DNA of 46,180 nt, from the NCBI GenBank assembly GCA_045047305.1, contig JASFYO010000035.1, positions 1-46,180 of the forward strand, given 5' to 3'. Within the stretch, counting starts at the first letter, position 1; every line of letters begins with the position of its first letter. Shown here one piece after another: positions 1-46,180 of the stretch. The translations under genes were made by a program, and so were the position numbers. Under the pieces are notes generated by a model. The model saw nothing but the letters and a program-made list of their open reading frames with translations. It did no database searches and had not been told where the DNA came from. The DNA comes from Planctomycetota bacterium (lineage in GTDB: Bacteria; Planctomycetota; UBA1135).

Positions 1-1022
1 AGTTCATTGCCCACAGTGACGGCCTCGGTCAAATCCAGGTTGGAGTAGCGCAAAGCCACTTCCCAGGCGCCACTTCCTTCATCGCCATCATGTAGCGCCA
101 AAGTGCGTGGCTTGACTCGACCCCAAACACCGTGTCCGGTGCTGTAGCCGCGGTTCTCGCCGGTGAGAAACCAACCACCCTGAATGGACATGCCGCTTAA
201 GCTTGGCTCAACGCCGCCAACATTGTCGGTGAGGTCTGCCATGGTGTACTCAAACATGCCGTGGAAGGGACCTTCCTGGAAGGCCGCCTCGACATTGATG
301 ATGCTCACCTGATCGGCAGCCAAGGCACCGGTATCCACGAAACGTGGTAAAAGGTGCGATTCAGGGCGTGCGCGAAACTGAGCCGTGCCATCGGATTGAC
401 GGTAGGAAGCGCCGACACCAAGGTGAACCAAACTGCGGCCATGATCTTCAAAGACTGGACGGTAAACCGCACGGGCAGTTGCACCCCAACCTTGGTCGGC
501 AGTCTTGCCTTGGCTGTTAGTATCGCGGAACAAACCGCCACTTACAGTCCAAGCATCGGAAGAATTCCACAGTGAAATACCCATATTGCGCTCTGGCATA
601 AAGGCTTCGGACAAAGTGGAACGCTCGATGAAGGTGATGTAACGACTAGAGGTGGTCGTGTTCATACCTAAAGGCTCGTACTGATGGCCGACGAGGACGT
701 CGCCGATTTCATCGACGCTGAACTTGAGGTAGGCATCCTTTAAGAAAGCGGTACCACCAGCCCAGTCGTACTCCATCTTGTAGGCGATGTTCTCAGAGAG
801 ATCGCCAAACACGCGGATGCGTGCACGACGCACTTCAGCACCATCCTTGAAGGTGGTTCCAAGTGCGGATTCGGTCAGCTCACCACCGCTGAAGAAACTG
901 TAGTCCTCCATGAAGCGGCCGCCGATGTGAATAGTCTTTTCACCAGGATCGCCAGGAAGGAGATCGGTGAAATCTGTTGGAGCAAGGGCTTGGCCTTGCA
1001 TCAAAAGAAGGGTGAGGATCAT
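1..1022 (-). CDS. OprO/OprP-family phosphate-selective porin (3' end runs off window)
   Basis: Missing from the ORF track; manually translated from ATG at 1022: MILTLLLMQGQALAPTDF...GAEVRRARIRVFG...YKMEYDWAG...LKDAYL...TSSRYITFIERS...GWFLTGENRGY...GAWEVGLRYSNLDL. These are typical porin O/P motifs. Frame is open to position 1. Confidence 0.88.
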   Translation of the reverse strand, partial: MILTLLLMQGQALAPTDFTDLLPGDPGEKTIHIGGRFMEDYSFFSGGELTESALGTTFKDGAEVRRARIRVFGDLSENIAYKMEYDWAGGTAFLKDAYLKFSVDEIGDVLVGHQYEPLGMNTTTSSRYITFIERSTLSEAFMPERNMGISLWNSSDAWTVSGGLFRDTNSQGKTADQGWGATARAVYRPVFEDHGRSLVHLGVGASYRQSDGTAQFRARPESHLLPRFVDTGALAADQVSIINVEAAFQEGPFHGMFEYTMADLTDNVGGVEPSLSGMSIQGGWFLTGENRGYSTGHGVWGRVKPRTLALHDGDEGSGAWEVALRYSNLDLTEAVTVGNE

Positions 1023-1118
1023 TGCTTTACGTAATGGGTCTGCGAGATGCAGTGAGAAGATTTTGAATCCACTGCGCGAAGATGTGCGACGGATTCCATG
1101 TGATTTGTGTGAAGTCGC

Positions 1119-2351
1119 CTAGAGCTTAACGGAGTGCCCTTCTAGGTCCGTCATGGGATTGACTCCGCCCGTCAACGGCAGTGCATAATCACGGAATGCT
1201 TGGGTGACGCCCTCTTCGCCAGCGAGGAACTCATCTGGCATATCCTTGGTATGCTTGGCCACGGTGGAGAGTGGGGTGATGAAAGTGGTGCAACTGTAAG
1301 CACTTCCAATACCACGCTTTAAGGCCACAGATCCCGAAGTGAAATCGCCGCTGATAGCTGCCTCTACAGCACGACGCCCAACCTGACGGGCCTCCCGACG
1401 GTCCACTTCCGAGGCATCGGCGGGGAAACTGCGTTGAAGATAGCCGAAGGTGTCCGCACGAACCCGAATGTCCCCCATGTGCTCCTTGACTAGGCCGGCG
1501 AGCGCATCGCCGAGTGCGCCGGTTCCGGAAAGTTGCACATTGCCGTGCGAATCTTTCATGCCAGCAAGTGCGAAGCCTGCGCGTTCAGCGTAAACCTGCA
1601 GGAAGGGCTTGCCATCGGCATCGTGAATGCCTTCTGAAACGGCAACGATGCAACGGCCGAGGCGCGCATAAACCTCTTCCACCTGCTTGACGAAAACCTC
1701 CGGCTTAAAAGTACGCTCCGGCAAGTAAATGAGGTGCGGACCATCATCCGCGTTGCGACGGCCAAGGGATGCAGCAGCAGTGAGCCAGCCGGCATGACGC
1801 CCCATGACGACGTTGATTTTGACTCCAGGAAGACTGCGGTTATCGCGGTCATCGCCCTGAAAGGCGTGGGCTACGAACTTGGCAGCGGAACCATAACCGG
1901 GACAGTGATCGGTGACGCGAAGGTCGTTATCAATCGTCTTTGGAATATGGAAGCAACGCATTTCATAACCCATTGCCCGCGTCTGCTGCTCCATGATGTA
2001 AGCAGTCTCGGCGGTGTCATTACCCCCGATGTAAAAGAAGTAGCGAATATCGTACTTCTTGAAGGTTTCTATCGCCTGTGCAATATCCTCTGCCACGGGC
2101 TTCATTCGCACCGAGCCAAGCGCGGCTGCAGGTACATTTGCGATGGCCTCGAGAGTGGTTTCACTTTCTTTTCCGAGATGAATCAGATCGCCTTTCATCA
2201 TTCCAGCAATGCCATGCCGCGCGCCGTAAACCGCTGTGATGCAATCAGCCTGCACCGCAGCATGCACGAAGCCGACCAGAGATTGATTAATGACGACGGT
2301 TGGACCGCCAGATTGACCGATGACGGCCGCGCCTTTGAGGATTTCGATCAT
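1119..2351 (-). CDS. pfp: 6-phosphofructokinase, probably pyrophosphate-dependent
   Basis: QSGGP, GGND, PKTIDND and MGRHAGW motifs. Asp in GGND plus Lys in PKTIDND is the PPi-type signature. Confidence 0.88.
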
Positions 2352-2474
2352 GATTCGATGGGTGCACCGGGGAGGGAGTTGGTGCTGAAAGTGCGGATTC
2401 TAGCAGGGTCTCGAAACCCGTCACTCGCCCAGCATTTCCACCAACTTTTGGCCTCCGCAATGGTAGAAAAGGAC

Positions 2475-3263
2475 ATGAAATGCCACGAAGTTGACTACAA
2501 GATTTACGGTGACGACATGCAGATGGTCGAGATTGAGCTCGATCCGGGCGAAGTCATCATTGCCGAGGCCGGTTCTATGAACTGGATGGAGCAGGGGATT
2601 GATTTTGAGGCGCGCATGGGCGACGGCTCCAAGCCAGACACCGGTTTCTTCGGCAAACTGATGGACGCAGGAAAACGCGTGCTCACCGGCGAGTCGATTT
2701 TCATGACACACTTCACCAATCATGACCGCAGTAACAAGAGCCGAGTGACTTTCGCTGCCCCCTATCCAGGCAAGATTGTGCCGCTTGATTTGAATGATCT
2801 CGGCGGTGAACTGTTATGCCAAAAGGATGCATTTTTGTGTGCAGCCTATGGAACCGAGGTTGGCATTGCCTTCCAAAAACGATTGGGAGCCGGCCTCTTC
2901 GGAGGTGAAGGATTCATCCTGCAACGCTTGCGCGGCGATGGCTTAGCTTTCATCCATGCCGGTGGAACGATTATTGAAAAGGAGTTGAAAGGCGAAACTC
3001 TGCGCATCGACACTGGATGCATTGCAGCCTTCTCACCAAGTCTTTCCTACGACATTGAACGCTCTGGCGGATTAAAGTCAATGGTGTTTGGTGGCGAGGG
3101 AATGTTCCTTGCCACATTGAGTGGTCATGGAAAAGTTTGGTTACAGAGTTTGCCGTTCTCGCGTCTAGCCGGACGTATTCTTGCTGCAGCACCGCAAGGT
3201 GGCGGGCGCGACAAAGGCGAAGGCTCCGTACTCGGCGGAATCAGTCGCATCTTTGAGAGCTAA
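2475..3263 (+). CDS. AIM24 / TIGR00266 family protein
   Basis: Likely start [26 protein letters not shown] at 2475 after AAGGA; motifs [25 protein letters not shown] and [14 protein letters not shown]. The upstream part of track ORF 1734-3263 is antisense to pfp. Confidence 0.9.
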
Positions 3264-3268
3264 AACGG

Positions 3269-4687
3269 TTGGCTAGTCCAACTCAAACCTATCGTGCGCT
3301 GCTCCCAATTGTGGAGCAGCGCTTGTTTGACTACCTGGAGCAAGCAGAAGCGCGCAAGGGCAAAGTCCTGCAGCTAAAATCTCCCGCGGAACTATCTGAC
3401 CAACTCCAAATTCCGCAGTGGATTCAATCTGGAGGCATGGACGCCGACGCATTGAATACATGGTTGCAGCAGTATTTGAAAGCCACCACACGCTTGCACC
3501 ATCCAGGATATATAGGTCACCAAGTGGCGGTTCCGATGGCGGGCTCCTCGTTGGCAGACTGCATCAATGGAGTCACCAACAATGGCATGGCAGTGCATGA
3601 AATGGGGCCGCCGGCAGTTGCATTGGAGCTGGATGTGCTGCGCTGGATGTGCGATCACATCGGCTATGGCGCAGAAAGCGGCGGCGTCTTGACTCATGGC
3701 GGATCCTTAGCAAACCTCACGGCTCTACTTGCGGCGCGCGCTGCGATTGCACCCAATGCATGGGAGCTTGGCGTTCCCCAAGACCTAGTTTTAGTCGCCG
3801 CCGATACAGCACACTATTCCATTTCGCGCAGTGCAGGGATTCTCGGCTTAGGTTCAGCATCGGTTCGTCCTACCCCCACTCACGCCAACGGCACCATCGA
3901 CCCAGAAGCTCTGTCGCACACCTTGGACACTTGCATCGCGCAAGGCAAACGAGTCATGGCGGTGGTGGCAAATGCATGCAACACCGCGACGGGCTGTATC
4001 GACGACTTACAGACCATTGGATCCTTGTGTAAGGAGCGGCAGATTTGGTTTCACGTCGACGGCGCACATGGGGCTTCTGCGCTGCTTTCTAATAAACATC
4101 GTGGAGCCTTGGCTGGAATCGACATGGCGGACTCCGTGATTTGGGATGCACATAAAATGCTCCACACCTCGGCGCTCTGCGCTGCTGTACTGCTAAAAAG
4201 CGAGTCGGATTTCGCCAAAGCCTTCCATCAGGATGTCAGTTATCTGGGGAATCCTGGATTTCATAAGGGGCCAGACCTTTTTCATCGCGCGGTGGAATGC
4301 ACCAAGGTACCGCTTGGATTAAAGCTGTTCTTGAACCTCGCGATTCATGGAGAAGCCGCTATGACAGAACGCTTGGATGCGCTCTACGCCAGAGCGAAAG
4401 AGGCGGCAGCCTTGTTGCGTGAGCATCCGCTGTTTCAGGTACCGTTCGAGCCACAAACCAACATTCTGTTATTCCGCGTTGGTCCTGCCGAAACCGTACA
4501 ACGCGAACTTCGCAGCCGTTTGATGGAAGCGGGAAACTTTTACATCACCGCGGCGGATCATGCTGGCGTGGATTATCTGCGCCTGACGGTGATGAACCCT
4601 GCAACTTCCATGGATGACATTTGCCAACTTCGGGATGAGTTGCTCGCGATCCATGCCACCATTAAGTCCCAAAGCGCATCAACATGA
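3269..4687 (+). CDS. Group II PLP-dependent decarboxylase (DABA/aromatic amino acid decarboxylase-like)
   Basis: HHPGYIGHQ, GGSLANL, AHYSI, WFHVDGAHG and DAHK (PLP lysine). Substrate cannot be determined from sequence. Confidence 0.88.
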   Translation: MASPTQTYRALLPIVEQRLFDYLEQAEARKGKVLQLKSPAELSDQLQIPQWIQSGGMDADALNTWLQQYLKATTRLHHPGYIGHQVAVPMAGSSLADCINGVTNNGMAVHEMGPPAVALELDVLRWMCDHIGYGAESGGVLTHGGSLANLTALLAARAAIAPNAWELGVPQDLVLVAADTAHYSISRSAGILGLGSASVRPTPTHANGTIDPEALSHTLDTCIAQGKRVMAVVANACNTATGCIDDLQTIGSLCKERQIWFHVDGAHGASALLSNKHRGALAGIDMADSVIWDAHKMLHTSALCAAVLLKSESDFAKAFHQDVSYLGNPGFHKGPDLFHRAVECTKVPLGLKLFLNLAIHGEAAMTERLDALYARAKEAAALLREHPLFQVPFEPQTNILLFRVGPAETVQRELRSRLMEAGNFYITAADHAGVDYLRLTVMNPATSMDDICQLRDELLAIHATIKSQSAST

Positions 4688-5097
4688 AACCAATCTTCTC
4701 CATGCGCCAAGTCGTTTTCATTGGCTTTTCCTTCGGCTTTCTTGGTACTGGCTTCGCCCTTAGATCTTCCTTGCGACAATTGGGTGAAGCGGAACTTGGC
4801 AAGAAGATGGTCCATCTAGGTTTGCTTTTCTCTGTCTTTGAGGCCTTGCTTTTCGTCCTTCTTCCAATCCATCCAGCAGTGCATTTTCTGATTTGCGGTG
4901 CGGGTGGCAAGTTGGCCTATGACCGCTGGCTCATGCGCCCCGCCATCGCGTATAAGAACCAAGGCGGCACCGATGGCGACATCTTCCAAACCATCTTCTT
5001 CAGCGTGGCCCTTACCGCTGCTTGGCTAGTTCTTATCGCACTATTTTTCTTAGTGGAATACCTGGTGGACGGCACCACTCCCGCAATCCTCTCCTAA
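4684..5097 (+). CDS. Hypothetical membrane protein
   Basis: ATGA overlap with the decarboxylase stop; several hydrophobic segments. Confidence 0.65.
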   Translation: MKPIFSMRQVVFIGFSFGFLGTGFALRSSLRQLGEAELGKKMVHLGLLFSVFEALLFVLLPIHPAVHFLICGAGGKLAYDRWLMRPAIAYKNQGGTDGDIFQTIFFSVALTAAWLVLIALFFLVEYLVDGTTPAILS

Positions 5098-5148
5098 ACT
5101 TATGGTCGTTTTCATCGACTAAAACGAACTCCGCGGCAACACCTTGAT

Positions 5149-8049
5149 ATGAACATGCCGGAGACGCCGACCACACAAAAAATCCAAGCTCTATTGGAAC
5201 AAGGCGGTTGGGTGCGCGCCCTCGCCAGAAGCTTAGTCGCTGACCCAGCTACCGCAGACGATGTCGAGCAAATGGCTTGGTTGGCGGCTGTAGAACGGAC
5301 GGACTCCATCCGTAACCCGAAGTCGTGGTTTGGCGGCGTCGTGCGCAACCTCACGGGCATGCACTGGCGCGAGCAGAAAGCGCGCAATCGACGGGAGGAT
5401 TTAGTGGGTGAGCGCCGGGCTGGGAAAGACCTTCACGATGCGGAGCATCAACAGCCAGACAGTATTTCGGGGAGGAGGGAAACCTTTCGCATCCTTGCCG
5501 TTGCTATGGGGAATCTACAAGAGCCCTACGGCACTGCGCTTTACTTGCGTTTTTTCGAGGAATTAACCATGCGGGAAATTTCCTCGCGCATGCAGGCTCC
5601 AGAGTCGACCACCAAGGCCCGCATCACCCGAGGTCTAGAGATGTTGCGCCAAGAGTTACACATGAGCTTGGGAAAGGATTGGCGCCACTGTTGCTTGGTA
5701 TTCACCGCGCCGTTGGCAAAGACAGCAGCTGCTGTGGGAGCATCGACCGCTGTCACATTTGGCATAAAAGCGAAAGTGCTTGTGATTGCTGCAGCCGTTG
5801 TTTCGATCCCCCTGGTCGTGATGCAACCTTGGAAGACTGAGAGGCCGGAAGAAAAGATCGCCTCCACAGAAGCCGCGATGGCCTCAAATATGGACCTGAC
5901 TCCTACCGTCCTGGAGCCGCAAGAGCAAGAAGGCGTCGACCGTATCAACCAGGAAACGGCTGCAACGCTAGAGCCTGCAAGACCCATGGCATCTTTGCGC
6001 ATCAAGGTTATAGAACAAGAAAGCGGCGCCCCGATTCCCGAGATGAATCTTCAATTATTGAGTGGGTTAGTCGAAAACCGCAACACGGTGCTTAGCAATC
6101 AAAAAGGTGTCACCGATGAGAACGGGATATGGAACCTTGCGATTCCTTGCGGAGAAACCTGGGTCCGCATCGTCATGCCTATTGACGATGATCTTGCAGG
6201 GTTCTCGCAGCACCAGGACTGGTTGCTTGAAGAAGGGGATGTTTTTGAGCACACCATCTCCGTGCCCACAAGTTATGCCATCCGTTTCAAGGTAAAGGAT
6301 CCTGAAGGCGACCCTCTTGCAAATCAAAGGTTCCGTGTCTCCTTTGGAGAACGAGGTTCGGGGTTCCGTGTGCACCACACTTACCGAACCAACGCGCACG
6401 GTGAAGCTTTGGCTACATACTTCCCCGGCCAACTTACCGTTTCCTTTGAAGATGTCCCCGACCATCTCTATCCACTCAATGCTTGGCTCCCACTAACTAA
6501 GGATCATGATGGATTTGTGCAAGACCTGACTCTTTTCGGTCGCCGTGAACTTGAATTCACAGTGCAGGACGAAGGCCACCGCGCGGCTGAAGGCGCTGTA
6601 TTAGAGTTCCGATTTCCCACTCTGGATATCGAGGGCGGCAGGGTATCACCGAAATCGGTGCGGAGCTGGGGCCGGGAACGCAAAGTCATCAAGACCGATG
6701 CGGAAGGAAAAGTCTTGGTGGTCCTACCCGTTATTGAGGGAATCCAGGTGACGGTCCAGCACCCCAATTACCAACCATTTGCCACAGAAATTCCAAGCTC
6801 CAATACGCAACAAACCTTGGCTCTCACATCGGGTGGGAGAGTCAGTGGGCGTATTCTTGACCAACAAGATCAACCGATTGTTGGAGCCGAAGTCATGGCT
6901 TGGGCAACTGGGGAGTTGAGCTGGGGAGGCAACATGGGCAATCCACCTGGCGAAAGGCAATGGAGAAGAACCACAACGGATGAACAAGGGAACTACCTGA
7001 TTCATGGATTAAAAACGGAAGGCTATTTCTTTCTCATGGTCAAGGCCGAAGGATTTGCCTACTACGGGAAACGGTGGAAGGACTACCCCAGCGGATCGAT
7101 TGACCTTTCACTGAAACCCTCCGCTCCCCTCTTTGGGTTTGCTCTGGACAAGCAAGGGGAAAGGCTAGCCAAAGTTTGGGTTGAAGTCAGCGGCGAGCCA
7201 GTCTTCGGCCAAGTCACCCCTTGGGAAACTCTTTCTTACTACGCAGACACTTACCGGCAACTCACCGATGAGGATGGTGCTTTTTCCTTCCCGGGATTAT
7301 TCCCTGGAAACCACAAACTAAAAATCCTTGGGGGAATGGAAATGCGAAAGACATTTCCTACCGGGCCCGACCCTGTGCTCTTAGTCGAAGGAGAGCTGGA
7401 TCCAGGACTTATCCTGGTTGACTTTGAGATTATGGATGCAGACACTCAAAATCCTATTGCGCATGCGGAGCTCTGGACGTTCAAAACGCACCGAGGCTCG
7501 GGCCTGCTTGGCCTCGGAACGCAAGAGGCTGACAAAGATGGGCACTGCATTTCAAGACTCGAGGAACGCGACATGCGCTGGTTCCACATCAAAGCAGAGG
7601 GCTACACCCCCGAAGTCATCTGGATGACCGAGTTTCCAGATGGCCTGTCTTCACGCAAAGTCGCTCTCCAACCAAGTGCTGCCTGCACCATTTCCTTCCA
7701 AGCTTCGGATGGCTTACCCCTGCTCATGGGTGATGAAGGGAAATCCCTTGGAGCGGCTCTGCTTCGAGGAAACGGGTTCATTCTTCCGGGGTCCTGCCTG
7801 AGCCCCTTTCCGATGCCCGGCCAAGGGGTTGGTGCCGCAGGGCATTCCGCGGTTCGAGATGAGAAAACAGTATTCAAAAACTTTCCACTTGCCGGAGGCA
7901 TCTTGCGGGTTGAAGTTGGTATCAACCGGAATGAACATGGAACCTTCACTCCGAGTGCATTCCTGGACTTCCCGATCCCTGGCGGACATAGCACATACAC
8001 CTTGACCTTCAGCCCTGTGGACCTGAAAGCTTTAGGACTGCGAGATTGA
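5149..8049 (+). CDS. ECF sigma-70 factor with TM segment and large C-terminal extracytoplasmic region (carboxypeptidase-regulatory-like/transthyretin-like repeats)
   Basis: Sigma2 (WVRALARSLV...ADDVEQ...SWFGGVVRN) and sigma4 (LQEPYGTALYLRFFEELTMREIS...TTKARITRGLEMLR); hydrophobic VLVIAAAVVSIPLVV; repeated GRILDQQDQPIVGAEV / TTDEQGNY-type modules. Confidence 0.85.
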   Translation: MNMPETPTTQKIQALLEQGGWVRALARSLVADPATADDVEQMAWLAAVERTDSIRNPKSWFGGVVRNLTGMHWREQKARNRREDLVGERRAGKDLHDAEHQQPDSISGRRETFRILAVAMGNLQEPYGTALYLRFFEELTMREISSRMQAPESTTKARITRGLEMLRQELHMSLGKDWRHCCLVFTAPLAKTAAAVGASTAVTFGIKAKVLVIAAAVVSIPLVVMQPWKTERPEEKIASTEAAMASNMDLTPTVLEPQEQEGVDRINQETAATLEPARPMASLRIKVIEQESGAPIPEMNLQLLSGLVENRNTVLSNQKGVTDENGIWNLAIPCGETWVRIVMPIDDDLAGFSQHQDWLLEEGDVFEHTISVPTSYAIRFKVKDPEGDPLANQRFRVSFGERGSGFRVHHTYRTNAHGEALATYFPGQLTVSFEDVPDHLYPLNAWLPLTKDHDGFVQDLTLFGRRELEFTVQDEGHRAAEGAVLEFRFPTLDIEGGRVSPKSVRSWGRERKVIKTDAEGKVLVVLPVIEGIQVTVQHPNYQPFATEIPSSNTQQTLALTSGGRVSGRILDQQDQPIVGAEVMAWATGELSWGGNMGNPPGERQWRRTTTDEQGNYLIHGLKTEGYFFLMVKAEGFAYYGKRWKDYPSGSIDLSLKPSAPLFGFALDKQGERLAKVWVEVSGEPVFGQVTPWETLSYYADTYRQLTDEDGAFSFPGLFPGNHKLKILGGMEMRKTFPTGPDPVLLVEGELDPGLILVDFEIMDADTQNPIAHAELWTFKTHRGSGLLGLGTQEADKDGHCISRLEERDMRWFHIKAEGYTPEVIWMTEFPDGLSSRKVALQPSAACTISFQASDGLPLLMGDEGKSLGAALLRGNGFILPGSCLSPFPMPGQGVGAAGHSAVRDEKTVFKNFPLAGGILRVEVGINRNEHGTFTPSAFLDFPIPGGHSTYTLTFSPVDLKALGLRD

Positions 8050-8051
8050 TC

Positions 8052-11000
8052 TCACTGTTCTTGCATCGCCTGCGCAAGCTTTTGGGGATCCATCGAAAAG
8101 TGAAACTCCTGCCCATCATCATGATCGAGGACTGTAAAAACCTTGGTGTCCTCGGTGCCAGAGAACGGAACCCAACGGTGGATCGAAGAATTGTTGCGCG
8201 CATGGTAAACCTGAAGCTCGATACGATAATTCCCAGGCCAAGCCAATCGGATTTCGTCCTTCCCCGATGCATCAAGCTTGAGCCGAATGCTGCGATTGGG
8301 GTGTAAGGACCCATCAGCAGAAACGCGAAACATGGTCGCATGAAGGTCCCAATCGGCGGGCACGATGTCAGGGTTATCAAGTACCAGAGTGCATGGAATC
8401 CCGTTCTTAAGCACGACCCGTTGATCCCCTTGCACCTGGTGCAGAGCCACGCCGCGCTTGTTCTCCGCCGAGAACTCCAAATCAAATCTTGGGCTCTTAC
8501 TGACTAAAGGAAGAGGTTGGAAGTCAAAGGGATCCCTGTATTCCAATATTGGATTCCACAGGCGGCCGTCTTTCACCAGTTGGCCACTTTCATCCACCAC
8601 CGTCGCGCGTATTACATGCAGCTGACCACGCAAGTCAATGTCTGGGAAAACGAACTCGCCATGTGTCGGCAGCAGTTTTTGCGGCGAAATGAAAAACAGC
8701 TCTTCATCCAACCAAGCGGATTGAACGCGTAAACCATAGGTCCCTGGAATGATGCCACGAAATTCGAAATCCCCCTTGGCATCGGCAAAAAGTGCATTCC
8801 CGTAAAACTCACCCGGCGCATTGGGCTTGGGGGTTAACAATGCCACATGGACGCCGTGGGTTGGAATGCTAGGGTCAAGAAACAGGTGCCCTTTCACGGT
8901 CCATGTTTCACCAAAACGAAGCTCTACCGTAGTGATAGGTGGAGCAAACTCAGCCCACCCTTTCCGATGATCACGATGCCTTGCCTCGACTCGATAAAGC
9001 TTTCGGTCTGCATGCGCATAAATAGTGAACTGCCCTTGCTCCCCGGTCGTAGCGGTGAGGCCGTCCAACTCCTGCCAATCGATGGCGCCTTCCTGACTTT
9101 CCGTCACCATGATGCTGCCTCTGGAACCGGCGGTGGTGTCCAAATAGCTGATGTCTTTCCCCTTGGCGTAGGCAACCTTCACCTTCGCTCCAGCCACTGG
9201 GCTTCCGCCAAAGGTTAAAATTTTACCTTGTACAAGAATAGGCGGAGTTTCCACTACGAATGCGCCCAAGTCATGGTCACCGGGACTCAAAGTACGACTC
9301 AAATCCACCGTAGCGGTGCGCCTTTCTTTACGTTTGGTCTTACGCATGATCACCGTAAAAGTTCTGGTGAAACCTGCTTCGCATTCCGGTTCTATTTGAA
9401 GCCGAAACTTACCCTCCGCATTGGTCTGAATCGTGCGCAAAACCGTTGTGTCGGAGTCGGCAGATTGCCAACGAATACGCGCCTTCAGGGACAGGTTTTT
9501 TGCCACCATGCCCTCCGTATTCAAAACCTTACCCATGACAAAACTCGCACTTAACTTTGGCTGCAGTGCGATGCTGACTAACTCATTGGCCGATGTCGGG
9601 CCAAGGGAGTTGGTGGACTCCATCATCGAGAAATCTAAAGATCCCGCCGCAACGAAGAGGGTTTGGTCGAGAGAAACATAAGGAAAGAATGCTCGGCCCT
9701 GAAAAGTGCGCGCGACCAAGCCATCGCCATCAAGCGGAGCGAGACCTTCTTCATCCAAAGGAGTTAGAGTCACCATAAAATCCCCCTTCATCAAGGCGCC
9801 CGAAGCTCTCCGGATACTCACTTCCACTTGTCCAGTTTGTGGCATGATCAAAGTCACTGCTTGCTTGGGAAGATTCCACAGATCCACCTTAGTCATCATG
9901 GGTTCTTGCGAGAGCGCGTTGAGCTGCACATAAAACGACTCCCGCTCCGGCACTGCAAGAATCCCGCCGAGCAGAGGGATCCAGGCGAAGCCGTCGGCAT
10001 TGGTTTCCGCGCCAATCCCACCTCCATGGAAACTTTTCTTTGCCAAGCGCAAACTCACGGCTGCCCCTTCCACCGGGCGCCCATCAAGATCCATCACCTT
10101 CACGGGCAGGGTTGAAACACGGTCTAACCGAAGCACGATGTCCTCCCCAGCGAAAGCACGTTGAGTTAGATCCGTCGTTTTTAAGATGCCTACGAATTCC
10201 CCGGATATGCCGATGAGATGCAGCTTTCCTTTTGGCCGAGGAATCCGAATCTGTCCATTTTCGTCGGCGAGATAGCGTTCTCCTAGCGCCCTTAAGAAAC
10301 GTAGGCCACCGACTCCCTCTGCCTCCATCAACTGTTCTTCAGGCAATGGGACCAAGCCCATATCAAGCACGATGACTTCCGCACCAGGTATGGGCTTGTT
10401 CCCATGGCTGTCGACGACCGTCACCCTTGGACCAACACTTGCGGCTGGCCGAAACCCTGTGTGCGATTTCCGGATTGGCGCTTCCTCGGTTCGAATCACG
10501 GCATTCGCTGCGGAACCCTCCGCCTCTTCACCCTCTAGATGAGCAACTACCGGCGTTAGCTTCGTTTGAGCTTGCCCAAGTTCAGAGTGGTCAGCCTCCC
10601 AGGGCGCCCAAACCGCGAGTGCTGCTACAGATAACAGGGTGGCCGCCACACCTGCTGCAGTACCAAGCGCCAACACTGGCGCCGGTGCTAGAGGGGTAGC
10701 GAATATCAGGCAACGATGACGCCATTGCGACCCCAACTCGTCTTGAAGGGCGGACCGCAAATGACTCAGCCCGACTCCAATTCGAGATTGCGCCGTATCG
10801 ACTGGGACCTTGGTACGCGCTGCTACTTCGCGGACCGTGAGTTCTTCGAAGTAGCGCAAGTAAATCGTGACAGCGTAAGGCTCTGGAAGCTGTACCACAG
10901 CAGCAGCTAAACGCTGGAAAGTTTCAAGCCGTTCCGCAAGGTCATCGGGAGTGACGGAATTTGCTTCGCCGCCAAGCGTCCTCAGCTCTTCCTCAACTTC

Positions 11001-11240
11001 CCGACGTCGACCTTGCTCGCGCCAACCTTTACCCGCCACGCTGCGCACTACGGTTGCCCACCAAGAACGCAAATTCCCGCCGTGGCTTGGTGGATGCTGC
11101 AAAGCCGTTACCCATGCTTGCTGCTCAACATCGTCGGCTGAGGATGGGTCCGAGACTAAGCTGCGCGCTAATGAGCGCACCCACCCACTATGGGCAAGCA
11201 GAGCATCGAGATCGGGGGTACGGGGGGGCATGTGCGTCAT
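8052..11240 (-). CDS. ECF sigma-70 factor with TM segment and large C-terminal extracytoplasmic region (paralog of 5149-8049)
   Basis: Sigma2 (WVRSLARSLV...ADDVEQ) and sigma4 (LPEPYAVTIYLRYFEELTVREVA); TM AGVAATLLSVAALAVW; repeated DLDGRPVEGAAV / TNADG modules. Confidence 0.85.
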   Translation of the reverse strand: MTHMPPRTPDLDALLAHSGWVRSLARSLVSDPSSADDVEQQAWVTALQHPPSHGGNLRSWWATVVRSVAGKGWREQGRRREVEEELRTLGGEANSVTPDDLAERLETFQRLAAAVVQLPEPYAVTIYLRYFEELTVREVAARTKVPVDTAQSRIGVGLSHLRSALQDELGSQWRHRCLIFATPLAPAPVLALGTAAGVAATLLSVAALAVWAPWEADHSELGQAQTKLTPVVAHLEGEEAEGSAANAVIRTEEAPIRKSHTGFRPAASVGPRVTVVDSHGNKPIPGAEVIVLDMGLVPLPEEQLMEAEGVGGLRFLRALGERYLADENGQIRIPRPKGKLHLIGISGEFVGILKTTDLTQRAFAGEDIVLRLDRVSTLPVKVMDLDGRPVEGAAVSLRLAKKSFHGGGIGAETNADGFAWIPLLGGILAVPERESFYVQLNALSQEPMMTKVDLWNLPKQAVTLIMPQTGQVEVSIRRASGALMKGDFMVTLTPLDEEGLAPLDGDGLVARTFQGRAFFPYVSLDQTLFVAAGSLDFSMMESTNSLGPTSANELVSIALQPKLSASFVMGKVLNTEGMVAKNLSLKARIRWQSADSDTTVLRTIQTNAEGKFRLQIEPECEAGFTRTFTVIMRKTKRKERRTATVDLSRTLSPGDHDLGAFVVETPPILVQGKILTFGGSPVAGAKVKVAYAKGKDISYLDTTAGSRGSIMVTESQEGAIDWQELDGLTATTGEQGQFTIYAHADRKLYRVEARHRDHRKGWAEFAPPITTVELRFGETWTVKGHLFLDPSIPTHGVHVALLTPKPNAPGEFYGNALFADAKGDFEFRGIIPGTYGLRVQSAWLDEELFFISPQKLLPTHGEFVFPDIDLRGQLHVIRATVVDESGQLVKDGRLWNPILEYRDPFDFQPLPLVSKSPRFDLEFSAENKRGVALHQVQGDQRVVLKNGIPCTLVLDNPDIVPADWDLHATMFRVSADGSLHPNRSIRLKLDASGKDEIRLAWPGNYRIELQVYHARNNSSIHRWVPFSGTEDTKVFTVLDHDDGQEFHFSMDPQKLAQAMQEQ

Positions 11241-11305
11241 CTTCGCAAGGGGAATGCGTTTCGATAACGTTTGCTTTGCAAAAATCTTGGAAAATCTACT
11301 CCACG

Positions 11306-11725
11306 CTAAAAAATCGGCGCATCAAACTTCATGGACGAGATAGGAATAAGCTTGTTGTTGAAGCCGCAGATTTCCCCCGTCTCAGAATCGAAGAAGGGAG
11401 TCCTACGTCCAGTCTCATGATGGCCGCCTAAGAAATAAGCCTTTCCATCTTCCCACTCCACCCGGCCGTTCCACCAGCGGTGAGTGTGCTTTAGAAAATG
11501 ATAAGCGACGAAGCCATCTAGGCGCCTCAGCTTGAAGACCACTTCATAGTGATTAGATTTCTCCGAAAGCTCCAAATGAAAACCATGCTCCGCTCCTTCC
11601 TTTTGACCAAAGCTAAGGTCAATCCAGAGGCTATCAATATGCAGAATGCGGTAAGAACAAGCATGTTTCCTTTTGTGGGGGGAGGTAATTAGAAAATACC
11701 GTCCCTCGATATCGTCCCGATTCAA
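11306..11725 (-). CDS. Hypothetical protein (uncertain)
   Basis: 139-aa ORF with TTG start that fills the gap in the same orientation as its neighbours; no recognisable motif. Confidence 0.3.
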   Translation of the reverse strand: MNRDDIEGRYFLITSPHKRKHACSYRILHIDSLWIDLSFGQKEGAEHGFHLELSEKSNHYEVVFKLRRLDGFVAYHFLKHTHRWWNGRVEWEDGKAYFLGGHHETGRRTPFFDSETGEICGFNNKLIPISSMKFDAPIF

Positions 11726-11787
11726 AGACCACCTTAAGCAATGTGGTCGCTCATGTTTAGCTTTGACCTAATTGGCGCGAGCAAACA

Positions 11788-12867
11788 CTAAAACGCCATA
11801 TCCGGCAGGCCGGAATCTTCTTCGGCTTCAGCACCCTCTTCCGCGGCCGAAGCATCTCGTGTTTTTGCAGCGTAAAAGCTGGCTAAACCAACATAGCGTG
11901 CGCCACGACACACAATACGGCCGAACGGTAGAAGCAGAAGCAAGGTCCACAAGGGCCAATCCGCAAGCTCTTGCACGGCTTTAGCGCCAGCAATCCAGAA
12001 CAGTTCCAAAGCAAAACTCAATCCCATAAGGCCGAACACTTGAAATGGCCTGCGCAGGAAGAATCCTACTGCGCGCAGCATTGCCAAAAATGCAGAGCGT
12101 CGGTTGCCGCAGATCATCGAAGCGCGCGCAAGATCGAGCAGAATCTCCGTTTTCCACATTGCAACCAGGAATAGCACCTGGCGCAAGGTTTCAACCCAAC
12201 GACCTGTATTTTCACTGGCGGCAAGATTCGCATCGCCTTGTGGTAACACACGCTCCATCAACCACTCCGCTGGCGTGCCGTAAAAAATCCAAGTGATGAG
12301 CGCAAAAAGAGGCAAGGCCAAGATCCACGTGCGTAAAAATGGAAAGAAAAAGTGTCCACCACACTGCAAAAAAGTGCGCAGGGAATGGCGTCGGCGGTTG
12401 AGGATGGCGATGCGCATCCAACCAGCCGTGATCACTAGGTTGAACAAACTGACCAACAGCAATAACGGCATCAGGGTTTGCGCAGCGACTCCTAATTCGG
12501 TTGGCGCAGCGCGGAACCATTCCTCGAAAATCCAGGCCGGTGCAACACCAGGAAGATCGATCGGAGTGCCACCGGGAATGGCTTCCATTGTGGAGAGGTG
12601 TTGCTCCGCCGCGAAGAAGGTTGGCAGCGCGACTACCAGAGGGAGGACCAAATTCACCCCAAGCAGAAACAGCAGTAAACGCGGCCGCGCTAAAGCAGTC
12701 CACACGCCGCTGAGCAAATGACTGCCGACGGAACGCTCTTGCGGTTCAGGGGGGCTCGATGTGCGCGGCGCCGGGTCACTGACTGGGAAGGCGTCGACCA
12801 CCATCGTGGTAGGCATAGTGGACGGTGCAGGGTCAAGGCCAGCTGCGTTTTCTTCAGGAACGACCAT
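11788..12867 (-). CDS. Multi-pass membrane protein translationally coupled to the M1 peptidase
   Basis: Start MVVPEE at 12867 overlaps the peptidase stop (TAATG); about 5-6 hydrophobic helices. Confidence 0.75.
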   Translation of the reverse strand: MVVPEENAAGLDPAPSTMPTTMVVDAFPVSDPAPRTSSPPEPQERSVGSHLLSGVWTALARPRLLLFLLGVNLVLPLVVALPTFFAAEQHLSTMEAIPGGTPIDLPGVAPAWIFEEWFRAAPTELGVAAQTLMPLLLLVSLFNLVITAGWMRIAILNRRRHSLRTFLQCGGHFFFPFLRTWILALPLFALITWIFYGTPAEWLMERVLPQGDANLAASENTGRWVETLRQVLFLVAMWKTEILLDLARASMICGNRRSAFLAMLRAVGFFLRRPFQVFGLMGLSFALELFWIAGAKAVQELADWPLWTLLLLLPFGRIVCRGARYVGLASFYAAKTRDASAAEEGAEAEEDSGLPDMAF

Positions 12868-15173
12868 TAGCCCACGCCCCCAAAGTAGTGCAGAACCTGT
12901 TGCGCCCACAGCATGACCTGTACCCCTACATGCCATGCATTTTCAGAATGCGGTTCACGAGTCAAGGTCTGGTTCAACCAGTTCTTGTCCAGCATCAGAC
13001 GGCGACGGGGGTCAATCTCTACCTTTACCACCTGTTGAGGATGCTCGGACCAACGGTAGCTCCAAACCCAGTCATCGCCAGCCCATACGAGGTCGGTGGC
13101 GCTTCCGTCTTCCCAAGTCACGCGTACTTCCACCGGAACTTCAAAATCGGTGGTGCGGGTAATCCCAATCTCCACCTCAAAGCGTGGCGCGTCCGAGGTC
13201 GTTCCATCCTGCAAACTCGGCACGTTAATCATGTGGTGCACCGCAAAATCCATCGGCGCATTTCCGACGTAAGCGTGCTCCCAAAAACCTGTCCAGTCGA
13301 TGACCACCGTTCCATTTTCGCCAGACAAGCTCGCGCCTTGCCCGAACTCCAAAACCGTGCGCAAGAAGTCCTCGGGCTGTGGGTGTTGGAAACGATAACG
13401 CTCGTGATAAGCACGCAGCACTCGAATCCAGCGCTCCTCCCCCATCATGCGCGACATCGTTTCCAAAGTCATCGCCGGGCGGTAATAGGCATTGATGCGC
13501 CGCTGCATCGTGTCTTGCAAATCCATGGTCGGGAATTGCAAAGGCTGCCCCCACGCTACACGAAACTTCTGACGTTCATCCAATACCTTGTCATGGCGCA
13601 CTTCTGGAAAGTAGGTGACTGGCGGCAACTCTGCCAGGAAACGGCCAAGCGAATCATGCTTACGCAAAGCCAAGGACAATCCAGATACAAATCCAAGGTC
13701 CGGCGACTCCCATTGCTCCAAGCTTAGAAAACCCCGTGGGTCTCCCTCCGCATAACTCGGCATCTGCAAAGGTGCGCGCCCCGCATACTCGGCGCCGAAC
13801 ACCGAATAGGTATCCAACTGCGCTGGGAAAGCTTTGTTCAGAATGCGCTGGGTACTGAAGGTATTGAAGCCTTCATCCATCCATGCATTGCGAAATTCAT
13901 CATTGCCGACCAAGCCATACCAAAATTGGTGCCCGAACTCATGCACCGTCACACCTTGGGGCCGCAGGGTGGTTTTCGCAGTGCCAAGTATGGCGCCAGC
14001 GGTAATCAAGCGCGGGTACTCCATGCCCCCAGTGGCGCGTGCATCATTCGCCGGGTCGACACAAGAGATTGTGGGGTACGGATAACTTCCGTACCAAAGG
14101 CCGAAGTAGTAAATCGCCTTGCCGAGGGCATCGAAATAACGCTCTTCTAGATTCGCGTGCTCCGGCTGCAGTAAAAGAATCATGGTGGTTGGTGCTGGAC
14201 GCACTGCCTCCACCGTTCGACCTAAAGCGCGTGCAACTTTTTGCTCCTCTTCTTCATCGCGGAACATCTCCGAACGAAATTCGCGGACAATGACTTTGGC
14301 TTTGGGGTCTACCGTCCACGCATAATCATGAATGTCTTCGGCTTCGGTGAAGTAAGTGATGGTGCCATCTTCATTCTGAGCTGGCCCAGATCCAATCACG
14401 CTACCACTAGCAACAAAATGGTCTGCATAATGCCCCGGCAAGGTGATGTTGACCTTGTAGCTTCCGAAGTCAGAATAAAACTCTACTAAGTAGCGATAAG
14501 GCGGACAGTTCCAAACCGTGTTCCCATGCAACTTCTCAAACACGCCCAGCTTCGGAAACCATTGCACCGCATGCAAATAGCCTTCACCGCCAAAACCGCT
14601 ACGGCGGAATGCGCGTGGCATGGTGGTGGTGAAATGCAGTTCCACCGTCACGGAATGATTGGGTAGAACAGCGCGAGGCAAAACAACCCGTGCAACCGTA
14701 CGATCCAAAGGTGCACCAGGTTGTGGCAGGAACTCGAATTCCAAATCGAGACTGTCTGCACCGAGGAGTTCGCCTGCAGGATTGGTGATGCCGAGAAAAC
14801 GCACCCACTCCACCTCGGTATGGCCCCATTCAGCAGGGATCTTGTCATCCCCCTTCATGCGAGCTTCACTCAGCCATGCGGACTGCGGCCCTTCCCACGC
14901 ATTGTTGTAAACATGCCAGTACAACTCATCGGTGGGGACCGAAGTTTGATTCACCCAAGTGACCTTGAGCTGCCCGGAAATAGTGCGGCCATCTTCCGCC
15001 AGAGCTACATCCATCACGTACGCAACGGTACGTGGACTCGCGCTGGGCAGATGCGTGGGCAAGGGCTCTTGTGCAAAGAGCCCGGTTCCTCCGCAAAGCA
15101 CAATGCTCAAGCAAAGGCTCAAGCTGCAACGGAGGCTGGGTAGGAAGTGTTTGACGGCAGTTGGCCGCATCAA
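12867..15173 (-). CDS. Secreted M1-family zinc aminopeptidase
   Basis: Signal peptide; GGMEYP exopeptidase motif; HEFGH followed by WMDEG (HExxH-x18-E); QWFPK. Confidence 0.9.
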   Translation of the reverse strand: MMRPTAVKHFLPSLRCSLSLCLSIVLCGGTGLFAQEPLPTHLPSASPRTVAYVMDVALAEDGRTISGQLKVTWVNQTSVPTDELYWHVYNNAWEGPQSAWLSEARMKGDDKIPAEWGHTEVEWVRFLGITNPAGELLGADSLDLEFEFLPQPGAPLDRTVARVVLPRAVLPNHSVTVELHFTTTMPRAFRRSGFGGEGYLHAVQWFPKLGVFEKLHGNTVWNCPPYRYLVEFYSDFGSYKVNITLPGHYADHFVASGSVIGSGPAQNEDGTITYFTEAEDIHDYAWTVDPKAKVIVREFRSEMFRDEEEEQKVARALGRTVEAVRPAPTTMILLLQPEHANLEERYFDALGKAIYYFGLWYGSYPYPTISCVDPANDARATGGMEYPRLITAGAILGTAKTTLRPQGVTVHEFGHQFWYGLVGNDEFRNAWMDEGFNTFSTQRILNKAFPAQLDTYSVFGAEYAGRAPLQMPSYAEGDPRGFLSLEQWESPDLGFVSGLSLALRKHDSLGRFLAELPPVTYFPEVRHDKVLDERQKFRVAWGQPLQFPTMDLQDTMQRRINAYYRPAMTLETMSRMMGEERWIRVLRAYHERYRFQHPQPEDFLRTVLEFGQGASLSGENGTVVIDWTGFWEHAYVGNAPMDFAVHHMINVPSLQDGTTSDAPRFEVEIGITRTTDFEVPVEVRVTWEDGSATDLVWAGDDWVWSYRWSEHPQQVVKVEIDPRRRLMLDKNWLNQTLTREPHSENAWHVGVQVMLWAQQVLHYFGGVG

Positions 15174-15194
15174 CCCATCCTACCGCGTAGTTGC

Positions 15195-15818
15195 CTACAT
15201 TTCGCCGTTCGCCTTCCGCATCGCGCGACGCAAGCGAGTCACCGCGTTGGAGTGGATCTGACTAACCCGAGACTCGGTCAGGCCAAGCTTGGCGCCAATC
15301 TCACGCATCTTCATTTCGTCGCGGTAGTAAAGCGACATCACGATGCGCATTTTGTCGGGCAGAGCGTCAATTTCACGATACAGAACATCGTGCATATCGG
15401 AGCTCTCGGACTCCACATCGGGAGATTTGGCTGCCAGGCTCTCATGCCCGTCCTCATCAGTAGGGATTCCGACCATAGAAGGAGCCTCTTCCCCACTCTT
15501 GCGCGCACGATCGCGCATGGAACGAGGAAGAAAATCCAGACGGCGCAGATCATCAAGGATCGAGCCGCGAATACGGTGGTAGGCATAGGTTTTAAAGCCT
15601 GCACCGCGTGTTGGGTCATAGGACCGGGCTGCGCGCATGAGGCCATACATGCCAGCAGCAAAGAGTTCGTCTTCGGATACGCTTACCGGCAGACGCGCCT
15701 TAATACGGTTGACGACGTACCAGACGAGGTGGCGCCACTGATCAATCTCGGCCTCGTACTTGGAGATAGGGACTCCGTCGGAGGTGTGAGTTGGATTTGA
15801 TGGAGGTTGAATTGACAT
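15195..15818 (-). CDS. fliA: FliA/WhiG-family RNA polymerase sigma factor (sigma28-like), short form lacking most of region 3
   Basis: DELFAAGMYGL...YDPTRGAGFKTYAYHRIRGSILDDLRRLDFLPRS; sigma4 LYYRDEMKMREIGAKLGLTESRVSQIHSNAV. Likely ATG at 15818 after AGGAG. Confidence 0.9.
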   Translation of the reverse strand: MSIQPPSNPTHTSDGVPISKYEAEIDQWRHLVWYVVNRIKARLPVSVSEDELFAAGMYGLMRAARSYDPTRGAGFKTYAYHRIRGSILDDLRRLDFLPRSMRDRARKSGEEAPSMVGIPTDEDGHESLAAKSPDVESESSDMHDVLYREIDALPDKMRIVMSLYYRDEMKMREIGAKLGLTESRVSQIHSNAVTRLRRAMRKANGEM

Positions 15819-15855
15819 CGGGATGGTGCTCCTGTGAAGGTTGCTCGAAAGACCT

Positions 15856-15893
15856 ATCGGCAAGGATGTCGCATTTAGTTCAATAGGAAATCG
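15856..15893 (-). promoter_or_regulatory. 38-bp motif upstream of fliA, shared with the pilM upstream region
   Basis: Minus strand CGATTTCCTATTgAActaaAtGCGacatCcTTGCCGAT; 27/38 ungapped identity to 19646-19683. Confidence 0.7.
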
Positions 15894-15965
15894 GTTTTCT
15901 TTATCGTGATTCAAATAAACTAGTTACGTCGCCTATTCGTGGAGGCATACCTCCGCATTATCCCC

Positions 15966-15993
15966 TTAGCGGACACCCTTCGTCAGAACTCAA
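15966..15993 (-). promoter_or_regulatory. Putative sigma28-type promoter for fliA (autoregulation)
   Basis: Minus strand TTGAGTTC-N12-TCCGCTAA(GGGG); resembles TAAAGTTT-N11-GCCGATAA and the three copies in the pilus cluster. Confidence 0.55.
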
Positions 15994-16108
15994 GCCCCCT
16001 TCTGGGTAGAAATTCGCTTCCGAAGTCGCCACACTGCCATCCTGGACCGCAGGCGGCGTTCCCCGACGTCGGCCTGCCCCCGCTAATTCCGCATCCTGAA
16101 AGGCAATC

Positions 16109-17758
16109 GTGGCAAAAAAGGCACACCTAACCGCTGAACAAATGGCCGGCGCACAGCGCGAAATCTCGGTTTCCGAGTTTTTCGCCAAGAACCGGCACCT
16201 GCTCGGCTTCGATAATCCGCGCAAATCCCTCCTCACCACCATCAAGGAGGCGGTCGACAATTCGCTCGACGCTTGTGAGGAAGCTGGCATCCTTCCCGAG
16301 ATCTTGGTCGAAATTGACCAGTTAGAGGAGGACCGGTTCCGCGTGGCGATTGAAGACAATGGACCTGGAATTGTCAAAGCGCAGATTCCGAACATCTTTG
16401 GCAAGCTGCTTTACGGCTCCAAATTTCACAGCCGACGGCAATCGCGCGGGCAGCAGGGCATCGGCATTTCGGCCGCTGGTTTATATGGCCAAATGACTTG
16501 CGGCAAAGGTCCACGCATTTGGTCGAAGACTACGCGCGGCAAGATGCATCAGTTTGAGATGCAGATGGACCTGACCAAAAACAAAGCGCTCATCACTAAG
16601 GATGAAGAGCACACCGAGTGGCATAGAAAGCACGGCACTCGTTTTGAGATTGATATTGAGGCCACTTATCAGCGCGGTTTGCGTTCGGTGGATGATTACA
16701 TCAAGCAAACGGCGGTATCGAATCCCCACGCGATGATTCGTTATCGCGCTCCAGGCATGACCGAGGAGCATATTTATGAACGCGTGGTCACCGATGTCCC
16801 CGACCTCGCGGAAGAGATTAAGCCACACCCTTATGGTGTGGAGCTCGGGGAGCTGATGAAGATGTTGCGCAACACCAACTCCCGCTGGTTAAGCAGCTTC
16901 CTGCAGGAGGAGTTCTGTCGGGTAGGACCGAAGGTTGCTAAGGACATCATCAAAACCGCCAAACTTGGCGAACGTTCTTATCCGAGTCGGATTGCACGAG
17001 AAGAAGCCAACAATCTCTTCCGCGCGATTCAGAAAACCAAGATTTCGTCGCCTCCTACCACCTGCCTTTCTCCGATTGGCGAGGACCGGATTAGGGAAGG
17101 GCTCATGAAAGAGTGCGATGCGGATTTCTACGCGGTCAGTACCCGTCCGCCGTCAGTTTATCGCGGCAACCCCTTTCAGATTGAAGTGGGTATCGCTTGG
17201 GGGAAACCAGGTGGAGATCAGCTGGAAGTCGATGAGAAAGGGCGGATTGAGAAAAAGAAACGCAAGCGCACTACTGATACCGAAGACTTGCTCGGTAACG
17301 CAGATGACCCAGTGCGGGTGCTGCGTTTTGCCAACCGCGTGCCTTTACTATTCCAGCAGTCCGGCTGTGGATTTACCAAATCCGTCATGCAGACCTCATG
17401 GAAGAACTATGGCCTCAGCCAGTCAAAGAGCTCCTTGCCGATTGGCTCGGCGGTCATCCTAATTCACATGGCAAGTGTGTGGGTTCCGTTTACATCGGAG
17501 GCGAAGGAGGCGATTGCGCCTTACCCTGAAATCCTGAAGGAGGTCAAGTTGGCCTTGCAGGAAGCTGGACGCAAACTTGGCGTACACATTCGTCGCGGTA
17601 AAAAAGTGGCCTCGGAGTTTCAGAAGCGGAGTTACATCGAAAAGTACTTGCCGCATGTGGGGATTGGCTTGCAGGAAATCCTCGGCTTAAGTGTGGAAGA
17701 TCGTGAAGAGGTCGTCGAAACCTTGCGCGACACCATGGAAACCTCGCGTAAGATTTAG
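16109..17758 (+). CDS. top6B: DNA topoisomerase VI subunit B
   Basis: [52 protein letters not shown] (GHKL ATPase), [28 protein letters not shown]. Confidence 0.96.
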
Positions 17759-17765
17759 GAGTTGA

Positions 17766-18992
17766 ATGATGGCAGCTAAGAAAAAAGTAGTGAAAAAGAA
17801 GGCGGCTAAGAAAAGCGCTAGCAAGACCGTCGTCGCCAAGAAAGGCGTCAAGCGCACGGTTGGGCCAGCAGAAAAAAAAGGCAAGAAGGATTTGAAGTCG
17901 GTTGCTTTGCAGTCGATTCAAGAAGTCGCCACCGATGTCTACCGTGTAGCCAGCAATGGCAACCTGCCGGACATGACCATGCCACAGCGCAACTTGGCAA
18001 ACGTGACTTACGACCCCAAACAAGGCTATTTCGAGCTGAAAGGCAATATGAAGACCCGAACTTTGGATGTCAATTCGGTTAAAACCTTCGCGCAAACGCT
18101 ACGGCTGATGTCGTTGGCTAAAGACATGGTCGGTGACGATGACTTCGCCACCAAACGAGAGGCTTACTACGTTTCCAAAAACTGGGGGGATGCCAAGTTC
18201 AACGAGCAACGTGAATCAGATACGGTTCTGGATGACATTGAAGGCATGTTCTCGGTCAAAGACGTCACCCGCGAGATTCTGCGCTTTGTGCCGGAAGAGC
18301 ATGGTGGTTCGGTAGTAGGCGCTTTAACGGTCATCGACCGCGACCCCGAAACGGGAGAAGCCATCCGCTCCGATTGTGCGGCGATGGGATCTGGCGCCTA
18401 CACCGTGCCAAGTTCAGTCGACCATCTCGGCTTTGAAACTACTGCCGACTTCGTACTCGCGATTGAGACTGGCGGTATGTTTCAGCGCCTTAACCACCAC
18501 CGCTACTGGCGCACCGCCAATTGCATTTTGGTGGAAATGGGAGGCGTCCCCACCCGTGCCACCCGCCGCTTCGTGCGACGCATCGCGGAAGGTCTCAAAT
18601 TGCCAGTCTACGCCTTTGTCGACTGCGATCCTTACGGCATCTGCAACATTTACCGCACTCTGAAGGTGGGCTCGGGCCAAGCTGCACACGTCAACAAGAC
18701 CTTTTGCGTTCCTACCGCGCACTATCTGGGTGTGACGCCGCAGGACATCATCGATTTCGGGCTGGAAGATGCTACTCACCCGCTGCTCCCGGTCGACATC
18801 AAGCGCGCCAAAGATGCACTGAAGAACGATCCATTCTTCCAATCCTACCCCAGGTGGAAAGCTGCACTAAAGCAAATGCTGAAGATGGGAGTGCGTGCCG
18901 AGCAGCAAGCTTTCGCCAAGTGGGGACTCAATTTCGTGATTGAGGAGTACCTACCGGTGAAAATGAAGCAAGCTAAAAAGTTTTTGCCTTAA
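17766..18992 (+). CDS. top6A: DNA topoisomerase VI subunit A (Spo11-like)
   Basis: TKREAYY (catalytic Tyr), F-x-EQRESD, TOPRIM motifs IETGGMF and DCDPYG, AEQQA; Lys/Ala-rich N-terminal tail. Confidence 0.95.
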   Translation: MMAAKKKVVKKKAAKKSASKTVVAKKGVKRTVGPAEKKGKKDLKSVALQSIQEVATDVYRVASNGNLPDMTMPQRNLANVTYDPKQGYFELKGNMKTRTLDVNSVKTFAQTLRLMSLAKDMVGDDDFATKREAYYVSKNWGDAKFNEQRESDTVLDDIEGMFSVKDVTREILRFVPEEHGGSVVGALTVIDRDPETGEAIRSDCAAMGSGAYTVPSSVDHLGFETTADFVLAIETGGMFQRLNHHRYWRTANCILVEMGGVPTRATRRFVRRIAEGLKLPVYAFVDCDPYGICNIYRTLKVGSGQAAHVNKTFCVPTAHYLGVTPQDIIDFGLEDATHPLLPVDIKRAKDALKNDPFFQSYPRWKAALKQMLKMGVRAEQQAFAKWGLNFVIEEYLPVKMKQAKKFLP

Positions 18993-18997
18993 TCTAT

Positions 18998-19024
18998 TTT
19001 AGGATTCCGGATAGAGGCCGTTAA
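18998..19024 (+). promoter_or_regulatory. Putative sigma28-type promoter for the pilin gene
   Basis: TTTAGGAT-N11-GCCGTTAA(GGGT), in the 64-bp gap before the pilin. Confidence 0.7.
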
Positions 19025-19056
19025 GGGTCATGGAGATTTCGATTCTCCGTTGACCC

Positions 19057-19563
19057 ATGAAATCTACCCACCGGAAACAAGCTGGATTTACCCTGATGGA
19101 AATCGCCATCACGGCTAGCATTCTCTTAATGCTGGCTGGAATGGCAATTCCAGCTTTTGCAGACACGATTGATGACGCCGAAGTCGCATCCGCCCAGTCC
19201 ATGCTGGCGCGCGTCCGCACTGGCGTCGACTTTTACAGCCTTCAGCACCGTGACGACTTCCCGGGTGGCTCCAGTGGCACCTGGTCAGCAAGCATTTTCG
19301 AGAATCAACTGCGCCAAGCAAGTGATATTGATGGCGCTACCGCCGCACAAGGGACTTCTGGATATCCCTTCGGCCCTTATCTCACCGAACTAATTCCAGC
19401 GAATCCGTTTAATCAGCTGAACACCGTGATGGTGATCCAACCAGGTGGCAGCTTTTCTGCACCGGATGACAGCACTGGGTGGGTTTATTGGGCCGATACC
19501 GGGGCTTTCAAGATTAACTGTTCGGAGGCCGCTCCAAATGGCGAAGCCATCTTCGACCTGTGA
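19057..19563 (+). CDS. Type IV pilin / GspG-like protein (probable major pilin)
   Basis: Class III signal peptide KQAG|FTLMEIAI with Glu5; FGPYL..IPANPFN motif. Confidence 0.88.
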   Translation: MKSTHRKQAGFTLMEIAITASILLMLAGMAIPAFADTIDDAEVASAQSMLARVRTGVDFYSLQHRDDFPGGSSGTWSASIFENQLRQASDIDGATAAQGTSGYPFGPYLTELIPANPFNQLNTVMVIQPGGSFSAPDDSTGWVYWADTGAFKINCSEAAPNGEAIFDL

Positions 19564-19645
19564 TCGATCCCTACGAAGAACGACCTCTCCAGGCCTTATG
19601 GGCCCTGCTTGCTTTCATCACAGGATGCATCGCCTGGATCTAAAG

Positions 19646-19683
19646 CGATTTCCTATTAAAGCCGAAGCGCATCCTTTGCCGAT
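19646..19683 (+). promoter_or_regulatory. 38-bp motif upstream of the pilM operon, shared with the fliA upstream region
   Basis: CGATTTCCTATTaAAgccgAaGCGcatcCtTTGCCGAT; same 12-bp 5' box, same spacing and same TTGCCGAT as 15856-15893. Confidence 0.7.
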
Positions 19684-19686
19684 GAA

Positions 19687-20805
19687 ATGGCGATTCCTCG
19701 GAACACTACCTTGAAACTCGTCACACGACATTCGCCGATTGCCCTGCACTTTGGCGCCCTGGACACCCGCCTCCTCCAACTGAATGGAGGGCCTGGAGGT
19801 TGGTCCGTACGCGCCGCCGAAGTGCTTGAAGGTACCGGAGGGGCACGTCACACAGCCGCTGTAGAAGCATTGACCCCGCGCCTGAAAGGCCTCAAGCTTC
19901 GCGGCAAAGATTGCTTAGTCAGCCTCACAGGAGATGAGGTCGCTGTGTCTTTAGTTCCGGTCGACCCGCATAATCGTGGCCGCATGAACCAAACCTTGAA
20001 GGAAACCGCAATGCGTTCCATTCAAGATCCCGAGGGCGTGATTTACCGCTACATGCCCCTTTCCGGTCCGGACGAAGAAGCCGCCGAGAATGCACGCGAA
20101 GAACTTCTGCTACTCGCGCTTGGCCAGTCAGAAATGCGGCGCTGTTTGACCGCGGTCGATGCCTTGCGCATGCGTGCAGTCAGTCTGGAAGTCTCAGCCT
20201 TCCCACTCGCACGCACCATGGCTGCAACGCAGCCTGGAATGGAAGCTCCCTGGGGATTCCTCCACCTTGGCTTTGGGCATTCCATTTTCGGCATCGTGCA
20301 ACGCGGTGAACTGCGCTTCTTGAAGCCCATGCAGTTGAATGGTGAGCGCCTGCTTAACACTTTGGAGAAAGCGCTCAATCGCTTCAACCAACCGGACCCT
20401 GCAGCGCTTAGTGAACTTCTCATGGCTACCGACGCACCTGCAGAAGAGCCTCATCGCTTGGTCAATGGCAAGGTGCTGCAGACTGTGACTGAAAACGCAG
20501 TGGGGCATGCAGCGGAACTGGTCCATGCACTACGCATGGAAGCAGAAGCTCTTGCCCAAGAAGTCCGCGCCTGTTTACGCCACTTCGCCAACCGTCACCG
20601 TGGTGCAAAGTTAGCCCACGTGCAAATCGCAGGCATGGGTGCCAAGCTTCCGGAAGTAGAAACTGCGCTAGGTAATGCACTCAGTCTGCCAACGCAGATT
20701 GCCGAGCCATTCACAGCTCTCGGCATCACCGCTCCGCAGCATGTGCTCGAAGAACAGCACCTCTGGTGCATCCCTCTCGGGCTTGCGATGCGAGGTTACG
20801 CATGA
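19687..20805 (+). CDS. pilM: PilM-like pilus assembly protein (actin-like fold)
   Basis: SPIALHFG, FLHLGFGHS, EVRACLRHF, IAGMGAKL and C-terminal PLGLAMRG; first gene of an M-N-O-P-Q block. An alternative TTG start at 19711 is plausible. Confidence 0.8.
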   Translation: MAIPRNTTLKLVTRHSPIALHFGALDTRLLQLNGGPGGWSVRAAEVLEGTGGARHTAAVEALTPRLKGLKLRGKDCLVSLTGDEVAVSLVPVDPHNRGRMNQTLKETAMRSIQDPEGVIYRYMPLSGPDEEAAENAREELLLLALGQSEMRRCLTAVDALRMRAVSLEVSAFPLARTMAATQPGMEAPWGFLHLGFGHSIFGIVQRGELRFLKPMQLNGERLLNTLEKALNRFNQPDPAALSELLMATDAPAEEPHRLVNGKVLQTVTENAVGHAAELVHALRMEAEALAQEVRACLRHFANRHRGAKLAHVQIAGMGAKLPEVETALGNALSLPTQIAEPFTALGITAPQHVLEEQHLWCIPLGLAMRGYA

Positions 20806-21425
20806 GAACTGCCGATTTTTTACCCGTCGAAGCCTTTCAGGCCCACCTCGAAAGGCGCCGCACACCACGGCGACTCGGGATTCTAAGCCTCGTTCTAGTC
20901 ATCTGTCTGGTTCTCGGCCTAGGCGTCAGCCTCGAGGCCCAACACCAACAGGCCGCTGCTGAACTAGCAGAAGCCCCCAACGCCATCGAGACCCAAGCTG
21001 GCCAAGAGCTGGAATCCTTGTACAAGGAAATGAACCAATACGTTGCACGCCTGGATCCATTATCGGACCACTTACGTATGCCGGCAGTAGGTTCGATCCT
21101 AGCCGAACTCGCGAGTGCGGTTGGTGAATATGTGCAGATTGAAAGGATTGAATGGGCACATGACATCCGCCGCAAAGGCATCAACAAGGTGGAATCTGCT
21201 GAAATTCACCTGGTGATTACCGCACTTGTGCGCGGCGACGACAACCTGATTCAACTTCCGGCGCGGCTTCGCGAGTACACCGGCTTCGATCGTGCTTGGA
21301 TCGGCGAGAACACCGAATTGATTACGGATATGAGCGACACAGTGCGCGCGACCATCCACCTCAGCTCTCCACTTCTTCTTCCCGGATTCGATAAACCAAC
21401 CATGCATAAGGAGAACACGAAATGA
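20802..21425 (+). CDS. pilN: PilN-like protein
   Basis: Start MRTADFLP (variant of the INLLP motif) via ATGA overlap; single TM followed by coiled coil. Confidence 0.7.
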   Translation: MRTADFLPVEAFQAHLERRRTPRRLGILSLVLVICLVLGLGVSLEAQHQQAAAELAEAPNAIETQAGQELESLYKEMNQYVARLDPLSDHLRMPAVGSILAELASAVGEYVQIERIEWAHDIRRKGINKVESAEIHLVITALVRGDDNLIQLPARLREYTGFDRAWIGENTELITDMSDTVRATIHLSSPLLLPGFDKPTMHKENTK

Positions 21426-21991
21426 GATTGTCTCCATACCGCCTGGCCTTCTTCGCCGGCTTCCTGCTCATCCCTGGAGCCATCTGGGGCATGCAAGTGA
21501 AACCGACCATGGAAGAACGAGTTAGCTTTGTACAACGCCAAGAGAACGCCAAAACGGTGCAGGCCAAGAACAAATTACTGCCGACGCAGCGTGATTCACT
21601 AAATGAAACCTGGAGTGAATTCCACCCCATTGCAGACAAGGCCTTGGCCAACCTTGCAAACGACCTCAACCCTCACCTCGTGCAAAAGCGTTTATACGAC
21701 ACTGCGGAAGAGTTGAATTGCACTTTGCGCATCCAACCTAAATCCTTCCTTGAAGGTGACAAAGCGGTTCGGTTTCTAATCTCTGGAGAAGGAAGCTATC
21801 CCGATCTGGTCAAACTTGTCGACCGCCTTGAACAGGGTCAACACTTTGTGCGCTTTGAAAAATTGCGTTTCACCATGCCATCCGAGGATTACTCCCGGAG
21901 CGGCTCCGGTGCTGTCCGCATTGTTGGAGTGGTCCAAATCCCGTTGATGCCCGAAGGCTTACTCAACCCAGAGGAGACCCAAAATGGGTAG
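21422..21991 (+). CDS. pilO: PilO-like protein
   Basis: ATGA overlap; N-terminal TM, coiled coil, GEGSYPDLVKLVDRLE motif. Confidence 0.72.
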   Translation: MRLSPYRLAFFAGFLLIPGAIWGMQVKPTMEERVSFVQRQENAKTVQAKNKLLPTQRDSLNETWSEFHPIADKALANLANDLNPHLVQKRLYDTAEELNCTLRIQPKSFLEGDKAVRFLISGEGSYPDLVKLVDRLEQGQHFVRFEKLRFTMPSEDYSRSGSGAVRIVGVVQIPLMPEGLLNPEETQNG

Positions 21992-22652
21992 TCAACTCAA
22001 CAAAGCGCAAGAGAAAGCACAAAAGAAGAAGGTGATCATCCTGGCGGTCATGGTGCTTGGTACCGGCGCAACCTGGTCGAAAACCCTGTTTGGTAAAGAT
22101 GACAAACCGGCTGCAGCCGCGGCACCAACTGCTGCTACGACCACAAGTGCCACTGGGACTCCTACGGCATCAGCTGCGGCTTCCCTCACTAGCTCCATCG
22201 GCAGCTATGAACAAGCTGTCCAGCGCATGGAACTTTGGCCCAAGGCTCTCAATCGCCAAGTGCACCTTGGAACCATCGAGGAATTGACTCCGATTAACGA
22301 TCTGCTTAGCAACAAGGCAGAAGAGATCGAGAAAGAAGAAAATACGGAAGAACTTCCTGGGTTCTTGGGAGCAGAAATCCTGCCCCCCCTCGAAGACGAG
22401 AGTGTCGATTTTGATGCTCTACGCCTGCGTTTGACCACGACTGCGCGTCTTGGCAAGAGCACCTATGCGGTCATCAGCAATGAGAGGGTCAAGCCTGGCC
22501 AGACAGTCGAGGTTCAGGTTGATGGCAAAACCGTCCGATATGAAGTTAGAGCCATCGGCACGCGGATGGTGGAGATTGCTTTTCGAGGCACCACCCACAT
22601 TTTGCGCATCGATCTCCCCGACCTTCAGCGTCGGGATCAAGACGGAGCCTGA
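21984..22652 (+). CDS. PilP/GspC-like bitopic pilus accessory protein
   Basis: Lies between pilO and the secretin; TM, Ala/Thr linker and C-terminal LRLTTT...YAVISNERVKPGQ beta domain. Confidence 0.55.
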   Translation: MGSQLNKAQEKAQKKKVIILAVMVLGTGATWSKTLFGKDDKPAAAAAPTAATTTSATGTPTASAAASLTSSIGSYEQAVQRMELWPKALNRQVHLGTIEELTPINDLLSNKAEEIEKEENTEELPGFLGAEILPPLEDESVDFDALRLRLTTTARLGKSTYAVISNERVKPGQTVEVQVDGKTVRYEVRAIGTRMVEIAFRGTTHILRIDLPDLQRRDQDGA

Positions 22653-22655
22653 TTC

Positions 22656-24365
22656 ATGTCAAATACACGATTCTTTGCGGCGACCTTCCTGGTTGCCGCC
22701 CTTTGCGGTAACACGTTTGCTCAAGAAGAGCAGACACCACAGGAAGAACCTGCCGCGCCCCAGGAAGTAGCCCTTCCATTTCAGCACTTGGATGCCGACG
22801 ACACGATTACCGTCAACTTCCAAGACGAGGATCTCGGCGAGATTCTGGAACTGTTCAGCACAAACTATGAGCTGAACTTGGTTTATGGATCCGATGTGCT
22901 CGGCACGGTGACCATGAACTTTTTCAATGCGCCAGTGCAAGAGGCATTACGCCAACTTCTCAGTGCAAATGGCTTCACATATGAAGTCGATGGGAACTTC
23001 ATTGTCATTAAGCCGAAGCCGGCAAACCTGCCGAACAATTCGGCTGCTTCCAAGTTCTTGCCTACGGTGATTCACTTGAATCATATTCGTGCAGAAGAAG
23101 CGATGGCGATGCTCGCTCCCCTTCTAGCTGGTCCAGAGAAAATGATTTCCGGAATGACCTCGCAAAAGGGACTTGAAACAGAGGAACTGGGAGGCAAAGA
23201 AGAAGCATCGTTGGAGACGTTGGTGCTTTATGCCAGTGACCTGACAGTGCAAAAGGTCTACGACTTGCTCGAAATCCTAGACGTACCACCCATCCAAGTG
23301 CTGGTAGAAGCCACCATTCTCTCCGTTTCCTTGAGCGACGAATCCCAGCTAGGTGTCGACTTTAAAGCCTTCGGCGGCGTGGATTTCCAAGCCCTCTCAG
23401 GGTCCTCCAATCTTACCGATGGCATCACCAATGACCCCATCTCCGGAAGCCCACTGCAAGGTTGGCTCGGTGGTATTTCACAACGTGGATTCACCAACCC
23501 AGCTGGTAATGGCCTTCACTTCGGGATCTTGCGCAATCAAATCGGAATGTTCGTCAGTGCCTTAGAGACTGTCAGTAACACTACCGTTCTTTCTAACCCA
23601 CAAATTCTAACTGTGAACCGCCATGCAGCGGAGCTCCTAGTTGGACGTAAGCTGCCCTATATCACGACTACAGTAACCCAAACCGGAACGCTACAAACTG
23701 TGGCCTTCCTCGAAGTTGGTACGTCCTTAGTGTTCCGCCCCTTCGTGACCGAAGATGGCTACATCCGTATGGAAATATTTCCAAAGAAATCTGACGGATT
23801 TATCAACTCATTGGGTTTACCTGAAGAAACCACCACCGAACTTCGCACCAATATTATTGTGAAGGAAGGCAACACAGTAGTCATCGGTGGTCTGATTGAA
23901 ACCGGAACCAACACCGAAATCGAACAGGTGCCACTGTTGGGATCGCTCCCATATATCGGTCAACTGTTCCGCTCGGAAAAAGAAGTCGAGAGCAAGAACG
24001 AGATCATTATTTTGCTCACACCGCATATCGTTAACGACCTCGGACTCGCCAAACGCAGTGAAGCAGCACGCATCCGCATCGATGGTGCTCGCGCCAATCT
24101 TGCTGCTTCCCATAATGGTTACTTGCGGCCAAGTTACGCCCGCCGACTCTATGGCGAAGCTGCTGTTGCTCTTGCTGCAGGCGATCCCGTTACCGCCATG
24201 GCAAAGGCTGAATGGGGCCTATCCGCGATGCCTGCTGACCCAGACCTCGCCGCTCTCGTAGACCACTGCCGTAAGGAAATTCATGCGCAGCTAGATGAAA
24301 GCCACGAACTAAAGGATGCCATCAATTTCCTCGATGACCTCCGCGAAGAAGAGGAAAGCAAATGA
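22656..24365 (+). CDS. Secretin (PilQ/GspD family) with C-terminal helical extension
   Basis: Signal peptide; N-domain ITVNFQDEDL; LDVPPIQVLVEATI, LSNPQILT, VVIGGLI, VPLLGSLPYIGQLFR, EIIILLTPHIV. Confidence 0.93.
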   Translation: MSNTRFFAATFLVAALCGNTFAQEEQTPQEEPAAPQEVALPFQHLDADDTITVNFQDEDLGEILELFSTNYELNLVYGSDVLGTVTMNFFNAPVQEALRQLLSANGFTYEVDGNFIVIKPKPANLPNNSAASKFLPTVIHLNHIRAEEAMAMLAPLLAGPEKMISGMTSQKGLETEELGGKEEASLETLVLYASDLTVQKVYDLLEILDVPPIQVLVEATILSVSLSDESQLGVDFKAFGGVDFQALSGSSNLTDGITNDPISGSPLQGWLGGISQRGFTNPAGNGLHFGILRNQIGMFVSALETVSNTTVLSNPQILTVNRHAAELLVGRKLPYITTTVTQTGTLQTVAFLEVGTSLVFRPFVTEDGYIRMEIFPKKSDGFINSLGLPEETTTELRTNIIVKEGNTVVIGGLIETGTNTEIEQVPLLGSLPYIGQLFRSEKEVESKNEIIILLTPHIVNDLGLAKRSEAARIRIDGARANLAASHNGYLRPSYARRLYGEAAVALAAGDPVTAMAKAEWGLSAMPADPDLAALVDHCRKEIHAQLDESHELKDAINFLDDLREEEESK

Positions 24366-25468
24366 AAAAACACCTGCTATCAGGATGTCTATTGATGTTG
24401 GCGACAGCATGCTCCAGCACTCCCGACTCACAAGCTGCAATTGCAGTGAATCGAATTCAAGTTGATTCGGGAAGTGTGACCCAAGCCATGCCAGACAACG
24501 CTGACCCCTCAGAGTGGAGTAAAGCACGCGGAAGCATCCTGCGTACCTTCGCTTTCCGCGCCTTGGAAAAAGGGCTTGTAGAGCAAGCGCGCGAATACCT
24601 CACCGAAGCTTGCGAAGTCGATGCGACTGATACAGCTAGCCACGCAGCCTTGGCTCGTTTGTATCTTGCAGAAGGCAATTCCAGCCTAGCCCTAACCTAT
24701 GCTGAGCGCGCTTCTTTGGTATCGCCCGATAATCCAGAGATCAACATGGTTTACGCCGCTGCCTTGGCCGAGAACAATCGCATGGAGGAAGCCACGGCAA
24801 CGCTTGAGAAAACCTGGGACGCGCTAGAGCATGACCCCAAGTTTGCTCGTGCCATTCTCACTCATTACTCCGCCATGGGCCGAACCGATGAAGCCAAAGA
24901 CTTTGTCCACCGCATGCTAACCGAAGACCCGACGCATGCAAGTTCGTGGTCGATTTCTGGGGATTACATGCTTGCTGTTGGTGATTTGGAAGGTGCAACG
25001 GAAGCCTACCGTAAAGCAATCGAGATTGACCCGAACACCCCCACTCCGGAATCTATCCAGTTCAAATTGGGCGCGAATAACGCCAACGCAGATCCGATGT
25101 TCACCGCAGCTTTAGCAGCTGAGGAAAAGGGGCAATACGAAGCTGCAGCTAATCTCTACCGCTTTTTGGTTGAATCAAAGCCTCTCAATAATGAAGTACG
25201 GCTTGGTTTGAGCCGGGTCCTGTGGGAACAAGGCCGCTACCAGCTCTGCGATATGCAAATGAATGGTATCGCCAGCGGCGTACGCGGTTGGCGCGGACAC
25301 CTCCTTCAAGCCAAGCTAGACATCCGCTTCAAGCGCTTCGGCAAAGCAAGAACCTCACTCATGCTTGCCTTGCGTAATCGCCCAGACCTTAGGTCTGCAG
25401 AACTCTTGTTGGCCTACGTGGACCAGCAAATCAAAGAAGAACGCAACGACGATTCGGAAGACACTTAG
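24362..25468 (+). CDS. TPR-repeat lipoprotein (pilotin/PilF-like)
   Basis: Lipobox LATA|C; TPR repeats such as GDLEGATEAYRKAIEIDP; ATGA-coupled to the secretin. Confidence 0.75.
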   Translation: MKKHLLSGCLLMLATACSSTPDSQAAIAVNRIQVDSGSVTQAMPDNADPSEWSKARGSILRTFAFRALEKGLVEQAREYLTEACEVDATDTASHAALARLYLAEGNSSLALTYAERASLVSPDNPEINMVYAAALAENNRMEEATATLEKTWDALEHDPKFARAILTHYSAMGRTDEAKDFVHRMLTEDPTHASSWSISGDYMLAVGDLEGATEAYRKAIEIDPNTPTPESIQFKLGANNANADPMFTAALAAEEKGQYEAAANLYRFLVESKPLNNEVRLGLSRVLWEQGRYQLCDMQMNGIASGVRGWRGHLLQAKLDIRFKRFGKARTSLMLALRNRPDLRSAELLLAYVDQQIKEERNDDSEDT

Positions 25469-25505
25469 GCCCTAGCCTAAGTTTCATTCCGACCGCAAAC
25501 CATCA

Positions 25506-27449
25506 GTGGCTCAGATCGAACCTACAACAAACCTCGCATTACCCGCGGTCCTTAACCGGTCGCGGGCGGAAGACTTGACCGATCTTTGGGATACGGTTCA
25601 AGACGAGGGAATCACCGAGATTGACGGCGGCGCCGTGATTACGGTGGATTCGTCTGGGCTTGCATTGCTGCTTGACGGCTTACGTCGTGCAAAGTTCGGC
25701 GATCACCCCGTCACAATTTTGAATCCGACGCCTCCACTCATGGCGGCACGTCGCGCATTCAATCTCTATGACTTGATGCTGTTCCCCGAAAACGTCGAGG
25801 ATGTCATCCTTGAAGCCGAGCTCGGCATGCGTCTCGGAGAAGTACTCATTGAGTTTGGATACTTGACTCAAGAGGCTCTTGATAGTGCAGTCAAACTGGC
25901 TGATGAACGACCTGACACTTATCTAGGGCAGGTGTTGGTAGAAGAGAATCACATCACCGAGGAGCAGTTAGCGCGTTCCTTAGCGATGCAACATGGCCTG
26001 CCCTACGTCGACCCATTGGCCGAAGGCGTATTGGATGTTTCACTCGAGTGTGAGGTCCCATTTGCGGAACTCCGTGTCCATGGGATTCTGCCATATCTAC
26101 GTTTAGGCGATACCCTAGCGGTTTCGCTCAAGGATCCGGCAGATGTCTATGCAGCAGACGTGGTACGGAAATACACCGGCATGTCGGTGATTACTACAGT
26201 CGCCACCCCCGCTGCCATCCACTCCGGATTGGACCAGATTCAGCGCGCCGTTGCTGCCAGTGGAACTGGAGAAACCACCATCGACGAGGAGTCGGTAAGT
26301 GCCGAGGAGCGTTTCAATGAGATTGTCATCAATGCCATCATTGAAGGTGCTTCCGACATTCACATTGAGCCCAACCCAGACTATTACATGTTGCGTTACC
26401 GGGTTGACGGCCGCCTCCATGAAGTCACCCGACTCAACCCGCAAATCGGGCATTCCTTAGTCGCCCGCATTAAGGTAGTCGCTGGCTGTGACATCTCAGA
26501 AAAGCGCTTGCCTCAAGATGGGCGGATTCACTATCAAGACCGCACCCGCGACGTCGACCTTCGTGTCAATACACTTCCAACCGTGAATGGCGAGAAGGCG
26601 GTGATGCGAATTCTTGATCGCACATCAACCGCGCTTGCCCTAAATAAACTTGGGCTCACCGGCACCAGCAGTGCGTGGCTGGATGAGGCCGTCCACCTAC
26701 CTCACGGCATGGTTTTGGTCACTGGCCCAACCGGTTCAGGAAAAACTACCACGCTTTACAGCGTCTTAGATGAAATTGTAAATCCAGAAACTAATGTTTC
26801 TACAGTTGAGAACCCTGTGGAGCGTGCCGTTAAGGGAGTTAATCAGACGCAAATCAACGAGAAGGCGGGTTTGAAATTCGATGTTTGCCTTCGCGCCCTC
26901 CTGCGTCAAGACCCTGACGTCATCATGATTGGTGAAATTCGAGACCACGAGACCGCAGAAATCGCGATTGAGGCAGCCTTAACCGGCCACCTGGTTCTTG
27001 CTACTTTACACACCAATGATGCTCCAGGCGCCGCCTCCCGCCTGATTCAAATGGGAATGGAGCCTTTCCTTGTCGCTGCAACCTTGCGCTGTGTGGTTGC
27101 ACAACGACTGGTACGACGCCTATGCGATTCGTGCAAAAAGCCAGTCGAATATCCAGCCGAAGTGATTCAGCAATATCAAGAATTTGGCCTCAATGGAGAT
27201 CAACACTTTTCCGCTGCTGGTTGCCCATCTTGTCGCCAGACCGGATACGACGGACGCCGCGGCATCTTTGAGGTAATGAAAGTCACTGACGACCTTCAGG
27301 ACCTCATCGCAACCAACCCATCGTCCGCAGAGATTCGACGCCTTGCACTCAAGGAAGGCATGTCGAGTTTACTGGTGGACGGCATTGACCGCACCAACCG
27401 TGGTGTCACCACTTTGGAAGAAGCCATCCGCGCCGGAGGTAAATCATGA
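25506..27449 (+). CDS. pilB: PilB/GspE assembly ATPase with N-terminal STAS and MshEN domains
   Basis: STAS-like VITVDSSGLALLL; MshEN-like RLGEVLIEFGYL...YLGQVLVEENHI...LAMQ; ASDIHIEP, RLPQDGR, Walker A GPTGSGKTT, LRQDPDVIMIGEIRD, TLHTN, and Zn motif CDSC...CPSC. Confidence 0.95.
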   Translation: MAQIEPTTNLALPAVLNRSRAEDLTDLWDTVQDEGITEIDGGAVITVDSSGLALLLDGLRRAKFGDHPVTILNPTPPLMAARRAFNLYDLMLFPENVEDVILEAELGMRLGEVLIEFGYLTQEALDSAVKLADERPDTYLGQVLVEENHITEEQLARSLAMQHGLPYVDPLAEGVLDVSLECEVPFAELRVHGILPYLRLGDTLAVSLKDPADVYAADVVRKYTGMSVITTVATPAAIHSGLDQIQRAVAASGTGETTIDEESVSAEERFNEIVINAIIEGASDIHIEPNPDYYMLRYRVDGRLHEVTRLNPQIGHSLVARIKVVAGCDISEKRLPQDGRIHYQDRTRDVDLRVNTLPTVNGEKAVMRILDRTSTALALNKLGLTGTSSAWLDEAVHLPHGMVLVTGPTGSGKTTTLYSVLDEIVNPETNVSTVENPVERAVKGVNQTQINEKAGLKFDVCLRALLRQDPDVIMIGEIRDHETAEIAIEAALTGHLVLATLHTNDAPGAASRLIQMGMEPFLVAATLRCVVAQRLVRRLCDSCKKPVEYPAEVIQQYQEFGLNGDQHFSAAGCPSCRQTGYDGRRGIFEVMKVTDDLQDLIATNPSSAEIRRLALKEGMSSLLVDGIDRTNRGVTTLEEAIRAGGKS

Positions 27450-28612
27450 GCCTAGCTACTGCATTTAAGAAGAAAAAATCGACCGAACCCGACATCCAGG
27501 CCTATGGTGGCAGCATTTCTGCACATGACTCAAAAGATGCCGTAGAAATCAATAACGACGCCTTGATTGATCTTCGCATCAAGCTAAAGCCCAAAGAGTC
27601 TCTGCAGGTTTTAATCCAAATGAATGCCATGCTTGAGGCGGGGGTGCCATTGCTTGCTGCTTTGCGTACCTTGATTGAACACGCACAAACTCCCCCATCG
27701 GAGCGCGTGCTGATAAAAATCACCTCCATTGTGGAGGGTGGTCACGACCTCTCTTTCGCCTTTAAGTGTCTCCCCAACTGTTTCCCAAACTACGTCGTAC
27801 ACTTGATTGCTGCGGGTGAACAATCCGGTGCATTAGACGAATCACTTGGGCGCTCCATTGAGCTCCTAGACAACCAAATCACTCTCGGAGCCAAAATTCG
27901 CGGTACCCTGATGTACCCAGGATTCTTGATGTTTATGACTACCGTCATGACTACCGGAATCCTCTACTTCCTGGTTCCAAAGTTTGAAGGCTTGATGATG
28001 AAGAAGCCGGAACTCTTGCCATGGACGACTAAAATCGTGCTGGCCGCTAGCCAATTCCTACGGGCACAACCAGAGTTAGTACTCGCCGGATTCGCCCTCT
28101 TCTTTGCTGCAGCCATATTTGTTGTGAAATCAAAGAAAGCGAGAAGTGCCATGTTCGACGTCATCAGTCACGTACCTGTGATTGGCGACCTAATTTTCAA
28201 GGCCTACCTTTCACGCTCGGTTGGAACTTTGGCACTGACTTTAGAATCAGGCGTGCCGATTCTAACTGGCTTAGAACACGCCCGCCAAGTTGCGCAGCTC
28301 CCACGCCTGCAGGCGCATTGGGAGAAAACCGGAGCCATGGTGCGTGATGGAAAGCCTATGTACACCGCTCTTCAGGGAGAGGACCTTCCACCAGCTTTGA
28401 TCCAAATGATTATTGCCGGCGAATCTTCAGGAACCCTCGACACTAGCTTACGTAAAGCCGCGGTCTTCCTGGACCGTGAAACCGAAGCGGCACTCAACGC
28501 ATTCACCAGTTTACTCGGCCCGGCAACGGTTGTGATTGCCGGTGGCGTAGTCGGATTTATCGTGATTTCGCTGATGACCCCGATCCTCACCATGGCCAAG
28601 TACGTAGGTTAA
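27446..28612 (+). CDS. pilC: PilC/GspF inner-membrane platform protein
   Basis: MLEAGVPLL, AGEQSGAL, LMYP, LESGVPIL and AGESSGTL; two T2SSF domains with TM helices. Confidence 0.93.
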   Translation: MSLATAFKKKKSTEPDIQAYGGSISAHDSKDAVEINNDALIDLRIKLKPKESLQVLIQMNAMLEAGVPLLAALRTLIEHAQTPPSERVLIKITSIVEGGHDLSFAFKCLPNCFPNYVVHLIAAGEQSGALDESLGRSIELLDNQITLGAKIRGTLMYPGFLMFMTTVMTTGILYFLVPKFEGLMMKKPELLPWTTKIVLAASQFLRAQPELVLAGFALFFAAAIFVVKSKKARSAMFDVISHVPVIGDLIFKAYLSRSVGTLALTLESGVPILTGLEHARQVAQLPRLQAHWEKTGAMVRDGKPMYTALQGEDLPPALIQMIIAGESSGTLDTSLRKAAVFLDRETEAALNAFTSLLGPATVVIAGGVVGFIVISLMTPILTMAKYVG

Positions 28613-29037
28613 TGATGAAAACGAAAAAGAAAAATGGATTCACGCTGATCGAAGTTTCGATTGCTGTAGTGCTGATTGTACTGGTTGGCACCTCAGCGAT
28701 TGCATCCCTGCGCGTTGGCATGCGCACGATGAATGGAACGCAATCAGCATCGGAGGCAGCATCGGCAATTCGAGAATTCCGCGAATTTACTTTCCACGAC
28801 ACCATCGACGCCATGGATTTACGCAATGCAACGGTGGTGACTCCCGTCCTCGGCGATGGCACTCCGATGCCAGGCGTCGATGACATGACGCTTGCGATTA
28901 CGGTGCAAGCAGTCGATGACATCGACCCTACTGTGACGGTAGATATTGCGGATTCAAGAACCAGAATTGTCACTGTCGTAGCTACCAGCAATGAAAAAGA
29001 GTTAATGGAGGCACTATGGCTGATCGCAGAGCATTAA
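28612..29037 (+). CDS. Minor pilin (PilV/GspI-like)
   Basis: KKNG|FTLIEVSIAVVLI prepilin motif. Confidence 0.82.
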   Translation: MMKTKKKNGFTLIEVSIAVVLIVLVGTSAIASLRVGMRTMNGTQSASEAASAIREFREFTFHDTIDAMDLRNATVVTPVLGDGTPMPGVDDMTLAITVQAVDDIDPTVTVDIADSRTRIVTVVATSNEKELMEALWLIAEH

Positions 29038-29498
29038 ACCGCGGCATTTCACTTGCGGAAGTTGTGATGGTGGCAGCCATTGGCCTCACTCTTTTCGCTA
29101 TGGCGGTGCCCGCCGCCCAGAACGATGACGTCGCTGGAACGGTAGCAAGAAATATTGTTTCCGATGCGGTGCGTGCTCGTTCCCATGCGCGGCGTAGCTG
29201 GGAAACCGTCACCATGCAGATTGATATCACCAACGAACGTTGGCGCACCTTGAAGCAGGATGGAACCTTCCTTGCCAGTACCGGAATCGATGCTAACGGA
29301 TGGCACAACGCCCCTCCCGGTGTTGATTTTCGTCAGGTCGAAGGCATGCCTACCGACCTCACCTTCCTCCCTAACGGTCGAGCCTCGGAAAGCACCGCCG
29401 TACGCATCCACATCGGAACCAAGCAGTGGGAGATTCGTGTCGACGCCTTGAGCGCGCGCGTGGTTGCAGAGCCTGTTTCAGAAAGTCAAACGCCCTAG
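29016..29498 (+). CDS. Minor pilin (FimT/GspH-like)
   Basis: NRG|ISLAEVVMV prepilin motif; C-terminal LTFLPNGRA typical of FimT/GspH. Confidence 0.82.
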   Translation: MADRRALNRGISLAEVVMVAAIGLTLFAMAVPAAQNDDVAGTVARNIVSDAVRARSHARRSWETVTMQIDITNERWRTLKQDGTFLASTGIDANGWHNAPPGVDFRQVEGMPTDLTFLPNGRASESTAVRIHIGTKQWEIRVDALSARVVAEPVSESQTP

Positions 29499-29507
29499 GT
29501 CATCACC

Positions 29508-30065
29508 ATGAAATTCAAGCACAAAGGCATACTCAAACGCAACTCCGGATTCACCCTCCTGGAGATTATGATTGCAACGACCATCGCCATGGTCCTCCTA
29601 TTTGGCGCACTTTACAGCACCAGTGAGACTCTCTCCGTAGTGCGCGAAGGCGACACCATGATTCATACCAATGTGCATGCCCGCCGTGCCTTGGACCGGA
29701 TTCTAAAGGACTTCCGCTACTCCTCGGCTCTTACCGTAAACGGTGATGCCGTGAATGGCTGGAGTCTTGTCACCACCACCACCGGAACCTTAGATCCAGG
29801 CGAATTGACCTACACCTGGGACCCTACTTCAAAGGCCTTAGTCGTGTCCAACGGCGCCGACGCACAAACCGTTTTGGATGACCTCCGCGTGTTTAACGTG
29901 GTGACGGAGACCGCTGATATTAATGGTACGAACTCGATTACTCGCATCAAATTGGAATGGATTTTGGGCTTGGATTCCGGATCCGAAACCGGAGCAGGCA
30001 CTTTGGACGCAGCCCGTACCTTTGAATTAGCTGGAGCAACCTGGATCCGGAGAAATGATGTGTGA
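29508..30065 (+). CDS. Minor pilin (PilW/GspJ-like)
   Basis: NSG|FTLLEIMIA prepilin motif; ARRALDRILKDFR helix. Confidence 0.82.
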   Translation: MKFKHKGILKRNSGFTLLEIMIATTIAMVLLFGALYSTSETLSVVREGDTMIHTNVHARRALDRILKDFRYSSALTVNGDAVNGWSLVTTTTGTLDPGELTYTWDPTSKALVVSNGADAQTVLDDLRVFNVVTETADINGTNSITRIKLEWILGLDSGSETGAGTLDAARTFELAGATWIRRNDV

Positions 30066-31542
30066 TCCGCCGCTTTTGTCTTCAAGGCAAAGAGGGTCTG
30101 TCCTATTGATGACCCTCCTGGTAACGGGGTTAATGGCAACCATGGCATTATCCTTTGCCTCCTCCATGGGTACCCAAATCCAAATCGCGCGCGACCAAGC
30201 TGCAACTCTCCACGCCGACTTGGCTGCGCAATCCGGTTTGGAATATGCGCAACGACGCTTGCTCATCGACCCCCTCTGGGATGGCACTTTCAACGGTCCA
30301 CTGCTCTATGCCGAAGGCACCACTTTCACCATCGTGCGCAAGGCAGGCAAAGCATCTGTCATCATGCCCTCCGAAGTTTCTCTTATCGTCGAGGGAAACC
30401 AATCCGCATCTCGTGCGCGCTTTGAGACGATGCTTTATGTGAATCCAGGCGACCCCCTGCTAGACAAAGCGGTTTCGATTTTGGGCAATGTTACCGGGTC
30501 AAATATTAAAATTGACGGCGACTACCTCATTTTGGATGCCAAAGGTTGGCTGTGGGACTTCCGTATTGATCTCATCCCTGAAGTACAAACCGACCCTCGA
30601 TTGACGCGTACCGAGAAAAGGGATGTACAAGTCAAATTAGATGCCCTGGCCGTCACCGAAAAAGGAAACACTGCGGAAGTAAGTGAACACTTGGATGACC
30701 ACGGTGAACAAGGTCATAGTGACATTTCCGGAGTCATGGAATCCGTTTCTGTGAAGGACTCCGGAGAAAAAGTTAGTAGCTCTGTGACCGCATCCATTGA
30801 AGAACTATTACTCCATATTCGCAAGACCAATTACCTGATTGAAGGTGTATGGGCGCGTAGTGCCAAAGGTGAGGAAACCTTTATTGCTCTCGATCGCCTC
30901 GATGCACCAGGGGCCCTCCACAACTTCAGTCAAACCCTTTACTCCTGGGCAGAAAAGCAGATTCAGGAGAAGCAACCGGTACATGCACCTGGATGGGATT
31001 TCAGCGACTACTTGATACCCCATTCAAAAATTCGAATCTTTGATCACATTACCCAAGTCCAAGATTTAGACATCGAAGAGACCGCGATATTTTTATTGAA
31101 TGAGGGTGATCAACTCAATCTCAAAAATGTCCACTTCCACGGTGGCCTAGTGGTTTGGGTAGAAAATGAATACGACTACACCGGGGCGCCCAGAAATCCA
31201 GTACTCCTTTCAGGATCCAACTCCTTCGGCGGCGGCAGCGGTGGCTTAAACAATATCGGCATTTTGGCGCCCGGCAGTAGCTTAGAGGTAGAAAAACTAG
31301 GGGCTGCCCCTAACCTAATCGAGGGATACAGCGTCATCCATTCGCTAACCAAGGTGCGCCGCCTACAGCACCTCGGCGTTTTGATTATTCTCAACTCCGC
31401 CACCGATGTTTTTGACTCAAGTTTCACTTTCGATCCAGTGATTTCGGCATCACCTCCAGAAAGCATTCTCTTTTTTGGAGATCTACCTGGAGTACGCGTA
31501 GCGCAAGTGATTGAGTCATTTGACGCATTACCTGCGCTTTAA
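30055..31542 (+). CDS. PilX/GspK-like large minor pilin, paralog 1
   Basis: QRG|SVLLMTLLV (no Glu5, as in PilX); AAQSGLEYAQRRL. Confidence 0.78.
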   Translation: MMCDPPLLSSRQRGSVLLMTLLVTGLMATMALSFASSMGTQIQIARDQAATLHADLAAQSGLEYAQRRLLIDPLWDGTFNGPLLYAEGTTFTIVRKAGKASVIMPSEVSLIVEGNQSASRARFETMLYVNPGDPLLDKAVSILGNVTGSNIKIDGDYLILDAKGWLWDFRIDLIPEVQTDPRLTRTEKRDVQVKLDALAVTEKGNTAEVSEHLDDHGEQGHSDISGVMESVSVKDSGEKVSSSVTASIEELLLHIRKTNYLIEGVWARSAKGEETFIALDRLDAPGALHNFSQTLYSWAEKQIQEKQPVHAPGWDFSDYLIPHSKIRIFDHITQVQDLDIEETAIFLLNEGDQLNLKNVHFHGGLVVWVENEYDYTGAPRNPVLLSGSNSFGGGSGGLNNIGILAPGSSLEVEKLGAAPNLIEGYSVIHSLTKVRRLQHLGVLIILNSATDVFDSSFTFDPVISASPPESILFFGDLPGVRVAQVIESFDALPAL

Positions 31543-31559
31543 TAAATTTCCTTCCCTTT

Positions 31560-31591
31560 GGGTCGGCGGCTTCGGTCGTCGGCCCTTTTTT
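31560..31591 (+). terminator. Rho-independent terminator ending the pilM-pilX1 operon
   Basis: GGGTCGGCGGC-TTCG-GTCGTCGGCCC 11-bp stem (with G:U pairs), cUUCGg loop, then TTTTTT. Confidence 0.88.
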
Positions 31592-31592
31592 G

Positions 31593-31619
31593 TTTAGTCC
31601 CCCGTTTCGCGTCCGTTAA
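31593..31619 (+). promoter_or_regulatory. Putative sigma28-type promoter for PilX paralog 2
   Basis: TTTAGTCC-N11-TCCGTTAA(GGGT), immediately after the terminator; shares CCGTTAAGGGT exactly with the pilin promoter. Confidence 0.72.
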
Positions 31620-31643
31620 GGGTGAAATCGTCATTTTCTAAAA

Positions 31644-33197
31644 ATGAAACAATCACCCAGAACTCGAAATAAAGCGTCAAAGGGCTCCGTCCTTTTGCTC
31701 GTGATTCTAGTGACCAGCCTACTCGCGGCGGTCTCAGCATCCTTCTATTCCAGCGTAGAATCCACCATCATGGTTACCCGCGGCGACATCGGATCCATCT
31801 CTGCCGAGTTTGCAGCAGAGTCTGGCTTGGAATACGCACAACGAAGAATCATGATGGACCCAACCTGGAGCGGCACGGGGGCAAACGGATTCACCTTCCC
31901 TGACGGGGAAACGTCCTTCGTGATTAGCGCGACTTATGATGGCTCCTACAGCAAGAATGACGACGATGATGATGGTGATGATGACGTGTATGACGACGAT
32001 GATGACGGCGACGGCGACAACGGCGACGATGACCACGATGGCGACCACAGCGATGGCGACCACAACGGTGATGACGGCGGCGACCATGACGATGGCGGTG
32101 ATCATGACGATGGCGGTGACCATGATGATGGCGGTGACCATGATGACGATGACCACGATGGCGACCACAGCGGTGATGACGATGGTGGCCATGACGACGG
32201 CGGCGACCATGATGATGGCGGTGATCATGATGATGGCGGTGATCATGACGACGGCGGCGACCATGACGATGGCGGCGATGATGGAGTCTGGTTTGTTCAC
32301 ACTCTCGAGATTTCTGGGAGCAAAGGCGACGCTCGGTCCCAGATTGGAAGTGCCATCAATGTGTTCACTGGCGAAGGCGGGAAAGCTAACTACGCACTAA
32401 TATTCCTCGGCGACGACTTTGCAATGAACGCTGGTTCCATCCAGGGCGATGCCTTGATTACTGACCTTGGGAACCGAGCCAAAGATTGGATTATCAATTC
32501 CGATGGAGATGGAGCATTCTCGAATGGCGATTCCAATAAAAAGGGAGACATCAGCTTTCAAAACTCTGGCGTTGATGGAAATCTTTACCACTACTCCAAC
32601 TCAAAGGAACTCCAGGGCCTTGGCGAAGAAATCGTTCTCACCGATCGGGCGAAAACTCCAACCTACGCAATGGATGCCTTTTCCAGTCCAGGTCCGGGAA
32701 AAACCATCTTTACCAACGTCACCGAACTAACCGGACTTTATTTAGAAAACACTGCCGTAGTTCAACTAAGCCACGGTGAAAACCTGGTTCTCACCAACTG
32801 CACTTTGAATGGAGGGTTAGTCGTCCTGGTACCAAACGGCACGGATCTCAGAGATGGCCCGCGCAACTCGATTGAGTTGAATGGCCTAACTTCCATTGGC
32901 GGCGGAGACGGAGGCGCAGAAGCAAACATTGGCCTACTCGCTCCTGGCTGCAGCTTGAGAGTGGATCAAACTGGGGCAACCATCACCGGCTTTAGTTACT
33001 TAAACCAGATTGATTCGGCCTGGCTCACTGACTTTACTGGCCAGCTTGTAGTCTTAAACAAGATCCAGGATTTCAATGACAGCAATGTTGTTTTTGATGC
33101 GAACATCGCGGCGAATCTCCCAAGCAGCATTAGCCTGGACGGAGCGCGGGGCCACACTGACGTGCTTGAGGTGTTCGAAGATTTCTACACTGAATAG
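31644..33197 (+). CDS. PilX/GspK-like large minor pilin, paralog 2, with Asp/His/Gly-rich insertion
   Basis: SKG|SVLLLVILV; AAESGLEYAQRRI; C-terminus VLEVFEDFY homologous to paralog 3. Confidence 0.78.
   Translation: MKQSPRTRNKASKGSVLLLVILVTSLLAAVSASFYSSVESTIMVTRGDIGSISAEFAAESGLEYAQRRIMMDPTWSGTGANGFTFPDGETSFVISATYDGSYSKNDDDDDGDDDVYDDDDDGDGDNGDDDHDGDHSDGDHNGDDGGDHDDGGDHDDGGDHDDGGDHDDDDHDGDHSGDDDGGHDDGGDHDDGGDHDDGGDHDDGGDHDDGGDDGVWFVHTLEISGSKGDARSQIGSAINVFTGEGGKANYALIFLGDDFAMNAGSIQGDALITDLGNRAKDWIINSDGDGAFSNGDSNKKGDISFQNSGVDGNLYHYSNSKELQGLGEEIVLTDRAKTPTYAMDAFSSPGPGKTIFTNVTELTGLYLENTAVVQLSHGENLVLTNCTLNGGLVVLVPNGTDLRDGPRNSIELNGLTSIGGGDGGAEANIGLLAPGCSLRVDQTGATITGFSYLNQIDSAWLTDFTGQLVVLNKIQDFNDSNVVFDANIAANLPSSISLDGARGHTDVLEVFEDFYTE
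31959..32285 (+). repeat. Coding low-complexity tandem repeat (18-nt units encoding DHDDGG, plus Asp runs)
   Basis: GAYCATGAYGAYGGCGGY units in two blocks; about 109 codons, almost all Asp/Gly/His. Confidence 0.95.
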
Positions 33198-33230
33198 AAA
33201 CGATGAAGGGACACGAGCAAAAGCTATTCC

Positions 33231-33257
33231 TCAAGCTAATGCCCCGTCGTCCGCTAA
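33231..33257 (+). promoter_or_regulatory. Putative sigma28-type promoter for PilX paralog 3
   Basis: TCAAGCTA-N11-TCCGCTAA, followed by AGAGCATGGAG (compare GGGTCATGGAG after the pilin promoter). Confidence 0.72.
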
Positions 33258-33290
33258 AGAGCATGGAGGCTGGTTGCCCTCCATGCTCTT

Positions 33291-34511
33291 ATGCTAATAA
33301 ATCAAAAGAAAAAATCAGGGAATCAAAGAGGTTCAATTCTTCTCCTAGTCATTCTCGTTACTGGACTCCTGGCGACCCTCACGGCAAGCTTTTCCGGGAC
33401 TCTCAATGACCGCATGGACGTGCAGCGCGATGAATCAGCTGCACTACGTGCCGCCTTCGCTGCCGAATCAGGCCTTGAATACGCCCAGCGACGCCTATTG
33501 CTCGATTCGACCTGGAACGGGACGGGCTCGGTTGGGCTTACTTTAAGTGATGGCCTTACTCATTTTGTCATTGCCGCTGCGCCCGACGCAAGCAGCCCCT
33601 ATGGCGATAACGTGCATGTTTTAGCAATTGAGGGCGATTACCAAGAAAGTAAATCACAACTAGGAAGCACTGTTCAAGTGTTCTCAGGCGAGGCCGGGAA
33701 TACCCAACTTACCCTGATTGCCCTTGGCGAGAATTTCAAAATGAAGCATGGCATGGTTTATGGAGACGTTCTAGTTTCTGATAAGGCAAACAAAGTGAAT
33801 GACTGGGTATTCGACGCACAAGGCGTAGGCAGCTATCAACCAGGCGGGGCTGATCTTGATGGAAGTACGATTTTCTTTTGCACTGGAGTGGATGGAACTC
33901 TCTTTAAGTTCGACGGCCTTGGAGGCGATTACCAATGGCTTGGCGACGAGGTTCTAGTCACGGAAAACAGTCAAGCACCTGCGTGGGATTTAGACGATTG
34001 GATCGTCCCAGGTCCGGGAAAAGTCATCTTCAATGGCGTCACCAGCATGAATTGGGAATACTTCGATGAGACTGCAGTTTTCATTCTTGATGCAGGCGAA
34101 AAACTTGTCCTGAATGGTTGCACCTTCGCTGGAGGCCTAGTGGTCTATTGCCCAAAGGATTACGATTTACGCCAAGGTTACCGCAACCTCATCAAGCTAA
34201 AGAACTCCACTTGCGTCGGTGGTGGCGACGGCGGCGTTGAGCCAAACATTGGCATTATTGCTCCTGGTGGCAAACTTGCTAACGATTGGAATAGCAACTG
34301 GATTTGCGGATTCAATTTTGTCAACGAAATCGGACTGCTTCGTTATGCCGAAATCTATGGACAGACCATCGTGCTCAACACGATTAGAAATATGGATGAT
34401 TGTGTCGTTTCGTACTGGGCACCAGCTGCCGAAAACCGCCCAAGCATCATCAACTTCGGCGTGGTTAGCGGATACACCGATATTCTGTCCGTCTTTGAGG
34501 ACTTTAACTAG
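33291..34511 (+). CDS. PilX/GspK-like large minor pilin, paralog 3
   Basis: QRG|SILLLVILV; AAESGLEYAQRRL; NIGIIAPG; ILSVFEDFN. Confidence 0.78.
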   Translation: MLINQKKKSGNQRGSILLLVILVTGLLATLTASFSGTLNDRMDVQRDESAALRAAFAAESGLEYAQRRLLLDSTWNGTGSVGLTLSDGLTHFVIAAAPDASSPYGDNVHVLAIEGDYQESKSQLGSTVQVFSGEAGNTQLTLIALGENFKMKHGMVYGDVLVSDKANKVNDWVFDAQGVGSYQPGGADLDGSTIFFCTGVDGTLFKFDGLGGDYQWLGDEVLVTENSQAPAWDLDDWIVPGPGKVIFNGVTSMNWEYFDETAVFILDAGEKLVLNGCTFAGGLVVYCPKDYDLRQGYRNLIKLKNSTCVGGGDGGVEPNIGIIAPGGKLANDWNSNWICGFNFVNEIGLLRYAEIYGQTIVLNTIRNMDDCVVSYWAPAAENRPSIINFGVVSGYTDILSVFEDFN

Positions 34512-34589
34512 GACCAATCCCTGACCGCCGGACTTGTGCTTCAAGGCCAGCCCCTACCTTTGAGGGCGGCCTTGCTTTACAATCTGCCC

Positions 34590-35867
34590 ATGGCGGAACC
34601 CCAGGACCCCGCAATAAGCCAGCCTTGCCCTGCTGCTGCGGCGAATAGCCTCCGCCATCGTTCAGTGCTGGAATCCAAGCACCTCGACCACCTTTTTGAG
34701 CGCAGCTTCCCTTCCTTTGGCGGCGCCTTCTTACGCCGAGTCTGGACCCTCTTGGATGAAGCCATTGGCCGCGGGATCCCCATGACCCTCTCCATCTCGG
34801 GGCCTGTCACAGCTTCTGGGCAGCACTATGCTTGGCTCAATCCACTTTTGGATTGTGGCTGGTTTGCTTATCTCTCAGTGACTGACGCCGTCTGCTACCA
34901 CGATGCACACCGCGCCCTGTCCAGCATATCGGAACAGGATTTCACCGAAGTCCCCATCTTTGGCGACGATAGTCAACTACGCGACAAGGAAATTATTCGT
35001 ATCACCGACATCGGATTCCCAGAATCCGTTCTGCTCGATACCGACACTTACCTCTGCACACTCTTGCGCTTACCAGAATTCCAGCGGCGCATGACCGGCC
35101 CTGAGTTCCGCAACCTTCTCGGCAAACACTTTGCAGCCGCAGAAACGCAGAACCAAGCACAAGAAGGCTTACTTGCCTTATGCCACCGCAAAGCAATACC
35201 AGTTTTCGTTGGTGCTCCTGCAGATGGTTCCGTGTTCCTCAATTCGACTTTGCTATGGGCCCTAAAGGATGCCTGTGGCGACGCCTACGCTTTCGATTTG
35301 GATCTCCACGGAGAAGTCCTGGAATCCTGCGCATATCACCATTGGGGCCTGTTTGAGTCCGACGCAAAGAATCTGGGCACACTAATCCTTGGTGGTGGAG
35401 TGCCCAAAAATTTCAACTTGCAGCCGGAGCCTGCATTGAGCCAGATTTTCGGATTCGACGGCATCCGCGGCTATCTCTACGATATTCAAATCACCACAGC
35501 GCCAATCACCGATGGCTCCTTGAGCAGTTGCCCACCGGCCGAGGCCGTAACTTGGGGGAAAGTAGATAAAGAAAACTATCGTAATACTACCGAAAGTTTT
35601 CACTGTGATTACTCCATTGTCATGCCCTTGCTGGCTAAAGCCTTATTAGAGAAACGTTCACGACTCGCACGACTTGCGGATGAACTTGGAATGAAAACCT
35701 TAATCCAGCGCCACCCTGAAGCCGCAGGCTACTTACGCTCCACCGAAGGCTTTCGCCTTTATGATCAACGCGATGACCTGCGCGAAACCTTGCGCCAGAA
35801 AATCCGCCAACACGCCGACCGGCTGCGTCAAGCAAGCGGCCATACCCCGAACCAACCAACAGCATGA
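34590..35867 (+). CDS. Deoxyhypusine synthase-like protein (possible homospermidine/polyamine synthase)
   Basis: PVFVGAPADGS, LGGGVPKNF, DGSLSSCPPAEAVTWGKV (catalytic Lys motif EAxxWGK). Likely start MAEPQD at 34590. Confidence 0.85.
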   Translation: MAEPQDPAISQPCPAAAANSLRHRSVLESKHLDHLFERSFPSFGGAFLRRVWTLLDEAIGRGIPMTLSISGPVTASGQHYAWLNPLLDCGWFAYLSVTDAVCYHDAHRALSSISEQDFTEVPIFGDDSQLRDKEIIRITDIGFPESVLLDTDTYLCTLLRLPEFQRRMTGPEFRNLLGKHFAAAETQNQAQEGLLALCHRKAIPVFVGAPADGSVFLNSTLLWALKDACGDAYAFDLDLHGEVLESCAYHHWGLFESDAKNLGTLILGGGVPKNFNLQPEPALSQIFGFDGIRGYLYDIQITTAPITDGSLSSCPPAEAVTWGKVDKENYRNTTESFHCDYSIVMPLLAKALLEKRSRLARLADELGMKTLIQRHPEAAGYLRSTEGFRLYDQRDDLRETLRQKIRQHADRLRQASGHTPNQPTA

Positions 35868-36589
35868 TTTCTGTCGTTGTCCCGGTATTGAATGAATCTG
35901 GAAACATCAACTCTTTGATTGATGAAATCCATGAGGCGCTTGCGCCACGTTTTGATGAATACGAAATCATCTACGTCGATGACGGCAGCACCGACCAAAC
36001 TCCTCAAGAGTTGGCGGAACGCAAAGCCCGTGATCCTAAGTTACGCATCCTGCGTCACGCGAAGGCATGTGGGCAAAGCTCAGGCGTCCGCAGCGGGGTT
36101 CGGGCGGCACGCTTTCCTTGGATAGCCACCCTCGATGGTGACGGCCAAAACCATCCAGGAGACATTCCAGCACTGTGGGATGCACGCCCAAAGGGTCTCG
36201 CTCCAGAGCAGCCTTGGCTTGCCATCGGCCATCGCGTCGACCGCCAAGACACCAACTCCAAACGCTGGGCTTCGCGTTTTGCCAACCGCCTACGGGCCCG
36301 CGTCTTACGCGATGACACCCCCGACACCGGCTGTGGCATCAAGGTTTTCTCACGCCACACCTTCCTCACCTTGCCGTGGTTCAACCACATGCATCGCTAC
36401 TTCCCAGCCCTTGTACGCCGCGCTGGTGGCACCTCCATTTCGGTTCCAGTACGTCACCGAGAACGCGGCGCGGGCAACTCCAAATACGGAGTCTGGGATC
36501 GGGCTTGGGTTGGCATTTGGGACCTTATGGGTGTACGTTGGCTCATGAAGCGTAATGCCGTTCCGGAAATTCACGAGGTCGAAGCATGA
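35864..36589 (+). CDS. GT2 polyprenol-phosphate glycosyltransferase (DPM1/ArnC-like)
   Basis: SVVVPVLNE, VDDGSTD, LDGDGQNHP, DTGCGIK, HRYFPAL, R..GNSKYG. Confidence 0.92.
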   Translation: MISVVVPVLNESGNINSLIDEIHEALAPRFDEYEIIYVDDGSTDQTPQELAERKARDPKLRILRHAKACGQSSGVRSGVRAARFPWIATLDGDGQNHPGDIPALWDARPKGLAPEQPWLAIGHRVDRQDTNSKRWASRFANRLRARVLRDDTPDTGCGIKVFSRHTFLTLPWFNHMHRYFPALVRRAGGTSISVPVRHRERGAGNSKYGVWDRAWVGIWDLMGVRWLMKRNAVPEIHEVEA

Positions 36590-36891
36590 GCTGGTGGGAA
36601 CAATTCGCCGAGAACGCTAAAAGCCCGATTGCGGTTGTAGGTTTCATCGGACAAGCTGTGTTTTTTATGCGCTTTCTGGTGCAGTGGTTGGCTTCCGAAA
36701 AGCAGCAGAAAAGCGTCATTCCAACCGCCTTTTGGTACTTCAGCATCGGCGGGGGCTTCTTATTACTGCTCTATGGAATCCTAGACCACGATCCCGTCAT
36801 CCTGATTGGTCAATCCACTGGCCTGTTGATTTACCTGCGTAACTTGCACTTTATTCGCCTGCAAAAGCAAAAAGACTTGCCGGAATCGTGA
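36586..36891 (+). CDS. Lipid A biosynthesis N-terminal domain (LAB_N) membrane protein
   Basis: GFIGQAVFFMRFLVQWLASEK..KSVIPTAFWYFSIGGG..LLLYG...DPVILIGQ..G..IYLRNL. Confidence 0.92.
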   Translation: MSWWEQFAENAKSPIAVVGFIGQAVFFMRFLVQWLASEKQQKSVIPTAFWYFSIGGGFLLLLYGILDHDPVILIGQSTGLLIYLRNLHFIRLQKQKDLPES

Positions 36892-38483
36892 AAGGTCTAG
36901 CCAGCGCCCTGCTGCTGATCCCCGTGGTGGCGATCATGGCTTTCTTCATCAAGCCTTTGTTGGTGGTGGACGAGACGCGATATTTGGCAGTCGCATGGGA
37001 GATGTGGAACCACAACAGCTTTTTGGTCCCCCATCTCAATGGCAGTACTTATGCGCATAAACCGCCATTTCTTTTCTGGTTAATGCATCTTGGTTGGAGC
37101 ATCACTGGTGTCAATGAATGGTGGCCACGCCTGCTTGCCCCCATCGCCCTGATTCTCGACACCTTGCTGCTCGTTCGGCTCAGCAAACGGATTTGGCCAA
37201 CCCAAAAGCAAACGGCATACACCGCCGGCATACTTTTCGCCGGCACGCTGTTTCCTATTTTGTTCTCTACCGGAGTCATGTTCGATTTATGGGCCACCAT
37301 GTGGGTCATCCTCGGCATCACCGCACTTTTCGACGCCCACGCCGGTGCTCCACTCAAACGCACTCTCCCACTTGCAATCCTCGCCTTAGGTTTCGGCATC
37401 GTCACCAAAGGTCCAGTACTACTGCTCTATCTCCTTCCCCCCGCCCTAGCGGCTAGACATTGGGGTGGCTGCAACTGGAAAAGAGTACTGCAAACGGGAA
37501 TCTTCGGCCTACTCGGTGGCGCTGCGCTTGCCTTATGCTGGGCCATCCCTGCCGGCATCGTGGGTGGCGAGGCCTACCGCGAGGCCATTTTCTGGGGCCA
37601 AACGGCTGGTCGGGTGCAAGATAGCTTCGACCATGCGCGGCCACTTTGGTGGTACCTTCCTCTACTACCGATTTTACTATTCCCGTGGATTTGGTGGCCA
37701 CGCAGCTATCAAGGGTGGAAGTCCTTACGCCGGCAAAGCCCGGACCTTATGCGTTTTTTATTCTGGGCTGTTGTGCCGCAATTCATAGTCTTCTCGATGA
37801 TTAGCGGTAAACAACCTCACTATCTCCTACCCATGTTTCCAGTCCTGGCACTTGCCTTTGCGCGCAACCTCCAACTGCAGCCAAAAAGTGAGAAGCGTGG
37901 CATGGCGTTGCCCATCATCCTTCCAGTTCTGCTCTGCATTGTCTTTTTCAGCTCCCCGTTATGGCTTCACCGCCTCACTGTTCCTTCGTGGCTACAAGCA
38001 GAATCTCTCATGCTCAGCGGGGGCATTCTGCTTTTCGTGCTTTTCCGAGTCTTCAATCTTGAGCGTCGCGGGGCACCACGAGTCTCCACCCTTGCTTACC
38101 TCTCTCCTGCGATTGCCATTGCCATCTTGCTTGCGCTTGGCCAAGACTTCCGCACCGATTACGACGTACGCCCAGCTTCTCTGCAAGTGGCGAAATTGCA
38201 AGAACAAGGGCACGAAGTTGGATTCCTCGACATGGAATATGCTGGCCAATTCCACTTCGCTGGACGCCTTACCAAAGCTATATCCAATCCCAGTGGACGC
38301 AAGGAGCTAATCACTTGGCTAAATCGATATCCCGATGGCTGGCTAGTCGTCGTCGTGAAGCGCGGCCGCGAGTTTCCGTATGGAATACCAAAACGGCCAC
38401 CGGAGCAATTCGGTAGCCGTTTGGTGCAGTTTTGGAGTGCGCAAGAAATGCTCCGCGCAATCGGGTTGGATTCGGATCTCTAG
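36888..38483 (+). CDS. ArnT/PMT-like (GT83/GT39) integral membrane glycosyltransferase
   Basis: DETRY..VAWEM, YAHKPPFLFW, TKGPV, HARPLWWYL, SGKQPHYLLP; many TM helices. Confidence 0.92.
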   Translation: MKGLASALLLIPVVAIMAFFIKPLLVVDETRYLAVAWEMWNHNSFLVPHLNGSTYAHKPPFLFWLMHLGWSITGVNEWWPRLLAPIALILDTLLLVRLSKRIWPTQKQTAYTAGILFAGTLFPILFSTGVMFDLWATMWVILGITALFDAHAGAPLKRTLPLAILALGFGIVTKGPVLLLYLLPPALAARHWGGCNWKRVLQTGIFGLLGGAALALCWAIPAGIVGGEAYREAIFWGQTAGRVQDSFDHARPLWWYLPLLPILLFPWIWWPRSYQGWKSLRRQSPDLMRFLFWAVVPQFIVFSMISGKQPHYLLPMFPVLALAFARNLQLQPKSEKRGMALPIILPVLLCIVFFSSPLWLHRLTVPSWLQAESLMLSGGILLFVLFRVFNLERRGAPRVSTLAYLSPAIAIAILLALGQDFRTDYDVRPASLQVAKLQEQGHEVGFLDMEYAGQFHFAGRLTKAISNPSGRKELITWLNRYPDGWLVVVVKRGREFPYGIPKRPPEQFGSRLVQFWSAQEMLRAIGLDSDL

Positions 38484-39028
38484 AAGAACCAGGAGAGGCC
38501 CACAGAGCCTGACCAGGAATCGGTATCCCCACCACTCACATCAGGCAGTAGGTAGCTGGTGTTTTGCAACTCCAGCTCAATGGCCAAATCCTCCTTAAAG
38601 AAGTGCATCACGCCAATCGAGCCAGTAAGGGCAGTCACGTTTTCCTCAAGGGCCCCTACACTTGCAGTGCCAAGACCGGCACTAATCTCCGCATACGGCC
38701 GAGTCGCACCGTAAGTCGTCATGTAGTAGCGGCCGAATAGGTTGAGCGCGGTGTAATCCAAATCGACCCCGCCGCCCCGATCGATGGTATCCAAGTCTCC
38801 ACTAAGACCAGCTTCTAGGTTGGCGCTGAAGAAGTACCCAAAGGCCCCGCCAAGCTGAGCGGCAGAGCCATTCATGAGACCGGTTCCGTTCGATGAGAAG
38901 CCGATATCGCCGGATAGACGCATCATGCCTGGCTCGAAATCCATGCCTTGAGGGTGAGCGCTGGGATGCGAGGAGCAGCTCGCGAATGCAGCGAGCGGGA
39001 GCAAAAGGAGGATGCGGTGAAGGTTCAT
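38480..39028 (-). CDS. Outer-membrane beta-barrel protein with lipoprotein-like signal
   Basis: Start MNLHRILLLLPLAAFAS|C at 39028; alternating beta-strands, RPYAEISAGLG, C-terminal VGLSWFF. Confidence 0.75.
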   Translation of the reverse strand: MNLHRILLLLPLAAFASCSSHPSAHPQGMDFEPGMMRLSGDIGFSSNGTGLMNGSAAQLGGAFGYFFSANLEAGLSGDLDTIDRGGGVDLDYTALNLFGRYYMTTYGATRPYAEISAGLGTASVGALEENVTALTGSIGVMHFFKEDLAIELELQNTSYLLPDVSGGDTDSWSGSVGLSWFF

Positions 39029-39134
39029 TGCGGAAAGTAAGTATCCCGGGTGGCTCAAAGAATACGCGGGTGAAGGTAGACCGTCAACCAGCGCGGGGCA
39101 CGGAGTCGGGAAGAAATCGTGCTCGTAAGGGGCT

Positions 39135-39701
39135 TTAAGGCAGTAATTTACGGACGATGTATGCGATTCTCTCTGGGCCATCGTCGTAAGAGAAGATGTA
39201 ACGCACCTTACCTTCCCGATCGATCAGGTAACTGCGTGTGGAATGATCCATGGTGTAAACCGCTGCTGAGTCCAAATCCACCCGCTCAAACCAGCCAGCA
39301 TAAGCGCCAATCACCTTCTCTATATTTGCTACCGAACCGCTCAGTCCCGTAACTGGGATATGAAAACTCGCAAGATAGGCACCCAGGATTTCTGGAGTAT
39401 CACGCTCCGGGTCAATGGAAACGAACAAGGTGCGGACCTCCTTCCCGGCATCGCCGAGCTTGGCGTAAACCTTTTCCAGCTTAAGTAGGGTAGTGGGACA
39501 GACGTCTGGGCAATGGGTGAAGCCGAAAAAGAGCAGGCGGACCTCTCCATCGTGTTCGGACAGGGTGTAGTCCTCACCATTTTGCGTGGTGAGAGTGAAA
39601 TCGCCACCAATCGAGATGTCATCGAACTCCAGAAGGCCGTCCTCAGGGTCACTGCAGGCGCCTAGGCACAACAGCAGACCCAGCAAGCAAGAAACTTTCA
39701 T
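39135..39701 (-). CDS. SCO1/SenC copper chaperone (lipoprotein)
   Basis: Start MKVSCLL..LGA|C at 39701 (ATGA overlap); FGFTHCPDVCP, SIDPERDT, MDHS. Confidence 0.93.
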   Translation of the reverse strand: MKVSCLLGLLLCLGACSDPEDGLLEFDDISIGGDFTLTTQNGEDYTLSEHDGEVRLLFFGFTHCPDVCPTTLLKLEKVYAKLGDAGKEVRTLFVSIDPERDTPEILGAYLASFHIPVTGLSGSVANIEKVIGAYAGWFERVDLDSAAVYTMDHSTRSYLIDREGKVRYIFSYDDGPERIAYIVRKLLP

Positions 39702-40150
39702 TGGACTTTGACTGGGGCTTCGATGGTGATGGCGCCCCCTTTTTCGAACTCTAAGGTAATTGGAATCACTTGCCCTTCTTCCCAAGCGCTGTCCAGCTCG
39801 AAAAACATTAGGTGACTACTTCCTGGCTTGAGCACCAAGGTTTCGCCTGGGGCAATCGAAAACGAATCCACACGACGCATTTTCATCTTGTCATCGATGA
39901 TTTCCATCGAATGCAGCTCTGCCACTCCCGCGCGAGGAGTGGATGCCCCAATCAAGCGACGCGACGCTGAACCCTTGTTCTCGATTTGCAGAAAGGCGGC
40001 ACTGTTTTCATGCGGAGGCCGCGAAGTACGGGCCCAGGCATGGGTGGGCATCAAAACCGAAACCGTTACCGCTTTTTCAGGTGTTGCTTCTTCGCCGCCA
40101 GAACAGGCCGACAAAAGGAAGATGGAGGACAGCAGGAGGGCGAGGCGCAT
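39698..40150 (-). CDS. PCu(A)C copper chaperone (lipoprotein)
   Basis: LSA|C lipobox; AWAR, ELHSM...MKMR, LKPGSSHLMF. Confidence 0.93.
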   Translation of the reverse strand: MRLALLLSSIFLLSACSGGEEATPEKAVTVSVLMPTHAWARTSRPPHENSAAFLQIENKGSASRRLIGASTPRAGVAELHSMEIIDDKMKMRRVDSFSIAPGETLVLKPGSSHLMFFELDSAWEEGQVIPITLEFEKGGAITIEAPVKVQ

Positions 40151-40209
40151 TTGCCCCTCATTTCACCACAGGAGAGCTCCTTCTGGAAGCCCCCCTGCCG
40201 TCCAAAAAA

Positions 40210-41700
40210 CTAAGAGATGGTCTCGTTGTGAATGTTGGAAACATTGCCAGTTTCCGTCATCTGTACCCAAATCGTGCGCCCAGTCAAGCCAGATGGCAGC
40301 AGGCGGTTGGTATCGACCACACCGAAGCTATCTGCAGTCAGGGTCAAACCAATCCGGTGATTGTTCAGGCCGAGGGTTTCACCAGTTGCTGGTTCAAAGC
40401 TGCTGCCCAATCCACTAAAGGAGTAAGCCAGAAGCACACTTCCCAAAGCAGTGCAATCATCCACGCGGATGTTCACCATGCTGCCAGCAGTCATGGTACC
40501 CATGGTCAGGAGCATGGGTACACCAGGCCCGGTTGCTTCCACAGCTGCACGCAAGTTCACGCGGCCGAAACCAAAAGTATTGTCTTCGCCTACTGCACCG
40601 ATGTCATCGCAAGAGCTGAGAAGAATGTCTTCCACAGCCTGTGCCGAGATACCTGGGTTTTGCGCAAAGATCATCGCAGCTACACCATTGGTCAGTGGAG
40701 TTGCAAAACTGGTTCCAGAGGGTGCAGAGTAACCCCCACCACGTGCCGTACTCTCAATGTTTACACCTGGAGCCACACAATCCACTGCCAGGCCATAGCT
40801 GGAGAAACCTGCCTTATTGTCATTGGAATCGGTGGCGCCAACGACGATGACATCGGGGTAATCGAAACCACTGTGGTTGGTGTTGGAATTATCCGCAGCG
40901 TAGAAGTAAAGCCCACCTTGTCCCTTAATGTAGGTACCTGTGGTTCCAATGCTTGGGTTCTGCACCCCAGAATAGCTTGCACTAATTGTGGATGCGCCAG
41001 CATTCACAGCTACGCGTGCACCATCGGTTAGGTCGCTCAAGAACGCGCCGCCGCTTGCTGCCTCGCTTACACGAATCGGCATGAGTTGGATATTCCAAGC
41101 TACGCCTGCAACACCAATGCCGTTATTGCCGTCGGCGCCAATGCAGCCGCCAACCCAAGTACCGTGACCATTGATATCTTCAATATCACCGCCAGCACTT
41201 TGCCAAACACCAGAAACCTGGTTGTATCCAGGAATCAAGTTATTCACCAAGTCGGGGTGATTGGTATCGACACCAGTATCTGTGTAAGCGGCAATGATGG
41301 TCGGTGCATCGGTGATGGTGTTCCAAGCAAGCTCCGACTCCATGTTCTGGTGGTGCCATTGCTGGTTGAACAGCGGATCATTGGGCGTATTCAGTGGATA
41401 GAGCATCCAGTCAGGGTGGACGTACTGATAATCACCAGTAGCCATCAGCCATTCGTGAACTCCGTCTTCGGTCATGCCCGTAGGAAGGGTGATGACGTAT
41501 TCGTCCACCTCTTTGGAGTACTTAATGACCAAGCCATCCAGGCGAGTGCGAGTTTCTGCAGAAATTTCGGCGTTCTGCAAAGGGCGCACAATCATGCGGC
41601 CAGTGAGCTCTTCAAAGCCAGGCTGGTCTTGAAAATGGGACTGCGCGGCAAGAGGTAGGCCGAGCAAAAACGCTGCGGCGAGGGTTAAGGCTGTTTTCAT
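40210..41700 (-). CDS. Secreted S8 subtilisin-like serine protease (thermitase-like) with C-terminal extension
   Basis: Signal peptide; catalytic triad DTG / HGT / GTSFATP; FSSYG, VAPG, FGFGRVN. Confidence 0.93.
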   Translation of the reverse strand: MKTALTLAAAFLLGLPLAAQSHFQDQPGFEELTGRMIVRPLQNAEISAETRTRLDGLVIKYSKEVDEYVITLPTGMTEDGVHEWLMATGDYQYVHPDWMLYPLNTPNDPLFNQQWHHQNMESELAWNTITDAPTIIAAYTDTGVDTNHPDLVNNLIPGYNQVSGVWQSAGGDIEDINGHGTWVGGCIGADGNNGIGVAGVAWNIQLMPIRVSEAASGGAFLSDLTDGARVAVNAGASTISASYSGVQNPSIGTTGTYIKGQGGLYFYAADNSNTNHSGFDYPDVIVVGATDSNDNKAGFSSYGLAVDCVAPGVNIESTARGGGYSAPSGTSFATPLTNGVAAMIFAQNPGISAQAVEDILLSSCDDIGAVGEDNTFGFGRVNLRAAVEATGPGVPMLLTMGTMTAGSMVNIRVDDCTALGSVLLAYSFSGLGSSFEPATGETLGLNNHRIGLTLTADSFGVVDTNRLLPSGLTGRTIWVQMTETGNVSNIHNETIS

Positions 41701-42307
41701 TTAGGGTAGGTTCGTTTAGGGCGAAACTTGGGGGAGTATAGAAATCTAACATGCGCGAAGCTGTTTGCACGGGTTTCTGTATGCTCAAGCTCATAAAATA
41801 ATTACGAATTTACGGAACCTAAACCGAATTCCTTCTGTGGCTCCTTCTACAAGCCCCTTAACGGCACGTACACCAGCTATGTCCTCATCAGGCTACACCT
41901 TGCTTCGCACGTCTCCGTGCCCGTGCAAAACGGTTGAACCTGGGCGGGCAGTCGCCATTCAATAAGGTCTGGGGCCCAACTCGAGTCTATTCTTGCACTA
42001 CCCACTACAATTTGGATTTCCATCCGGAATTCGGTCTTAGAGACTCAATTATGAAACTTTCACCATTTCCCCAATCTTCCTTGGTTCGGGACGTATCCAT
42101 CCAACTGAGGTTCTCCAATAGCCTGCTTCGAGCAACAGAAATCACGAATTGCGCCTTCAGCTCACTCTTTAGGCGAGATGCCTGGGGCTTCACTCCCCCA
42201 TGCCTCCGGTCGATCTTCTTGTCGGATGCAGCATCCAAAAGTCTGCCACGGAAAAAAGACTAGTCTCGAGAATCGCATCATAAATCTCAAACCCTTAGAA
42301 TAACGCC

Positions 42308-44227
42308 ATGATTTCTCGTTGCTCCGGCATCCTTTTTTCCATGCTCTTGGCCTTGCCCTTAGCGGCTCAAGAGCCTGAGTTCCGTACGCCCTCCGCGCGG
42401 CCCGACACCACCATCTTTAGCCCACTGCGGCTTCCGACAGCAAATCGCATGCGCACTGGGGCGGGTAAACCTGGGGCAGATTACTGGCAACAGCAAGCGG
42501 ACTATGAGATCCAGGCCTCGCTCAATCCGGATACCCGGGTGGTGCATGGAACCGCGCACATCACCTACACCAATGCCTCGCCAGATGACTTAGATTACAT
42601 TTGGCTGAGCCTCGAGCAAAATGCCTTCCGCGAGGACAGCATTGCTGCACGCATTGGTGGAGCAACCGCCATCGGCATGAAGAATGCAGAGGGCGATGGC
42701 TACACCCTGAGCGCACTACAAGCGCGCGGCAAGGATTTAGAGTATTCGGTTTACGACACCATGGCGCGAGTCATGATGCCAAAGCCGATTAAAGCCAATG
42801 GCGGCAAGTTCGAATTTGATATTGAGTGGGATTTCACCATTCCGTTAAAAGTCTTTCGCCGCTTCGGCATTGCCGATTTTGACGACGGCAAAGTTTACGA
42901 AGTCGCGCAGTGGTTCCCGGCAGTCGCCGTTTACGACGATATCAATGGCTGGAACACACTCCCCTATCTAGGTACGGGTGAGTTTTACTCCAACTTTGGC
43001 ACCTACGATGTGGAACTTACCGTTCCACGTTCGATGATTCTTGTGGCCACTGGAGAGCTGCAAAACGAGCGCAAAGTGTTCACTGCGGAACAAGTAAAGC
43101 GTTTAAAAGCTGCACGCAAAAGCGAGGAAACCGTCATCATTCGCGGTGCGGATGAAATCGGCAACCCCGAAAGCCGTCCGCAAGGGGATGGTCCATTAAC
43201 TTGGAAGTTCCATGCGGAAAAGGTGCGTACGTTTGCTTGGGCGTGCTCGGACATCTTCATTCTCGATGCTGCATCCTCCGGCGATATTCTAATTCAATCG
43301 GCCTACCCAGAAGATGGGCTTCCGGTTTGGGGGAAATCCACCCAAATGCTAAAAACCTCGATTGAAGGTTATTCAAGCCGTTGGTTCCCATACCCCTACC
43401 CTGTAGCAACCAACGTGTTTGGTGCGGAAGGCGGCATGGAGTACCCGATGATCATTTTCTGCCGAGGGCGCAGTGAGAGCGGCGTTTATGGCGTCACGAC
43501 TCACGAAATTGGGCACAACTGGTTCCCCATGTTGGTGAACTCGGATGAGCGTCGGCACGCATGGATGGATGAAGGCTTTAACACTTTCATCAATGGCTAC
43601 TCAACCGAGGAATGGTTTGGGCCACAGCGTAAAAATGAAAATGATCCCGCGGCATTTGCTGCCTTCATGCTAATGCCAAACCAAATGCCAATTGACACTC
43701 CTGCCGATATGCTCGGCGGCAACTTACTCGGCATTTTAGAATATATGAAAACTGGCGTAGGCTTGACGCTACTGCGTGAAACGATCATGGGGCCAGAACG
43801 CTTCGACTTTGCCTTCCGCACATACATTAAGGAGTGGGCATTCAAATCACCCCAACCTGCGGACTTCTTCCGCTGCATGGAAGATGCCGCCGGCATGGAC
43901 CTTGCATGGTTCTGGCGCGGATGGTTTTACGAAACGAGCTACTTAGACCAAGCGGTCAGTGGCGTTTCTCAGGCAAACGGCAAGCGTGGTGCACGGATTC
44001 GTTTTGATAACCTCGGCGGTCTAGTGATGCCTCTGCATTTCCAAGTGGAGTACGAAGATGGCACCACGGAGGATTTCGAATACCCGGTGCAGATTTGGTT
44101 TCAGAATGACCGCATCATCCAAACGATTCCCGGTGACCGCATGATTCACAGCGTAACCATTGACCAAAAGCGTAAATTCCCAGAAGCCAAACGTTCCAAC
44201 AACACTTGGTCAGAGACCGACGGTTAA
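42308..44227 (+). CDS. Secreted M1-family zinc aminopeptidase
   Basis: Signal peptide; YWQQ, AQWFP, GGMEYP, HEIGH, WMDEGFN. Confidence 0.92.
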   Translation: MISRCSGILFSMLLALPLAAQEPEFRTPSARPDTTIFSPLRLPTANRMRTGAGKPGADYWQQQADYEIQASLNPDTRVVHGTAHITYTNASPDDLDYIWLSLEQNAFREDSIAARIGGATAIGMKNAEGDGYTLSALQARGKDLEYSVYDTMARVMMPKPIKANGGKFEFDIEWDFTIPLKVFRRFGIADFDDGKVYEVAQWFPAVAVYDDINGWNTLPYLGTGEFYSNFGTYDVELTVPRSMILVATGELQNERKVFTAEQVKRLKAARKSEETVIIRGADEIGNPESRPQGDGPLTWKFHAEKVRTFAWACSDIFILDAASSGDILIQSAYPEDGLPVWGKSTQMLKTSIEGYSSRWFPYPYPVATNVFGAEGGMEYPMIIFCRGRSESGVYGVTTHEIGHNWFPMLVNSDERRHAWMDEGFNTFINGYSTEEWFGPQRKNENDPAAFAAFMLMPNQMPIDTPADMLGGNLLGILEYMKTGVGLTLLRETIMGPERFDFAFRTYIKEWAFKSPQPADFFRCMEDAAGMDLAWFWRGWFYETSYLDQAVSGVSQANGKRGARIRFDNLGGLVMPLHFQVEYEDGTTEDFEYPVQIWFQNDRIIQTIPGDRMIHSVTIDQKRKFPEAKRSNNTWSETDG

Positions 44228-44259
44228 AGCGGGCCTAGAGCTCTCTCAGGCAGAGGCAG

Positions 44260-44292
44260 TGCGCTGACATTCCACCTAAAAATGTCAGCGCA
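44260..44292. promoter_or_regulatory. Perfect 12-bp inverted repeat with 9-nt spacer (operator or hairpin)
   Basis: TGCGCTGACATT-ccacctaaa-AATGTCAGCGCA; no U-tract follows. Confidence 0.5.
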
Positions 44293-44323
44293 AATGGTGA
44301 TATCCGTTTAACCTGGAACCACC

Positions 44324-46180
44324 ATGGTTTCCCTAAACCTCCGACGTCCACTCGCCGCACTCATCGCGTTTTGCCTGTTCGCGGGGCAAACCTTTGCTAC
44401 CTGGTCTATTGTGGTAGTGAACCGCCGCACCGGAGAAATCTGCGTGGCTTCAGCAACCTGCATTGAAGATTTCAACCTGCGCAATGCCTTGAGCATTATC
44501 GGCACGGAATCTGGAGGAGGCGCGGCGCAAGCGATGGTGTCCTCCGTCGCAGTGCGCACTCTGATTCAAGATTTGATTTTGCAAGGCGTACCACCAGAGG
44601 AAATATTGGACGCAGTCGATGCTATCGATAATATTTTCCAATCGCGCCAGTTTGGCATTGTGGATTTAGCCGGACGCGCGGTGACCTTTTCTGGAAGCAA
44701 TACTTTTGATCACGCCTCCGGCGTCACCGGGGAAATTGGCGACTTTGTTTATGCCATCCAAGGCAACATCCTTACTGGTTCGGCAGTCATCACGGAGGCC
44801 GAGCTTGCTTTCCGCAACACCCCGGGCGACTTGAGCCAACGCGTCATGGCCACCATGGAAGCCGCACAAGCCATGGGTGGCGACGGGCGTTGCTCCTGCG
44901 ATCCGCAAGCCCCAACGAGCTGTGGGTCTCCTCCAACCAGCTTTACAAAAAGTGCGCATGTAGGATTCCTCATCATCGCACGGCCTGGAGATGAACCATT
45001 CTGTGATGGTTTTGGCTGTGGCAAAGGCGATTTATACATGGTCATCAACAAGGCCGGTTTGATTGCATCGGACCCGGACCCAGTGTTTGAGATGCGCATT
45101 AAGTTCGATCAATTGCGGCTCGACTTAGACGATCGCCCCGACGGCAACCATTCCGAAGTATTCGCCTTTGATCCAGAAGTCCCTGCCGGACAACTAGCTC
45201 CAGTGAGCTATGTTTTGAGTTTGGCAGACGTAGATGGCGATGTGATTACCCACGGCGGCGCCACCATCACCATGCAACATGATCCGCGCTCTGCCGGTTT
45301 GTCCTCGCTACTGCAGGTCACCGATCACCTCGACGGCACCTACACCGTAGAAGTACAGCCGGGTACTGAAGCGGGGTTGGATTTACTCCGTTTCATTGTC
45401 GACGACGGCATTCGACCCGTCACCCTGTGGCCACCAGCGCGGTTACTCCACCGCGCTCCACTGCAAGCACCACAACTTGCCGGCACGGATGCTCCTGGCC
45501 TGCAATCCTTGGTTTCTATGCGTACCGCTTTCCCTCACGCGGATGGGCTTTCAGTTTGGATTCTCGGCAACCGCGGTCTTGGCGGTGAGCTTTTGCTGGC
45601 GGAGCGGGCAGACCTGCAATCCGATTTCATCATCAGCACCGACGTTGGGATTGCGCATTTCGCACTCGCATCCATACAAGGACTTTGGGTAAGCGCCGAC
45701 GGCCTGCGCATGACCCTTTCGGCCTTGGATGCCATTGGCGGCGTACCCCATCTATACTCCACTTCTCGCTTGAGCACTGCCGAAGATTTTGTCGAACCGA
45801 CCCTGTTGGTCGACTTGGATAGTGGGCTTGGCGAAGGTGGGGCTTGGCTCAGCGCAAATGAACTTGAGATTTGGTTTCACTCCTCGCGCGATGGCCAGTC
45901 CGACATCTGGCACGCGACGCGCCTCAATCCACAAGCGCGTTGGTTCCCACCGGAAAAAGTGACGACTCTTTCCACAACGTCGGAGGAGCGTAATCCTATG
46001 TTGGATCAAGGCGATACACGATTGGTGTTTTCACGCTTAGCGAACACCCCGGCGCTTGCCTTGTTCTCTGCACAACGCAACCTAGATGGCAGCTTTGCAA
46101 GTGCAACCCAACTGCCTGGTAGCTTCTCCGAATCCAGTGTGGATTTAGTTGCCATCGGTAGCACTCCCGCATCGTCTGGC
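44324..46180 (+). CDS. DUF1028 (Ntn-hydrolase-like) secreted protein with Ig-like and TolB/PD40-like C-terminal regions (runs off window)
   Basis: Missing from the ORF track; manually translated: MVSLNLRRPLAALIAFCLFAGQTFA|TWSIVVVNRRTGEICVASATC...RQFGIVD...YAIQGNIL...GGDGRC...VTDHLDGTYTVEV...IWFHSSRDGQSDIWHATR. Frame is open to the window end. Confidence 0.85.
   Translation, partial: MVSLNLRRPLAALIAFCLFAGQTFATWSIVVVNRRTGEICVASATCIEDFNLRNALSIIGTESGGGAAQAMVSSVAVRTLIQDLILQGVPPEEILDAVDAIDNIFQSRQFGIVDLAGRAVTFSGSNTFDHASGVTGEIGDFVYAIQGNILTGSAVITEAELAFRNTPGDLSQRVMATMEAAQAMGGDGRCSCDPQAPTSCGSPPTSFTKSAHVGFLIIARPGDEPFCDGFGCGKGDLYMVINKAGLIASDPDPVFEMRIKFDQLRLDLDDRPDGNHSEVFAFDPEVPAGQLAPVSYVLSLADVDGDVITHGGATITMQHDPRSAGLSSLLQVTDHLDGTYTVEVQPGTEAGLDLLRFIVDDGIRPVTLWPPARLLHRAPLQAPQLAGTDAPGLQSLVSMRTAFPHADGLSVWILGNRGLGGELLLAERADLQSDFIISTDVGIAHFALASIQGLWVSADGLRMTLSALDAIGGVPHLYSTSRLSTAEDFVEPTLLVDLDSGLGEGGAWLSANELEIWFHSSRDGQSDIWHATRLNPQARWFPPEKVTTLSTTSEERNPMLDQGDTRLVFSRLANTPALALFSAQRNLDGSFASATQLPGSFSESSVDLVAIGSTPASSG

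Follow-up and report, generated by a model that had tools for sequence, protein, structure and literature searches.

Flagellar-type sigma28 promoters on a planctomycete type IV pilus locus: a probable two-step sigma cascade

The type IV pilus locus of a Planctomycetota bacterium (lineage UBA1135; GenBank assembly GCA_045047305.1, contig JASFYO010000035.1) carries two classes of sigma28-type promoter that match, in spacer length, the flgB and flagellin promoters of flagellated relatives, and on balance these classes probably run a two-step sigma cascade on the pilus genes. Since the pilus genes bear the same kinds of promoter as the relatives' flagellar genes, the switch that sets the build order of the flagellum has likely been taken over for the timing of pilus assembly, with two related sigma factors as its probable agents. 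The window is the whole 46,180-nucleotide stretch that was analyzed, and the locus occupies its positions 15,195 to 34,511; the host genome is 2.83 Mb in size and 87.7% complete.

A short FliA-family sigma factor of 207 aa, sigmaS, is encoded on the minus strand at 15195..15818 (Pfam, alignment and model), and its sigma28-type promoter, recognized by conservation in relatives, lies on the same strand at 15854..15898. TTG 15914 was rejected as the start codon, ATG 15818 being likelier. All other features are on the plus strand. Topoisomerase VI B and A (16109..18992; Pfam and synteny) are placed between the sigma gene and the pilin across the host family. The class A promoter of the pilin (18998..19024, 20.3 bits) precedes a 168-aa pilin or major pseudopilin with an N_methyl motif (19057..19563), whose model (pLDDT 88) gave weak fold matches to both FimA and EpsG/PulG. 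A 27-aa hydrophobic small ORF (19560..19643) overlaps the pilin stop and is open and similar in 22/22 relatives listed. The machinery operon comprises: i) a box and class B promoter (19641..19685, 20.0 bits); ii) pilM, matched by Pfam and NCBIfam, with pilN/O/P-like genes named by position only (19687..22652), the likely true start of pilM being TTG 19711; iii) the secretin and a TPR protein (22656..25468; Pfam, NCBIfam); iv) a PilB-type assembly ATPase with an N-terminal MlaB-like STAS domain and an MshE-type c-di-GMP motif (25506..27449); and v) pilC, three minor pilins and PilX-like 1 (27446..31542; domain matches). An intrinsic terminator (31560..31591) closes the operon and is as clear as a first-pass annotation of this DNA had described it: the element at 31560-31585 is the top match of the scan, with 11 pairs, a T run and -20.9 kcal/mol. 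Beyond it lie PilX-like 2 with an Asp/His-rich repeat insert (31593..33197, class A promoter at 31593-31619) and PilX-like 3 (33231..34511, class A promoter at 33231-33257), whose look-alikes bear PilX_N and DUF7305. No terminator was found by the scan between the pilin and pilM, a point overlooked in the first pass, and read-through could thus blur the tiers. The cluster holds a type IVa set (PilM, secretin, PilB, PilC and prepilin-motif subunits, all under equivalog cut-offs), which together with the FliA/WhiG match (TIGR02479) of sigmaS bears out the earlier description of a sigma28/FliA gene beside a pilus cluster. PilT is absent from the cluster; one shorter PilT-like ATPase is encoded on another contig (C3) of the genome.

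Both tiers are sigma28-type, and the difference between them is spacer length. As had been proposed, the pilin, PilX2 and PilX3 genes each have their own sigma28-type promoter; these form class A, with a 14-nt spacer. The pattern TYWAG-N14-KCCGYTAA has only three matches in the 2.83-Mb genome, at 18998, 31593 and 33231, a uniqueness that is no independent test because the pattern had been derived from the three sites themselves. Upstream of both pilM and the sigmaS gene stands the single common motif seen in the first pass, which consists of a 15-nt box and a sigma28-type -10 octamer. The sigma28-type promoter inside this motif had been overlooked. The machinery tier had been taken for a separate non-sigma28 class, a view that is abandoned here: its promoter is sigma28-type with a longer, 16-nt spacer (class B), suggesting that FliA paralogues act in a cascade. 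At pilM, the box (19641-19655) is followed by the -35 (19657-19661), the 16-nt spacer and the -10 (19678-19685). The sigmaS gene belongs to class B more weakly: a class-B-type -10 octamer (15854-15861) lies behind two 15-nt boxes (15862-15876 and 15884-15898, 22 nt apart), and the -35 is weak. Three core bases of this -10 are kept in 33/33, 33/33 and 32/33 relatives, and the box period is 21-23 nt in 19 of 25. Read on the opposite strand, the common motif resembles a sigma54 promoter that would be aimed at topoisomerase VI and the pilus genes, as box plus -10 in reverse reads GG-N10-GC and RpoN is present in 5/5 family genomes tested. This is extremely improbable, since one of the two GG bases is kept in only 26/33 relatives, compared with 32-33/33 for the sigma28 core, and the box is also found alone and inverted.

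The two classes also differ in the fifth -10 base: all 22 class B sites have A there, and 15 of the 17 class A sites have C or T. Across the genome, class B shows an enrichment at the 16-nt spacer, with 14 matches compared with 11 for 15 nt and 0-5 for the other lengths, and half of all its matches (12/24) lie ahead of pilus or signalling genes. One chemosensory operon also bears class B sites; a CheW query did not recover this operon from 48 relatives, and these sites are therefore unconfirmed by conservation. Class A shows no genome-wide enrichment (12 matches at 14 nt versus 5-19); at a held-out class A target, sites of at least 9 bits at 14 nt occur in 18 of 30 upstream regions, versus 27/2277 in the genome. 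The linkage of sigma and pilus genes and the sigmaS -10 core are kept in relatives; the class of the pilin promoter varies by genus. The pilin/machinery split occurs in this genome and in 4 genera, and 13 genomes, which represent 9 genera, have the pilin under a 16-nt, machinery-type promoter. The flagellum-like two-tier logic put forward in the first pass thus stands for the promoter geometries, which match flgB and flagellin, but for a late-tier pilin only in those 4 genera.

The host family has lost flagella. The first-pass annotation had seen no flagellar genes in the window, and the flagellin, FlgM and FlhA families are without a match even in the whole (87.7% complete) genome; across the family, flagellin was found in 1/49 genomes, or by another count in 1/42, versus 80/108 elsewhere in the order. 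Flagellin and flgB upstream regions from flagellated genomes of the same order were scored with one class-neutral matrix, none of them having been used in its training. Of the 21 sites of at least 13 bits in the flagellin regions (n=50), 18 scored highest with the 14-nt spacer, a geometry also reported for the P. aeruginosa fliC promoter (PMC12784957); of the 15 sites scored in the flgB regions (n=16), 13 did so with the 16-nt spacer. In genomes scored for both, the flgB spacer was longer than the flagellin spacer in 11/13. The 16 flgB regions exclude three f2 regions without a site, and the families to sample (f7, f9, f3 and f2) were chosen once two f7 matches were known; 2/300 shuffled f7 flgB regions pass. 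A promoter directly upstream of flgB is absent in 27 of the 29 first loci, mostly of family f10, in which flgB comes after another gene, and in 3/3 f2 loci. The fliD promoters have a 15-nt spacer and a few flagellin promoters one of 15 or 17 nt, so the boundary between the classes is not fully sharp. The intergenic scan of flagellar clusters was, fliD excepted, too noisy to use, and ahead of the fliO-flhA-sigmaF genes the relatives scanned yielded no class B site reaching 14 bits.

The short sigma is FliA/WhiG-like. Its top NCBIfam match is TIGR02479 (166.9 bits, under the 189.6 cut-off), and domains 2 and 4 are most like those of FliA/WhiG, the family that also gives the top match by NCBIfam, by PDB sequence and among named folds. 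Most of domain 3 is missing, which had escaped the first pass: Pfam matched regions 2 and 4 and not region 3, the alignment with the paralogues has a gap there, the predicted model has no ordered domain 3 (residues 115-139 are disordered), and PF04539 is found in 0/105 close homologues but does occur in the full-length matches ranking below them. sigmaS is present in 47/49 host-family genomes (by the other count 40/42, versus 0/108 elsewhere in the order). With moderate support, its nearest relative appears to be the flagellar-operon FliA, sigmaF, which occurs in 0/42 genomes of the host family. Fifteen diagnostic columns are common to sigmaS and sigmaF alone, 6 to sigmaS and sigmaX and 4 to sigmaS and sigmaY. 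The sigmaS-sigmaF grouping was unstable, with support of 98/98, 79/47 and 93/96 in three trees and the alternatives not rejected (p-AU 0.375 and 0.226).

The host family keeps three FliA-like sigmas, two of which, sigmaX and sigmaY, had gone unnoticed in the first pass. sigmaX, on contig C71 of the genome, is order-wide (145/151 genomes); class A or B sites are absent upstream of it (0/30 at 8 bits), and a conserved sigma70-like -10 hexamer was read there by eye. In one genome (G036), sigmaS, sigmaX, STAS-PilB and the class A target are all missing together. A single sigma28 might serve both classes, with the spacer affecting only promoter strength, the need for an activator or the response to supercoiling; the paralogues would then be partly redundant and there would be no ordered cascade. 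This reading fits the intermediate 15-nt spacers, the change of pilin promoter class from genus to genus and the topoisomerase VI within the locus, and two papers report that spacer length is not conserved among sigma28 promoters (PMC12784957) and that WhiG1 and WhiG2 recognise similar promoters (PMC13595943). It is nevertheless unlikely, because spacer and -10 sequence covary and three diverged paralogues are retained in nearly every genome. The wiring could also be the opposite one, in which sigmaS, like an autoregulated ECF sigma, would read the 16-nt class (its own gene, machinery and signalling genes) and sigmaX or sigmaY the 14-nt subunit promoters. sigmaS does lack domain 3 as ECF sigmas do, adjoins the machinery operon and has a class-B-type promoter, and its orthology to sigmaF is unproven by p-AU. 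Such wiring is quite unlikely, as the 16-nt class marks flgB in families without sigmaS, and is thus older than sigmaS, and the diagnostic columns favour sigmaF as its counterpart. A first assignment, with sigmaX on 14 nt and sigmaS on 16 nt, was dropped once sigmaF and the flgB promoters were found.

In the preferred cascade, sigmaX, an unlinked, full-length and presumably housekeeping-driven FliA paralogue, would read the 16-nt class, that is, the machinery and the short sigma gene. sigmaS would then read the 14-nt class of subunit genes, and the 15-nt box would bind a putative regulator gating sigmaS and pilM. The outcome would be machinery first and subunits later. Since FlgM was not found and domain 3 is gone, the delay in transcription would set the timing, and assembly would be adjusted at the level of PilB, with c-di-GMP as the likely effector.

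MlaB is the partner of an ATPase, and the STAS domain on the assembly ATPase, correctly recognized in the first pass, is MlaB-like. PilB residues 10-81 match Pfam STAS_2 above the cut-off, and the ATPase itself matches NF053729 (43.3 bits, cut-off 38). The domain shares with MlaB and HsbA (PA3347) the STAS fold motif with a conserved Ser/Thr; here it is fused to the PilB ATPase, ahead of the MshE-type c-di-GMP motif, whereas HsbA-type systems pair a stand-alone STAS protein with an RsbW/HsbR-type kinase, for which no strong match was found. The first-pass annotation had suggested an assembly checkpoint, in which the domain would bind an anti-sigma factor, or the sigma directly, as HsbA binds FlgM. 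The D-(S/T)-x-G motif in 32/32 aligned orthologues, the family-specific occurrence of both the fusion and sigmaS, the presence of one SpoIIE-type phosphatase and the reported binding of FlgM by dephosphorylated PA3347 (PMC8256260) are consistent with it. The checkpoint is very unlikely all the same. MlaB is the only STAS match among solved structures; the genome's only other STAS is on a SulP-like transporter; no RsbW-sized kinase was found in the genome, the HATPase_c_2 matches being weak and in open frames of 405-897 aa; and G040 and G044 keep sigmaS without STAS-PilB. FlgM was found neither by Pfam nor with a profile made from three members of the order, a weak test in that Pfam FlgM catches just 3/151 genomes, 81 of the 151 having flagellin. 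Moreover, FlgM is reported to contact all three sigma domains (PMC12784957), one of which sigmaS lacks.

A fuller history is offered tentatively. The order may time flagellar assembly by two sigma28 paralogues told apart by a 2-nt spacer difference; the family, having lost the flagellum, may have shortened its late FliA into a sigma of ECF size that is free of FlgM, and both promoter classes may have been shifted to a type IV filament system in which the ATPase acquired a STAS domain. If true, a whole developmental cascade would have been transplanted between unrelated appendages and would be traceable in promoter sequence, the flagellar geometries of sister families being found on the pilus genes of a flagella-less family. 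Under the model, spacer length should allow two paralogous sigma28 factors to tell promoters apart; the model would also be the first regulatory one for the flagellar genes of this Planctomycetota order. As a natural FliA without domain 3, sigmaS lets the role of that domain be tested.

In the literature searched, chiefly main texts outside subscription journals, no account of the system was found under planctomycete FliA, STAS-PilB, spacer classes or region-3-less FliA. Precedents exist in Nostoc SigJ/SigF and Rubrobacter WhiG. In the enteric class II/III hierarchy, the late sigma gene and the basal machinery of the flagellum share a promoter class. The pilus locus differs from that hierarchy in that its early tier is itself sigma28-type, its target is a pilus, its late sigma lacks domain 3 and FlgM was not found. 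The locus resembles class II/III control by FliA and FlgM (PMC12784957) in that late sigma and machinery share a promoter class and, in this genome, filament subunits have the flagellin-type 14-nt promoter. In Bdellovibrio, FliA controls Tad/Flp pilins (PMC5430801); unlike here, this concerns a flagellated cell, a type IVb pilus and a single sigma without tiers. Type IV pili are under a flagellar-clade sigma in Rubrobacter (WhiG-RsiG) and, reportedly, in Actinoplanes, which has four FliA paralogues (PMC8325347, PMC13595943), and as in the present case such promoters occur in the pilus cluster and before c-di-GMP enzymes. The accessible parts of these papers report one promoter class, with control in Rubrobacter through RsiG and c-di-GMP, and, unlike here, describe neither a domain-3 deletion nor spacer-coded tiers. 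In Nostoc punctiforme (SigJ/SigC/SigF), the pilus machinery operons (pilB-C, pilM-Q) need an early sigma and the major pilin a later one with a very small regulon (PMC6495340). The Nostoc cascade, as described, has cyanobacterial sigmas, a J-box promoter, a sigF without J-box and no flagellar origin, whereas the sigmas here are FliA-like and the promoters match the flagellar ones of relatives; the likeness lies in the order of the two steps, with pilus machinery on an early sigma and pilin on a later one.

Two classes of sigma28-type promoter were distinguished: in class A the spacer is 14 nt and the fifth -10 base is C or T, in class B the spacer is 16 nt and that base is A. In the host genome (2.83 Mb, 87.7% complete; the window is its contig C35), pilin, PilX2 and PilX3 have class A promoters and pilM has a class B promoter; background at 17 bits is 4/2277 gene upstream regions for class A and 5/2277 for class B. 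The promoter of sigmaS, the short FliA-family sigma (window 15195..15818, minus strand), combines a -10 of class B type with a weak -35 and also carries a pair of 15-nt boxes 22 nt apart. A box also lies immediately upstream of the pilM -35 in the host and three relatives (at least 17 bits). The motif that the first-pass annotation saw shared by the sigma gene and pilM is this box with a class-B-type promoter, found at both genes; its gene set, terminator, STAS domain and both motifs are likewise present as described. Strong hairpins stand immediately 3' of the class A promoters of pilin (window 19025-19056, predicted folding energy of the region -21.5 kcal/mol) and PilX3 (window 33258-33290, -39.0 kcal/mol), with similar inverted repeats in relatives.

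A fourth, held-out class A site on contig C88 (L131:1255-4021) precedes the gene for a 177-aa secreted protein, whose nearest named look-alikes are TIMP/NTR; the gene for a matrixin-family protease with TIG domains follows. The 177-aa protein gene is found in 44/49 genomes, and with a 14-nt spacer 18/30 of its upstream regions score at least 9 bits. In many relatives the locus lies ~8-12 kb from sigmaS. Class B is enriched at 16 nt genome-wide. Of 24 promoter-positioned hits, scored in the host genome only, 12 stand in front of genes for pili or signalling: kinases (five hybrid, two Ser/Thr), a chemosensory operon and a chemoreceptor, an HD-domain protein, and on the pilus side pilM and a pilin paralogue. 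The Wsp-like chemosensory operon and its divergent NIT-domain chemoreceptor (contig C19, L121:4433-14910) have one class B site each; this operon alone was checked in relatives, 48 of which gave no match to its CheW.

The host family has lost flagella. A search for flagellar genes and FlgM, suggested in the first-pass annotation, gave no match to the flagellin, FlgM or FlhA families in the host genome (87.7% complete). Absence of FlgM is a weak test because Pfam FlgM matches just 3/151 genomes of the order; a profile built from those three found nothing in the host genome or in loci of other families. Flagellin exceeds the cut-off in 80/108 genomes of the order outside the family and in 1/49 within it, the sole case (L100, G149:C227) being on a 2.4-kb contig beside a flgB-family match and possibly contamination.

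The flagellar promoters of relatives have the same two geometries. With the class B matrix, 11/51 flagellin upstream regions reach 13 bits, all with a 14-nt spacer and none with another. Upstream of flgB, 16-nt sites occur in 9/10 genomes of family f7 and 3/5 of f9, and 15-nt sites in one genome each of f9 and f3; three f2 genomes have no site. Among the first 29 flgB loci, mostly f10, 27 lack a site directly upstream, and most of these flgB follow another gene. With a neutral matrix, 18/21 flagellin sites are at 14 nt and 13/15 flgB sites at 16 nt, and the flgB spacer is the longer in 11/13 genomes with both. Thus, the two types of pilus promoter have the geometries of the order's late and early flagellar promoters. 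Basal-body genes in these relatives (flgB loci L366, L369, L373-L387; flagellin loci L261-L290) are apparently on a sigma28-type 16-nt promoter, and two FliA paralogues lie in the flagellar region; the sequences suggest a two-sigma28 flagellar cascade. At L380 (G020:C31), two PilB paralogues lie ~200 nt upstream of a flgB that has a 15-nt promoter. For the gene that precedes flgB in f10, the best match in the host genome (E 8e-105) is a sigma54-activator-like gene adjoining a T2SS cluster (contig C21, L134:1224-2795).

The promoter split behind the proposed machinery-first, filament-later order is seen in four genera (g1, g5, g12, g15), which combine a short-spacer pilin promoter with a 16-nt pilM promoter. 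It fails for pilin in nine other genera (13 genomes), where pilin has a 16-nt promoter and pilM lacks its own site in 11/12 scored. Some of these have class A sites on extra PilX copies; the late tier is therefore family-wide and pilin membership lineage-specific.

SigmaS retains domains 2 and 4 and lacks ~45 residues of domain 3; PF04539 (domain 3) is absent from all 105 close homologues, and the predicted model has no ordered domain 3. It occurs in 47/49 genomes of the family and 0/108 others of the order. Its linkage to pilus genes is conserved in relatives: sigmaS, pilin, pilM and PilB share one 20-kb stretch at 15/34 loci, the remaining stretches stopping short of sigmaS, and sigmaS accompanies pilin at 10/20 further loci. 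As exceptions, G040 and G044 have sigmaS without the cluster, and G048 has both, separated. Of the full-length paralogues, sigmaX is found in 145/151 genomes of the order and sigmaY in 41/42 of the family. By identity and diagnostic columns the nearest relative of sigmaS is sigmaF, the FliA downstream of flhA-flhF in flagellated relatives, which was not found in the host family at the threshold used; three trees group the two (98/98, 79/47, 93/96), with alternatives not rejected.

Two-tier promoters of flagellar type on the pilus cluster are well supported; at the sigma level, we infer that sigmaX most likely reads class B and sigmaS class A, because the 16-nt class predates sigmaS, sigmaS resembles sigmaF, and sigmaX, sigmaS, STAS-PilB and the class A target are all missing from genome G036, where sigmaY is retained. 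The reversed wiring, with sigmaS on the 16-nt class and sigmaX or sigmaY on the 14-nt class, is improbable given the age of the 16-nt class. A single sigma28 reading both classes with no ordered cascade is rather unlikely. In the preferred cascade, sigmaX would be made from a housekeeping-type promoter (read by eye) and fire class B, giving machinery, signalling genes and sigmaS; sigmaS would then fire class A.

STAS-PilB orthologues (E 1e-193 or better) occur in 35/43 genomes of the family, three cut by contig ends; among the matches listed, those in other families begin after the STAS region. When that region served as the query, the 21 proteins retrieved were all of PilB length, with identities of 52% or more. 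The Ser/Thr motif of STAS is invariant among the aligned orthologues. An MshE-type c-di-GMP motif follows STAS, and the host genome has five GGDEF matches. A sigma checkpoint through STAS-PilB had been raised earlier and is disfavoured: the nearest STAS of solved structure is MlaB, and no partner-switching kinase was found in the host genome. STAS is more likely an ATPase-regulating module.

From pilM through PilX1, neighbouring genes overlap or are at most 37 nt apart, and a terminator scan found none between pilin and pilM. Across the family, topoisomerase VI genes (window 16109-18992), divergent from sigmaS, lie between sigmaS and pilin, with no terminator before pilin. An unannotated, hydrophobic 27-aa ORF (window 19560-19643), coupled to the pilin stop and conserved in 22/22 among the relatives listed, possibly encodes a small membrane partner of pilin. 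Asp/His/Gly-rich tandem repeats in PilX2 (window 31993-32283), inserted relative to PilX3, could form a metal-binding loop. Close behind PilX3 on the same strand (window 34536-38483) are a deoxyhypusine synthase-like gene, syntenic in many relatives, a glycosyltransferase, a LAB_N protein and a PMT_2 transferase. Two convergent ECF-type sigma factors, each fused to carboxypeptidase-regulatory-like domains, occupy window 5149-11240. The predicted pilin fold favours neither a IVa pilus nor a T2SS-like pseudopilus.

A literature search found no description of spacer-coded tiers common to flagellar and pilus regulons, of a FliA without domain 3, or of a STAS-PilB fusion. Other elements have precedents: passages in PMC8325347, PMC13595943 and PMC5430801 describe sigma28 control of pili, and one in PMC6495340 a split of machinery and pilin between two sigmas.
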